NCBI GenBank assembly: GCA_963701965.1
Contig: OY969695.1
Span: 3,008,001-3,072,000 of the forward strand
Source of the DNA: an uncultured Gemmatimonadales bacterium
GTDB taxonomy: Bacteria; Gemmatimonadota; Gemmatimonadetes; Gemmatimonadales; Gemmatimonadaceae
Direction of reading: 5' to 3'
Length of the DNA stretch: 64,000 nt
The translations under genes and the position numbers were made by a program. Each line of letters opens with the position of its first letter. Position 1 is the first letter of the stretch. The notes below the pieces were generated by a model. The model did no database searches and had not been told where the DNA came from. It worked only from the letters and a program-made list of their open reading frames with translations. This document shows positions 1-64,000 of this stretch, in pieces.

Positions 1-1795
1 GGCCAGCGGTCGATCCAGCTCACCCACGGCACCGCCAGCCAACACGCGCCCCGGTTCAGTCCCGACGGCAAGTCCCTGGCGTTTCTCTCGTCGCGCGAGG
101 ACCCGCACGGCGCCGCGCAGGTCTGGATCCTGGACCGCGCCGGCGGAGAGGCTGGCCGGGTGACCAACTTCCCCGGCGGCGTCGATGACTACGCCTGGTC
201 CCCGGACGGCACGCGACTCGCCATCGTGGCGACGGATTCCACGGGCGATACGCCCGTCCCCCAGCCGATCGTGCTCGATCGCTATCAGTTCAAGGCCGAC
301 ATCACCGGCTACTTGACCGGCGCGCGGGACCGGCTGTACGTGTTCGATATCGCGAACCGCCGCGCCACGCTGTTGGACTCCGCCAACGCCGACGTGACCA
401 CACCGGCGTTCGCGCCCGACGGCCGCGCCATCGCCTACGTGCGGAAGAGCCCCACCGCGGCATCGCATGACCCCGACCGCGCCGACAACAATGATGTATA
501 CCTGGTAGACCTGGACGCGCAGGCCGCTCCGCGGCGGGTGACCACCTGGGAGGGCGATGACAACGATCCCGACTGGGCGTCCCCGATCAGCTGGAGTCCC
601 GACTCCAAGTCCATCGCCTATACCCGCGGCGGCGATCCCAAGCTGATCTACTACACGATGCAGCACTTGTACGTCGCCCCGGCGACCGGCGGCGCGCCGC
701 GGGCCATGACGCCGGCCTTTGACAACATCGTCACGGTGCCGCGGTGGTCACCCGACGGACGGTGGCTGTATTTCCTCGACGAGGAAGATCGCGCCGTCGG
801 ACTCGCGCGCGTGCCGGCCGGCGGCGGGCCGATCGAGCACATCGTCCATGGGCGTCAGAAGCTCGAAGGCTATGCGATGGGTCCCGCGGGGCACATCGCG
901 ATGCTCCAGACGACGCTCGATCGACCGGACGAGATCTTCGCGATCGATCCGGGGAAGGCCCCCAGGCAGATCACCCATCAGAACGACGCGTGGCTCGATC
1001 AGATCATCGTGGCGCCGACGCAGGAGATCAGCGCCAAGAGCGCCGAATGGGACGACGATCAACGGGTTCATGGTCACGCCCGCTGGCGCGCCCGCGCGCG
1101 CTAGGAGCCCGGCGATCCTCCGCCTCCACGGCGGCCCGGTGTGGGAGTTCTTCGACGCGTTCGACCTGCATATCCAACTTTTCGCCGCGCAGGGATATGT
1201 CGTGCTGTACGGCAACCCCCGCGGCAGCTCCGGCCGCGGCGACGACTTCGCGAAAGCCATCTGGGCCGACTGGGGCGTCAAGGACGTGCCCGACGTGCTG
1301 GCGCTCGTCGACTGGGCCATCGCCCGCGGCATCGTGGACCCCGCCCGTCTGGGCGTCGGCGGCCACTCCTATGGCGCCATTCTCACCGACCAGGTGATCG
1401 CCCGCACCACGCGGTTCAAAGCCGCCATCGCTGACGCCGGCCAAGGTAGCGCGATCGGCGGCTACGGCGTCGATCAGTACGTCCGGGAGTACGAGGCCGA
1501 GCTCGGCCTCCCCTGGCAACACCCCGACGTGTGGCAGCACGTGTCCTACCCGTTCTTTCACGCCGACAAGATCACGACGCCCACGCTGTTCATCTGCGGC
1601 GAGAAAGACTATAACGTGGCCTTGCCCGAGTCCGAGCAAATGTACCAGGCGCTGCGCAGCGTCGGCGTGCCCACGCAGCTCGTGATCTATCCGGGACAAT
1701 TTCACGAATTCACGCGACCCAGCTACATCGTGGATCGCCTGCACCGCGAAGTGGCCTGGTACGACCGGTATCTCTCGCGTCAGGGCGAGCGATAG
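1..1795 (+). CDS. S9 family (prolyl oligo/dipeptidyl) peptidase, 5'-partial, single frameshift near 1046
   Basis: PD40-like WSPDG repeats in ORF 160-1104; catalytic domain in ORF 719-1795 (LHGGP, NPRGSSG, GHSYG nucleophile, D and H of triad). Removing one A at ~1046 restores ...AKSADGTT... Confidence 0.88.
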
Positions 1796-1864
1796 ATGCT
1801 CTTATAGAGCTCTCATAGAGAGAGTCTAGCCGCGCGAAGCGCGGCACACTATCGTGAGGGGCTT

Positions 1865-3457
1865 ATGGCCTCCTCGTACGACATCATCGTCATCGGCGCC
1901 GGACACAACGGTCTGGTCACCGCCGCGTACCTCGCCCGCGCCGGACTCAAGGTCCTGGTCTTGGAGCGACGATCTCTCGTCGGCGGAGCCTGCGTCACCG
2001 AGGAAGTTTGGCCAGGATTCAAAGTCTCGACAGCGTCGTATGTGAACAGCCTCCTGCGCCCCGAGATCATCCGCGATCTCGATCTCGCGTCGCACGGGTT
2101 CGCCATGATCCCCCGCAGCCCGTCGTCATTCTCGCCGTTCCCCGACGGCCGGTACTTGATGCTCGGCCCCGACAAGGACATGACCCACCGCGAGGTCGCG
2201 AAGTTCTCGGCCAAGGACGCCGACGCGCTGCCCCGCTACGAAGCCATGCTCGAACGCGTCGCCGATTTCATCGAGCCGACGCTCACGATGACGCCGCCGA
2301 GCCCCTGGTCGTTCACGCCGCGCAACCTGGCGGCCCTGGCCAAGCTGGGCTGGGGTTTCACCCGGCTCGGCACGCATGGCGTCGAGGCCATCGAAGTGCT
2401 CACCGGCGCCGCGCGCCCGATACTCGACCGGTGGTTCGAGTCCGAGCAACTCAAGACGACCCTCGCCACCGACGCCGTCATCGGCGCCAAAGCCTCGCCG
2501 TCAATGCCGGGCACGGCCTACGTGCTGTTTCATCACGTGATGGGCGAGACCAACGGCGTGCGCGGCGTGTGGGGCTACGTCCGGGGTGGCATGGGCGGGA
2601 TCTCCAACAGCATCGCCGCGGCGGCCCGCGCCGCGGGCGCCGAGATCCGCGTCAACGCCGAGGTCCAACAGATTCTGGTCAAGGACAATCGCGTGCAGGG
2701 CGTGGTGCTCGCCGACGGCACCGAGATTCGCGCGACGCGCGTCGCCTCGGGGGCCGACGCCCACGTGACCTTCGAGCGCCTGATCGACCCCGAAGCGCTT
2801 TCCAATGAGTTCGCCGCCGCCATCGCCAACATCGACTACGCCAGCGGCAGCCTCAAGATCAACGTCGCGCTGAGCGAGCTCCCCGACTTCACCGCGTGCC
2901 GCGGCACCGCGCCCGGTCCCCAGCATCGCGGGACGATCCACATCTCGCCGACCATGGACTACATCGAGGAAGCCTACGACGACGTGAAGTACGACCGGCC
3001 GTCGAAGAGCCCGATCCTCGAGTGCACCATTCCCTCGGTCCTCGATCCCACGGTGGCGCCGGCCGGGAAGCACCTCATGTCAATGTTCATCCAGTATTTT
3101 CCCTACACGCTCCGCGACGGCAGCACGGTCGAGCAGGCGAAAGAGAAATTCGCCGACCGTTGCTTCGACATCCTGAACGAATACGCGCCGAACTTCAAAC
3201 GCGCGGTCATCGATCGGCAGGTCCTCGCCCCGGTGGACATCGAGCGCCGCTACGGGCTGACGGGAGGGAATATCATGCAAGGCGCCATGTCGCTCTCCAG
3301 CCTCTTCTTCATGCGGCCGGTTGCCGGATACGCCGACTATCGGACGCCCATCAAGCACCTGTACCTCTGCGGCGCCGCCACGCACCCGGGCGGTGGGGTC
3401 ATGGGTGCGTGCGGATACAACGCCGCGCGAGAGATCCTGCGGGACGCCGGCCGGTGA
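1865..3457 (+). CDS. NAD(P)/FAD-dependent oxidoreductase, phytoene dehydrogenase / PYROXD2-like
   Basis: N-terminal GAGHNGL FAD motif, GGMGGIS, C-terminal LYLCGAATHPGGGVMG; RBS-like GAGGGG upstream. Confidence 0.88.
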   Translation: MASSYDIIVIGAGHNGLVTAAYLARAGLKVLVLERRSLVGGACVTEEVWPGFKVSTASYVNSLLRPEIIRDLDLASHGFAMIPRSPSSFSPFPDGRYLMLGPDKDMTHREVAKFSAKDADALPRYEAMLERVADFIEPTLTMTPPSPWSFTPRNLAALAKLGWGFTRLGTHGVEAIEVLTGAARPILDRWFESEQLKTTLATDAVIGAKASPSMPGTAYVLFHHVMGETNGVRGVWGYVRGGMGGISNSIAAAARAAGAEIRVNAEVQQILVKDNRVQGVVLADGTEIRATRVASGADAHVTFERLIDPEALSNEFAAAIANIDYASGSLKINVALSELPDFTACRGTAPGPQHRGTIHISPTMDYIEEAYDDVKYDRPSKSPILECTIPSVLDPTVAPAGKHLMSMFIQYFPYTLRDGSTVEQAKEKFADRCFDILNEYAPNFKRAVIDRQVLAPVDIERRYGLTGGNIMQGAMSLSSLFFMRPVAGYADYRTPIKHLYLCGAATHPGGGVMGACGYNAAREILRDAGR

Positions 3458-4563
3458 CCACCGCGCGGCACGAGGGGACGCTGGAGCGCACGCTCCCACG
3501 CGACGAGTACTTCTCGACGAAGTTCTTCGAGCGGGAGCGCGAAGGGATCTTCTCCCGCGAATGGGTCTACGTGACGCGCGACGAAGGCTTGGCCGAGCGG
3601 GGGGCGTACGCGGTCGTCAATGTGGCGGGCGAGAGCATTCTCGTCGTGCGATCGGACGATGGACTGCACGCCTACTACAACCTGTGCCGCCACCGCGGGT
3701 GCCAGCTCATCCTCGGCGCCGGCGAATCCACGGGACAGTTCCAAGCCGGCATCCGGTGTCCCTACCACTCCTGGACGTACACCCTGGATGGACTGCTCAA
3801 GAGCGCGCCCTTTCTCGACGACGCCAGCGGGTTCACCAAAGCCGATTTCCCGCTCCACGCCGTATCGGTCGACACGTGGGGCGGGTTCGTGTTCGTGAAC
3901 CTCGACCCGCATCCCCGCCAGACGTTGCGCGAGCAACTGGGGCCCATCCCCGAGCGGGTCGCGCGCTATCCGCTGGCCGACCTCCGGTGCGCGTGGACCG
4001 TGGTGTACGACGTGGCGGCCAACTGGAAGGTGGTGCTCGAGAACTACAACGAGTGCTACCACTGCGCCGGCGTCCATCCCGAGCTCTGCGCCGTCGTGCC
4101 GGCGTTCAAGCATCGCGGCGGCTCCGAGCTGGACTGGGAGCGCGGCATCCCCCACGCGCCGGGCGCCTGGACGTTCACGTTCAGCGGCACGACCAATCGC
4201 GCGCCGTTCCCCGGGCTCGACGCCGACGAGCAGACGCGGCACAAGGGCGAGTTGATCTACCCCAACTTCATGTGCAGCTTGTCCGCGGAGCACGTCGCCA
4301 CGTTCCGCCTGCAGCCGCTGGCGCCGGACCGGACGCGCATCACGTTCGACTGCCTATTCCATCCGTCGGCGATCGCCGCGCCCGACTTCCACCCGACCGA
4401 CGCGGCCGATTTCTGGGATCTGGTGAATCGCCAGGATTGGGCCATCTGCGAAGGCGTGCAACGCGGCATGCGCGCCCGGCCGTTCGAGTCGGGGTTCTAT
4501 GCGCCGATGGAAAGCCTGAGCCTCGATATCCGGCGCTATATCCGCGAACGACTCGGGCCATGA
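3454..4563 (+). CDS. Rieske non-heme iron oxygenase alpha subunit (GbcA/choline monooxygenase-like)
   Basis: CRHRG...CPYHSW Rieske motif; NWK..ENYNECYHC..VH mononuclear Fe motif; GTG overlaps upstream TGA. Confidence 0.9.
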   Translation: MTTARHEGTLERTLPRDEYFSTKFFEREREGIFSREWVYVTRDEGLAERGAYAVVNVAGESILVVRSDDGLHAYYNLCRHRGCQLILGAGESTGQFQAGIRCPYHSWTYTLDGLLKSAPFLDDASGFTKADFPLHAVSVDTWGGFVFVNLDPHPRQTLREQLGPIPERVARYPLADLRCAWTVVYDVAANWKVVLENYNECYHCAGVHPELCAVVPAFKHRGGSELDWERGIPHAPGAWTFTFSGTTNRAPFPGLDADEQTRHKGELIYPNFMCSLSAEHVATFRLQPLAPDRTRITFDCLFHPSAIAAPDFHPTDAADFWDLVNRQDWAICEGVQRGMRARPFESGFYAPMESLSLDIRRYIRERLGP

Positions 4564-5741
4564 CCGTCCGACAAACGCGACGGGATTTCGAGTACATCGT
4601 CCTCGGGCTCGGCGGCCTGGGCTCGGGCGCCGCGTACTGGCTGAGCCGGCGGGCGGGCGCCGACGTGTTGGGCATCGAGCAGTTCGCCCTCGGGCACGTC
4701 CGCGGCGAGTCGCAGGACCACTCGCGCATCATTCGCCTCTCGTACCACCGGCCGGACTACGTGGCGCTCGCCAAGCGGGCCTACGCGTCGTGGGACTTGC
4801 TCGCGGCCGATGCCGGCGAGTCCGTCGTCCTCGAGACCGGCGGCCTCGATCTCGGTCCGCGCAATGGCGCGATCCCGCTCGCGGGTTACGCCGACAGCAT
4901 GACGGCCGCCGATGTCGACTTCGAATGGCTCGACGCCGACGAGATCATGCGGCGTTGGCCGCAGTGGCACGTCGACGACACGATTCACGGGCTCTATCAA
5001 GCGCGGGGCGGGATCGCCATGGCGGCCCGGGCCAATGCGGCGCATCAAAAAGCCGCGCGCGCCTTCGGCGCGACGCTGCTCGAAAACACCACGGTATCGG
5101 GCCTGGGATCCCGAGACGGCGAAGTGCACGTAGACGCCGGTGGCGTGACGTATACGGGACGGCAGCTCATCATTGCGGCCGGGCCATGGTCGGCGAACGT
5201 GTTGGCGTCCTTTGGCGTGCATATCCCGCTGGAGATTACGCAAGAGCAGGTGACGTATTTCGCGCCGCCGGAGGCGGGCGCGTTCGCGCCTGATCGGTTC
5301 CCCGTGTGGATCTGGATGGACGATCCCTCGTACTACGGCTTTCCGGTGTTCGGCGAAGCCGGTCCCAAAGCGGCGCGGGACGCCGGCGGCCGCCCGGTGA
5401 CCGCGGATACGCGCACGTTCGACCCGGACCCGGAGGCGATTCGCCTCCTTCGCGCCTTCCTCGCCCGGTATTTGCCCAGTATGGTCGGGCCTGAGATCTA
5501 CACCAAGACTTGTCTGTACACGCTGACGCCGGATCGCGATTTCGTGATCGACCGCGTCCCGGGGCACGACAACGTGCACATCGCGATCGGCGCCGGGCAC
5601 GCGTTCAAGTTCGCGTCGGTCATTGGTCGGACGCTGTCGGAACTGGCGATGGACGGCCGTACGCCGTCGGATCTCGGGATGTTCGGGATCGACCGGCCGA
5701 TCCTCCAGATGGCAAACCCGCCCAAGCACTACATGCAATGA
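4560..5741 (+). CDS. solA: Monomeric sarcosine oxidase / N-methyl-L-tryptophan oxidase
   Basis: GLGGLGS FAD motif, GES.DHSRIIRLSY, CLYTLTPD, GHAFKFA; ATGA overlap with the Rieske gene. Confidence 0.85.
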   Translation: MTVRQTRRDFEYIVLGLGGLGSGAAYWLSRRAGADVLGIEQFALGHVRGESQDHSRIIRLSYHRPDYVALAKRAYASWDLLAADAGESVVLETGGLDLGPRNGAIPLAGYADSMTAADVDFEWLDADEIMRRWPQWHVDDTIHGLYQARGGIAMAARANAAHQKAARAFGATLLENTTVSGLGSRDGEVHVDAGGVTYTGRQLIIAAGPWSANVLASFGVHIPLEITQEQVTYFAPPEAGAFAPDRFPVWIWMDDPSYYGFPVFGEAGPKAARDAGGRPVTADTRTFDPDPEAIRLLRAFLARYLPSMVGPEIYTKTCLYTLTPDRDFVIDRVPGHDNVHIAIGAGHAFKFASVIGRTLSELAMDGRTPSDLGMFGIDRPILQMANPPKHYMQ

Positions 5742-7210
5742 GGGCGCGTCTCACCGGAGTTTTCGTCATGGCCGTCACTCTGACTCCCACCATCGGCTCG
5801 GCGCAGCGGGCGACCGGCGTACCGGTCGCGCCGCTGCTCGCCGAGTCGGACTCGGGAGATGTGGCGCTCCGCGATGAGGGCGTGAAAAAGCTCGCCGAAT
5901 ATCTCGCCATCAACACGACGAACCCGCCCGGCAACGAGCTGGCCACCGCCCAGTGGCTCCAGAAGACGCTCGCGGCCGAGGGTATCGACGGTCAGATTCT
6001 CGACACGGCCGAGCTGGGACCGGGTCGCGCCAACTTCTACGCGCGCCTGCCGGCGACGGTGCCGGCCACCGGCCCTCTGCGCGGCGCGCTGGCGCTGGTC
6101 AGCCACATGGACGTGGTCCCGGTCTCGCGCGAGTTCTGGTCGGTGGATCCGTTCGCCGGCGTCGTCAAGGATGGCTACGTGTGGGGCCGTGGCGCGCTGG
6201 ACATGAAAGGGCACGGGCTCGTCCAGCTCATGGCGCTGATCGCGCTCAAACGGTCCGGCGTCCCGCGCACGCGCGACATCGTCTTCATCGGCAACGCCGA
6301 CGAAGAAGTCGACGGGAAGGGCGCGATCACGTTCGTCGAGCGGCACAAGGACCTGCTGCGGGGTGTGCAATTTCTCCTGACCGAGGGAGCGGACACGCGC
6401 GTCGAACAGGGTCGGCTCAAATGGTTCGCAATCGACGTCGGCGAGAAGCGCGCGTTCTGGCAACGCCTCACGGTGCACGGCACGGCGTCGCACGGCTCGG
6501 TCCCGACGCCCGACAACCCCGTCCCGCGCCTGGCCCGCGCGCTGGCCCGCGTGGCGAACTGGGAGACGCCGGTGCGGGTCATCCCGCCCGTGGCCCGGTA
6601 TCTGGCCGCGCAGGCGCCCTACGAGACCGGCGAGCGCCGGGGTTGGCTGTCCGACGCCGGCACCGCGATCCAGGATCCGCGCGCCCGAGCCTGGCTCCTG
6701 TCGGAGCCGGAGCGCAACGCGCTCCTCCGCAACACGGTGTCGATCACGATGCTCAAGGGATCGAACCAGACCAACATCATCCCTCAAGAGGCGTCGGCCG
6801 ACCTCGACATCCGGCTCTTGCCTGATGAGGACACCGTGGTGTTTCGGAACACGCTGCGGCGGGTCATCGACGATCCCAAGGTCACGATGCACACGGTCGC
6901 CGACGTCGAGCCACGGTTCAACGCGCCGCTCGACACCGAGCTGTTCCGCGCGTTGGAGCGCGTGATCCACGAGATGACGCCAGGCGCGCCGATCGCCACG
7001 CCGATCAACGTCGGCGCGTCGGATCGGCCCACCTACGCCGACGCCGGCATCGTCTGCTACGGCCTCGACCCGTGGCTCGTCGACTTGACCGAGAACCGGC
7101 GCGGGGTCCACGGGAACGACGAGCGCGTGTCCGTGGACAACGTGGGATTTGGCATCCGGTTCTACCGGCGTTTGCTCGAGACTTTCGCCGGCGCGCCGAC
7201 CGGCGCCTGA
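5738..7210 (+). CDS. Secreted M20/M25/M40 metallopeptidase
   Basis: Signal peptide; SHMDVVP, GRGALDMKG, ADEE, HG.DER motifs. Confidence 0.88.
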   Translation: MRARLTGVFVMAVTLTPTIGSAQRATGVPVAPLLAESDSGDVALRDEGVKKLAEYLAINTTNPPGNELATAQWLQKTLAAEGIDGQILDTAELGPGRANFYARLPATVPATGPLRGALALVSHMDVVPVSREFWSVDPFAGVVKDGYVWGRGALDMKGHGLVQLMALIALKRSGVPRTRDIVFIGNADEEVDGKGAITFVERHKDLLRGVQFLLTEGADTRVEQGRLKWFAIDVGEKRAFWQRLTVHGTASHGSVPTPDNPVPRLARALARVANWETPVRVIPPVARYLAAQAPYETGERRGWLSDAGTAIQDPRARAWLLSEPERNALLRNTVSITMLKGSNQTNIIPQEASADLDIRLLPDEDTVVFRNTLRRVIDDPKVTMHTVADVEPRFNAPLDTELFRALERVIHEMTPGAPIATPINVGASDRPTYADAGIVCYGLDPWLVDLTENRRGVHGNDERVSVDNVGFGIRFYRRLLETFAGAPTGA

Positions 7211-7818
7211 GGGGCCGCGAGCTCGAGGCTTCGCCACAGGTACCACGCGGCGACCGACCCGTACGGCGCCCACGCCTTGCCCACCGTCAGGACTTTCGCC
7301 GGCGTGGGCAGCTTCCGGAGGCCGTACGCGCGCTGGATCGCCGTGCGCACGCCGAGGTCCAACTCGGGTACGATGTCGGGCCGCCCGAGGCGAAAGATGA
7401 GGAACATGTGCGCGGTCCACCGGCCGATGCCCTTGACCTGCACCAGCGCCTCGATGATGGCGCTGTCCTCGAGCTCATGCAGCCGCTCGACGTCGAGGCT
7501 TCCTTCCACCGCGCGCGTCGACAGGTCCTTGACGTACTTGATCTTCGCCCACGAGAGCCCGGCGCTGCGCAGGGTATCGGCGCCGGTCGCCAAGAGGTCG
7601 GCCGCGCTGGGGCTCCGGTCGCCGAACAGCGCCCGCACGCGGCCGTAGATCGTGGTAGCGGCCCGGGTGGAGAGCTGCTGAAAGACGATGGATCGGACGA
7701 GGGCGTCGAAGTGCGTACCCTCGGCGCGGATCTCCAGCCGGCAGGCGCCGACGCGCGCGATGATCCGCGCCAAAACCGGGTCCGATTGTTTGAGGTGGGT
7801 GACGGCGCGGTGGTGCAT
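7162..7818 (-). CDS. DNA-3-methyladenine glycosylase (AlkA/HhH-GPD family)
   Basis: LVRSIVFQQLS, VKGIGRWTA HhH, P.LDLGVR, WAPY.SVA.WYLW. Confidence 0.9.
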   Translation of the reverse strand: MHHRAVTHLKQSDPVLARIIARVGACRLEIRAEGTHFDALVRSIVFQQLSTRAATTIYGRVRALFGDRSPSAADLLATGADTLRSAGLSWAKIKYVKDLSTRAVEGSLDVERLHELEDSAIIEALVQVKGIGRWTAHMFLIFRLGRPDIVPELDLGVRTAIQRAYGLRKLPTPAKVLTVGKAWAPYGSVAAWYLWRSLELAAPQAPVGAPAKVSSKRR

Positions 7819-7835
7819 GGGGCAAATTTAGCACC

Positions 7836-8720
7836 ATGCATCTCTTCGGCGGACACACGCGCGATGTCGGCGGCATCGACATGACCGTCCGGCGTGCCGG
7901 GGCCGCCGGCATGCGGGCGATGCAGCTCTTCACCGCGATTCCCAAGTACTACGGCGACAAGAGCACGATTCGCCCCGAACGCATCCAACGCTTTCGCACG
8001 GCGCTGGCCGAGACGACGATCGAGCCGGCCCACGTGATGGCGCACGGGGCCTATGTCCTGAACCTGGCCACCGACGACTCGGAGAAGTATGCCCGCGCCA
8101 GCGCCGGCCTCCTCAAGGAGCTGGAGCGCTCCACGTCCCTGGGGATCGGATCGCTGTGCTTTCACCCGGGTGCGGCGACCGGCGGCGATATAGATGGGGC
8201 CTATGCGCGGATCGCGCACGCCATCACGGCGGCGCTCGAGGCGATCCCCGGGTCGACGCGCGTGCTGGTCGAGAACACGGCGGGCGCGGGGAGCACCGTG
8301 GGGCGCACGCCGGAGGAGATCGGCGCGATTCTCGACGAGGTGCCGAAGGCGCTGCGGCCCCGCACGGGCTATGGGTTGGACACGTGCCACTTGTTCGCCG
8401 CGGGCCACGACATTACGCGATCGGCGGGCACCCAGGGCGCCGTGCTCGATGCGTTCGAGAAAACGACGGGCGAGCCGCCCTCGTTCTTTCATCTCAACGA
8501 TAGCGAAGGCACACTCGGCTCGAACCGCGACCGCCATGCGCTGATCGGACAGGGGCAGATCGGTGTCGAGCCGTTTCAATGGCTGCTCCACGACCGTCGA
8601 TCGCATGGCGTGCCGCTCATTCTCGAGACGCCGCAGTCGGAGGACGAGATCGACGCCAACGATCCGACGCCCGACCTGTACGATATGCAAATGCTCGAAC
8701 TACTGCGTAGCCTGGAGTGA
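7836..8720 (+). CDS. nfo: Endonuclease IV (AP endonuclease)
   Basis: H.AY..NLA, FHPG, VENTAG, LDTCHLFAAG, HLNDS, RDRH, ILETP. Confidence 0.92.
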   Translation: MHLFGGHTRDVGGIDMTVRRAGAAGMRAMQLFTAIPKYYGDKSTIRPERIQRFRTALAETTIEPAHVMAHGAYVLNLATDDSEKYARASAGLLKELERSTSLGIGSLCFHPGAATGGDIDGAYARIAHAITAALEAIPGSTRVLVENTAGAGSTVGRTPEEIGAILDEVPKALRPRTGYGLDTCHLFAAGHDITRSAGTQGAVLDAFEKTTGEPPSFFHLNDSEGTLGSNRDRHALIGQGQIGVEPFQWLLHDRRSHGVPLILETPQSEDEIDANDPTPDLYDMQMLELLRSLE

Positions 8721-8787
8721 CGAGCGCGGCAGTGGCGCAAGGGGCGGCAGGTGCGCTTCACCGCCGAAGCGCTCAACTTATGACGAG

Positions 8788-10437
8788 ATGAACGAGCCGC
8801 AGCAGTCGTTGGCGATTCGGTTGTTGTCCGGCATGAGTGGTGCGACCGGTGTACTAGTCGCACTAGTTGCAGCGATCGACTTAGGGGTCTGGCGCACGGG
8901 CATGGCGCCGTTTTTGGGGCCGCAGACGGAGTTCAGCGCCCCGATTCCCGCGACGGCGCTGGCACTGTTCGGCATCGGTGTCGCCCTGTGGCTGGGCCGC
9001 TCGGACAGCGTGCCCCGTTGGTCCATTCTCGCTTCGCGCATGATCGCGACCGCCGTCGTCATCTGGGCGTGCCTCTTTCTCATCGAATGGCTGGCCGATA
9101 TCAACCTGGGCATCGATCGGGTGCTGTTCTCCGATCACGTCTACCAGGCGGCGGGCAAGCCGCACGGACGGCCGTCGATCTCGATCGACATCACGTTGGG
9201 GCTGATCGGACTGGCGCTGGTGGCGTTGCACGCGGACTCGCCGATCGCGCACGCGGTGACCCGCGTCGGGACGGCGGTCACCATGTTGATCACGTTCACG
9301 GTGATCGTGAGTCATGTCAACGGGGCGCGCGACTACTACCACGTCTCGCCGTTCGCCGACATGTCGCTCGTCTCGGCGCTGGCGCTGGGATTGGCGGCGC
9401 TGGGCATCCTCCTCGTGCGGCCGGCGTCGCGCGGCGGGCTATCGTCCATCTTGGTCGACGATGGCGCGGGCGGCGTCCTGGCCCGGCGGCTCCTGCCCGC
9501 CGCGGTGCTGGTGCCGATGGTGTTGGGACGCCTCTGGCTGAGCGGCGCGGTCGCCCTCTGGTATGACCCGCGCGGCGGAGCGTCGCTCTTCGTCGTCGCG
9601 TCCACCGTGGTGCTGGTCTGGGCCGTGGCGCGCAGCGCGCACGTTGTCCATGCGGCCGACGGGCAACGGTCGCGGCTGCTCGTCCGCGAGCAGATGGCGC
9701 GGCAAGAGGCGGAGAGCGCGAATCAGGCCAAGGTCAACTTCCTGGCCGTCATGTCGCATGAGCTGCGCACGCCGCTCAGCGCCATCATCGGCTATGAGGA
9801 GCTGCTTGCCGATGGCATCACGGGGCCGATCAACGATGGGCAACGCCAGCAATTGTCGCGCATCAAAGCGAGCGCCCGCCATTTGCTGCAGCTCATCGAT
9901 GAGATCCTGACGTACTCGCGCGCCGAGGCGGGGCGCGAGGAGGTCGATGTGGAGACGCTGCCGGTGCAGGCGGTCATCGAAGAGGCGATCGCGCTGGTCT
10001 CGCCGATGGCGGACGACAAAGGGGTCGCGGTCACCTGCGTGCCGCTGGCGACGAGCACGCCGATCCGTACCGATGCCCAAAAGGTGCGGCAGATTCTGGT
10101 CAACCTGCTGACCAACGCCATCAAGTTCACCGAGCGCGGGGGGTCGGTCGCCCTCGGCGTCACGCTCATTGAGCGCACGGTCGCGATCGCGATCCGCGAC
10201 TCGGGGATCGGCATCGCCTCCGAGCACTTCGACCGGATCTTCGAACCGTTTTGGCAGGTGGAGCAAAAGGCCACGCGGACCGCCGGAGGCACGGGCCTGG
10301 GTCTCAGCGTCTCGCGGCGCCTGGCGCGGATGTTGGGCGGTGATATCGAGGTGGAAAGCGACGTCGGACACGGTAGCACCTTCACCGTCACCTTGCCGCT
10401 CGATTCGCGGCTACCAGCGCTGGTGCGGTCGGCTTAG
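8788..10437 (+). CDS. Multi-TM sensor histidine kinase
   Basis: About 7 hydrophobic segments, then MSHELRTPL, NLLTNAIKFT, DSGIGI, GTGLGL. Confidence 0.9.
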   Translation: MNEPQQSLAIRLLSGMSGATGVLVALVAAIDLGVWRTGMAPFLGPQTEFSAPIPATALALFGIGVALWLGRSDSVPRWSILASRMIATAVVIWACLFLIEWLADINLGIDRVLFSDHVYQAAGKPHGRPSISIDITLGLIGLALVALHADSPIAHAVTRVGTAVTMLITFTVIVSHVNGARDYYHVSPFADMSLVSALALGLAALGILLVRPASRGGLSSILVDDGAGGVLARRLLPAAVLVPMVLGRLWLSGAVALWYDPRGGASLFVVASTVVLVWAVARSAHVVHAADGQRSRLLVREQMARQEAESANQAKVNFLAVMSHELRTPLSAIIGYEELLADGITGPINDGQRQQLSRIKASARHLLQLIDEILTYSRAEAGREEVDVETLPVQAVIEEAIALVSPMADDKGVAVTCVPLATSTPIRTDAQKVRQILVNLLTNAIKFTERGGSVALGVTLIERTVAIAIRDSGIGIASEHFDRIFEPFWQVEQKATRTAGGTGLGLSVSRRLARMLGGDIEVESDVGHGSTFTVTLPLDSRLPALVRSA

Positions 10438-12075
10438 TCGCAGCCCGTAACGGGGCGCGGGCTCGGGTTGCGGCCGAGCTTCACCAGCGAACACGCCAGG
10501 CCGTGGCGGGCCTCACGGTCGGTGACATCCAGCTCCACGGCGCGCACGTAGAAGCGACGCGCCAATTCGTAGTGCGCTGTCCGGTACTCGCGGTCGGCGA
10601 GTGCGCGCATGGCGCTGGCCGAGTTCTGCACCCGCTGCGTGCCGGCCACGCGCTGGCGCGCGAGGCCCACCGCCACCAGGACGATCGCCGCGGCCGCGAG
10701 CAGCAGCGCGATCGCGAAAGTGTGGCTCTTGGACTTTGGGCGTGAGGCCGGCGGCAACTTCGGCATTGGCTTCGCCGGCGCCTTTGCCGACGTCTTCGGC
10801 GTCGTGCTTGGCGTCGTGCTCGGCATCGCGCCCGGCATCGCGCCCGGCATCGCGTTCGGCATCGTGCTCGGCATCGCGCCCGGCCTCGCGTCCGGCGTCG
10901 CCGGCACGGCAGTCGCCCGTATCGCGGTCGTCGGCATGAGGGCCGGAGTCGTGCGCGGGGGCGCCGTTACCGTCGGCGCCGAAGGCGCCACGGGTGATAT
11001 TGGCGCGATGGCTCTGGTACGAACAGGCTCGGCCGCGGCGATGCCCGACGCGGCCGACCGGGCACGCGGCGCTGTGCCCTGCACCATGGCCCGCAGCAGC
11101 GCCTCACCCGCAATCCGCTCGGCGGGCGTCTGCCTGATGGCATCAATAGTCGCCAACAACTCGTCAGTCGTCGCGAACCGTTTGTCGGGTTCTTTCTCCA
11201 GCATGCGCAGCACGGCCACCGTGAGCGCCGCCGGCGTATCCGACCGCATGAGCGTCCAGTCGGGCACGGGCGTGAACCAGTGATGCTGGATGATCTCCGG
11301 CAGCGAGTCCCCTTCGAACGGCACACTGCCCGTCAGCATTCTGATACGCGACGACGCCGAGCGAGTACTGGTCCGACTGCGGGCCCACCGGCTTGCCGCC
11401 GCACTGCTCGGGACTCATGAAATGCGGAGTCCCGATCATGGCGCCGGTCGCGGTGAGCGTACCGGATTCGACCGCCCGCGCGATGCCGAAGTCCGACACG
11501 ACGACGCGCCCGTCGCGATCGATCAGGATGTTGGCGCCCTTGATGTCCCGATGGACGATGCCATGCTGATGGGCAAACGCCAGCGCCGCCGCCGCGGCGT
11601 GCATCACGATGAGCACCACGGACAGCGGCAGGGGCGCATAGGCCTCGACCACGGCATCGAGCGGCCGCCCGTCGATGTACTTCATGGCCATGTACATGAC
11701 GCCGCCCGTCTGCCCGACGCGATACACCGGGATGACATTCGGATGATCGAGCGACGCGGCCAACCGCGCCTCGCGCTTGAAGCGATCCGCGATCGTCCCC
11801 ACCGGCGCCAACTCCGGCGGCAACACCTTGAGCGCGATGACGCGGTCCAACTCGATCTCGCGCGCTTTGTAGACGACCGCCATGCCCCCGCGGCCCAGTT
11901 CGCGCTCGACCTCGTACTCGCTCCCGAGGGCCCGCTTGAGCATCGCCAGCGCGCGCTCGGGCTCCGTGGCGCCCATGTCGATCGTCCCGTCGCCGGCGCC
12001 CGTCACCGGCGTGCCGCAGGTGACGCAGAACTTCGAGTTGGCCGACGCGAGAGTGCCGCACTGGGGGCAGAACAT
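10434..12075 (-). CDS. Hanks-type Ser/Thr kinase (N-terminal zinc ribbon, repeat linker, TM, short TPR), frameshift near 11340
   Basis: MFCPQCG..C..CG; LGRGGMAVVY, HRDIKGAN, DFG, GTPHFMSPE; continues in ORF 10434-11339 after one extra base. Confidence 0.88.
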
Positions 12076-12109
12076 GGCTACTGCTGTGACTGGGAAAACG
12101 CCCCTCAGG

Positions 12110-12787
12110 TCACGCCGGACCGAACTCCCGCGCCAACGTCCGCAGCACGGTGTCATCGAGTCGATGACCGCCGTCGAACTCCAGCATCGTAAAGGGCTTG
12201 TCCGCCTGGCGGAGGGCCGCCTCCTGGCGCGCCACCCGTTCCGCCGACCCGTACATGTCCCGTGTCCCCAGGACCATGACTAACTCCGACCGGCGGAGGG
12301 CGGTGTCGACGTCGAGCGGGACGTCGTCGGGGATCGCGCCGGCCCAGCAGATCGTCCGATCGACCCGGAGCTGGGTCCGCGACAGCCAGCGGGTGACCGT
12401 CGCGACGCCCTGGGAGAACCCCAGCACGGTCACGCGGACCGCGTCGCGCGCGACTTCGCGGAAGATCGCGCGATAGACCGCATCGAGGTACGTGACCTGA
12501 TCGGCGATCTCGCTCGTCCGGTCCTCTTTCGTCATCCACGTCGCGCCGACGCCGGACGTGCCCGACGCGCCGGGCGTCGGGTCGAGGTAGTACCGGTTCA
12601 GGGCCTCGGGAGCGATGACGAGATGAACGCCGTCGTCCGCTGGGGCGAATTGGGCGAGAAACTCGCCCGCCAGTTGGCCGTAGCCGTGGCACACGATCCA
12701 GACGGCGCGGATGCCGTTGCCGTTGCCCAGGGTGTAGTACCGCGCCGTTCGCGGCACGGTGAGATGGTGTTCATGCGGTGCCGTCAT
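12110..12787 (-). CDS. Alpha/beta hydrolase (phospholipase/carboxylesterase-like)
   Basis: HGYGQ, GFSQG nucleophile, FDGGH. Confidence 0.85.
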   Translation of the reverse strand: MTAPHEHHLTVPRTARYYTLGNGNGIRAVWIVCHGYGQLAGEFLAQFAPADDGVHLVIAPEALNRYYLDPTPGASGTSGVGATWMTKEDRTSEIADQVTYLDAVYRAIFREVARDAVRVTVLGFSQGVATVTRWLSRTQLRVDRTICWAGAIPDDVPLDVDTALRRSELVMVLGTRDMYGSAERVARQEAALRQADKPFTMLEFDGGHRLDDTVLRTLAREFGPA

Positions 12788-13524
12788 TGCGCGTGGGCGT
12801 CTCGTTCGGCCGGCGCCACGAAGTTGAACCCCCGCAGGACGAGCGCGCCGTGCCGTCCGCGGTTCGGATCGAGTGTGTAGGTCGTGACGGAGCCGTTGGC
12901 CACATCTTCCCCTTTGTCCAGCGCCAGAAGCTCCGCTTCGGTCAGGTGCTCCAGGATATAACGGAAGCAGAGCACGACCACGGAATGGGCGACGATCAGG
13001 ACGCGTTCGCCCGCGTACTCCCGCGTCATCGAGTCCACGAGCGTGCGCAGCCGCAGGATCACATTGGCCCAGCTCTCGCCGCCAGGGGGGCGGTGATAGA
13101 TCTTGCCCAGAAACCGGCGGAGTGACGCTTGTTCTGGTTGGCGCGCGAGGATCCCGTCGCCGGTCAGCCCGTCGAGGATGCCGAACTCCTTCTCCCGCAG
13201 GCGTTCATCCGTGTACACGGGGATGTGGTCGAAGCCGGCCGCCTCGATGAGAATGTGGGCGGTGCGGAACGCCCGTTCGTAGGGCGACGTCAGGATGATG
13301 CTCGGCTGCTCGTGCGGGGGTTTGGCGGCGAACCAGCGGCCGAGGGCCGCCGATTGCATCTCCCCGCGTGGCGAGAGCGGGATGTCGACGTCGCGGATCC
13401 GGATGCCGATCGACTGGCGACCTTCGGCCAGCGCTGCATCACGGGCGACGTTCCCGGCGCTCTCGCCGTGCCGGACCACCCATAGCGTCGAGGGCCAGAG
13501 GTCGCTCGGGAGGGAAGGGCTCAC
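12784..13524 (-). CDS. Histidine phosphatase (phosphoglycerate mutase family)
   Basis: VRHGES, SPY.RA, LREKEFG, PPGGES, VAH; GTG start overlaps the lspA stop. Confidence 0.88.
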   Translation of the reverse strand: MSPSLPSDLWPSTLWVVRHGESAGNVARDAALAEGRQSIGIRIRDVDIPLSPRGEMQSAALGRWFAAKPPHEQPSIILTSPYERAFRTAHILIEAAGFDHIPVYTDERLREKEFGILDGLTGDGILARQPEQASLRRFLGKIYHRPPGGESWANVILRLRTLVDSMTREYAGERVLIVAHSVVVLCFRYILEHLTEAELLALDKGEDVANGSVTTYTLDPNRGRHGALVLRGFNFVAPAERDAHAQ

Positions 13525-14099
13525 TGCCGAAGCATAACCCGCCGTTCGGCGAGGATCACTCGCACCACCGTGATGGCGGCGCGGACGGTCAGCACGACGC
13601 CGAGCGCGGCGGCGACGTCGGCAAAATTGAAGACCAGCAGATGCCCACCCCCGTGCTCGATCGCCATGAAATCGACGACCCCGCGCGGCGTCGTGATCAG
13701 GCTGAACAAATTCCCGGTGGCGGCGCCGGCGATGAGACCGAGCATGACCGGTGACCATCGGTCGATCACGGCCAGCGGCTTACAGAGTGAGAACGCCAGC
13801 AGGAGCGCGATCAGCGTCAGCGCGCAGTTGATCTCCCACGTGTACGGCCCCACCGATATCCCAAACGCCGATTGATCGTTGTGGGCCAACACCAGCCGCA
13901 TGGCGCCGGGAATGATGGGCACATTGCCCCAGGCCGTGAGCAGTCGCGACGCGACGGCTTTCGAGACGAGGTCGAGCGCGACGACCACCGCGAACCAGAT
14001 CGCGAACGTGCGGCGCGGGTGTTTGGGGACCGGATGGGGCGACGGGACGATAGGCGCCGAAGCGGTGATCCGGCGCTGCCAGAGGGGGGTCGTGCGCAC
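13521..14099 (-). CDS. lspA: Signal peptidase II-like protein
   Basis: LD..SK, N...AFG, GA.GN, GVVDF, FNFAD; somewhat divergent. Confidence 0.7.
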   Translation of the reverse strand: MRTTPLWQRRITASAPIVPSPHPVPKHPRRTFAIWFAVVVALDLVSKAVASRLLTAWGNVPIIPGAMRLVLAHNDQSAFGISVGPYTWEINCALTLIALLLAFSLCKPLAVIDRWSPVMLGLIAGAATGNLFSLITTPRGVVDFMAIEHGGGHLLVFNFADVAAALGVVLTVRAAITVVRVILAERRVMLRQ

Positions 14100-14272
14100 G
14101 GACCTCCCTCTCGCACGGCTCGTACCGTCGCGATCGATCTGCTAAGGCAATACCGGACCAAGGGTTAACGCCGCCGTCCCGGCCCAGTCGTGTTGCGGCT
14201 TTACGACACTTTTGCCACGTTGCAGGCTCATGTACTGGCGCGCGACGGCGTCGCTGGCTGCTCGGTGGCGCG

Positions 14273-14920
14273 GTGTGGGCCGGCGTTACCGGCTCGGCGT
14301 TCATCGGGAGTGGCATGCTACCCCAAACCCTGCCGATGCTGATCGGGCTGCCCGGAATGCTGGCGTTTCTAGGCGTCCGACTCGGGCGGTCGCTCCGGCA
14401 ATCGAGCGCGTTCGAGCAGGCGGAGATCCCGTACGAATCCGGAGGTGGCAAGTACCCGCCCCGGGTTGGCTTCGCTCGTGCCGACGGTGGCGATGGGTGG
14501 CGCATCCACATTGAGTCGATCGTGTCCAAGGGCCACGTGAGTGAGATCATTGGCAGTGCGGCGTACCGCGCGGCGGGAAGCATGTTGCCGGTCGCCAACG
14601 TGTTCGGAGCATCGCGTTCGGCGGTCGCGGACGCGGTGAGATTGCTTGAAGTGAACGTCGATCCGCAGGCGCACTTCGCGAAGACCGTCGACCGTCTGTG
14701 CCGGGCAGGGTACGCGTATGCCAGCATGGAGGCCATTCCGCCCGCAATGCGCTCGAGTCTGGAGATCGCCGCCCATGAAGAAAGTGAGCGCCGGGCGCTG
14801 GAGGGCGAGCTCGCCGCGTTGGAGGCACAGTGGCGCCTGGCCGAGGAAATCGCCGGGATCGCCGACAACTTGTTGCTGCCGCCATCAGTCGGTCGCTTTA
14901 TCGAAAAACATCGACCCTGA
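14273..14920 (+). CDS. Hypothetical membrane-anchored protein
   Basis: 215-aa ORF with N-terminal hydrophobic segment and C-terminal LEIAAHEESERRALEGELAALEAQWR.AEEIAGIAD; start uncertain. Confidence 0.5.
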   Translation: MWAGVTGSAFIGSGMLPQTLPMLIGLPGMLAFLGVRLGRSLRQSSAFEQAEIPYESGGGKYPPRVGFARADGGDGWRIHIESIVSKGHVSEIIGSAAYRAAGSMLPVANVFGASRSAVADAVRLLEVNVDPQAHFAKTVDRLCRAGYAYASMEAIPPAMRSSLEIAAHEESERRALEGELAALEAQWRLAEEIAGIADNLLLPPSVGRFIEKHRP

Positions 14921-14961
14921 GCCGTTGCCGGGCGCCGGGTTGGTCGGCTACTCATTGCCGG

Positions 14962-15492
14962 ATGGCATTGTCTCTGAGAGTCCCGCGCGTGCAGCCGTTC
15001 GAAATTCGGAAGTCCTCCATCCAGGGGCGCGGCGGTTTCGCGACCCGGCGTATTCGAAAGGGAGCGCGGGTTGCCGAGTACTTGGGCGAGCGAATCTCGC
15101 ACGACGAGGGCGACCGGCGGTACGACGACGACACGATGCAACGCCATCACACGTTTCTCTTCGTCGTCAACAACAAGATCGTGATCGATGCCGGAGTGGA
15201 CGGGAACGACGCCCGCTATATCAACCACTCCTGCGACCCCAACTGTGAGGCGGTCATCGAAGACAAGCGCGTCTTCATCGACGCCCTCAGGACCATCGAG
15301 CCCGGGGAAGAGCTGTTCTACGACTACGCGTACGAGCGCGACGACGCCACGCTCAAGGGCTCGGCCGCCGACGCCCAGTACCCGTGCCGCTGCGGTGCCG
15401 CCAACTGCCGAGGGACCATCCTGGCCCCCGAAAAGAAGAAGCGGAAGCCCAAGAAGAAGGCGGCCAAGCGCCCCGCGAAGACGCGGCGTTAG
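14962..15492 (+). CDS. SET domain protein (putative lysine methyltransferase) with post-SET Cys motif and Lys-rich tail
   Basis: IQGRGGFA, ARYINHSCDPN, GEELFYDY, CRCGAANCRG. Confidence 0.9.
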   Translation: MALSLRVPRVQPFEIRKSSIQGRGGFATRRIRKGARVAEYLGERISHDEGDRRYDDDTMQRHHTFLFVVNNKIVIDAGVDGNDARYINHSCDPNCEAVIEDKRVFIDALRTIEPGEELFYDYAYERDDATLKGSAADAQYPCRCGAANCRGTILAPEKKKRKPKKKAAKRPAKTRR

Positions 15493-15502
15493 ATTTTCCC
15501 GC

Positions 15503-17603
15503 ATGAACAAACGGCTCCTCATTCTGGCGGGGATTGTCGCCGGTTGTACGCATGCGCCGGCCACCCCGAGCCCATCTCCGGCCACGGTCGCCGTGGCGCC
15601 CAAGGACACCACGCGCGCCGACACGACCGCCCAGGCCAACGCCCAGCGCGTCCGCACGCCGCGCCTGCGGGCGCCGATCACCATGCAGTCGGACCCGTTC
15701 TTCCCGATGAGCCGGGCCGATTGGCCCGGCCCGAACAGCTATCGGGAGGCGTCGGGATCCCCGGGCCCCGACTACTGGCAACAGCGCGCCGACTACTCGA
15801 TCAAGGCGACCCTCGACACGACCAAGCAGAGCGTGACGGGTGACGTCACCGTCACCTACACGAACAACTCGCCGGACACGCTGCGCTTCGTGTGGATGCA
15901 GGCCGACCAGAACATCTACAAGGGCGAAAGCGAGGGCAACGCGCTCTATCCGGCCGACACCCGCACATTGGCCGGCGCGTTCGAAGGCGGCTACACGTTC
16001 AGCGCCGTGGCCGTCAACGGCGCATCCGTCAAGCCGCACATCGACGACACGATGATGCGCCTCGACCTCCCGGCGCCCCTCGCGCCGCGCGGCGGCAAGG
16101 CCACCATCACCATCGCCTACGCCTTCCGCGTGCCCGAGCACGGGTCGGATCGGATGGGCCGCGACGGAACGCTCTACGAGATCGCCCAGTGGTATCCCCG
16201 CATGGCCGTCTACGATGACGTGCGCGGCTGGAACGTGGATCAATACTTGGGGCAGGGCGAGTTTTACCTGGAGTACGGCGACATCGACTACACGGTCACC
16301 GTGCCGGCCGGCTATACGGTCGCCGGCAGCGGCGTCCTGGAAAACCCGGGCGACGTGCTCAGCGCCGCGATCCGCCAGCGCCTCGCCCGCGCGATCACGT
16401 CGCGCGACGTCGTCCAGATCATTCCTGGCAAGGAAGCCGTCGCCAAGCCGACGCCGGGTACCAAGACCTGGCGCTTCCGCGCCCGCAATGTCCGCGATGT
16501 CGCCTGGGCGGCGGCGCCGGATTTCCGGTGGGACGCGACGAGTGTGCGCGGCGTGCTCTGCCAGGCGTACTACCAGATCGCCAAGGCCGGCGCCGAGTGG
16601 GAGCAAGCGGCGGAGAACACGCAATGGACCATCGGCACGTACTCCGAGCTCCTGTCGCCGTATCCGTATCCCCAGGCCACCGCGGTGGCCGGACCCGTCG
16701 GCGGCATGGAGTACCCGATGTTCGTGATGGACGGCTACACGAACCCCGAGCTCCCGGGTGACGTGTTCCGGACCAATGACCACGAGCATGGCCACGAGTG
16801 GTTCCCGATGATCGTCGGATCGAACGAGCGACGCTACGCGTGGATGGACGAGGGGATCAACACCTACATCAATGCGTTCTCGCAGGAGCGCCGGTACGGC
16901 ACGGATCTGAGCAAGTGGCCGAACGGCATGAGCAACTATCTGACCCTCCTCGGCGACTGGTACAACGCGAACCGGGTCGGCGCGGATGCGCCGCTCATGG
17001 AGCGCCCGGATCATTTCGCGGATCAGCAAGTGATGGCCGTCGAAGCGTATGAGAAGCCCGCCGCAGTGCTCCTGACGCTGCGGAACCATGTCGTTGGTCC
17101 TGAATCGATGGATCGGGCCATGCGGGAGTACGTGCACCGGTGGTCGTTCAAACATCCCACCCCGGGTGACTTTTTCCGGACGGTGGAGAACGTCGCCGGG
17201 AAAGACCTGTCGTGGTTCTGGCGCGGGTTCTTCTACTCGACCGACGTCCTGGACATCGGCATCGACAGCGTGACCACGCACCCGGGTGCGGACGGACGGC
17301 CCATCGCCTCCATCGAGCTCGAACGCCACACGTCGATCGTCTTTCCTGTCGAGTTGCGCTTGGCGCTGGCCGATGGCTCGGTCAAAGACGTGAGCCTGCC
17401 GGTAGACATTCTGGTCGCGCGGCATGCATTTCACCGCCGAGATCCCCGTGTCCGCCGACGTGCGGGGCGCCCGGCTGTGGCCGGACCGGTCGTCGATCCC
17501 CGACATGAATCCCCGCAACGACACCTGGGGCACGCCGCCCGCGGGCGACAAGCCGCACGCGGCGACCACCGGAGGTCTGGCGCCCCAGTTCACGGCGCGC
17601 TGA
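15503..17603 (+). CDS. M1 family aminopeptidase, lipoprotein, frameshift near 17410
   Basis: Lipobox IVAGC; YWQQRADY, GGMEYP, HEHGHEWF..18..E; C-terminus continues in a shifted frame to TGA at 17601-17603. Confidence 0.88.
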
Positions 17604-17614
17604 TATTTCCCGCT

Positions 17615-17785
17615 ATGACTGAATCACCGAAGTACGTGCCGTTCAAGAAGCAGGGCTGGGGCTTTGCCTCCTTCATTGTCATCCTGGCGCTGGCGATCAC
17701 GTACGGCACCTATCTGATTCACAAAGCGACCTATCGGTCGCCGCGCGATCCCACGACGCTGGGCGCCATCAATCACAACCCCTAG
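17615..17785 (+). CDS. Small single-TM membrane protein (56 aa)
   Basis: ATG 17615 to TAG; one hydrophobic helix. Confidence 0.55.
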   Translation: MTESPKYVPFKKQGWGFASFIVILALAITYGTYLIHKATYRSPRDPTTLGAINHNP

Positions 17786-17806
17786 GCGCCCTAGGCGCCC
17801 TAGGCG
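17780..17806. repeat. 9-bp tandem repeat (CCCTAGGCG) x3
   Basis: Directly visible between convergent genes. Confidence 0.85.
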
Positions 17807-17869
17807 TTGCCGCCCGGCGCAGCCGAGCGCTGTCCAACCGACCCGAACTCTGGCAACGCGAAGCGTTGC

Positions 17870-19513
17870 CTAGAGTTCGAACCAGAAAGTTGTTTTGACC
17901 CCGGGTTCCGACTCGAAGCCGATCTCGCCGCCGTGCTGCTCGACGATCGCCTTGGCGATCACGAGCCCCAGGCCCGTGCCGCCCCGCTGTCGGTTATCCG
18001 CGCCGTCGAGCTGCTGAAAGCGCCGGAATAGGCGCTCCCGGTCTGCCGGCTCGATTCCGGGCCCCGGGTTCTCGATGGCGAACCGCACGCCCCTCGCCCC
18101 ATCGAGCGTCCGGATACAGACCACGGACCCCGTGGGCGAGAACTTGATCGCGTTCGAGATCAAGTTGAGCAACACCTGCACGATGCGGTCATGGTCGGCC
18201 CGCACGGACCGCGTGCTGCCCACCACCTGCTCCAGCCGGATGCCGTAGACGTCCGCCGTCCCGGCGATCCCGCTCACCGCGGCCCGCACGATCTCGGCCG
18301 GCGCGCACGTCGTCAACGCGAGCGTCATCCGACCCGCTTCGATCTTGTCGAGATCGAGCATGTCGTTGATGAGACGGATCAACCGTTCGCAATTCTCGCG
18401 GGCGACTCGCACGAGCTCGCGCCCGCGCGGACCCAGCTCGCCGCTCACGCCCGCGTCCAAGAGACCGAGCGCGCCGCGTATCGACGTCAACGGTGTGCGC
18501 AGCTCATGCGACACTGTCGAGACGAACTCGTTCTTGAGCCGGTCGAGCGCTTTCCAGGCGCTGATGTCGCGCATGATGGTCGACAGAAACCACACGCCGC
18601 CTTGCGCCGACTGATGGGCCACGATCGCCTGCGAGACCGGCACGTCCTTGCCGTCCGCGCCGCGCACGGTCGTCTCGCCCGTCCACGACCCATCGCGGAT
18701 GGCACCCGGCAGCGCGACCTCCCACATGTGCCGCCGGGCCTCGGCTGAATGCAACGTCTCGACCGACAGCTCGGCGATCCCGGCGCCGTCGGAGATGCCG
18801 ACGAGCCGCCGTCCGGCGCGATTGAGATAGACGGTGTGCCCGGCCATCGTGTAGATCGCGACCAGATCAGCCGTCGCTTCCAGCGTCGCCACGAGTCGCC
18901 GCTGGGCCTCCTCGGCCCGCCGCTGTTCCGTCACATCCCGAAAGCCGCCATGCGTGGCCACCGCTTTCCCGTGCTCGAAGCGCGGCGTCACATAGCCCGA
19001 CACCACCAACCGGCGCCCACTCTTCGTCACGAACACGGTATCGACGACGCTCATGCGCTCGCCGCCCAGGGCCCGCTCGACGACCCGCCGAAACGCGTCC
19101 CGGTGCTCGGTGACCACGACATCATCGATCCGCAGATTGGCGACTTCCCCGGGCGAGAATCCCAACGCATCGCGCCACGTCCGGTTGACGTAGAGCAAGC
19201 GGCCGTCCGGCGCGGCGGTATGGATCAAGTCACTCGACGAATCGAGCACGTCACCCAAACGCTCTTCGCTCTCGCGGCGGGTCTGCTCGCTGCGCGCGTA
19301 GCGGATGGCGCGCTCCAGACCCCAGGTGTCGAGATGGGCCTTCTCCAGCGCGTCGTCCATGAGCAGCAAGTCCGGCCCGCGCCCCTCCAAGCGCATATCA
19401 TAGACGCCATCGGCCAGGGCCGCGTTCCGCACCCAGTCCACCTGGTGCGCCGGAAGCATCGCGCGGATCTTCCGCGCGTCGCTCTCGTCTTCCTCGATCA
19501 GCAGGATGCGCAT
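17870..19513 (-). CDS. Cytoplasmic PAS-PAS histidine kinase with degenerate N-terminal receiver-like segment
   Basis: MRILLIEED start; two PAS domains; VSHELRTPL, NAIKFS, GTGLGL. Confidence 0.88.
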   Translation of the reverse strand: MRILLIEEDESDARKIRAMLPAHQVDWVRNAALADGVYDMRLEGRGPDLLLMDDALEKAHLDTWGLERAIRYARSEQTRRESEERLGDVLDSSSDLIHTAAPDGRLLYVNRTWRDALGFSPGEVANLRIDDVVVTEHRDAFRRVVERALGGERMSVVDTVFVTKSGRRLVVSGYVTPRFEHGKAVATHGGFRDVTEQRRAEEAQRRLVATLEATADLVAIYTMAGHTVYLNRAGRRLVGISDGAGIAELSVETLHSAEARRHMWEVALPGAIRDGSWTGETTVRGADGKDVPVSQAIVAHQSAQGGVWFLSTIMRDISAWKALDRLKNEFVSTVSHELRTPLTSIRGALGLLDAGVSGELGPRGRELVRVARENCERLIRLINDMLDLDKIEAGRMTLALTTCAPAEIVRAAVSGIAGTADVYGIRLEQVVGSTRSVRADHDRIVQVLLNLISNAIKFSPTGSVVCIRTLDGARGVRFAIENPGPGIEPADRERLFRRFQQLDGADNRQRGGTGLGLVIAKAIVEQHGGEIGFESEPGVKTTFWFEL

Positions 19514-19514
19514 A

Positions 19515-20747
19515 TCAGGCGGCGCCCGTGGCGGCCCGCAGGGCGTCGAGCGCTTGCACCACGTGGACGAGATCGCCCGGCTCGGCGGCGGCCGAGGACT
19601 CGCACGGTTCCGCCGCCGCGGCGGCCGCTTCGGCGAGCATGAGGATCTCGTTGAGCGCGTGTTCCTCGGCGATGGCCACGGCGCGCGCGTAGGCGGCGCG
19701 GGCCGCCGCGGTGTCGCCAAATCGCCGCTCGCCGTCACCCGCCAGCACGTGCAACCGGGCTTCCAGCGCCGGCAGGAGCGGCGCGACTATGAGCTCATCG
19801 CGATAGCGCTCGAATGCCGCGCGATCGCGCGCCCGCGAGGCGTCGTCCATGAGACTCAAGGCCGCCGACCACTGGACATCGGGCGTCGCCGACGTGCAAT
19901 AGAGCACCTGGAGCCCATCGCGCGCGGCGTCGCGCAGCCCGCGCGCGGCGAGCGTGGTGGCGAGATCGACGAGCGCGCGATCGCGGGACGCGGGTTCGGT
20001 GTACCGCCGAAACGCGTCAAAGAAATGCTGCGCCGCGCGGTCGAGATGCGGCGCGTGCACCTTGCCGCCGGGATGGGCCGTTGCCCGGTGGTAGAACACG
20101 TCGCCCAAACCATGCGTGGCCGCGGCCAACAGGTCGCCGAGCCCCGCCGTCAGCGCCTCGGCCCGCGCCGCCTCCAGCATCGTCTCGGCCGCGGGCAAAT
20201 TCCCGCGGTGCAGTGCCGCGGCCGCCTCGGCAATGCGGCCCAGCACGGCCCGACGCAGGGCGTCGCAGGGTCCCGGCGTTTCGGCGAGTCCTGCGACGCG
20301 GAGCGTCGCCAAGACCATGCGCTGACACGCTTCCACCCTCAGGCAGACATCGCCCCGGATCACCGCGTCGTCCGGCCCCGCATGCTCGGTGAACGTGAGA
20401 TAGGCGTCGATCGCCAGCGGCCATTCCGCCGCCGCGTGCAGCGCCCGGCCGTAGGCGGCGACGGACGCCAGCGGTGATGTCCCGGTCGGCTCGGCCATGG
20501 CGTACCATAGGGCGTGCAGGGGATCGAACAGCGGGCAATTACGCTCGATGCGCCGGACCGCGTTCCCGACAGCGTGCAGGCCGTCGGCCGGCAGCGCGCG
20601 CCCCTCGGCCCGGCACTGCACCCAACGGTCGAAGAGCCTCAATGTCACCAACCCAGCAGACGTCGTCCGCCACGCCACACTGGTTGGGTCCAGGGTAGCG
20701 AGCGCCTCGAAGTACGCGGCGTGGCGAAGTCCCCGTCGCTCCATCAT
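19515..20747 (-). CDS. Helical (TPR-like) hypothetical protein
   Basis: Ala/Leu-rich helical repeats; stop lies 1 nt upstream of the kinase start. Confidence 0.6.
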   Translation of the reverse strand: MMERRGLRHAAYFEALATLDPTSVAWRTTSAGLVTLRLFDRWVQCRAEGRALPADGLHAVGNAVRRIERNCPLFDPLHALWYAMAEPTGTSPLASVAAYGRALHAAAEWPLAIDAYLTFTEHAGPDDAVIRGDVCLRVEACQRMVLATLRVAGLAETPGPCDALRRAVLGRIAEAAAALHRGNLPAAETMLEAARAEALTAGLGDLLAAATHGLGDVFYHRATAHPGGKVHAPHLDRAAQHFFDAFRRYTEPASRDRALVDLATTLAARGLRDAARDGLQVLYCTSATPDVQWSAALSLMDDASRARDRAAFERYRDELIVAPLLPALEARLHVLAGDGERRFGDTAAARAAYARAVAIAEEHALNEILMLAEAAAAAAEPCESSAAAEPGDLVHVVQALDALRAATGAA

Positions 20748-20811
20748 GTGTCGCGGATAATACTTGACGCGCGCGGGCTGGTCGAGCAGGTTCGCCCTGG
20801 GAGGAGGGGTC

Positions 20812-21487
20812 GTGACTGATCTTGCTGTCGCGGAATCGCTCCACGTATATCGGGCCTGCGGGCTGTGCATCCGGTCCGATCTCCCGTTGCCGGAGTTGCC
20901 GGCGGCCGCCGACGGTGACGTGGTCGCGCTCGAAGTGCGATGGCTCGATGTGCCGGCGCCCGACGACCCGACCGATCCGGCGGGCCAGATCGACATCGAC
21001 GACGACGTCGCAATGGTATGGCGGACGGCGATCGGTCGGTGCATCGTCGCCGAGGGGGCGGACATTCTGCGTGGCGCCCGCGCCCGGCGCCGACCCGGCA
21101 CAGCTCCGGGAGTTTCTCCTGGGACCCGTGTTGCGGGTGGCCCTCCGCCAGCGCGGTTGGCTGCTCGTCCACGGGCGCGTGCTTGCCGTCGCCGAGCGTC
21201 GCATGGTCTGCCTCGACGCGACGGGCGCCTCGGTTGTGGCCCTGAGCGCCGGCGCGGACGATGTCGAGGCGCTCGAGGGATGCGCCAATGTGCCGACCGT
21301 CGTGGACGCGATCTATGTCATTGACGCGTGCGCGAGCGCGCGCCTGGAGCGGTTGGCGCCGCTCGACGCGCGCACGGCCCTGCTCCAGCATGTTTCCGGA
21401 GGCACGATGGCGCGGACCGGCCGCCTCGTGCAGAATGTGGTGACGGCCGTGCCGTTCTATCGGGTGCAGGGCCCGCCGTTCATTTGA
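20812..21487 (+). CDS. HPr-kinase-like protein, short/degenerate, frameshift near 21065
   Basis: GGAGG RBS; YRACGLCIRSDLPLPEL and LLGPVL..ALRQRG.LLVHG resemble HprK-related kinases; no P-loop found. Confidence 0.55.
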
Positions 21488-22659
21488 CGCGCACGCTGTC
21501 GACGGGCGTTTCGCCGTCGATGGTCCCGAGAGCCCCATGGTTCCGGCGCATGAGCCCCGCGAACGCCTCGGCGATCGACGGGTCGAACTCGGCGCCGGAG
21601 CGGCGTTCAATGTACGCCAGCGCGTCCGACGACGACCACGCCGGACGATACGGCCGGTCGGTGTGCAGCGCATCGAACACATCGCAGACGTGCACCAGCA
21701 TGCTGGCGTAGTGGCAATCGCGTGAGAAATGGCGCCGCGGATACCCGCGGCCGTCGAGCATGATGTGGTGCTCGTAGGCGACAGCGGCCTGGAGGCCGAG
21801 CGCTTTGTCGCTGTTCAGGATGATGCGCGCGCCTTCCGCCGGGTGCCGCTCGAGAATCTCCCGTTCCTCTTCCGTCAGCTCGCCGGGCTTGGTGAGAATC
21901 TGGGGGGGCACACGCACCTTGCCGAGGTCGTGCAGCAGTCCGCAGATGCCGATGGCCCGCACGTCGCGGGGCACGTGTCCGAGCGCTTCGGCCAGCGCCA
22001 TCGCCAGCACGGCAACGTTGATCGAATGCGTCGTCGTGTATTGGTCGAAGGCCTTGAGCCGCAGCAGGGGGATCAACAGCCGCCCGTCGGCGTGCAGCGC
22101 GATCGACAACGATCGCACCACCATCTCGGCTTCGATCATGGGCAGCGTCCCGCGGTCGCCGACCTCGCCGTGCATCCGAGATGACGGTGTCGATCTCCTC
22201 GCGCAGCACGTAGCCCCCGAGGCCGGAATCGGACAGCGCCGGGGACTTGAACTTGCCGTTTCCGCTCAGGTCGACGCCGATCATCCCGAATCGGATGACC
22301 TTCTGTCCCGGTGGCCGCTCGCGCTGCGAGGGATCGGTCATGCGGATATGGATGTCTTCGACGAACGTCGCGAACGCCTCGGCGCCGACATCGGCCACGA
22401 CCTCGACCCGCTGGACGCCGGCCGCGGCGCATTTCTCGGCCCACTCCCAGTCCTTGAGCTCGCGGAGCGCGTCGTATCCGTAGATCACGTCGCGCCCGAC
22501 GAAGCTGAAGTACGGTTGCCCATCCGCCGCCTGGAGGATGCGCAGCCGCTCATAGGCCGCATCGACGGCCCGGGCCCGGGCCGGATGCGCGGGTCCGTAC
22601 AGCGCGGTCGCCGAGAGGGCCTGGGCGAACGAATGCAGAAACGCCGTCGCGTCGTTCAT
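21480..22659 (-). CDS. HD-GYP domain phosphodiesterase, frameshift near 22178
   Basis: YT..HS.NV, LLHDLGK, HH...DGRGYP, DVFDAL...RPYR. Confidence 0.88.
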
Positions 22660-24719
22660 GCCGACGCTCCCGCGGCCACGCGGATCGCCCGGTCGCCCGA
22701 ACGCGCGGCTTTGGCGATGATCTTGGCCACCTTGGGATCCGCGGCCCACCGCGCCGTCAGCGCCGTCAGCGCCGCCAGCATCGTCGGCGAGCGGGGCAAC
22801 AATTTGTCGCGCCGAAGCCACCGCGTGCGCTTCACGGTGAGACTCCACAGGCAGCTCAACGCCGCCGGCACAGTCGACGTCCCGATCGCTTGAATGGCCA
22901 GGAGCTCGAGCTCCGGCGGCAGCGTCTCCGCGGCCAGCTTGGCGGTGATCTTGGGCACGATCGCGGGTGGGCACTCCTTGAGCGCGGCGTCGAGACCCAT
23001 CCGGAGGAGCTGGGGGTCGCTGTCGGCGATCGCCACCGTGAGCCCCAGGACACGGGTCTGGGTCCGTTTGAGCAACAGCCGCAACGCCTCGCGGCGCACG
23101 CGCACGTCGGTATTCTCGGCGTAGTCGGCGGCCGTGAACTGCGGCGGCCACGTTTCCAGGGAGCTCATGAGAATCAACAAGTTCCGCTGCGCGTACCACG
23201 GCGCGTTGGGGAGCCGCCGCACGATAGCGGGGCCAATGCCGTCCCCAAGCGAGGCCAGGACGTCCAGGATTCGGCGGCGCGCGGCGCGGGATGTCGACTC
23301 GATGAGGGCGTCCAACAGGATCTCGGTCGCCGAGTCGCCCACCCGCTTGGCGAATTCCCCGATCCGGCGCGCGTCGACGGCGGGGGCGGCGAGCAGCTGT
23401 CGGAAGTGTTCGGGCGTGGCCATGCGCGAGCGGATCACGCCGGGCAGCGGGTTGTCGCCGGGAATGGCGTCGAGCGTGTCCAGCACGAGGATGATGTCCC
23501 CGCGCGCGATGAGCGCGTCGATGGTCTCCCACAGCGCCGGCAATGTGTTGCGGAGCTCGAGGCAGATCTCGAACGTGCGCTCCAACTCGCTGACTTGCGT
23601 GATCCCCGTGGCGATCTTCCCCAGCTCGGCCGGGCGCGACAGATCGTCCAGCGCCTGGGCATACAGGGTCGACGTCGGATCGGGAAGCGTCCACCCGTCG
23701 ATCAGATCCCGGACCTGGTCGCGGAACGTCGCATCGCTTGGCTGGCGCAGCGGCGCGGCGCCGCGCTGGGCGTGTCCGGCGAGCTTGACCAGGAGGCGCA
23801 TCAGCGGCTGGGAGATCGCGCGCTGCGAGACGGTCGCGGCGGCCGTCGTGATGGACAGCACCGCGTCGACGGCCATCCCCTGCGCCGCGTCCATGAGGAA
23901 TGCTTTCCGCTGGGCCAGGTCGCCGCCCATCTTGAGCAGCCGCTGGAGCGCTTCGGGGCTCAGGTTGGCGACCAGGTTGGACACGCGGCCGCGCAACATG
24001 CTGGAATCAGCGTTGTCCGTCGTCCGCAGCTCATCGGCGATCTGCAGCAGGTAGCCGACGACGACCTGTTCGTAGGCGTCTTCCGACTCCTTGGTGTGCG
24101 TGTTGATCGCATCGGCCAACACCTTGGGATCGGTGTTGGTGTTGCCTTTGTCATCGCCCCGGACGTTGAGCGCCGCCTGGGCCAGCGAAAGCCAGAGCTG
24201 CGCGGCGCGCGGCACGGCGCGCGGCTTTCCGTCGGCCGGGCCGCCGTCTTCGTCGATGAGCGCCAGCCGGTCGTACGCCTGGCGATAGAGCTGGATGTGC
24301 ACCCAGCCCCCGGGGGCCGCGCTCGTGATCGGATCGACCGAGTGCTCCTCGGGCTCGCCCGCCAGGCGGCCGAGGACTTCGGCCAGCTCCGCGTCGGTGA
24401 GGCCGGGCAGCAGCTTGATGCCCGCCACGCGGTGGGCGTGGAGGCGTCCGGCCAGCGCGCGGAGCAGGTTGTTCTTGCTGTCCGTGGCCACGCCGTCGAT
24501 GATCATCTGGTCGCGGGCGACGCCGATGGTCAGCGACTGCCGCCCCGCCATGAGGGGCGTGAGCTTGTCGAGGACCCGCCGTTCCGACGTCTCCAACGAC
24601 GGATGGCCGCCGGGGTACATGGCCCGGCGTTGGGACGCAACGGCCAGGTCGATCAGGAACTCGGTCAGCTCCCGGCTGGGTTGCGCAACGGTTTGCTCCT
24701 GCCGCGCAGACGTGCTCAC
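22656..24719 (-). CDS. HEAT-repeat protein
   Basis: MYP.GHP N-terminus, WY..RNLL and VRVRREAL HEAT-like repeats; coupled to the HD-GYP gene. Confidence 0.75.
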   Translation of the reverse strand: MSTSARQEQTVAQPSRELTEFLIDLAVASQRRAMYPGGHPSLETSERRVLDKLTPLMAGRQSLTIGVARDQMIIDGVATDSKNNLLRALAGRLHAHRVAGIKLLPGLTDAELAEVLGRLAGEPEEHSVDPITSAAPGGWVHIQLYRQAYDRLALIDEDGGPADGKPRAVPRAAQLWLSLAQAALNVRGDDKGNTNTDPKVLADAINTHTKESEDAYEQVVVGYLLQIADELRTTDNADSSMLRGRVSNLVANLSPEALQRLLKMGGDLAQRKAFLMDAAQGMAVDAVLSITTAAATVSQRAISQPLMRLLVKLAGHAQRGAAPLRQPSDATFRDQVRDLIDGWTLPDPTSTLYAQALDDLSRPAELGKIATGITQVSELERTFEICLELRNTLPALWETIDALIARGDIILVLDTLDAIPGDNPLPGVIRSRMATPEHFRQLLAAPAVDARRIGEFAKRVGDSATEILLDALIESTSRAARRRILDVLASLGDGIGPAIVRRLPNAPWYAQRNLLILMSSLETWPPQFTAADYAENTDVRVRREALRLLLKRTQTRVLGLTVAIADSDPQLLRMGLDAALKECPPAIVPKITAKLAAETLPPELELLAIQAIGTSTVPAALSCLWSLTVKRTRWLRRDKLLPRSPTMLAALTALTARWAADPKVAKIIAKAARSGDRAIRVAAGASA

Positions 24720-24767
24720 ACTGTCAGGACGACCCGCCCGCGCACGGGGTACAGGCGGTCCGACCGG

Positions 24768-25661
24768 TTATCCCAGCGTGGTCGCCATGCCCATGACGTG
24801 GTAGCCCTTGTCGACGTAGACCGTCGAGCCGGTGATGCCGCTGGCCAGCGGGCTGGCGAGGAACGCCGCGACGTGTCCGACTTCCTCGGCGACCAGGGCT
24901 TCGGGGAGCGGCGTGTTGTTTTTACAGTACTCCACCATGCGCTCGATGATGCCGATGGCGCTGGCGGCGCGCGACGCCAAGGGGCCGGCCGAGATGGTGT
25001 TCACCCGGATGCCGTACTTCCGCCCGGCTTCCCAGGCCAGCACGCGGGTATCGCTTTCCAGCGCGGCTTTGGCCGAGCTCATGCCGCCGCCATAGCCCGG
25101 CACCACGCGTTCGCTCGCCATATAAGTGAGCGATAACGCCGACCCTCCGGGCCGGAACAAGGGGCCCAAGCGGCTGACGGCGGCGGTGAGCGAGTACGCG
25201 CTCGTGCCGATGGCCGCGAGATAGCCGGCGCGGCTCGTTTCCAGGAGCGGTTTTTTGACTTCCGGGGCGTTGGCCAGGGAGTGCACGACGATGTCGAGCG
25301 GCTGGTCCCCAAAGTCGCTGGTGAGGCGCGCGACCAGGCCGGCGATCGTGAAGTCGCCGACGTCCTTGTAGCGTTTATTGGTCGCGATGTCGGCGGGAAC
25401 GTCGCCCAGGGTATCGTAGGCGGCGTCCAGGGGGTAGATCTTCTCGAAGGTGAGTTGGGACCCGTCCGACATCCGGCGCGCCGCGTCCATCTTGCCGCGC
25501 TCGAGCAGGTTCAGGAAGATGTTGAGCGCCGGCGGCCAGGTGCCGACCGACACGCGCGCCCCGGCCTCGGCCAGGGCTTTGGCGATCGCGAATCCGAATC
25601 CCGCGTCGTCGGCCACACCCAGGACGAGCGCGCGTTTCCCGGTCAGGTCTATTTTCAGCAT
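24768..25661 (-). CDS. fabI: Enoyl-ACP reductase (plant/chlamydial-type FabI)
   Basis: [47 protein letters not shown]. Confidence 0.9.
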
Positions 25662-26823
25662 GGTGGAAAATAGCCCGGACGACGGTTCGCGACAGCAGAC
25701 GCTCGTGCGGGGTCGATCCGGTCCTTCGTTCGTCCGCGGACTGTGGCGGGTGGCCGCCGCCGACGTGTCGAGCGGGAACCGCGTCCGATTGTTGCGCGAC
25801 GGCGCGGCGACGTTCGACGCGATGCTGGAGTTGATCGCCGCGGCACGGACGTCGGTCGCGATCGAGCAGTACATCTTCCGCGGCGACGAGGTGGGCCGGC
25901 GTTTCGCCGAGGCCTTGGGCGCGGCGGCGGAGCGCGGCGTCGCCGTGCGGGTGCTGGCGGATTGGTTCGGGCGCGTGGGTACCCCGCGCGCGTTCTGGCG
26001 GAACCTGCGGGCGCGGGGCGTCGACGTGCGGTTCTTCAATCCGGTGGGGTTTCGCCGGTGGTTTGGCTGGGTGCCGCGCGACCACCGGAAGCTGCTCGTG
26101 GTCGACGAAGGCGCGGGCGTGACCGGCGGCATCGGCATCGGCGCCGAGTGGCGCACGGGGGTGCTCAAGCGCCGGCGGTCGCCGTGGCGCGACACCGCGG
26201 TGTGCATCCGCGGCGCGGCCGGCGCCGACATGCAGCGGGCCTTCGAGTCGATGTGGACCCGGTCCCTGGGAAAAGAGCGGCGGGGCGCGCACCGGCTCAT
26301 GAGCCGCAAGTCGCGCGGCGCGCATCTCGACCCGGCGACTGACGAGCCGTCGCTGGTCGGCATCATCGAGGGCGAGCCCGGCCGTCTGCGCGTCTCCCGC
26401 GCGCTCCAGATCCAGGCGGTGTCGGCCGAGAAGACCATCTGGATCGCCAGCGCGTACTTCGTCCCGGCGTTCTCCGAAGTCGAGGCGCTCACCGGCGCCG
26501 CCCGCGACGGCGTCGACGTGCGGATTCTGGTGCCGTCGCGCTATGACCATCCCTGGATCCGGCTCCTGACCACGCATTTCTATCGCCGGCTGCTCATGAA
26601 CGGCGTGCGCATCTTCGAGTGGAAGGGCGAGATGATGCACGCCAAGACGAGCGTCGTCGACGGCCGCTTCACCCGTGTCGGCTCCACGGACTACAACCCG
26701 CTCGGCGTCGCCATCAACTTCGAGTTGGACGCGGTGATCGAGGACGCCGCGGTCGGCGCCGAGGCCGAGCGAATGTTCCTCGCCGATCTGGAGACGTCGC
26801 AGGAAATTCGGCGAGCGCCCTAA
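25660..26823 (+). CDS. Cardiolipin synthase / phospholipase D family
   Basis: Two HKD motifs ([18 protein letters not shown]); start uncertain. Confidence 0.88.
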
Positions 26824-29198
26824 TCGGCCTGCAGCGCTCTCGCCGGATCGACGCGCGTCGCCTGGTGCGCGGGGAAGAACGCCGCGAACATGGCGACCGC
26901 GAGTAAGACGACACAGGCCGCAATCAGAGCGATGGGATCGTAGGGGCGGACCTGGTAAAGCAGCGAGGCGACCAGGCGGGAGAGCGCGAGCGCTACCACA
27001 ATCCCGACGACGGCTCCCGCCGCCGACACGGCCAGCGCGCGGCCGAGGACTTCGCGGCGGACGCGGTCGGGCGTAGCGCCGAGCGCCATGCGGATCCCAA
27101 TGTCGCGCGTGCTCTCGCGGACGGCGGTCGCCATGATGCCATAGAGGCCGATCGCGGCGAGTGCCAGCGCGACCATGCCGAACGCCGAGAGGAGGAGCGC
27201 GCTCATGCGCGGCTGGGCCAGAGGGGCGTCGAGCAGCTGATCCATCGTTTGGGCCCGATACAGTTGGAGGCCTGGTTCGATGTGAGCCGTCGCTTTCCGG
27301 ATCGCGGGCAGCACGGTGGCCAGCGGGACCGCGGTCCGGATGGCCACCCATCCCTGCCAGTAGAATTGCCGGTACGGCACAAACACCGTCGGTGTAGACT
27401 CGCGCAGTGTGCGGAGGTGCGTATCGCCGGCGACGCCGACCACCGTACGCCACGTTACCGTGTCGCCGCCGTCGTATCGGATGCGCTTGCCGATCGGGTC
27501 GGCGCCCGGCCAGAAGCGACGGGCGACCGCTTCGCTCACCACGACGACCAGCGGCGATTTTTCCCGGTCGGTGTCGAGAAACCCGCGGCCGCGGACAATG
27601 GGGATGCCGAACGTCCGGAAATAATCGGCGTTGCCGGACTCTTGCGGGATCCACACGCCGGCGTCCGGTTGCGGCTGTTGTTCCGTGACCCACAGCGCGG
27701 TCCACACGTTGGCGCCAAGCAGTGGCTCGATCGTTGTGGGTGTGAGCGACGTGATGCCGGGAATGGCTCGTAGCCGGGGCGCGATGGCATCGAATCGATC
27801 GTAATCTTTCATCGGCTCGCTGTCCGTCGCGGTGATCCGGAACGTGAAGGAGAGCATCGTCAGATGCGACGGACGAAAGCCCAGTGGGATGGTTTCGAGC
27901 TGTTGGAGGCTGCGCACGAGCAATCCGGCGCCGGCCAACATCACGAGTGCAAGCGCGACCTGCGCCGCCACCAGGAGCTGCCGCGTGCGCTGGCGGTCGC
28001 GAGTGCCGGTACCCGCGCGTCGATCGAGGCGGAGCGGCGACATGGGGCTGCGGGCGCCCGCGAGGAATGCGGGCACGACGCCGAACGCCAGCACGGCGAT
28101 ACCCGTGAGGCCCAACGCGAGCCCGAGCGGGGCACCGGCGACGCGGACCGCATCCAGCCGTGGTAATTCGCGCGGCGCAGCGGTGATCAACGTGCGGCGC
28201 AGGAACTCGGCGCACGCGAGACCGAGCGCGCCGCCCGCGACGGCGAGGAGGCCGCTTTCCAGCAGCAGATGCCGCACGATGTCGCCGGGCGTCGCGCCGA
28301 GAGCTCTGCGCACCGCCAACTCGCGGGCGCGCGTGCCGGCGCGGAGCAGCAGCAAGTTGCCGACGTTGGCGCAGGCGATCGCCAGGAGCAGGCCGACGGC
28401 GGCCGTCAGCACGATCAGTACCGGCCGGACGTTGCCGGTCACGCCGGTCGCCAACGTCCGGATCTGGGCCCGATACGAATGTCCCAAATCGTGGTGACGG
28501 TCGAGCGATTGCGTCAGGGTCATCATCTCGGCCCGCGCCGTGGCCAGCGTGGCGCCCGGCGCCAGGCGGGCAATGACGTCGGACGCGACGCCGTGTGCTT
28601 CCCCCCTCCAATAGTCCGTGCCGACGGGATAATCGAGACCCGGCGGCGCGACGCCCACGATCGTGTAGGGCGATCCATCGTACGGCAATGTCAGGTGACG
28701 GCCGATGACCGACGGGTCGCCGCCGAACTGTCGTTGCCAGGCGCCGTAGCTGAGCACGATGACGACCGGCGCCCCCTTCGCATCATCGTCGCGTCGGATG
28801 AGTCGGCCGATCACCGGCCGCACGCCGAGCAGGTCGAAGAAATTGCCGCTGACCAGCGCTGCGGCCAGCGTGACTGGCTGGTCATTGTAGGTGACGGGGA
28901 ACGGTTGCGCGTTCCAATGCGCGATACTGGCCATCTCGCGCATCGTGCGGCTGTGCGGGGCCATCGCCTTGATGTCGTCGCGCGACATCGCCACGTCCGT
29001 CCCCGCCTCGTCGACGATCGCCGGCAAGACCACCCGGTCGGGATCGCGCACTGGCAGCCGTTGCAGCAACACGGCGCGGAACACCGTGAACACCGCGGCT
29101 GACGCGCCGATCCCGAGACCCAGGATCAGCACGGTCGTGATGGTGAACGTCGGGGCGCGTCGGAGCCCACGGAGCGCGACGCGCAATGCCCGGATCAC
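26820..29198 (-). CDS. ADOP-type duplicated ABC permease (MacB/FtsX)
   Basis: LGLGIGA..AVF, IACANV.NLLL, RE.AVR.ALGA, QVAL..V.L.GAGL, GIRMALGA. Confidence 0.9.
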   Translation of the reverse strand: MIRALRVALRGLRRAPTFTITTVLILGLGIGASAAVFTVFRAVLLQRLPVRDPDRVVLPAIVDEAGTDVAMSRDDIKAMAPHSRTMREMASIAHWNAQPFPVTYNDQPVTLAAALVSGNFFDLLGVRPVIGRLIRRDDDAKGAPVVIVLSYGAWQRQFGGDPSVIGRHLTLPYDGSPYTIVGVAPPGLDYPVGTDYWRGEAHGVASDVIARLAPGATLATARAEMMTLTQSLDRHHDLGHSYRAQIRTLATGVTGNVRPVLIVLTAAVGLLLAIACANVGNLLLLRAGTRARELAVRRALGATPGDIVRHLLLESGLLAVAGGALGLACAEFLRRTLITAAPRELPRLDAVRVAGAPLGLALGLTGIAVLAFGVVPAFLAGARSPMSPLRLDRRAGTGTRDRQRTRQLLVAAQVALALVMLAGAGLLVRSLQQLETIPLGFRPSHLTMLSFTFRITATDSEPMKDYDRFDAIAPRLRAIPGITSLTPTTIEPLLGANVWTALWVTEQQPQPDAGVWIPQESGNADYFRTFGIPIVRGRGFLDTDREKSPLVVVVSEAVARRFWPGADPIGKRIRYDGGDTVTWRTVVGVAGDTHLRTLRESTPTVFVPYRQFYWQGWVAIRTAVPLATVLPAIRKATAHIEPGLQLYRAQTMDQLLDAPLAQPRMSALLLSAFGMVALALAAIGLYGIMATAVRESTRDIGIRMALGATPDRVRREVLGRALAVSAAGAVVGIVVALALSRLVASLLYQVRPYDPIALIAACVVLLAVAMFAAFFPAHQATRVDPARALQAD

Positions 29199-30358
29199 AA
29201 GGCCTCGCCGGCGACCCGCGCCGCCTCGGCCAGGACCGCGGCGCCGACGTAAATGCTCGCCTCGGCCGCATAGAATCGCGGCGAGTGCGCTGCGTGGCGT
29301 TCGCCGCCCGGCTCGCGGGCGCCGATCCGCATGAACGCGCCCGGCATGCGTTCCAAGTAGCAGGCGAAGTCTTCGCCGCCCATGTTCGTCGTGCCCAGCG
29401 GGACGACGCCGTCGGGGCCGACGACGCGGGTCGCGGCGTCGCGGGCCCAGCGGGCCGCGTCGTCCGGGTTGACCAGTGGCGGAGTGCCTTGTGGCAGCGT
29501 GACGGTCGCGGTGAGCCGGTAGGCGGCGCCGATCTGCTCGGCGAGCCGCCGGACTTCCCCGATCAGGAGCGCGCGGGACTCCGGTTCGGTCGCCCGGATG
29601 GTGCCACTTAGCGTGGCCGTCTCCGGGATGATGTTGGGTGCGGTGCCCGCCCGGATCGTCCCGACGGTCACCACGCCCGCCGCCGCCGGCGCCAGGCGCC
29701 GCGAGACGATCGTCTGGAGCGCGGTAATCAGGGCCGCCGCGCCCACGACCGGATCGGCCGACTCCTGCGGACGCGCGCCGTGAGCGCCGCGCCCCGTGAG
29801 GACGATCTCGAACGTGTCCGCCAATGCCGCCAGCGGTCCGGCATCGGCCACGACTTCGCCGACCGCGAACCGGCGGTCCACGTGGCCGCCGAAGATCGCG
29901 CGCGCGCCGTCGAGCGCCCCGCTCGCCAACACCGCCCGGGCGCCTTCGCCGACCTCTTCGGCGGGCTGGAACACCACCAGGACATCACCAGCCGCGGGTC
30001 GCTTGCCGAGCAGCACGGCGGCGCCCGCCGCCCACGTCGCGTGGATGTCGTGGCCACAGGCGTGCATGACGCCCGATCGCTCCGAAGCATAGGGGAGTCC
30101 CGTCGCCTCCTCGATCGGCAGCGCGTCAATGTCGCCGCGCACGGCGACCGTCGGTCCGCCCCGTCCCGGGATGCGCGCCAGGAGCCCGGTGTCGACGATG
30201 CGGACGACGTCGGAGACGCCCAGGGCGCGCAGCGCTTTCTCGATGCGCCGGGCGGTTTCGGTCTCGCGCCAGGACAGCTCCGGGAACCGGTGCAACTCCC
30301 GGCGGAGCGCGATCAGCGCGGCGCGCTCGTCTTCGGTGAACAGCGTCTCGGGTTGCAC
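29195..30358 (-). CDS. M20D amidohydrolase
   Basis: RRELHR.PELS, RGDIDALP, MHACGHD, FQPAEE, GEDF. Confidence 0.9.
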   Translation of the reverse strand: MQPETLFTEDERAALIALRRELHRFPELSWRETETARRIEKALRALGVSDVVRIVDTGLLARIPGRGGPTVAVRGDIDALPIEEATGLPYASERSGVMHACGHDIHATWAAGAAVLLGKRPAAGDVLVVFQPAEEVGEGARAVLASGALDGARAIFGGHVDRRFAVGEVVADAGPLAALADTFEIVLTGRGAHGARPQESADPVVGAAALITALQTIVSRRLAPAAAGVVTVGTIRAGTAPNIIPETATLSGTIRATEPESRALLIGEVRRLAEQIGAAYRLTATVTLPQGTPPLVNPDDAARWARDAATRVVGPDGVVPLGTTNMGGEDFACYLERMPGAFMRIGAREPGGERHAAHSPRFYAAEASIYVGAAVLAEAARVAGEAL

Positions 30359-30402
30359 ACCGGAGCTTGCGTCCCGGAGCGGATCATAGCAAGAGTGCAC
30401 CC

Positions 30403-30960
30403 GTGCACGACACGGATGAGCCGGAGACGTGGCGCCGCCCCGCGGGCCTTTTCATCCTCGCCATGGTCGAGGGGCCGGCCGCCGATCGCATTCAGGCCAT
30501 TCAGCGGGAGTACGACCCCAAGTTCGCGACGGCCCACCGTCCGCACCTGACCCTGGCCGGCTCCTCCGGCGTCGGCCCGATCCACGCCGGCACGTCGATC
30601 GAGACCGTGCGCGCCGCGTTGGTACCGGTGGCGGCGGCGACGCCGCCTCTGGCCCTGGCGTTTGGGCCGCCGACGCGATTCATGCAGACCAACGTGGTGA
30701 GTCTCCCGTTGGATCCTCACGGGCCCCTGCGCGTGCTCCATGATCGCATCGCCCAGAGCGGTCTCGCGTTCAGCGCGGCCCGGTTCACGTTCACGCCGCA
30801 CGTGACGCTCAGTTTCTACCCGACGCTGAGCCGCGACCGGTTGCGGGAGCTCTTGAGCCTCCGCATCACGGAGCCGGCGCGCTTCGCGAGCCTCGCCATA
30901 TCGTCGACCGACGATCCGCTCCCGCCCAAGCTGGTGTTGGAGATCCCCCTCGGCGGCTAG
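30403..30960 (+). CDS. 2H phosphoesterase (2'-5' RNA ligase family)
   Basis: Two HxT motifs (PHLTL, PHVTL). Confidence 0.75.
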   Translation: MHDTDEPETWRRPAGLFILAMVEGPAADRIQAIQREYDPKFATAHRPHLTLAGSSGVGPIHAGTSIETVRAALVPVAAATPPLALAFGPPTRFMQTNVVSLPLDPHGPLRVLHDRIAQSGLAFSAARFTFTPHVTLSFYPTLSRDRLRELLSLRITEPARFASLAISSTDDPLPPKLVLEIPLGG

Positions 30961-31406
30961 AGGGCTTTCCGGACGGCGGCGTCCACGTCCGGCGCGCCGC
31001 CGCTGCCGGCGTACACGACGGTGCCTTTGGCATTGATGACGACGAGATATGACGTGCCCGGTACATCGTACGCCTCGACCGCGGCGCCGGTGTCGTCGTA
31101 CAGGACCGGGCCGACGAACGGCTTTTGCCGCGCATACCGCGCCACCTCGGCCGGTGTCTCGTCGACTGCGACCGCGACCGTCACGAACGCGACGCGTCCC
31201 GTGTAGCGCCGCGCCGCCGCCTGGAGCGCCGGCTCCAGCTCGCGGCAGTTGGGGCACCATTTCGCCCAGAACTCGATCACCGCCGGCCTGTGGCCGATGT
31301 ATGTCGAGAGGTTCGCGGCCTGGCCATCGAGCGTCTGGACCGCGGCGTGGGGAGCCGGCGCGCCCACGGCGATGGCGAGCAGCGCGGAGAGGGTCCACCG
31401 GCGCAT
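30957..31406 (-). CDS. TlpA-family thiol-disulfide oxidoreductase
   Basis: Signal peptide, FWAKWCPNC. Confidence 0.85.
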
Positions 31407-31428
31407 GAGGCCAAGTATACTTCGTGTC
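31407..31428. promoter_or_regulatory. Putative bidirectional -10 element (AAGTATACTT palindrome) for leaderless tlpA and ettA
   Basis: TATACT on both strands, each 7 nt before an ATG; no RBS. Confidence 0.6.
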
Positions 31429-33105
31429 ATGGCGCCCCAGTTTATCTACGTAATGAAAGGCTTGCGCAAGGTCGTCCCGCCATCGCGGGAGATCCTGCGC
31501 GACATTTATCTGTCGTTTTACCCCGGAGCCAAGATCGGGGTGCTGGGCGCCAACGGCGCCGGCAAGTCGTCGCTGCTCCGCATCATGGCCGGCGTCGACC
31601 AGGACTTTCAGGGTGAAGCCTTCGCTCACGGGGGCACGCGTATCGGGTACCTGGCGCAGGAACCCCAACTCGACGCGTCCAAGGACGTGCGGGGCAACGT
31701 CGAGGAAGCCGTGCGCTCGACGCGCGCGCTCCTGACCCGGTTCGAGCAGATCTCGGCCAAGTTCGCCGAGCCAATGTCCGACGACGCAATGACCAAGCTG
31801 CTCGACGAGCAGGCTAAGGTGCAGGAGCGCATCGACGCCGTGAACGCGTGGGAGCTCGATCGCACGATCGAGATCGCGATGGACGCCTTGCGGCTCCCTC
31901 CTGGCGACGCCAATGTCGGCCGGCTGTCCGGCGGCGAGCGGCGCCGCGTCGCGCTCTGTCGCGTGCTGCTCGAAGAGCCCGACCTGCTGCTGATCGACGA
32001 GCCGACCAACCATCTCGACGCCGAGAGCGTCGCCTGGCTGGAGCGCCACCTGGCCGAGTTCAAGGGCACGGTCGTGGCGGTGACCCACGACCGGTATTTC
32101 CTGGACAACGTCGCCGGCTGGATCCTGGAGCTGGACCGCGGCCACGGAATCCCGTACGAGGGCAACTACACGGCGTGGCTGGATCAGAAGCGCACGCGCT
32201 TGGCGCAGGAGGAGAAGCAAGCCTCGGCCCGCCAGCGCACGTTGGAGCGGGAGCTGGAGTGGGTGCGCATGGCGCCGCGGGCCCGTCAAGCCAAGTCCAA
32301 GGCCCGCGTGCAGCAGTACGAGGAGTTGGCCAAGGCCGACACGGCGGAGCGGGTGCTCCAGAACGAGATCATCATTCCGCCGCCACCGCGCTTGGGCAAC
32401 GACGTCGTCATCGCCAAGGATCTCAAGAAGAGTTTCGGCGACACGCTGTTGTTCGAGGGGATGTCCTTCAGCCTGCCGCGCGGCGGGATCGTGGGCGTCA
32501 TCGGCCCGAACGGCGCCGGCAAGACAACGCTTTTCCGGATGATCGTCGGCCAGGAGGCCCCCGACAGCGGCACGCTGACGGTCGGCGAGACCGTGCAGCT
32601 GGCCTATGTCGATCAGGGGCGGGAGCTCAACGGCGCCAACACCGTCTATCAGGAAGTGAGCGGCGGGACCGACACCATTCAGGTGGGCAAGCGCGAAGTC
32701 AACGCCCGCGCTTATCTCGCCAGCTTCAACTTCCGCGGCGCCGACCAGCAGAAGAAGGTCGCCGACCTCTCGGGCGGCGAGCGCAACCGGCTCCACTTGT
32801 CCAAGCTCCTGAAGAGCGGCGGGAATCTCCTGCTGCTCGACGAGCCGACGAACGATCTCGACGTCGACACCCTGCGCGCACTGGAGGACGCACTCCTCGA
32901 TTTCGCCGGGTGTGCCGTCGTCATCACGCACGACCGGTGGTTCCTCGACCGCATCGCGACCCACATCCTCGCCTTCGAGGGCAACAGTGAAGTCGTCTGG
33001 TTCGAGGGGAACTACCGGGCGTACGCCGAGGATCTGCACAAGCGAAAGGGGACGGACGCCGACCAACCGCACCGCATCGCCTACAAGAAGCTCGTACGCG
33101 CCTGA
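31429..33105 (+). CDS. ettA: Energy-dependent translational throttle ABC-F protein
   Basis: MA.QFIY.M..L.KV.PP, LSF.PGAKIGV.G.NGAGKS, two ABC domains, PHRI.YKKL end. Confidence 0.95.
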
Positions 33106-33106
33106 C

Positions 33107-33346
33107 ATGCGCGCCCGGGGAAGCGGGCTCGTCGACTGGAAGGAGCATGGCGTCGACCAGAAGGGGTCGGACAACATTTGGATTGGCGTCATCGGACCCG
33201 ACACAAAGCCATTGGGCGAGCGGGCCAACACCGCGCCCGTGACGCAGTCCCAGATCGCGGCCACGGTCGCGGCGCTGCTCGGCCGCGACTTTCGGCGCGA
33301 TGCCCCGTCGGCGGCGCCGCCGCTGGCCGAGGTGTTGGCGCACTAG
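33107..33346 (+). pseudogene. C-terminal fragment of an alkaline-phosphatase-superfamily (phosphoglyceromutase-like) protein
   Basis: GRG-like/W..HG...GS..IW..V.GPD, Q.QIAAT.AALLG; only 79 aa. Confidence 0.55.
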
Positions 33347-33416
33347 CGCCCGCCCCACCTGTCCTAAAGCGTCGGTGGCAGACGTCATCCCGTTTGGCCT
33401 CTAACGGAGATGACCG

Positions 33417-33926
33417 ATGCCGCACCCCCACGAGGGCGATCTTCGCGCGTATCTCGACCGCGAGCTGCCTCCTGCCGCTGTGCAACAGTTGGAGACGCAT
33501 CTCCGGGGCTGCCTTGCCTGTCGGCGCGCACTTGCCGAGGCGCGCGACCGCGGCGACCGCGTCGACGCGTTGTTGGAGGTGGCCGGCGTCTCGTCCATTC
33601 GCCGGACCCCGCGGTGGGCCATGGCGATCGCCGGCGTCGCCGCCGCGGCGGTGGTCGCGACCTTCATTCTGCGCGGCGAACCGGCGACCCATAGCCGCGT
33701 GGCGGGCGCGACCCGCGTGCAGGATGTCTGCTGCTTCAACCTCGACGGCGGGGGTCCGGGCGACGACGGGCTCTTGACCGTGAGCCGGGCCGGCCAGATC
33801 GTCGACTGCGTCGTGTTGTACGAAGACCGGACCGGCACGCGCGCGTTCTCGCCGCGCGATCCCGTGCGGTTCGTCTCCCGTCCCAACGGCTGCGATCTGG
33901 CCGACCTGCACCGGGCGGGCTCGTGA
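33417..33926 (+). CDS. zf-HC2 anti-sigma factor with Cys/Asp-rich extracytoplasmic domain
   Basis: L.AYLD.EL...HL.GC..C, TM helix, DVCCFNLDGGGPGDDG. Confidence 0.75.
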   Translation: MPHPHEGDLRAYLDRELPPAAVQQLETHLRGCLACRRALAEARDRGDRVDALLEVAGVSSIRRTPRWAMAIAGVAAAAVVATFILRGEPATHSRVAGATRVQDVCCFNLDGGGPGDDGLLTVSRAGQIVDCVVLYEDRTGTRAFSPRDPVRFVSRPNGCDLADLHRAGS

Positions 33927-36109
33927 GATACGGTCTGCTTGTTGCCATGCTCATGGCCGCGCCCCTCGTGGTCACGCCCCTCGCCGCTCAACAGACGCCG
34001 CCCATGACGCACGCCGACAGCGTGCGCGCCGACTCCCTGCGGCGGACCCAACACCGGCTGGCGACCGTCGTGGTGACCGACACGCGTCTGTCGCAAGCCG
34101 ACGAGCGGACGCCGTCGCAGGTCGAGGCCGTGGAGATCTCGCGCCACGTCCCGGGCCCCGAGGCCGTGCCCAATGCCATGCTCAATCTGCCCGGGGTCAC
34201 GGCCTTCGACGATCAGGGCCAGAGACTCCAGCCCCAAATCCAGGTTCGCGGGTTTACGGCCTCGCCGGTCGTCGGCAGTCCCCAGGGAGTGAGCGTCTTC
34301 GTGAACGGCGTGCGGGTCAACGAGCCGGACGCGCAGGAGGTGAACTTCGATCTCTTGCCGGCGGCCGCGATCGACCAGGCCACGCTCGTGCGCGGATCGA
34401 ACGTGCTGTTTGGCCGGAATTCACTCGGCGGGACGATTCTGTTCAACACGCGGCGCGGCGGCGACACCCCCGAGGCCGAGCTCGAGATCGGGGGCGGATC
34501 GTTCGGCGAGCAGACGCTGACGTTCACTAGTGGGGGTCGACTCGGCGGCGAGCACGGCATCGACGGATTCGTCGCCTTCACGGGCGAGAACGAGGTCGGG
34601 TGGCGCGACGCCTCGTCGTCCAACACGCGCAACCTCTTCGTCACGCTCGGACACCAGTGGGGCCCAACGCACGACAGCGGCGACGTCGCGCTCGACGTGC
34701 AGTACGGGCATGACCGGCTGTTCGAGGCCGGCTCTCTGCCCGTCAGCTACATCCAGATCCGGCCCACGATCAACTACACGCCGGGCGATTTCTTTGCGCC
34801 GGAAGCCGTCAACCTCACGTTGCGTGGGAACGAGCCCGTGGGCGGCGGCATTCTGCGCGGCACGCTGTACGGCCGGCGGAACAACTACGAGCAGTTCAAC
34901 GGCAACGTGCCGCCTCCCAACACGGATGGCTTCACGCACAATCTCTCCGGTGGCACAACCCTGGAGTGGACGCGGCCGTTCCTGATCGGGACGATCCCCG
35001 TCGGTTTCACCGTGGGCGCCGAGTATTCGCGCGAGTCGGCGCGGATCCATCTGATCAACGTCGGCGGGGGGTTGCCGGATTCGACGACGACCGCGTCGAC
35101 CATCAACCAGGACAACGCGGCGGCCTATGCGCAGGCGATCGTCACGGTGACGCCCGCGCTCAACATCACCGGCGGTCTGCGTGCCGATTACGTCCACATT
35201 CCCTATCGGGATAGTCTGGACGCGACCAACAACGGCAACAGCACCTATCGCCGCCTCTCGCCGGAGATCGGTGCGTCGTATCAGTTCACCGACGAGATCA
35301 AAGTGTTCGTCGCCTACAAGAGCGGCTTTCGGGCGCCGGCGCCGCTGGAGCTGGCGTGCGCGGATCCGACGGCCCCGTGCTCCTTGCCGTTCTCGCTCGG
35401 CGCCGATCCAACGCTCAAGCCTGTCACGACGCAGGATTACGAGGGAGGGTTCGACGTCGACTTGACGCGGCGCACGCACCTCGACGTCAATGCGTTCTGG
35501 ACGGACGTCGACAACGACATCGTGCTCGGCTCGCCGAACCTGACGGAGCAGTTCTTCTTGAACGCGCCGAAGACGCGTCGGGCGGGTGTCGAGGCTTCGG
35601 CGGAAGTCGGGTTGCCCGCGGGCTTCCGCGTGTTTGGCTCGTACAGCTATGTCGCCGCGACTTATCAGAGCGTCGTGGAGATCGCGACGCAGGACACGAC
35701 GCCCAAGCCGACGCAGCCGGGCGATATCATGCCGCTGTCGCCATTGCACCGGGGGCGGGTGGGCGTGGGGATGGGTCGTCTCCTCGGCCCACTGGTGGTC
35801 GACGGCGAGTTCGACATCCGGGGCTACTCCGGGCAGTACATGCGCGGCGACGAGTCGAATCAGCGTCCCCAGATCCCCGGCTATACGGTCGCGGGTCTCC
35901 GGGGCGCGTTCACCTATCGGCGGTACACGCTGGCGTTCCAGATCGAGAACCTCTTCGATCGGTCGTACGCCACGTACGGCATCCTGGCGCAGAACCAGTT
36001 GGGGCCATTCGGGCAGAACATGCCCGCGGGCGAAGATGCCCCCGTCGAGCCCTTTTTCACGCCTGGCTATGCGCGGCGGATCACTGTCACGCTTTCCGCC
36101 AAGCTTTAG
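33923..36109 (+). CDS. TonB-dependent receptor
   Basis: Signal peptide, TonB box TVVVT, plug RGFTASPVVGSPQG.SVFVNGVR.NE, ENLFDRSY, C-terminal beta strand. Confidence 0.92.
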   Translation: MRYGLLVAMLMAAPLVVTPLAAQQTPPMTHADSVRADSLRRTQHRLATVVVTDTRLSQADERTPSQVEAVEISRHVPGPEAVPNAMLNLPGVTAFDDQGQRLQPQIQVRGFTASPVVGSPQGVSVFVNGVRVNEPDAQEVNFDLLPAAAIDQATLVRGSNVLFGRNSLGGTILFNTRRGGDTPEAELEIGGGSFGEQTLTFTSGGRLGGEHGIDGFVAFTGENEVGWRDASSSNTRNLFVTLGHQWGPTHDSGDVALDVQYGHDRLFEAGSLPVSYIQIRPTINYTPGDFFAPEAVNLTLRGNEPVGGGILRGTLYGRRNNYEQFNGNVPPPNTDGFTHNLSGGTTLEWTRPFLIGTIPVGFTVGAEYSRESARIHLINVGGGLPDSTTTASTINQDNAAAYAQAIVTVTPALNITGGLRADYVHIPYRDSLDATNNGNSTYRRLSPEIGASYQFTDEIKVFVAYKSGFRAPAPLELACADPTAPCSLPFSLGADPTLKPVTTQDYEGGFDVDLTRRTHLDVNAFWTDVDNDIVLGSPNLTEQFFLNAPKTRRAGVEASAEVGLPAGFRVFGSYSYVAATYQSVVEIATQDTTPKPTQPGDIMPLSPLHRGRVGVGMGRLLGPLVVDGEFDIRGYSGQYMRGDESNQRPQIPGYTVAGLRGAFTYRRYTLAFQIENLFDRSYATYGILAQNQLGPFGQNMPAGEDAPVEPFFTPGYARRITVTLSAKL

Positions 36110-36409
36110 GCGGCGTTTCTCGCCGCTAAAGCAGTCGGTTGGCCTGGCTTGGCTCGCGCCAAGTTTTAGGCGGCGCTTCTCGCCGCTAAAACAGTCGGTT
36201 GGCCTGGCTTGGCTCGCGCCAAGTTTTAGGCGGCGCTTCTCGCCGCTAAAGCAGTCGGTTGGCCTGGCTTGGCTCGCGCCAAGTTTTAGGCGGCGCTTCT
36301 CGCCGCTAAAACAGTCGGTTGGCCTGGCTTGGCTCGCGCCAAGTTTTAGGCGGCGCTTCTCGCCGCTAAAACAGTCGGTTGGCCTGGCTTGGCTCGCGCC
36401 AAGCCTTAG
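36097..36409. repeat. 60-bp tandem repeat, 5 full units plus partial, two hairpins per unit
   Basis: Unit CGCCAAGYTTTAGGCGGCGYTTCTCGCCGCTAAARCAGTCGGTTGGCCTGGCTTGGCTCG; no spacers. Confidence 0.95.
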
Positions 36410-36450
36410 CTCGCTTGGCGATTGGTCCGGTTGGTGCGGTAGATCGGGGG

Positions 36451-37529
36451 ATGGCGACGGTGCAGTACCCGCGGGTGGTCGCTCTGGAACGGGAGCTCGG
36501 CGACGCGCACGTGCTGAGCGTGTTTCTGGAGCGGCCGCCGACGGCCCCGCCCGAGCGACATGCGTGGCAGGTTCGGTTCGACGAGAATGATCCACGCGCT
36601 CCGCGATGGGGACGGGGTTCGGCCACATGCCGAGCGCGCGGAGTTGGATCATGCGCTGGCGCAATTGCAGCGGCACTTGACGCGCACGGATGGGATCGCG
36701 CGGTCTCGCGGGTGGGTGGCCTACGTGACCGCGCGGGGGGTCATGCTGGCCGAGGCGTTGCCGGTCACGGTCCCGATGACGGTGTCGTGGGGGGCGCCGC
36801 GCGTGGCGCCTCTGCTTCGCACGTTCAAGGAGGCGCGGCCCGCGATCGTGGTGGTCGTCGATGGTCGAACGGCGGACATCTATCGCTACGCCGAAGGGGC
36901 GATCCAGGAGGTCGACCGATTGGCGGCGCCGGCTGAGATCCCATTTCATGGGGAGGCCAGCGGGCGCGCGGCGCGCCGGAAGGTCGAACGCGAGCGTGAA
37001 GCGGCGCGGGCGCGGCTCATGGGTGCGCTCGCCGACCGGTTGGTGCATTCTGGCGGGACTCGACGGTTGGTTGCTCGTGGGCGGGACTCCCGTCGCGGCG
37101 CGGGAGGCCTACGCGGCGTTGCCGGCGCGGGTTGCGGCTCGCGCGCGGTTGGTGCAGGCGCTGCACAAGGGCGCCACGGGGCCCGAGATCGCGGCGATGG
37201 CGGCGACGGCCGCGTCGTCGTTGCGGCGGGACGAGGATTGCGCGGCGGTGCGGCGGGTATTGGAGGGATTGGGTGCGGCGGGGCGCGGCGTGGTCGGCCC
37301 CGACGAAACCTTTGCCGCGTTAGCCGAGCGGCGGGTGGAGCGGTTGTTTGTGAGCCTCGCGTTTCTGGAGCAGCGGGGCGCCGAGGCGGAAATCGCCGTG
37401 CGCGAAGCCTTTGCCCAGCGGATTGCGGCCGAGGCTGTGGCGGGGGCGGGCGCCGAGCTCCTCGATGCGCGCGCGGGCGGGATCGCGGGCGAGCTGCGAT
37501 ACGTGGTGAGCAACGGCGCGTCGCAGTAG
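36451..37529 (+). CDS. baeRF/eRF1-Pelota-like protein, two frameshifts (~36580, ~37050)
   Basis: VLSVFL, P.VAPL, VVVD...A.IY, LLVGG, V..L.V, GGIAG.LRY spread over three frames. Confidence 0.6.
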
Positions 37530-37539
37530 TTTCGCTCGT

Positions 37540-39093
37540 ATGAAAGACGCGATCAATGAAGGCATAGCCGGGGTCACCGTGGTGCGCCCAGCGCCCGGGT
37601 CCGAGCGCGTGTTGACGGACGACGCGCTCGCTTTTCTCTCGCGGTTGCAGCGCCAGTTCGGCGCCACGCGGGAGACCGTTTTGCGGGCGCGGGCCGACCG
37701 GCAGCACCGGCTCGACGGCGGAGAGCGGCCGAAGCTGTTGGTGGAGACCGCCAATGTGCGGCGGGCCGAGTGGCGTGTGGCGCCGCCGCCGGGGGCGCTC
37801 ACGGAGCGGCGCGTGGAGATCACCGGGCCAACCGAGCGGAAGATGATGATCAACGCGCTCAATTCAGGCGCGAGCTGTTTCATGGCCGATTGCGAGGATT
37901 CGTTGTCGCCGACGTGGGAGAACGTCGTCGAGGGGCACGCGAATCTGATGGACGCGGTGCGGCGGACGTTGAGTTTTCGCGCGCCGGAGGGCAAGGAGTA
38001 CAAGCTCAGTGACTCGGTGGCGACGCTCTTGGTGCGTCCGCGCGGGTGGCATCTCGTCGAGCGCCACGTGCGGGTGGACGGGCATCCCATGTCGGCCAGT
38101 CTGTTCGACTTCGGGTTGTTCTTCTATCACAACGCGAAGGAGCAGATCGCGCGCGGCGCAGGTCCCTACTTTTACGTCCCCAAGTTGGAGAGCCATCGCG
38201 AAGCGCGGTTGTGGCGCGATGTGTTCGCGTTCGCCGAGCGGGAGTTGGGCGTGTCGGCGGGGACGATCCGGGTGACCGTGTTGATCGAGACCATCTTGGC
38301 GGCGTTCGAGATGGACGAGATCCTGCACGAGCTGCGCGACTACGGGTGCGCGCTCAACGCGGGGCGGTGGGACTACATCTTCAGTGTGATCAAGAAGTTT
38401 CATTCCGATCCGGCGTTCGTGTTGCCCGATCGGGCGCAGGTGACGATGACGGTGCCGTTCATGCGGGCGTATGCCGATCGGCTCGTCCGCACCTGTCATC
38501 ATCGTGGGGCGCAGGCGATCGGCGGGATGGCGGCGTTCATTCCCAGCCGGCGGGACGCCGAGGTGAACGCGACGGCGATGGCGAAGGTGCGCGAGGACAA
38601 GCAGCGCGAGGCCGGTGGCGGGTTCGACGGGACGTGGGTCGCGCATCCCGATCTCGTGCCGGTGGCGCGGGAGGCGTTTGCGGCGTGGAAGCCGGCGCCG
38701 GTCGGATCTGCGGCGGACGGCGAGACCGCGGCGTTGATCGACGTGCGGGTGCCGGGCGGTCAGGTGACCGAGGCCGGCGTGCGGAACAACATCAGCGTCG
38801 CCTTGCAATATCTCGAGGCGTGGATGCGCGGGTCGGGCGCGGTGGCCATCAACAACCTGATGGAGGACACGGCGACTGCGGAGATCTCGCGGGCGCAGTT
38901 GTGGCAGTGGATCCGGCAGGGGTTGGTGACGAAGGAGCGCTATCTCGAGATTCGGACGCCGGAGTTGGTGACCCACCGCGGGGCGGATCGGGGCGGGCGG
39001 TGGGATGATGCGGCGCAGTTCTTGGACGAGCTGGTGTTGAGCGAGGGGTTTCCCGAGTTTTTGACGGTCGCCGGCGCGCACTACCTGCGCTGA
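37540..39093 (+). CDS. aceB: Malate synthase A
   Basis: [54 protein letters not shown]. Confidence 0.95.
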
Positions 39094-40230
39094 CTACCAG
39101 CGCAGGCGGAACGGCGTCAGATCGAAGCGCGTCGTTCCGGTCGTGATGCGGTCGGCGACGAGCTCGCCGATGACGCTGGCGAATTTGAACCCATGGCCGG
39201 AGCAGGGGCTCACGAGCTCCACGTGCGGATGCGCGGGGTGGGTGTCGATCACGAAGTGTTCGTCGGGGGTGTTCGTGTAGAGACAGACCGACGAGGCGAT
39301 CAGGGGCCCATCGGCGGCGGGCATGAACGTGCGGAGCAGAGCGCGGATGTAGGCGATCTCCTCGGGCGCCACGGTGCGCTCGACCCTATCCGGGTCCGTC
39401 GTCGCGGCGCCATCGCGGACGTGGTGCAACCCGATCTTGACGCCTTCACCGTAGTCGGGGAACGAATACCACGCGTGGTCGGGCGCGTATTCGCAGATGA
39501 TGACGGGGAAGCGCTCAGGCGCGAACAGCGTGGTGTGGTGGGCCGGTTGGAACCAGTGGACGACGTTGCGTTCGACGATGAGCGGGAGGTGGAGCCCGGG
39601 TGCGAGCTGGCGGAGCCAGGCACCGACGCTCAGGACGAGCCGGTCGGCTTCATATGTGTCCTGCGCGGTGGTGATGCGCACGCCGTCGCCGTTGCTCGTC
39701 CATTCGACGAGTGGCTCGTTGGTGCGGATGACGGCGCCCGCGGCGGCGGCCAGCGTGAGGTGGGCGCGGATGGCCGTTTCGGGTACCACGTATCCGGCGC
39801 GTGGTTCGAGGACGCCGACCATATCGGTCGTAGGGCGGAGTCCGGGGAACCGGCGCGTGATCTCGGATGCCGTGAGGGTTTCGTGGGGCAGGTGGTGGCG
39901 TTGGGCACTGGCGAGGGCGCCGGCGGCGACGCGTCCATCGGGCGGTCCCACCATGAGCCCGCCGGTGCGTTCCAGGATGCGTTCGCCGCTAAGCCGCTGC
40001 AGCGTATCCCATTGTTCGTAGGCCCGGGCGACGAGGGGGACATAGCGCGGGTCCTCGAAGTACGCCTCGCGGATGATGCGCGATTTGCCGTGCGAGGAGC
40101 CGAGCGTGTGTGGCGGGTCGTACCGGTCGAGTCCGAGGACGCGTTGGCCGCGGCGCGCCAGATGAAACGCGACGGCGCTGCCCATGGCGCCGAGGCCGGC
40201 GACGATCACGTCAAAGCGCGGGGACGTCAC
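39094..40230 (-). CDS. solA: Second sarcosine oxidase / N-methyl-L-tryptophan oxidase
   Basis: GLGAMGS, GSSHG.SRIIR.AY, CLYTNTPDEHF, CSGHGFKF. Confidence 0.9.
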   Translation of the reverse strand: MTSPRFDVIVAGLGAMGSAVAFHLARRGQRVLGLDRYDPPHTLGSSHGKSRIIREAYFEDPRYVPLVARAYEQWDTLQRLSGERILERTGGLMVGPPDGRVAAGALASAQRHHLPHETLTASEITRRFPGLRPTTDMVGVLEPRAGYVVPETAIRAHLTLAAAAGAVIRTNEPLVEWTSNGDGVRITTAQDTYEADRLVLSVGAWLRQLAPGLHLPLIVERNVVHWFQPAHHTTLFAPERFPVIICEYAPDHAWYSFPDYGEGVKIGLHHVRDGAATTDPDRVERTVAPEEIAYIRALLRTFMPAADGPLIASSVCLYTNTPDEHFVIDTHPAHPHVELVSPCSGHGFKFASVIGELVADRITTGTTRFDLTPFRLRW

Positions 40231-40406
40231 GACGGGGGAACATAGGGGTAGGGACGGTGGCGCGGCCAGCGCGACAGCACGCTGGCGGCACCGTGCCGCC
40301 ACTGGTGCATTGTTGCCCTATTCGCGCGTAGACGTCAGGGTTCGGAGCGCGATATATTACCGGGCCCGGCGCATGTGGTGAGTCGGCGGTGCAATGGGGA
40401 GTGTGA

Positions 40407-40479
40407 TGGGGTGTAGCTTAGCTGGCAAAGCGCCCGGCTGTTAACCGGGAGATCGCTGGTTCAAATCCAGCCGCCCCAG
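40407..40479 (+). tRNA. tRNA-Asn (GTT), CCA not encoded
   Basis: Acceptor TGGGGTG/CGCCCCA, D arm, anticodon stem CCCGG-CTGTTAA-CCGGG, GGTTCAAATCC T-loop. Confidence 0.93.
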
Positions 40480-41065
40480 TTTCTAATCCTAACTGCGCTA
40501 GTGAGTTAGGCTGGCGACGCCGGTTGCCGAACACTTCGTCTTCCAACGGCACCCGCTGCGACTCCAACGGCACCCCGAGCCGGCAAACTTGCGCAATCTC
40601 GCCTCAACCTGCCTGAGCGCCCGGTGCACGACCGGGCGACTTAGATCGTCCGGCACTGGAAATCGGAGGTGGCGATGCGGATCGTCATTGTCGGTGTGGG
40701 TCTGGCTGATCTCATCGATCTCTTCAACAAACGGAGTTTGGGTGTACGCGCCAAGTCCGCCGGAGAGCCGTGCGGTCCAGCTACAACTGTAGTCGCGCGA
40801 GTGCGGAGCCGCGGGCTGAGGAGGGTATCGTAGATGTATGAAAGTCGACACGCGCACCCGAAGTCATAGCAAACCAATACAGTGGGGTCCACGTGTGCTG
40901 TGCGAAGACCGCTGGCGTGTTGAAGCGGTAATCAAGCGTGGGCACGTCGCGCGAATCGAACGCGTCGCGCTGATAGGCGATGCCGACGACATCTCCTGAG
41001 GCCTGTTCTCAAGTAAATGGGTCAGATCCCGAACGACGTGAGTGGCAGTGCAAGAGATTCAGCAA

Positions 41066-42016
41066 CTATGCCGTGCAGCCGCGCTGGTCCATTCCAGGGA
41101 GCCAGGACGACAGGTCCGTGCGCCAGATGTGCATCAGCCCATTGTTCCAGCTGTGCATCTGATCGAGCGCGATCGTCCCGCCGGGCGGTGTCCGGATAAC
41201 CCGATTGCTGCCGAAGAACAGCGTATGGCCATCGGGCGCGAAACGAGGCTCGATCTCCCGAAACGCGCTGTTGATGCCTGGACCCAGAGACAGCGGCTCC
41301 CCCCAAACGCCCTTCTTTCGGAAGACGATAAAGAGATCCAGGTCTTTGTCCGCGGTTGGTGGACGGTTCGACGCAAAGACGGCGTAGGATTCATCCGGCG
41401 CCACCGTCGGATCGACGTTGTTGTAATGCTCGTCGCTGAATGACACTCGCTGGGCCCGCGCGTATTGACCGCTCTTCATCTCCGACCGGAAGATCTGGAA
41501 ACGCCCCGAGTCCCCCGTCGGTTTCATGAAATACACGCTACCGTCCGCGACGATGCTCGGCGTGTACACAGATGAGTTCGCGTTTACCGTCTCCGGCAGC
41601 CGCACTGGCGCACTCCAACCGTTGCCGCGCCGGTCGACTCGCCAGAGGTTTCCGCCGGCGCCCGGGAAGACGCGGCCCCCGTAGTTCCCATCGAGTGGAA
41701 CGCCCCCATCCGTCGCCGGACGGTTGGATGCGAAGATCAGATAGGACCCGTCTGGCGCTAACGCGCCTTCCACATCGCGCCAGTGGCCGGAGAACGCGGC
41801 AATCGATGGTAGAGTCCAGTGGCCGCGCTCGAGGCGCGAGGTCACGATTGCGTCTTCCACGCCATTGCTCATCGTGTACCAGACCGCGCGGCAATCCGGA
41901 GCGAACGTCGGCGCGTAACTGGCCGCCCCGTTCGAGATGATGCCTGGCGCGAAGATCGTCGGCTGTTGTGCGCCGAGCGTAGGCGCCAGGAGTATCGTGA
42001 GCGCAAGCCATCGCAT
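41066..42016 (-). CDS. Secreted PD40/TolB-like beta-propeller protein
   Basis: Signal peptide; repeated P.F/APDG..L.F.SNR motifs. Confidence 0.82.
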   Translation of the reverse strand: MRWLALTILLAPTLGAQQPTIFAPGIISNGAASYAPTFAPDCRAVWYTMSNGVEDAIVTSRLERGHWTLPSIAAFSGHWRDVEGALAPDGSYLIFASNRPATDGGVPLDGNYGGRVFPGAGGNLWRVDRRGNGWSAPVRLPETVNANSSVYTPSIVADGSVYFMKPTGDSGRFQIFRSEMKSGQYARAQRVSFSDEHYNNVDPTVAPDESYAVFASNRPPTADKDLDLFIVFRKKGVWGEPLSLGPGINSAFREIEPRFAPDGHTLFFGSNRVIRTPPGGTIALDQMHSWNNGLMHIWRTDLSSWLPGMDQRGCTA

Positions 42017-42385
42017 GCTACGAAACTAGCACGCGGTTCCGCCGCTGCAAGGATAATGCAGCGAACTGACCATTCCCGCTCGCCAGCGAGTGCCGACCGG
42101 TCGCCGATGGTGACGGATCAGGGCTGTTAGCCGGCATAGAGCGCGACGATTGATCTGAGCGCACATGCGAGCAAGAGTGCCGCCGCGCGTGCTGCATTCG
42201 TTCAGGCCGATGGAGCCGATGCGTTGCCCGTCTCGAAAATCATTGACTTTCTGCCAGAGTCCCAGCACTTCGACTTACGTAGGGCGACACAATCGTCACA
42301 CCTTCATCAATGCCGGCTCGAATATCACCGAGGTGATCCCAGTGATGATGCACCGCGATCCAGGGGACGGCATCTGCCAGGTCAG

Positions 42386-42533
42386 TCACGGCATTTTCCG
42401 TCATGTTGAGAGCGAAGCCACAGCACCGACGCCCGCATTCGCCAACAAGTACGGTCTTTTGCAGGTTTTGGGGTAGACAACAGGAAGACTGTTAGCCGGG
42501 AGATCGCTGGTTCAAATCCAGCCGCCCCAGTTT
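42386..42533 (+). repeat. att junction copy 1: ~100-bp arm plus tRNA-Asn 3'-half duplicate
   Basis: CTGTTAGCCGGGAGATCGCTGGTTCAAATCCAGCCGCCCCAGTTT; arm highly similar to 60453-60555. Confidence 0.92.
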
Positions 42534-42599
42534 GTAATTCCTTCAAGATCTGCGACTTGCAGAGCGAGTGCTCAGGCTTCGAGCACTCGGGGGCGCGTT

Positions 42600-43150
42600 G
42601 GGGACGCGTAATATCCGCCCGCGGCCTGTAGCGATTTTCCCACTGCTCTCCCAACTTCGACGGCTCGTTCATTACGGCGAGTATCGTGTCGGGATCGGGC
42701 TGCTGATAGCACTTCAATAACATTCGCGTTCCTTTCCATCCGCCGGCTGCTGCTACATCAACCAGCGGGAGATGCTTGCGCTCGGTCGCCCACTCTCGAC
42801 GGTACGGGTGCCATGCGCCGAGCGGTAGTGGTCGGAGATCGGCTTTCTCTTCAGCAACGTGCAGCCAGAAGAGAAACATTCTTCGATTCATGAGCCGCAA
42901 CGGACCGCGCTCACCGGTGAATATCGGCCCCGATGTACCGAGCTGCAGCTGAAACGCGGGGATCTCGTCGTAGAGACGACTGGGCAACGGGATGATCCAA
43001 TCGTTGTTTCGCTTATCCGCATCGGCCTTCCAGTAGATGCAGCCTTGCTGGAGATCGATGTCCTCCCACTCAAGCGCCTGAATTGATCCGAGCCGTCGCC
43101 CGGTAGTTTCGGCGAGCAACAGCGCGAACTCGATCTTGATCCACCGATTT
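42600..43150 (-). pseudogene. Tyrosine recombinase/integrase catalytic-domain fragment (5'-truncated)
   Basis: TG.R.GSI..LEWEDID, WH.YRR.WAT, GGW......Y. Confidence 0.82.
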
Positions 43151-43174
43151 TGACCGTGAGATCGTCCGCTTCGC

Positions 43175-44053
43175 GTGCCAGCTGTTGGAGCGCGGCACGC
43201 GTCTCCGCCGGTGGATGCCGCGGCAGCGCACGCCGCGTTGATGGTGCGGATATCCAATCGAGCGCGCACTCCGGTAGTATCGAGCGTTCGACCGGTGCCG
43301 CGATGGCGCGCTGCCCTGGTGATGGGCTTGGGTGGAGCGGCAGTGTTCTTCACCGTCCTGACCTTCGTACCAAGCGTCCGCCGGTTGATCGCATTGGCCG
43401 TGGGCGCGCCGGCGGACATCGAACTTGCTACGGCGATCGGCGAGACGCGGTCTATCCGACTACCAGATGGATCGCGAGCTACGCTCGAGCCAGACAGCCG
43501 GCTCTCGTACCACGCGTCGCTCTTCGAAAGGGAGCACGTGGTGACGCTCCGGGGCGCGGCCACCTTCGATGTGGTACCTCAGGGGTTCGGCATATTCCGG
43601 GTTGCTGCCGGTCAGGTATTCGTCCAGGTCCAGGGGACACGGTTCACCGTCCGGTCGTATCCGGGCGACTCGAGCGCCAGCGCTTTCGTTTCGCGAGGGC
43701 GCGTGTTGGTGTCAGGCGTGGACCGTAGATCCGTGACCGTCAACACGGGGGAGCTGGCGCGCATCGTGGGTCGGACGGCGATAGTGGGATCTGGCAGTGC
43801 GGACGATCGGGTCTCCTGGGACGGAAGGACGCTGCGGTTTGATCGTGTGCCGCTGTCCGAGGCGATCGAGGCACTAAGGCACTGGTACGGCCTCCCGATT
43901 CGCCTGGGTGACGCGCATCTCGCGGCGCGGGTTGTTAGCTCCTCAATCCCTGTTACTCAGGATGACGGTATAGCTGCTCTCTGCGCAGCGGTAGGTGTTA
44001 GAGCCCAGCGATCATTGGGCGCCGTCGTTCTGTACGATGTCGCACCTGACTGA
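43175..44053 (+). CDS. FecR-family protein, probably 5'-truncated
   Basis: TM then T..GE.RSI.LPDGS...L, L.G.A.FDV, V.GTRF.V, L.FD.VPL.E. Confidence 0.75.
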   Translation: MPAVGARHASPPVDAAAAHAALMVRISNRARTPVVSSVRPVPRWRAALVMGLGGAAVFFTVLTFVPSVRRLIALAVGAPADIELATAIGETRSIRLPDGSRATLEPDSRLSYHASLFEREHVVTLRGAATFDVVPQGFGIFRVAAGQVFVQVQGTRFTVRSYPGDSSASAFVSRGRVLVSGVDRRSVTVNTGELARIVGRTAIVGSGSADDRVSWDGRTLRFDRVPLSEAIEALRHWYGLPIRLGDAHLAARVVSSSIPVTQDDGIAALCAAVGVRAQRSLGAVVLYDVAPD

Positions 44054-44225
44054 ACCCGAGATGCGACCGCAGCGATTTTATCATTGTTACGATCGCGCCG
44101 AATCGTTTAGCCGAAGATGTTGATGAGAATGGATGAGCGGATTTTTGCGTGGAGGGAGACGCACGCACGAAGGGGCCGCGAGTGAAAAGCCTCGGCCGCG
44201 TCGTGATTTGACATGGATTGCGCAG

Positions 44226-44243
44226 TTTTACAGATCTGTAAAA
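44226..44243. promoter_or_regulatory. Perfect 18-bp palindrome, candidate operator
   Basis: TTTTACAGATCTGTAAAA, 12 bp downstream of TTGACA (44208-44213). Confidence 0.45.
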
Positions 44244-44469
44244 TCGCGATATTTGCCGATCTGGTCTTCGGATGCCGGACCGCCCCCTAGCATGGTCCAG
44301 GCGCCGTAGCGTCGTCTTGCCGATTGCGGCAACGTGCTAACCAGGAAGTCAGGTACCGTTTGATTTACTGCATTTTACGGCAAAACACTGACATTTTTTA
44401 CGGAGATCGACTAGCGCTTGATGGACGATGAGCTGCAGCAGGATCCTTCGCCGCTACGGCCGAGGGCTG

Positions 44470-45000
44470 ATGACAGCGCCTCGAGGCATGGGAGTATCAC
44501 TGTCGAGACACGATCGACTGAGCGTAGCGCCAAAGCGCATCGGCGCCGCGGCCGCGACGCCGTAGGTAGTCTCGGAGCGCCTCGATTGCGACGTCAGCGC
44601 CCACCTTGTTGCGGAGCTTGAAGCAGTCGACGACCGTCTTCGCGGCGTCGAAGACTCGCACGGATGCGCCGTCGATTTGGTGTACCTTGACGCAAGCCGC
44701 GAGAGCCGCTCCGGAGAGGTCAACGATCCGAAGGGGAGTTCAGGTTCACGCGGGGTACGCGCGTTATGGGCGATGGTGACCCAAAACTCGCCTGGGTTCC
44801 GGCGGCGGGACCACGAAATCGCAGGGCAGTAAGCAGGCGGATAACGCCGTGCGGGACACGGATCGCCGTCTCGGCGAGCATCCGCTTTTCGGCGAAACCT
44901 CGTCGAGCGTCATGTAGATCCCGCGTGCGGTTCGTTCGAGGCGGCCGGCGGCGCACAGCCGCCGTAGTAGCATTGGGTCGAGACGGACGGTTTGAGATCC
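44470..45000 (-). pseudogene. Type IV TA antitoxin AbiEi remnant
   Basis: LER.ARGIY, RVP.GV..L.TAL.F, and AKTVVDCFK.RNKVG.DVA.EAL in shifted frames; no AbiEii partner. Confidence 0.75.
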
Positions 45001-45169
45001 CGCGGTCTGAGGATTCTACGGGGTTTGATCAGCGCCAGTAAGTGATCAGGTCCAGACCTGGCAGGGTCGTCTTGAAACGTGGGCATTTGTCAATATATGC
45101 CGAGGTTTAGAAACATCCCCTCCGACCAAGATCGGGACGGCAAGTAACAATGATGCGCGGATCGGTCAC

Positions 45170-46000
45170 GCTGCGACGCTAGCAGGACCCCCGAATTGCG
45201 TTCCAGCAGGTTGGCGAGTCGGTCGAGATACGTGTTGAGGCTCAGGTTGTGAGCTTTGGCGAGCAGTCTAAGGTCGCGACCGACGTTGGTGCGCCACCTT
45301 CGATTCGTCGAGCTGCCGTTCAGACAAGCCGCCGAGGCCGGACTGCCGGATCCATTTTTCTGGGGCAAAACTGTAATAGCCTTTCCGTATTCGTGGTTGT
45401 GAGTCGCCTTCGCGACCCTGGCCTTCTCCCGATACTCAGGATCGATTGCGTTGCGGATCGTGTCGAGGTCAATGTGGGTGTCTGTCGAGGGCCAGTGGAA
45501 AAAACTCCCGTCCTTGTTACCTTAAACTCCTGGCGTTCCGCGTGTGGGATCGCGGCGAGAGCCGGAACGTCATTGAAGGCGATCTCGTAGGTAGTCGCAG
45601 CGCACTGAGATGACGAACAGCTATCGCCCGCAATCGTTGCTTTTGCGATCAGCTGATGCTGAGCGCCACGAGTCCATGCGCGCATGACACTGCGCGGGAC
45701 ATCTCCGCCGCGACGGGCAGCGCGTTTCGCAGTGTGTGTAGATTCGCGCGTTCGAGCATCTGCGGCAGCCACGACGGATCGGCATTCTGGCGCACCAACA
45801 AGGCGCGCAGCTGATGCCGCCGATCGGCCGCATGGAGAGGTCTGGAAAAGCCGTAGCTGGGTGGCTGAGCAAAGAACGAACAGATTCTGCACGTGGTCGC
45901 TGAGATCTCTTGGGGCGGCGAGCACCTTGATTCCTGGACTCGAGGCGATCGCGTGGCTGTCCGTGTCGCACTGAACGACATTGAATTCAATCTCTGCGCC
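45170..46000 (-). pseudogene. DUF2442-like plus XRE-HTH antitoxin remnant
   Basis: Frameshifted HWP..D.HIDLD.IR.AIDPE...YGKAI...LAKAH.LSLN.YLD. Confidence 0.55.
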
Positions 46001-46007
46001 GTCGTCC

Positions 46008-46260
46008 TTAGCGGGGAGATAGTTTCGCCTCCCATTCCTCAAATAGCTCTGCTCGATGAGCGAGCACTTCGTCCAATATCGCATCCGGTCTGATCGAGAT
46101 GGATCGGAACCCCACTCCATCTCGTAGCTTAGGTCTTCAGCTCCACTCAAAAGAAAGAACACCCGAATCTCCCACTCGCCGCGGATTTTCGCGTGAAAGT
46201 GAGGGGGCTGGTGATCGACGAGTTGAACCATAGCTGCAAGCCTGCTAAGGAAAACGCATT
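46008..46260 (-). pseudogene. DUF4160-like toxin remnant
   Basis: DH.PPHFH motif and HRAELFEEWE end in a shifted frame. Confidence 0.6.
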
Positions 46261-46943
46261 GGGTCGACCCATGGCTCCTCAACCACTCGTGCACGTGAAA
46301 TAATAGTAATACCAAGTGGACATTTAAGCAATCGCCAGCGAACTACATGTGTCCGCTCACTTGACTGTTGCCGCTGGGAACGGTTTACCGCGGATATGCG
46401 GCCGGCGGTCGCATATCCCAATTGATGGCAATCCAAGGCAGGTCGACGCTGTGTCGAAGTCCTGCGGGGAACCATCGGCTTGGGTGCAAACCATGATTGG
46501 CGACGGGTACGTCTACGGTGAATTGTGAACCTACCCGCCTGCCCGACACCGGGACTCATTACCCAACACTCGACGGCACGCCTGCGGCATGGAAATCAGC
46601 CGCGGGATTACATGTCGCGCACGCCCCGCCAGCGTTCTTAAAGACGCGGATCTCGTCGGGACCGGGTTCCGGGACGGGGAGTTCCGCAGTCACCTCGAAC
46701 TGAGGGAAGATCTATCATCATCAGGATCAGGAATGCAGTGCTGGAGTGCCTTTTCGCAGCACAGGGAAGACGAGCGTGACTCTGGATTTTCGAGCACGGG
46801 CCACGAACTCACTGGTCACGCATGGCCAGAAGCGGGCGAGGGCAATGGGCGGGCCCGGTGCCCGGCCGAGCGGGATCCGTGACGGTGCGGATCATGGCGC
46901 GGTCCCGAGAGTACAGGATGCTGGGGATGACCTGACCGTCGGG

Positions 46944-47378
46944 CTACGTCACGCGCCACAGGGACAATCTCCAACGTGGACGGCGCTCAGGATGCACGGG
47001 GGTGAGCTCGGACGGGCGATCATGGGTGGCCCGCTGACGAGATCGCGGTGCGCCACCGTGTAGTTCGCTTCGTAGGCGTCGAGGCTGCCCTCGAAATCGC
47101 GGGGGCACTCGAGTTCCGGCGGGTCGTGCAGCAAGCGACTCCGACCTCGGCGACTCCTGAACGGGTTTGATCTCGGCGCCCCACCACGCGGAGGGGGGAT
47201 CGAGACGGATATAGCGCCGCAGGATTGCCGCCTCGGCGACGGCGGCCGGCCAACGACCGGCGGCGAGTTCCGCGTCGATGAACGAGGCGCGGGGGATGCC
47301 GTCGACGACCAGTAAGCCCTCACAGGCAATGATCACCAACTCGACGGCGCGGACGGGACGTGCTTCCGATGGTGCCAC
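46944..47378 (-). CDS. Hypothetical protein, possibly degraded
   Basis: GGAGG before GTG; TATAAT about 140 nt upstream. Confidence 0.3.
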   Translation of the reverse strand: MAPSEARPVRAVELVIIACEGLLVVDGIPRASFIDAELAAGRWPAAVAEAAILRRYIRLDPPSAWWGAEIKPVQESPRSESLAARPAGTRVPPRFRGQPRRLRSELHGGAPRSRQRATHDRPSELTPVHPERRPRWRLSLWRVT

Positions 47379-48779
47379 GAGACCTCCGGATGACGGTCCG
47401 CAGGAGCACGCGAGATAGGATGGGCGTGCCCCTCGGCGTTGATTGCGGTCAGTCCGCGAACCGGGAAAGGGGGAGCGGGGTGGCTCGCTTTGCGAGCGGG
47501 GAAGATAGGCACAATCATTATAAAAAGTGACGACTAAATAGCTTGTGCATCATTGCGACGTCGTGTTGGTGTCGCCCGCAGAGCCGAGCCAATCCCACCC
47601 GGCACCCCCACGACAAAGGGCGAGTTTCGCATGGACGGTGGGGTGGACACCGCAAGCGGGCGTGCCGAGATGATGCACCGGCGGGCAACAGGAAATGGAG
47701 CGCCCAGCGCAGTCCGATGCAGTACACCGGCGAGCCGGTGAGCGGACGATTAGTCAGGAGGGCGGGGGCGATGACTGGACAGTATACCGATTCTTTGGTC
47801 CTTTGTCATGGATATGTGATGGGACTTCATGGGGCTGTGGAATGCGCTTGCCTGTTCGTCTTTCGTCGGAACTGATCCTCCATCGTGAACGTACCGTGAC
47901 CCTGAATGGCGGGTATATTGAGGCCTACGAGCTCGACCTTCATTGGAACCGCTTCACCTGGGGGTCGATGTCCTCGATAACGGCGGGATGTCGACTTACG
48001 ATGTCGAGTGTGAGAAGGTCGGCCACGTTGCCGTCGACAGCGAGAGTCGCGGCGAGAAGGGGGACGAGAACTACCTAACTGTGGATCGATGAGGCGCGAT
48101 AAGTTTCTATTTCTGAGTAGGGGCCATTACGATCAGAATGTGGAACATGACGCACATTCGGGGGCGGCGTGCGTCATTGTTGTTGCTGGATTCCGGTGGG
48201 ATAGAGAGAGGGTATCCGGTTACCCCTCCAGGACCAGGGGCGTGGTGTGGCTACACCGCGCAGGAATCGAGTAGACTGTTTGGCGCGCCGGTCCGGCTCA
48301 ACCCTGGATGACCATCGAACGGGGTTTGGACTGACATGGCGCCGCCGGCTGTCGACATGTCGTGGTCGCAGTTCCTCTGGGTTTCGTGGCCATCTAGCTG
48401 ATTTTCGGAGCATTCTGTGTCACGGTGTTTCTTGCCTGGCACTTCAAGTACGATGCGAGCCTCGGCCCACCCCGATTCGTGGCGACCCGTATGCGAGCGC
48501 TCGGGCTCCACCTCGGCGGACTTGGAGCGGGTTACGTCGTGATTGGGCTGATCTGGACAAGCGCCACCGATGGTCCATCCCGCGCGCGCGCTCGCCGTGT
48601 TAGCCTCCTGTTCGCTGCACATTGGCCGATCTATGCACCGCAGAAGGACTCCTCTGGCTCTTCCTCCTGTGAAAGACGCCGAATTCCACGCGCTGCTCTG
48701 CACTCCGCGTACGTGTGGCGGTGCGTCCGCGGCAGCAATCGGCGCCACCTTTGGAGTCGGCCAAGCCCACACAAACGCG

Positions 48780-49180
48780 AACTATCGGGCTCTCATGGGT
48801 CTGCGCGGTGGGGTGACGCGGCGACGCTGGTTGGGGCGACAGGTCTGCTTATTGGACGGGATCGTCGATCGAAGGTCATGCGGGACCCGGGCGATGGCCA
48901 CTTGCTGACGGTGGCGCCGGCGCGCTCGGGCAAGGGAATCAGTGTCGCGATCCCGAACCTGCTGTTATACGATGGTCCGTTGGCTCTGCGACCCCAAAGG
49001 CGAGAACTACGCTGTCACCGGAGCGCGCCGGCTGGCAGTGGTGTGGCCGGTGCATGCCTTCGATCCATTCAACGTCGCTGGAGGGCGAGCGGCATACAAT
49101 CCGCTTGACTTGATTGACGTGGAGCGCGACAGCGCCAATGACGATGCGTGGAGGCTCGCCGACACGCCGGTGGTGGGGAG
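48780..49180 (+). pseudogene. VirD4/TraG type IV coupling protein fragment
   Basis: HGSARW, HLLTVAP.RSGKG...IPNLL, DPKGE, FDPF, YNPLD across frames. Confidence 0.8.
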
Positions 49181-49569
49181 CCACCGGCGCAGACGTGCTG
49201 GACGAAATTCGGATGCTGGGCGATGACCCGGTCAGCGCGGTGAATTTGGAGGCGACACCGTCACCGTCAGCAATATCAATCAGCAGTGGGGCTGCGTCGC
49301 CTATACGAACGCACCCATCGACGCCCCATTGGATGTCATCCGAATGGGTTATGACTCGACCTTCGCGGCCGCGATGAAAATCATACCACATTGCGATTGG
49401 AGTGGTCGGTTCGATTTGGGGACGTTTGCGCTTGGCGATAGTGCATCGTCAATGGGATGGACGCGGCGAAGTTGAACTGGCCCGCCGAGACTTTCGGGCG
49501 CCACTGGCAGGATCCGTTCTACTCCCAGTCGACCGATCCCCGGTGGAGCGCACGTCGTCGCCGGCCGAC

Positions 49570-50226
49570 GGGACTGACGGGAGAGATCGACCTGCGAAAC
49601 CGTTTCATGACCCCGCGACCAGGCGGTTCACGGAGGAGGACCCGATCGGCCTGGCGGGTGGCCTGAGTGCGTATGGCTTCACAGCCGGTGATCCGGTCAA
49701 TTACTCGGACCCGTTTGGACTCTGCCCTCCTCAAGACAAGAACTACAGCACCTGCGCACACGGTTCTAGGGAGTGGAAGGCGGGCGCTAATCGCAGCCAG
49801 ACCAACGTCGCATTTACCTCAGTGAATCCGGTTGTTATGGCCGGTGTGTCCGTTGCACTGAGCCCAGGCGCTGGTCCGGTCGTTTCCGCCGGGGTGTACG
49901 AGGATAGGTATGGTGTCGGCTTCTATTTTACTCCAGGATTTAGTGTGGGCCAAAATCTCGGAATTACTCGTGAACTTGGAGGTCGAACATTGGCAGCTGC
50001 TCTAGGGGGCGATTCGCAGGGCGGGTGCGGAGGCATTCTGGTGACGATTTGTCACACGAGCAACAGCAATGGTGGAACTACTACAGTTAGCGCCGGCGCT
50101 GGGACTCCTGCAACCGCGGCCGCGACTTCGACCACTACATTTCTCTCTCCCACGGCACCAACTCCTTGCGCAACCTCTACTACCAGCCTAGCATGCCGAG
50201 CGACCCTAGGACCTTACACACCCTAG
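49570..50226 (+). CDS. Orphan Rhs core end plus C-terminal toxin domain
   Basis: DP...RF..EDPIGLAGG.S.Y.F..GDPVNYSDPFGL, then a ~165-aa Gly/Thr-rich CT; upstream core decayed. Confidence 0.8.
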   Translation, partial: GTDGRDRPAKPFHDPATRRFTEEDPIGLAGGLSAYGFTAGDPVNYSDPFGLCPPQDKNYSTCAHGSREWKAGANRSQTNVAFTSVNPVVMAGVSVALSPGAGPVVSAGVYEDRYGVGFYFTPGFSVGQNLGITRELGGRTLAAALGGDSQGGCGGILVTICHTSNSNGGTTTVSAGAGTPATAAATSTTTFLSPTAPTPCATSTTSLACRATLGPYTP

Positions 50227-50471
50227 CAGGATGCATTTTCGTGGGGCTGTCGTTCATGAATTGCATATTCTGGTTGTACCGGCTGTCAGCCTTTCGAAAG
50301 GACAGGCGCTGGGAAGGTAGTGTCTTCGGTGAACCATTCGACTTGAACTGGGAGATACTTGATCTGTCCAAGTACACCCCAGCGGGAAGACCTACCTACG
50401 CCGTGTTTATCGCTTCCACGATTGTCTTTTGGATCGGCGTAGGGGTCACGGCGTATTGGGCATGGTTATGA
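50193..50471 (+). CDS. Putative two-TM immunity protein
   Basis: Overlaps the Rhs CT stop; two hydrophobic helices; low GC. Confidence 0.55.
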   Translation: MPSDPRTLHTLAGCIFVGLSFMNCIFWLYRLSAFRKDRRWEGSVFGEPFDLNWEILDLSKYTPAGRPTYAVFIASTIVFWIGVGVTAYWAWL

Positions 50472-51118
50472 CCGTTTGTCTGCAGCCGAAGTGGCGTCTT
50501 GAGCACGACATTAAACGCTCGTGTGCTGCATGTTGCCGGTGGCAGACCCGGCGGAAGGTCGGGGTGCTATTTCGCCTCGCGGGGCATTCTGATCGTTGGC
50601 CCTCGTGCGGCGTCGAGGTGGATCAGCAGGCGACGGGTCAGGTGTGAATTCGGGCCTCGAGGGCCGTCCGGATCGCTGGACCTCGCGTGCGGCGTGGGAA
50701 AAGATTGGTGGTGGGGCAGGTCGAGGGTTAGGCGGGGCTCGTGGCCTGGTTACATTGCGGACCTCACCCCACCATGCCGAGGCGACGGGCGTGCGCGGTT
50801 CTCCGGCGTGGACGCTATCGCGCTCCCGTCGACTGGGCTGGTTGTGTGTGGCAAGCAACGTCGGTCAGTTGTCAAACAGCGCCGACCAGCAGCGTACGTA
50901 GCGGGACCTCCGCGCGACGATCAAATATCCTGGGTGCTCGACGGACGACATTGGCACGACACATATTTACGGACGCTTCGGGTCCGAGGGAGACCGTAAA
51001 ACGAGAGTAGGGCGGCGGTCACCCGGGCGGCGACGCGCAGGGCCGCGAGCAGTTCGTAGGCCTGAGCATCTCCCTCCACGCTCGGCTCACCAACGGGTAC
51101 TTCCGAACAGTCCCGTGC

Positions 51119-51593
51119 CTATGCGGCGCGATATGGTGAGCCGGCGTGCCCGGCCCGCCACGTCTCCTCGTCGAACGGCTCCGCGGTCTGCATAATGTGG
51201 AGGAGCATGGGCACGAGCTTGCGCGCGATCGCGCACACGGCGCTCACCTTCGAGCCGCCGTTCCGACGGCAGAGCGCGAGATAGCTATCCCGTGAGAGCC
51301 CCCGAGCCTGGCACCACCGCCCGGCGAGCAAGAGGAGCTGGCGCCGGAGCGCTGGCCGGCCACGCTTGGTCTGCTTGATCCGTCCCCGCACCGACGTCCC
51401 GTCTTCCTTCCCAGCGAGGTTCATGCCCGCGAGCTTGAGGACCTGGCGTGGCGAGACGTAGCTCGCCGGCGTTCCCAACTCGGCGACCAGCGTTGCCGCA
51501 CACACCACACTCACGCCAGGCACTGTCGTCAGCGCCGCCACGGCCGGCATTCCGCCCGCTAACGCCGCCAGTTGTCCCTCGACGGCCGCCGTG
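51119..51593 (-). pseudogene. IS110-family transposase C-terminal fragment
   Basis: L.TVPGV....AATLVAE.G, LAG.N, .KRGR..LR, A..AIARKL; cut off at the IS3 end. Confidence 0.85.
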
Positions 51594-51692
51594 TGCGGGC
51601 CTGGGTCCCGCGGATTCTGAGTCCGGCGGCGGTCCCGTTTTGACAGCGTAGGGATTCGAGGCCAGACTCCCCTAACGGGGAGGAGGCCAGGA

Positions 51693-51959
51693 ATGCGGGG
51701 GAGTAAGTTCACCCCGGAGCAGATTCTGCAGGCGCTGCGGCAGGCAGAAGCCGGGACCGTCGTGGACGAGATCTGCCGGAAGCTGGGCGTGACCGAGACG
51801 ACGTTCTATCGTTGGAAGAAGCAGTACGCGGGGCTGGACGTGAGCGAGCTCCGGGAGCTGAAGCAGCTGCGCGAAGAGAACCGGCGATTGAAGCAGGTGG
51901 TCGCCGATCTCACGCTGGACAAGACGATCCTCCGGGACGCCCTGGGGTGGAAACGGTGA
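51693..51959 (+). CDS. IS3 transposase OrfA
   Basis: F..EQI...L, ICRKLGV.E.TFYRWKK.Y.G, EEN.RLK. Confidence 0.92.
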   Translation: MRGSKFTPEQILQALRQAEAGTVVDEICRKLGVTETTFYRWKKQYAGLDVSELRELKQLREENRRLKQVVADLTLDKTILRDALGWKR

Positions 51960-52498
51960 GCCCAGCCCACAGGCGCGAGGCGGTCGGCTGGGCGCAGTCG
52001 GCCTACCAGGTCAGCGAACGGCGGGCGTGTCACGCGTTGGTCGTCCATTGCGCACTGGTGCGCTACACGTCGGTGAAGCCGGATGACGCGCCCGTGCGCC
52101 GGCGGCTGCACGAGCTGGCGCTGGCGCGGCCGAGCTTTGGAGTGAAGCGATTGCACGTCATGCTGCGCCGCGACGGGCTGCCGATCAATCACAAGAAGAC
52201 GCGCCGTCTGTACCTCGAGGAACGGCTCCAGCTCAAGCCGCGGCGCCGCCGACGCCGTGCGGCCACGGTGCGCCAGCCCCGGGCTGTCGTCACGCGGGCG
52301 AACGAACGCTGGGCGATGGACTTCATGCACGACGTCTTGGCGACCGGCCGTACGGTCCGGGTGTTCACGCTCGTGGACGTGTGCACCTCGGTGGACAGTC
52401 AAATCCGGCCACTGATCGACGGTTGAAAAACCGGCCACCAGCCGGGGGGACGTCCGAGGCGTTGACGCCGAGGCGGCGGGCATTGTCCCTCCGCCGGC

Positions 52499-54047
52499 AT
52501 GAGCAACGTCTTGAAGGCCGACATCCAACAGCAGATCGTGGCGTTGGGGCGACTGGGGTGGTCGCTCCGGCGGATCGAATAGGGCGACCGGCGTGCGCCG
52601 GGAAGACGGCGAGCGCGTATCTCAAGGCGGCGGGCATTCCGGTGCGGGGGCGCGGCGGCCGGCCGCGCGCGTGGCCGCCGGCAAATCCGGCCACCACACC
52701 GGTGGTGTCCACCGACTCGACGGCGCCGACCGCGTCGCGGCGGGCGAGTGCGTGCGAGCCGTACCGCGAGCAGATCGTGGCCGGGGTGGCGCAGGGCCGC
52801 AACGCCATGGCGATCTGGCAAGACCTGGTCGACACGCACGGCTTCGCGGCCCGCTACGCGAGTGTCCGCCGGTTCATCCGGACGCTCCACGATCCGGCGG
52901 CCGTCGAGGCGCGCGTGGTGATCACGACCGCCCCGGGCGACGAGGCGCAGGTCGATTACGGCGAGGGGCCGATGGTGCGCGACCCCGCCACGGGGAAGTA
53001 CCGGCGCGTCCGGCTCTTCGTCCTGACGCTCGGCTACTCGCGGCAAGCTCGGTCCGGCTCCTCGTCTGGCGATCGAGCACCCAGATCTGGGCCGAGCTGC
53101 ATGAGCGCGCCTTCCGCCGGCTGGGCGGCACGGTGCGCGTCATCGTGCTTGACAACCTGCGCGAAGGCGTCCTCACGCCCGACGTCTACGACCCGACGCT
53201 CAATCCACTCTATCGCGACGTCTTGGCCCACTACCACGTCGTGGCCTTGCCGTGTCGCGTGCGGGATCCGGATCGCAAGGGCAAAGTCGAATCGGGGGTT
53301 GGCCACACGCAGCGGACGCCGCTCAAGGGCCTCCGCTTCGAGTCACTGGAGGCCGCGCAGACGTATCTCGATCAGTGGGAGACGCGCTGGGCCGATACGC
53401 GCATCCACGGCACGACCAAGCGGCAGGTCGCGGCGATGTTCGCCGAGGAACAGCCCACGCTCGGGCTGTCCGCCTCGAAACCCTTCCGCTACTACCGCTA
53501 CGGCACCCGCACGGTGCATCTCGACTGGGTGCGTCGAAGTGGAGGCGGCCTACTACAGCGCCCCACCCGGCTGGATCAGCCAGCGCGTGCAGGTCCAGTG
53601 GAACGATCTCTGGGTGCGCCTCCTCGCCCCCGACACGGGGCAACTCCTCCGGGAGCATCGGCGGACGGCCCGCGGCCGGCATCGGGGTGCACGACACCGA
53701 CCGCCCCGCTCGGACGCCGCTGACGACGCGTCGCCCTGCTCGCGCGGACCCAGCGCGCCGGCCCGCACATCGGCACGCTCTGCGACACGATCCACCGCCA
53801 GGACGGCGTGCTCGCCGTCCGTCGCATCCTCGGCGTCCTCGCCCTCGCCAAGCGCTACGGCCCGGCCGTCGTTGACGCGGCCGCGCACGCCGCCCTCGAG
53901 CTGGGCGTGCCCACCTATCGCTTCCTCCGCCGCTACCTCGAGCACCGCGTCCCCGTCCCCCTCACGCTCCGCCAAGTCGATCCCCTCATCCGGCAACTCA
54001 CCCTCTACCGCGACCTCATCGATCGCACGCTCGGAGATCCCCCATGA
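52499..54047 (+). pseudogene. istA: IS21 transposase IstA (stop plus several frameshifts)
   Basis: PG.EAQVD.G, L.YSR, DN...GV, KGKVE. Confidence 0.85.
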
Positions 54048-54812
54048 ACCTCGTTGAACTCGATCACGCGCTCCGCCAACTCCGCCTCTCTGGCATGGCT
54101 GCGGTTCTCGAGACCCGGCTGCACCAAGCCCAGACCGAACGCCTCGCGCCCATCGACCTGCTCTCGGCCCTGGTCAGCGACGAACTCCTCCGCCGCCAGG
54201 ATCGCCTCCTCGAGCGCCGGCACAAGCACGCCCGCTTCCGCGATCCCGACCGCTCGCTCGACACCTTCGACTTCGACTTCAACAAGAAGATGAACCGCGC
54301 CCTCGTCTACGACCTCGCCACCGCCCGCTTCGTCGCCCAGCGGGAGGACGCCCTGTTCGTCGGGCCGCCCGGCAGCGGGCAAGAGCCATCTCGCGCAAGC
54401 GATCGGCCGCGCCGTCATCCATCAAGGCTACCGCGTGCTCTATCGCGAGGCCCACACGCTGCTCGAAGAACTGGCCGACGCCACGCTCGACGGCACGCGC
54501 AAAGCGTACCTCGCCGACCTCGCCACCGTGCCGCTCCTCATCATCGACGATCTCGGCATGCGCAAGCTCCCCCACACGGCGGCTGAGGATCTCCTGGAAC
54601 TCATCATGCGCCGCTACGAACGGGCGTCCACACTGCTCACCTCCAATCGCCCGGTCGAGGACTGGGGCAAGCTGCTCGGTGACACCGCGGCGGTCACCGC
54701 GCTCCTCGATCGGCTCCTCCATCACGCCCACATCCTCAAGTGCGGCCCCCGCAGCTGGCGCACCAAGGTCCAGGGTGACAGCTTGTCCACCGACGCGACC
54801 GGGCTGCGCTAG
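54044..54812 (+). CDS. istB: IS21 helper ATPase IstB, frameshift near 54382
   Basis: GPPGSGK, LLIIDDLG, TSN, LDRL.HH. Confidence 0.88.
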
Positions 54813-55462
54813 CCCACTCACCAGTCTCGGACGCCTCACCGTGGTGGCCGGTTATCAGCTGTCCATCAGTGGCCGGTTATGAAGTGTCCACCGAGGGTGC
54901 ACGCGCGAGTGCGTCGCGCTGGCCGTCGCCGGACGGTTCCGCGGGACCGATGTCGCGCGGCTGCTGACCGAGGCGGGGGAGCGACGCGGCACCCTGCCCC
55001 CGGTCATCCAGTGCGACAACGGGACCGAGTTCACGTCGACCGCGCTCGATCACTGGGCGTACTGGAACCGCGTGCAACTCGACTTCAGTCGGCCGGGCAA
55101 GCCGGTGGACAACAGCGTCTGCGAGGCGTTCAACGGGAGCCTGCGGCGTGAGTGTCTCACGCGTCATTGGTTCGCATCCCTCGCGGAAGCCCGGATCGAG
55201 CTGGAAGCCTGGCTTGAGGACTACAACAACCACCGACCCCATACCAGTTTGGGGTTGAATCCCCCAGCGCGATATTGGAGCGCTGGCAGTCACCACCCTC
55301 GAACCCCGCGCTGACAAACTGACGCGCTAGCTCGGACTCACTTGGGGGACCCAGGCCGCACTCTTCGCCTGGTATGTCTCCAGGGTTACTGGCCTGTCTC
55401 GCAGTGCCCATAATGTTGGATGCATAGCAGTTTAATGTCTTTGTAATACCACCTATAGGACA

Positions 55463-55891
55463 ATGCGCTATATCTCAATCGCTGCGCTCACTAAAAAAAG
55501 GAGCCCATCGATGACCGAGCGATCGTTACGCATCGTCCTATTCGCGCTTATCGCCACAGCATACCGCTGTGAGCCGAACAGGGAGCACGTTGACTTGCCG
55601 TTCGCGTCGCAAGAGATTTGCGCCGCTCAGCCAGTGGAGGTGGATCTGACGATCAACGATCGCCTTTACCTGAATCGCCAGCCGGTTGACAGTGCATCAT
55701 TGTTGCACTGGATTTCGAGTTCCTTGCCGCAGTTCCCGATCGACCGCCGCTACCTATTGATTCGCGTAACGGGTAACGCACGCCGTCAGGAAATAGCCTG
55801 GATTGCATCCGCCGCTGACCGGCAGCATGTCCCGGTGTTGCTCAATGACAGGAATGCAACAACGAGGTGCCAACTTCTTAGTGCGACATGA
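55463..55891 (+). CDS. Hypothetical protein, weak ExbD/TolR periplasmic-domain resemblance
   Basis: V.L.....LYLN..PV, L.IR....A pattern; low GC. Confidence 0.35.
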   Translation: MRYISIAALTKKRSPSMTERSLRIVLFALIATAYRCEPNREHVDLPFASQEICAAQPVEVDLTINDRLYLNRQPVDSASLLHWISSSLPQFPIDRRYLLIRVTGNARRQEIAWIASAADRQHVPVLLNDRNATTRCQLLSAT

Positions 55892-56247
55892 CTCGCCAGA
55901 CTCCAAGCGAGATTCGAGCGGCAGAAAGTCGCGCGACGTCGCCCGCGCTTCGCAGTAAATCGTGTCCGTTGCTGGAAGCGGTGACGTGTTTGTAATGCTC
56001 GATAGCCGGGGGCGGGAGAGCTGCCTGACGTCCCTTGTTTGCACCCTACTTTGAGTGCCAGTCAAGAATCACGGGACTACGCGTTCGCGATTAGATCCAG
56101 CCGACTAGATACGGATCCCAATCTCATTGAGGGTCCGCGTGCGTAGTCCGTCTTGAGCTGGTACCATCGACCGAGTTACGCAACGCTCCACAGATCGAGT
56201 ACTCAACCGCCGACGTCAATGCGGGAGGCATCGAAGAGCCCGAACTG

Positions 56248-56691
56248 ATGCTGACGATTGGCATCGGCTTTCTCCGTTCGCTCGTAGCGGTGTTCTTGCG
56301 GAACGGGCGCGCCTGTCGGCTGGAGGGGTCGGAGTTAGCCGACAGGTCATGGCTTGAGTCATTTCAATGCGACTTTCTCGCTGATCTCCCGGGATGCATG
56401 GAGCGCCTCGCGGCGATGACAAGGTCTTCGGGATCAGACGCCTACCCGATATTGATCTGGGTGATGCCCGTCGACTTTACTTGGCAGATCAATGCCGCCA
56501 TAGCTGAATTTCGGGGCATGCGGACCAGCTGGTCTCTTTGGCGACAGATCATCGATAGCGGTGTGCTTCGTCTGACTGTAAGCGAGTCCACCTGTTCCGT
56601 GGCATTCAGTTGCGAGCAATTCGATCAGTGTCGCCGTTGGATCGAGGAGGCCGTCGAGCACTCGAGTCTCCCTGCGCGGTGGCAGCGGTAG
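56248..56691 (+). CDS. Hypothetical protein or remnant
   Basis: 147-aa ORF without a recognisable motif. Confidence 0.2.
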   Translation: MLTIGIGFLRSLVAVFLRNGRACRLEGSELADRSWLESFQCDFLADLPGCMERLAAMTRSSGSDAYPILIWVMPVDFTWQINAAIAEFRGMRTSWSLWRQIIDSGVLRLTVSESTCSVAFSCEQFDQCRRWIEEAVEHSSLPARWQR

Positions 56692-56795
56692 GGTTGCTGA
56701 AGCGTCGACGACGACATCGACGTGATAGCGTGCCGTACTGGAAAGGGGTGGTGTCACTCGCGGGGCGTGTGGAACTGCTTCACCGTCCGTGCTGC

Positions 56796-57650
56796 CTACC
56801 GGGTAAGCCCCTGGTGTAGCAGGTCCGATTTCGCGAGCATCGCCAGTTGGTCGCCGTCGTGGCTCACGATAACCGCCACGCCTGCCTTGTCGGCGGCGTG
56901 CAGCCACCTGAGCTCCCCGGCAATCGCGCCGCGATCCTCGCGGATGGAATCGGGCTTCTGGGTTTCCGTCTCAATGCCGAAGTGGTGCCAGGCCACATCG
57001 CCCGCTAGGATGACCTCTTTTTCCGATGCGAGCGTCACATAGATGACTTGGGATCCTGGCGTGTGACCGGGCGCCTTGATCAGCACGACGCTGGGCGCAA
57101 TCGGCAGCACGCCCTCGTAGTCGACGACGATATAGCGGTTCACCTTCGCCGAGTCGAGCTTTGAGATGAGCTTGGGCGTCCGGACCAGTGATTCGACCTG
57201 CTGGCGCGTGAGCATCGTGTGCGCCGCCATCTCGTCGGCCACGGCCGACTGCACGACCGTGGCGACGTGGTCGTAGTGCTCGTGCGTGACGACGATCAGG
57301 TTCGCCCCACGTAGGGTCGCCAACATGCTCGTGTAAGCCGAATCAATGAACACGCCCGGGTCTCAGGCGCGTCGCGCCGTCGCGCGATCCATCCCGGCAT
57401 CGACCATGATCCAGCCATGCGGAAAGCGCACCTGGAATACCGGGACCGGGTTAGAGACTTTGGTTTTGGCGGCGTTCTCGACCAAGTCCGACCGCGGAAA
57501 TGCGGCGGTCTCCAGAACGAGGTAGTTGATCGCGGTCGGCAAATCGCCTGGAATCGCATGCGCGACCGCGCGTGCGGCCGCGAGCTGGGCCCCGAGTGGC
57601 TCTGCCAGCGCCAGGACGAGCACGCAGAGCAGGCGCTTCGCAGGCCGGCG
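56796..57650 (-). CDS. MBL-fold metallo-hydrolase, frameshift near 57360
   Basis: VDAGM, THEHYDH, APGHTPGS, LAGD, SHD. Confidence 0.75.
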
Positions 57651-57814
57651 GTGAGTACGCCGTTCTTCGCGAGCATCTTCAGTTGCAGGGATCATCTATC
57701 CTCTTGAGGATTGCGATGCGTGGGGTGTGTTCGTCGGCGAGACCGTTATTCGTTCCCGTTGATCCGGCGGCACGCGCGCATCCGAATCACGGCTTTCTCT
57801 GGTGGCGCCCGTCC

Positions 57815-60309
57815 TTAGTCGACCCGTAACACCTCGGCGGGCGCGACGCGCAATGCCTGGCGCGCCGGCATCCAACTCGCCCCGACCACCGCCGCGACCA
57901 GCAACACAATGATCCCGGCGTAGGTGGCCGGGTCAGACGGGGCAACGTCGTAGAGCAGCGAGCGCAGAACACGCGTCGCCGCGAGTGCTCCCGCAATGCC
58001 CACAATGCCGCCGGCGGCCGCGATGACGACGCCCCGGCCGACCACGAGTTGACCGACCAAGGCGGGGGTCGCGCCAAGCGCGACGCGCACGCCAATCTCA
58101 CGCGTGCGCTGCACGACGGTGAACGCGAGTACGCCGTACACGCCGAGCATCGCGAGCACGAGCGCAACGGTGGCGAACGAGGTGAGCAGTGATGTTCCGA
58201 ACCGGGCTAGTGCCATCGAGTCGCCGACGCGTCGAGCGAGCGGAAGGGCACCGTAGACCGGTGCGTTCGGTGCGACGCCATGGACCACCCGCCGCAGGGA
58301 CGCGACCAGCGCGAGTGGGTCGCCAGCCGTGCGAACCAGCATCGTCACCCGTACGTCCGGCATCTGAAGGTATGAGAAGTAAATGTCGATGCCAGGCACC
58401 GAGTCGGGCGCAGTGTATCGGACGTCGCCGACGACACCGACGACGCGCGCGGTATCGGTGGCAAAGCTGCCGATACCAAGGTTCACGGGTTTCCCGATCG
58501 GGTCTTCGTCTGGCCACAGGCGCCTCGCCGCAGTCTCACCTACGAGCACGACCTTCGGCGCGTTCGCCCGGTCCGCATCAGTGAACGCGCGGTCCCGGAC
58601 GACCGGCACGCGCATCATCAATGGCCAGTTGGCGCTGATCACGTGATCGGTTACGATCCGCCTCTCGGCATCTCGGAGCGGCGGTCGGTCGAGAAGGTGG
58701 ATGGGTGTTCTGCCCAGCCGCCGCTCAGTGGCAGACGGTCCTGGAGTGCGACACCCGCAACCCCAGGGAGGCTGCCAACGGCAGCGAGCACCCGGTCGTA
58801 GTAGCCGGGAAGGAGATCCTCGTTTTTCCCGTCGTGTGCGCCCGGGTACACGGCGTCTTGGAGTGCATCCGGCCGGCCCAACCCCACGGTCAGCACGCCG
58901 CTGGCGTCGAAGTTAAGCGGTACGGCGAGGATGTTGCTCAGACTCCGGATGAGGAGTCCCGAGCCAACGAGCAGCACAATGGCGAGCGCCACTTGCGCCG
59001 ACGCGAGCAGCGCCCGTCCGCGTGCATCGCGTCGCTCCCGAACACCGGGGCGCGGCGTTGAGCGCGTGGCATAGAGCGCGGGGAGCAGCCCAAACAGGAG
59101 GCGCGTGCCTAAGGTGATCGCGGCGGCGAACGCGAGCGCCGTTCCGTCGAACCGGATCTGATCGAAAGACACGAGCTCGAGCGATCGAAGCAAGATCGGT
59201 TTCGCGGTTCGCGTAGGGTCGAGTGCGACGAGGAGCCCTGTGCTCCACCAGGCGAGCGCCGTCCCGGCCGCACCGCCGGTCACGGCGAGCAGCGCACTCT
59301 CCGTGAACAGCTGACCGACCAGACGCCGACGCGGCGCGCCGAGTGCGACACGGATCGCGATCTCTCGTGGCGCCCGGCGGCACGTACCAGCAGCAAATTC
59401 GCGACGTGGCACACGCGATGAGTAAAACGATGCCAACCGCGCCGAAGAGAGCGAGCAGCGCGCGTCGCACCACGGGGTCCACGCGTCTCGCGTCCAGCTC
59501 GCGCGCGACCGCGCCCCAGTGAACGCTCCTCGGTCTCTCCATCGGGAAAGCTTCGTCCACACGCCAGCCCAGTTGGCGTACCTGTTCCTTCGCGAGCTCC
59601 GGCGAGACACTGGGCTTGCGTCGCGCGATCAGTGTGAGGAAGTGCCGGAATGGTTCGCTTGGCGCCTCTGGCCTGGCTCCCATGATCGGCGCCCAGAGTT
59701 GGGCATGCCCAGTCAGTCCGTGAAAGCCCGGAGGCATGACACCGACGATCGTGTACGGCTCGCCACTCAGATTGATCGTGTGGCCGACGACAGCGGAATC
59801 GGCGTCGAAGCGCTGGCGCCAGAGGGCGTCACTGAGCAGCGCGACTTTCGGGCCGTTCGGGACACGCGTCTCATCGGCCGTGAAGTTGCGGCCGAGCGCC
59901 GGACGATGCCAAATGTCGGCAGATAGTGACTGTCCGTCATCTCGGCCTCGAGCGGCCGCGCGGCGTCGCCGCCGAGTAGGACGACCTGCCAATCCGAATA
60001 GAGCGCGACGTCCGAGAAGACGGTCTGCGCATCGCGAAACACGGCGAACTTCGGCAGCGACCAGGCCATGTCATCCATCGCCGGCATCTGATGCACCGGC
60101 GGTATGGTCAGGCTCACGACCGTGAGCCGGTCGGGATCACGGAACGGGAGTCGGCGAAGCAACATCGTGTTGACGGCGCCGAAGATGGCGACGTTCGCGC
60201 CGATGCCAATGGCGAGTGTCAGCACGGCAACGACCGTGAACCCCCGGCGCTTCCGCAGTGCTCGTATCGCAATGCGTAGGTCCTGCACAATGGCGTCGAC
60301 GGTCGACAT
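57815..60309 (-). pseudogene. ADOP-type ABC permease with multiple frameshifts
   Basis: QDLR.A.R.L.K..GF...AVLTLAIGIGAN; REIG.RVALGA; split across four or more ORFs. Confidence 0.85.
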
Positions 60310-60452
60310 CGAAGCTCCTAACTGGCGCAGCTGCGTTGGCGCATAAGATGTGAGACTCGGGTGCGATCCCGATTGCTCACGATAGTGGCATCGCACCTCC
60401 AAATCCAGCAATCCATGATCGCGAAATTCCGGCGGGCGTTCACGAGCGCGAT

Positions 60453-60600
60453 TCACGGCATTTTCCGTCATGTCGAGAGCGAGACTACGGCACCGACGCC
60501 CGTATTCGCCACCAAGTACGGTCTTTTGCAGGTTTTCAGGTAGACAACAGGAAGACTGTTAACCGGGAGATCGCTGGTTCAAATCCAGCCGCCCCAGTTT
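60453..60600 (+). repeat. att junction copy 2: ~100-bp arm plus tRNA-Asn 3'-half duplicate
   Basis: 60556-60600 identical to 40438-40482. Confidence 0.93.
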
Positions 60601-60790
60601 GTAATTCTAACTCCATCAGCGAGTTAGGAGGGCGCAGCTGCCGCGCGAGCACTTGCTCCGTTGTCACATGACAACGGCACCCATTGCGATACCAACGGCA
60701 CCCCGAGCGACTACACTCAGGAACCGCCGCCTCAACATGTCTGATCTCCCGGTTTCCGACCGGGCGATCACTCTGCGCCAACGTTCGCGA

Positions 60791-61336
60791 TCAAGTGGAC
60801 GGCGTTCGAGTCGATGAGTTGCGCGATGACGCCTCTCCGTCCGCATCAAAGCCAATGCGGCGCGAAGGCTCGTCCGGTGGTGATGCCACGAGCTCGCGAA
60901 TCGCATCGAACACAACGGCGAACTGCTGATCGTATCGTGCTCCGAGGTCGTCGAGTCGGCGCGCGAGTTCGACCTGCGTCAGGAGCATCGAGCGAAGTCG
61001 ACCGAACGCTCGCATGATCGCAATGTTCACCTGTACGGCGCGCTCGCTGGTCAGCACGCTCGAAAGCATGGCGACGCCATACTCTGTGAACGCCAGGGGT
61101 GGCTTTCTCACACCCATGCGCTCGCGATTGGATATCACAATCTGTGATTTCCAATCCTCGACCTCGTCCGCCGTGAGCTGGAACATGAAATCGGGCGGAA
61201 AGCGATCAATGTGGCGTCGGACGGCCTGATTTAGAGCTCGTGTCTCGACCTCATATAACACCGCGAGATCTCGATCCAGCATCACCTTCCTGCCGCGGAG
61301 CAAAAAGATCCGTTGCTCGATTGCTGCAGCTGACAC
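60791..61336 (-). CDS. ORF6N domain DNA-binding protein
   Basis: I..LRG.KVMLD.DLA.LY.VET..LNQAV.R...RFP.DFMFQL, AFTE.GVAMLSSVL.S.RA..VNI.IMRAF. Confidence 0.92.
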   Translation of the reverse strand: MSAAAIEQRIFLLRGRKVMLDRDLAVLYEVETRALNQAVRRHIDRFPPDFMFQLTADEVEDWKSQIVISNRERMGVRKPPLAFTEYGVAMLSSVLTSERAVQVNIAIMRAFGRLRSMLLTQVELARRLDDLGARYDQQFAVVFDAIRELVASPPDEPSRRIGFDADGEASSRNSSTRTPST

Positions 61337-61885
61337 GACGATTTGAGATTAGGCTTCTAGCACGGTGTGACATAGGTTGAATGCGTCGCAATGTTTTGTG
61401 CGTGACGGACGACCGTGTTATCGGTCATTCGCCGCGAGCCATCAATGCAGCACAAGCTACTGGACGGCTTTGTGAGTTGAAACGTCAATAATTGAACGTG
61501 GATCAGGACAACTTGTGTGTATCGTCGCCGAGCGCGGGCGCGGCGCGAGGTGCGCCACCTGCGTTGCAGATTATCAATGTACGCGCTCAACGCCCGCGAT
61601 ACCTGGCGGCGCCGCGGCTGGCAGACGTAGGTGTGATGCCCGGTCCGGCGATGGCGAAGCGCCGATTCAGCGCGGCGTAGTTAAGGCCGTGGACCAAAAC
61701 CCATAGCTGGGCTAGCTCGTCGCGTCGGATGCGCCATCGCGCAAGGAACTCTGGTCGCGTCATGAGGTACGTGACGGCACTAGAGGGAGCTCGATCTAGT
61801 GCGCCGACTGGAAGGACCAGGTTGCCTACGCTAAGATCGGGGTGCTGCGAAGCCAGAAGGACTACCAGAAGCGAGGTGACAGCAT

Positions 61886-64000
61886 ATGGACCGACTAGTG
61901 CGGGATGTGCGGGTCGCCTTACGCGGGTTGCGCCGTCAGGCAACGTTCACCGTGACGGCGGTGCTCGTGCTGGGCCTGGGCATTGGCATGGCCACCGCGA
62001 TGTGGGTGGTGTTCAACGCCGCACTCCTACACCGCCTGCCTGTCGGGGATCAGGACCGGATTGTCCTGCCGCGCACGCTGGATCGCGCGGGAACGGACGT
62101 GGCGATGCCCGATCGCGAGCTGGACGAAGCTCGCCGCGAGAGTCGCACGATGCGTGACATGGCCGGCGTCGGAGACTGGGGCGCGTACGATTTCCCCTTT
62201 CTCAACGGCGATCAACCGATCCATCTCGGCCAGGCCGACGTCACCAGCAACTTCTTCAATGTGCTCGGCGTGCGCCCTGTGCTCGGCCGGCTACTGGGTT
62301 CGCAGGACGACAGCGCGTCACGCGTGCTGGTGCTGAGCTACGGAGCCTGGCGGCGCCGGTTCGGTGGCGATCCGTCCATCATCGGCCACCACCTGACGCA
62401 ACCAGGCACGGGATGGACGTTCACGATCGTTGGTGTGGCGCCTCCTGGGCTCGACTTTCCAGCTGGCACAGATTGCTGGACTCCCTTGGAGGCGACCTTC
62501 TATTCGGTCGACATCGTCGCACGGCTGGCGCCCGGCGCTTCGCCCGCGGCGGCGCGTGCCGAGTTCCTGGCGGCCATGGAGCGCATCAGCGCACGTCGCT
62601 CTTCGAGCCTCAACCTTGCCCGAGCCGACATCCGGACATTGCGCACGGCGATCGCCGGAAATGCGCGACCCGCGCTCGTCGTCCTCGCGTCTGCCGCTGG
62701 CCTCCTGTTGCTCATCGCATGCGTGAACGCCGGCAATCTGCTGTTGCTCCGCGCCATGAGACGCACGCGAGAATTGGCCGTGCGGCGCGCGCTGGGCGCA
62801 ACCTACGTGGATGTCATGCGCGAGCTGCTCATCGAGAACATACTCTTGGGCCTGGGCGGCGCCGTTTTCGGGCTCGTCATCGCCGAGATTGCGCGGCGCG
62901 CCTTGATCGCGGCAGCGCCGCCGCAACTTCCGGGACTCGACGTCGTACAGGTGGGCGGGTTGCCTCTGGGGACGGCCGCCAGCGTCACACTCTTGACCGT
63001 GCTCCTGTTCGGGATCGCGCCGGCACTGACGGCCGTGCACCGGAATGCCGTCTCGGCCCTTCGCCTTGACGCCCGGGCAGGCGTCTCGACGCGGCACCAA
63101 CGGCGCACACGTCAACTGCTCGTCGCTTCGCAGGTCGCCCTCGCGCTCATCATGTTGGCGGGCGCGGGGCTCCTCACTAGAAGCCTGCGGCAACTCGAGG
63201 CGGTGCGCTTGGGATACGCGCCCGAGCATCTCGCGTTCGCGGAGCTGACGATCCCCGACAGCCATTGGGACACGGTCTCGCACGGCTTCCCCGTGTACGA
63301 GGCGCTGGCGGCGCGTCTGACTGCGATTCCAGGTGTGAAGTCTGCGACGCCGCTCCTCGGACCACCATTCAGTGACCTCAATGTGTCCGCGGTGTGGGAG
63401 ATCGAAGGACAGTCTCCGGTCCTAGCGGCAGCCAATCCAATGGTCCCGATCGAAATTGGCAACGCGGATTACTTCAGAACATTGGGCATAGCGGTGCTCC
63501 GCGGGCGGGGCTTTCTTGCAACAGACCAGGGCAACGCGCCCCACGTCGCCGTCGTCAGCGAAGCCGCCGCCCGCCTCTTCTGGCCCGGTCAGGATCCGAT
63601 CGGCAAACGGCTGCGGCTCGCACATAGCAAGCAGCCTTGGTGCACGGTCGTCGGTATCGCCGCCGATATCCGCTACCGTTCGCTCTCGGAGGCTGCGCCG
63701 ACCGTATTTCTTTCGTGGCGCCAATCCTACTACTGGCAGGGCCTCGTCGCGTTGCGCACCGCAACGAACGTCGTCGGGTTGGCGCCGGCCATCCGGCGCG
63801 TTGTCGCCGATGTTTATCCAGACGTGACCGTCTGGCGCGTCCAGAGCATGGACGACTACCTCGCACAGCCATTAGCCCGACCGCGCTTGAGCGCGACACT
63901 GCTGTCGGCCTTCGGACTCACCGCTCTGCTTTTGGCAGCGGTAGGACTCTACGGCGTGATGGCGTCCCTGGTCCGCAGCAAACCCGCGATATAGGTGTGC
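61886..64000 (+). CDS. ADOP-type ABC permease, close paralog of 26820-29198; frameshift near 63977, runs off the window
   Basis: Same motif order; the shifted frame gives QQTRDIGV. Confidence 0.88.

Follow-up and report, generated by a model that had tools for sequence, protein, structure and literature searches.

Stacks of mobile elements behind a single chromosomal target have been described before, and the locus reported here has its closest relatives among them. The three-step model of accretion and CIMEs (cis-mobilizable elements) is set out in PMC5704250; going by the available text of that account, our locus is like ICESt1/ICESt3-type accretion with CIMEs in forming a mostly decayed stack at one target, and like CIMEs in that units without integrase and transfer genes keep both att ends, with a helper integrative mobilizable element (IME) in tandem. 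The Dehalococcoides ssrA island arrays, in the accessible part of PMC3146451, likewise have numerous islands in tandem no more than 100 kb from one RNA gene, around half of them without an integration module, and have a conserved motif upstream of each repeat, but they involve a serine recombinase and tmRNA, whereas the present locus involves a lambda-like tyrosine integrase and the anticodon loop of a tRNA (the serine resolvase family PF00239 had no match in the arrays of the window genome, G000, or of G001, G003, and G005). Prochlorococcus tycheposons, as far as the accessible text of bioRxiv 10.1101/2020.12.28.424599 goes, resemble it in having cargo at tRNAs, partial tRNAs between neighbors, and integrase fragments deeper inside. 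Tycheposons bring their own integrase and often a replication module; the units here that begin with the left arm we call arm A have neither among the scanned ORFs, and the helper is an IME that carries a relaxase. The array ORFs scanned contained no primase or helicase domain. A search of the Gemmatimonadota literature on genomic islands, integrases, and tRNA gave, by title or the start of the abstract, nothing on such an array. Since accretion arrays and CIMEs are already known, the array by itself is ordinary; what goes beyond the textbook case is a second attB-like site in arm A and the transfer signal of one permease unit.

The window is a 64,000-nucleotide stretch of an uncultured Gemmatimonadales bacterium (contig OY969695.1). 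Its stack of units was probably built by repeated site-specific integration through a lambda-like tyrosine integrase, with decayed IMEs alternating with integrase-free arm-A units that would have used a borrowed integrase. The target and its att cores are as follows.

40407–40479, plus strand: tRNA-Asn(GTT), the integration target
40428–40454, plus strand: attB-type simple site, two 10-bp half-sites flanking the 7-bp anticodon loop (40438–40444)
40438–40482, plus strand: att core 1, the 3' part of the tRNA, 45 nt
42489–42533, plus strand: att core 2, one mismatch (at 42495) to core 1
60556–60600, plus strand: att core 3, identical to the tRNA

The original prediction, that the 3' half of the tRNA recurs twice downstream and that tyrosine-integrase-family att junctions are stacked on this single tRNA, is borne out by these cores; several units are without integrase, and in same-genus species differing units occupy the tRNA-Asn site. 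Sequence common to the tRNA and every junction copy begins only at the anticodon loop, and the 7 bp of that loop (40438–40444) would be the crossover region. Another, differing tRNA-Asn is present elsewhere in the genome. A look downstream for further att copies had been suggested, and the array runs beyond the window to at least G000:C1:3119911, with 7 full cores over about 71 kb (G000:C1 3048438 to 3119911) plus broken junctions. The left arms follow one another in the order A, I, A, I, A, I, ..., I, arm I being a second arm type. Past the end of the window, the left end of unit 2 recurs in unit 4 (91–92%) and that of unit 3 in unit 5 (82%). In G005, of the same genus, 10 cores lie at the same tRNA. 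All cores in the two genomes have one orientation, downstream of the target, and the units between them span 1.5 kb to about 20 kb, with genes on both strands. A core stands at each end, with no integrase match, in units 1, 3, and 5 of the window genome and units 2–9 of G005. The locus thus has the co-oriented att copies, the integrase-free units with both att ends, and, at the same site in G005 and G001, the autonomous element with a cognate integrase that mark an accretion array with CIMEs. Junctions with lost cores and orphan B arms also occur. The assembled contigs gave no sign of excision, circles, or transfer, and B-core-A junctions occur in the chromosome anyway.

That the repeats reflect misassembly or an ordinary local duplication is scarcely credible. 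The arm copies are diverged, and separately assembled same-genus genomes have the same junction types with other cargo. Some indel error in the assembly of this region is nevertheless likely: aligned with each of four other copies, the window's IS21 copy shows 11 gap positions, and those four show none among themselves.

The arms, and the palindromes that close arm A, lie at these positions.

40483–40641, plus strand: left arm A of unit 1, with an IHF-like stretch, two reversed arm-type repeats (~40545–40554 and ~40566–40576), and a terminal palindrome
40615–40641, no strand: attB-like palindrome of unit 1, 17 of 20 half-site bases matching, the 7-bp spacer differing
42386–42488, plus strand: right arm B of unit 1, clade B1 (the profile match reaches ~42366)
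42534–43204, minus strand: left arm I of unit 2 with the C-terminal half of the cognate tyrosine integrase
60453–60555, plus strand: right arm B of unit 2, clade B1
60601–60769, plus strand: left arm A of unit 3
60743–60769, no strand: attB-like palindrome of unit 3, 19 of 20, the top match in the genome after the tRNA itself

Arm A had been called homologous between units 1 and 3, and a global alignment of the two copies (40483–40641 and 60601–60769) gives 67% identity, where 100 shuffles average 0.47 and reach at most 0.55; the high similarity claimed for arm B likewise stands, at 94 of 103 nt. Of the predicted layout, tRNA-A-cargo1-B-att-cargo2-B-att-A-cargo3, the cores and the A and B arms were placed correctly, but a distinct left arm and an integrase 3' half after core 2 had been missed. 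The idea of one family sharing only its att arms is not supported, the arms being of several types: on the left the window genome has two or more and G005 further ones, and the tree divides the right arms into a B1 clade (support 100/99) and a remainder.

The lambda and HK022 att sites, as given in the available text of PMC4880445 and PMC7736782, resemble the predicted sites here in a 7-bp overlap between inverted half-sites and in candidate arm repeats and IHF-like sites. An IHF-like motif stands after the core in 11 of 23 units, where shuffled sequence gives 0.9; right arms are not enriched (2 of 18 against 0.95). Repeats matching between left and right arms by 12–14 nt were found in five of eight elements, not in G005 unit 1, and such paired repeats are not specific among Pro-GGG and Ala elements. 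The arm-type and IHF roles of these motifs are best regarded as putative.

The genes recognized in the window's units are as follows.

41066–42016, minus strand: PD40/TolB-like beta-propeller protein, 316 aa, the sole recognized cargo gene of unit 1
43175–44053, plus strand: FecR-domain gene, at the place of the missing integrase 5' half
48425–49108, plus strand: VirD4/TraG coupling-protein fragment, a relic of the mobilization module of unit 2
51584–55358, plus strand: IS3-like element split by an IS21-like element (52386–54896), family names from Pfam domains
57815–60310, minus strand: MacB/FtsX (ADOP-like) permease in several reading frames, distal cargo of unit 2
60791–61336, minus strand: ORF6N-domain gene
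61886–63994, plus strand: ADOP duplicated permease, cargo of unit 3, a unit that ends 700 nt past the window

The cargos had been described as unrelated, which is not wholly so: units 2 and 3 each carry a permease with MacB/FtsX domains, the unit-3 protein scoring as ADOP. Near-identical copies of the IS3-like and IS21-like elements are found elsewhere in the genome. Unit 2 is a decayed IME, since only the C-terminal half of its lambda-like tyrosine integrase and a fragment of VirD4 are left. The integrase remnant is 69% identical to residues 238–426 of the intact G005 protein, its N-terminal half missing; the FecR/integrase junction is found again in unit 4, and the region of the VirD4/TraG fragment has homologous DNA in the intact G005 element.

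In the Myxococcus phage Mx8, the integrase gene runs through attP and integration swaps its C-terminus. A similar arrangement here, with arm B kept as coding sequence, would accommodate an ORF at 42382–43563 that reads across core 2 and ends in arm B. We regard it as very improbable: the sister copies in the window genome and the intact G005 and G001 genes stop before the core, which refutes an integrase split by attP, and in the window copy a single additional base lies close to the natural end.

An intact cognate integrase had been proposed as something to look for. None was found in the window genome, and the array there may hence be frozen, but the first unit of G005 and that of G001 each encode an intact 430-aa protein. 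In G005, unit 1 also has a MOBP-type relaxase, VirD4, and RadC; having integrase, relaxase, and coupling protein (domains PF00589, PF03432, and PF02534) and no full mating pore, with no other T4SS domain among the ORFs scanned, it is an IME. The next eight closed units, of 1.5–10.6 kb, have no integrase match. The suggestion that units are serviced in trans agrees with the units lacking integrase and with the absence of an intact copy from the window genome; it is weakened by the helper integrase sitting inside the same array in G005 and G001, so that mobilization in cis is as likely. No oriT common to the intact IME and the small units was found.

The predicted structure of the G005 integrase (pLDDT 82.8) has full-length lambda Int as its best match (E 2e-9) and begins with a beta-sheet plus helix; R257, H353, R356, and Y387 are invariant in 23 relatives. 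The model thus has the plan of a lambda-type enzyme, with core-binding and catalytic domains behind an N-terminal domain that would bind the arms. The lambda and HK022 integrases have such an extra N-terminal domain as well (available text of PMC4880445 and PMC7736782). Neither intact integrase gave an NCBIfam family hit at E 0.01.

Integrons are arrays of small gene units near one integrase, mostly single, co-oriented, promoterless cassettes. G005 is like them in having small gene units near one integrase, and the original prediction had likened the locus to a cassette array. The likeness goes no further: the units here are bordered by tRNA cores with long arms, run from about 1.5 to 20 kb, and are often multigene with genes facing both ways. 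The integrase is lambda-like and not of the IntI type; an integron integrase structure ranks 26th in the structure comparison, below lambda, Xer, and Tn1549 integrases.

Arm A is the less conventional component. Unlike the ICESt1/ICESt3 type, as far as the accessible part of PMC5704250 describes it, an integrase-free left arm recurs here 11 times in four species and is not the left end of the autonomous element known at this site; its arm repeats are reversed, it includes a second attB-like site, and the arrays reach 10 cores. None of the 11 copies lies beside an intact integrase, and by profile search no arm-A unit holds an intact integrase gene. The arm-A repeats are oriented opposite to those of arm I, so arm A is not a standard attL. 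One copy, in G003, is interrupted by about 1.5 kb. The arm-I units show decay from an IME, in a truncated integrase and a VirD4 fragment; for arm A, 150 family genomes yielded no autonomous parent element, and one unit, unit 7 of the window genome, contains an integrase fragment (profile positions 274–308). Beyond the genus, the same 150 genomes gave two weak hits only (E ~1e-4, at loci without a tRNA); a strict arm-A pattern was found in 0 of 400 phylum genomes, a sample without same-genus genomes, and in no viral contig. A metagenome scan returned two loci, which repeat G001 and G005 sequence and are therefore not independent. Two other origins for the distal part of arm A were not supported. 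For a decayed tRNA 5' half, the D-arm ranked third of 62 tRNAs, a score reached by 27 of 2,000 shuffles and driven by one copy; as a protein end, it offered no frame both open and clearly synonymous-biased that survives indels.

At its end, arm A has a 27-bp palindrome in which the attB half-sites of the tRNA itself are repeated, with a different 7-bp spacer between them. When the tRNA by itself supplies the half-sites, a score of 18 or more is reached in 5.12 Mb by just two sites, the tRNA (20/20) and 60743 (19/20); ten non-tRNA sites in the genome score 17 or more, three of them arm-A sites. Nine arm-A palindromes set against 62 tRNAs average 17.0/20 for this tRNA, with 14.3 for the next best and a median of 10. 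Among nine copies, identity is 0.84 within the palindrome and 0.30 across the following 27 nt. Most likely, the palindrome would give the integrase a further core-type site to bind, as part of a working arm A, which would explain its retention while the DNA beyond it changes. Against this, one base is lost in 2 of 10 aligned palindromes. No such second site within an arm is described for lambda or HK022 in the available text of PMC4880445 and PMC7736782, and a literature search whose coverage took in few subscription journals gave no report of a second attB-like site within an att arm. Among the matches listed for 33 regions scanned in other genomes, beside related integrases at Pro, Gln, Arg, Ala, and Asn tRNAs, no attB mimic lay near the att site.

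Alternatively, arm-A units could be passive relics, the left end of an extinct autonomous element, with the palindrome a terminator or operator (for ORF6N, for example) and movement confined to passengers in larger blocks or to homologous recombination between islands. We consider this unlikely, though several observations suit it. Three of the 11 arm-A copies have an ORF6N gene next to them and a fourth has a weak remnant of one, and in unit 3 the gene ends 22 nt from the palindrome; the integrase fragment in unit 7 points to fusion of decayed neighbors, and lost-core junctions and orphan B arms are also in keeping with it. Against it, the palindrome fits the half-sites of this tRNA far above those of other tRNAs, keeps a 7-bp spacer, and is maintained in at least six unrelated downstream contexts; it shows no covariation (0 pairs changed on both sides) and no terminator-like call. 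No conserved RNA structure was convincing.

A bolder proposal makes arm A a 190-bp two-ended adaptor of a persistent, gene-free parasite family, which would dock at tRNA-Asn with a borrowed integrase and use the palindrome, with its different spacer, as a second live crossover site capturing host or island genes. Conservation does stop at the right edge of the palindrome, whose offset from the core, wherever the core is intact, is fixed at 175–187 nt, and the arm-A units of 1.9–2.9 kb carry one to three unrelated genes apiece. Moreover, the HK022 integrase accepts an arbitrary 7-bp overlap if the partners share it, according to the available text of PMC7736782. We nonetheless hold the proposal to be improbable. 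No unit has, at its far end, a partner site carrying that spacer; identity among copies is 0.75–0.78 for the right half-site and spacer, which have odd bases in common and look inherited and not drawn from different donors; and selection against deletions would yield the same boundary profile.

On the reading we prefer, a lambda-like integrase would repeatedly insert att-bounded units behind tRNA-Asn, and arm-A units would move by borrowing the integrase of a neighboring or incoming element. The array would grow by accretion, together with deletions that fuse neighbors and mix left and right arms, and transfer between species would proceed via the relaxase and coupling protein of an intact element, for the most part in composite blocks. 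These arrays provide a test set for asking if units without integrase are dead remnants or form a class of mini-elements that is maintained: it comprises the intact helper integrases, natural variants of arm A (11) and of arm B (19), and a single unit showing a signal of horizontal transfer. Were the second attB-like site a live crossover site, units would have a mechanism for picking up single genes, and if arm A were truly a two-ended adaptor, the locus would be a system for gene capture and cassette exchange that is anchored at a tRNA and run by a lambda-type, not an integron, integrase.

The transfer signal comes from an arm-A permease unit of the window genome, which is 91% identical to its counterpart in G001 and 81% to G005 unit 8. 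Since host genes upstream of the tRNA are only 69% identical between these species, the unit has likely moved horizontally. Island genes far from any arm are 83–90% identical between the same species, so horizontal transfer need not use arm A, as would be expected of passive relics. The MacB/FtsX permease of unit 2 also has an 87%-identical copy, at G000:C1:3138311-3140959.

The locus is a real, large accretion array. The repeats behind the original prediction of elements stacked on tRNA-Asn(GTT) hold up: the 45-nt core, which begins at the anticodon loop, recurs at 42489 (1 mismatch) and 60556 (0 mismatches) in the window, the right (B) arms preceding these copies match at 94 of 103 nt, and the A-type left arms share 67% identity where shuffles reach at most 55%. 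The suggestion that more att copies might lie downstream was also borne out, since the array exceeds the window, with further full cores to 3119867 in the source genome (G000), a single 5.12-Mb contig of which the window covers C1:3008001-3072000.

Features of the tRNA-Asn array, and one stray junction elsewhere; positions on contig C1 of G000 unless stated
40407-40479 of the window: tRNA-Asn(GTT), from ARAGORN and Rfam
3048438: full core, in the tRNA
3050489: full core
3068556: full core
3072656: full core
3082517: full core
3084639: full core
3119867: full core
3090432: core remnant of 12 nt, ahead of an arm A
near 3095730: coreless fusion of a B arm to an A arm
3110579 and 3111823: orphan B arms
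4293821-4294318 (locus L005; 4293849): stray B-core-I junction carrying a remnant of an integrase, located within the tRNA-Pro(GGG) island

Two types of left arm, A and I, alternate in G000; type I borders the 3′ end of a gene for a tyrosine integrase. GC content is 0.66-0.71 upstream of the tRNA and mostly 0.58-0.65 downstream, the exceptions being insertion sequences and permeases. A 60-bp unit upstream (36097-36403 of the window; 5.1 tandem copies, 97% matches), with a TonB-dependent receptor gene apparently on one side and a baeRF10 gene on the other, has no Rfam match. Around the last core (L003:9973-16044, equal to G000:C1:3117970-3124047) is a group of four Fic-domain genes, other units carry toxin-antitoxin domains (HipA, Xre/RES-type, AbiEi/AbiEii, and PIN), and genes beside the stray junction are 83-90% identical to array-linked genes of the same-genus genomes G001, G003, and G005. 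Integrative elements are common in G000, since many other tRNAs (Thr, Lys, Ser, Met, Gly, Ile, Pro, Arg, Gln, Ala, and Leu) have additional 3′ copies; small tandems also occur at tRNA-Pro(GGG), -Arg(ACG), -Gly, and -Gln.

An intact cognate integrase, for which the original prediction proposed a search downstream, was not found anywhere in G000. The tyrosine integrase gene of the window (42586-43152) corresponds to residues 238-426 of an intact relative, at 69% identity, and a FecR gene stands in place of its 5′ half, a junction that recurs at 91-92% identity in unit 4, counting outward from the tRNA. Unit 2 also contains VirD4 and RHS fragments and nested insertion sequences (51584-55358, an IS21-like inside an IS3-like element; elsewhere G000 has two uninterrupted IS3 and four IS21 copies). 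The IS21 copy in the window has 11 gap positions absent from the four others, and thus frameshifts in the cargo should not be over-read. A long ORF (42382-43563) runs through the core solely on account of a single extra base; the sister copies end before the core.

The junction was matched in 4 of 5 same-genus genomes. At the same tRNA-Asn, 10 cores are present in G005, whose 20.3-kb unit 1 is an integrative mobilizable element by its gene content: an intact integrase of 430 aa, a MobP-type relaxase, VirD4, and RadC; none of the next 8 closed units (1.5-10.6 kb) has an integrase match. The first unit of G001 also carries an intact integrase. The best match to the predicted fold of the G005 enzyme is full-length lambda Int (for att anatomy in lambda and HK022, see PMC4880445 and PMC7736782). 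Of 301 family genomes, 38 contain relatives of this enzyme at E 1e-40, located beside tRNA-Pro, -Gln, -Arg, -Ala, and -Asn; among the regions listed, each has at most 1 extra att copy, and the tRNA-Asn of this genus was the only place where long arrays were seen.

The array is not an integron. It works like the accretion of cis-mobilizable elements (CIMEs), for which a three-step model is set out in PMC5704250, and the sequence-level features of that process are present here. Of 31 Dehalococcoides ssrA islands, 15 are without an integration module (PMC3146451), and in a tycheposon preprint partial tRNAs separate neighbors. Islander (PMC4383910) counts tandems only if every member has an integrase, and gives three or more members in 4.

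The arm-A lineage, which carries a second, attB-like site (a 10-7-10 palindrome at the arm terminus), is what is new relative to CIME accretion. When G000 was scored with half-sites from tRNA-Asn alone (20 half-site bases), only the tRNA and window position 60743 reached at least 18 of 20; at least 17 was reached by 11 sites, including the tRNA (1) and arm A (3). Over 9 of the 11 arm-A copies (the two that lack a base were excluded), the palindromes score 17.0 on average for this tRNA, 14.3 for the next-best, and 10 for the median of 62 tRNAs. Identity among the 9 is 0.84 inside the palindrome and 0.30 over the following 27 nt (0.84 and 0.32 for the 6 with unrelated downstream DNA). The palindrome shows no covariation, and therefore a sequence-specific DNA site fits better than an RNA stem. 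Its spacer is unlike the anticodon loop; a search of the opposite ends of the units for a partner site found none. The simplest reading is that the integrase would bind the palindrome as an additional core-type site.

Of 23 units, 11 have an IHF-like motif directly downstream of the core (0.9 in shuffles), with no enrichment ahead of it (2 of 18 versus 0.95). Standard elements have paired direct repeats at both ends, with 12-14 nt in common in 5 of 8 cases, read as putative arm-type sites; those of arm A are in reversed orientation, 21-22 nt apart. Right arms comprise a B1 clade (support 100/99) and a mixed remainder. Each of these groups is paired with left arms of type A as well as type I, so an exchange of ends has taken place. 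Additional types of left arm are present in G005, one of them recurring in two integrase-free units (C3 cores 68095 and 39993) and lacking an attB-like palindrome. A 13-bp motif about 55-70 nt ahead of the crossover, which may be a binding site for an excision factor, is kept in right arms of elements with different tRNA targets (tRNA-Asn, -Pro, and -Ala in G000; also G003, G007, and G181), unlike the arm repeats. In attP-like junctions, the stretch immediately to the left of the loop (the last 9 nt of the B arms) looks more like a directly repeated right half-site (5-9 of 9) than like the left half-site of the tRNA (2-5 of 10).

For host genes upstream of the tRNA, identity between G000 and either G001 or G005 is 69%, whereas the unit 3 permease is 91% identical to that of G001 over 2,593 nt and 81% to that of G005 over 2,433 nt, and its unit (A-permease-B1, 2.85 kb in G005) has rank 8 there and rank 3 in G000. 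This points to horizontal transfer of the permease, but the excess identity is equally present in other genes of the island, and thus permease identity does not separate single-unit from block transfer. A clean cassette family is disfavored by the integrase fragment inside unit 7 of G000, the split arm A of G003, and an arm-A unit of more than 15 kb in G001; that the arm-A array captures genes we consider improbable. In another strain, one contig of sequencing run X2 (depth 4.5) has arm A immediately after the tRNA.
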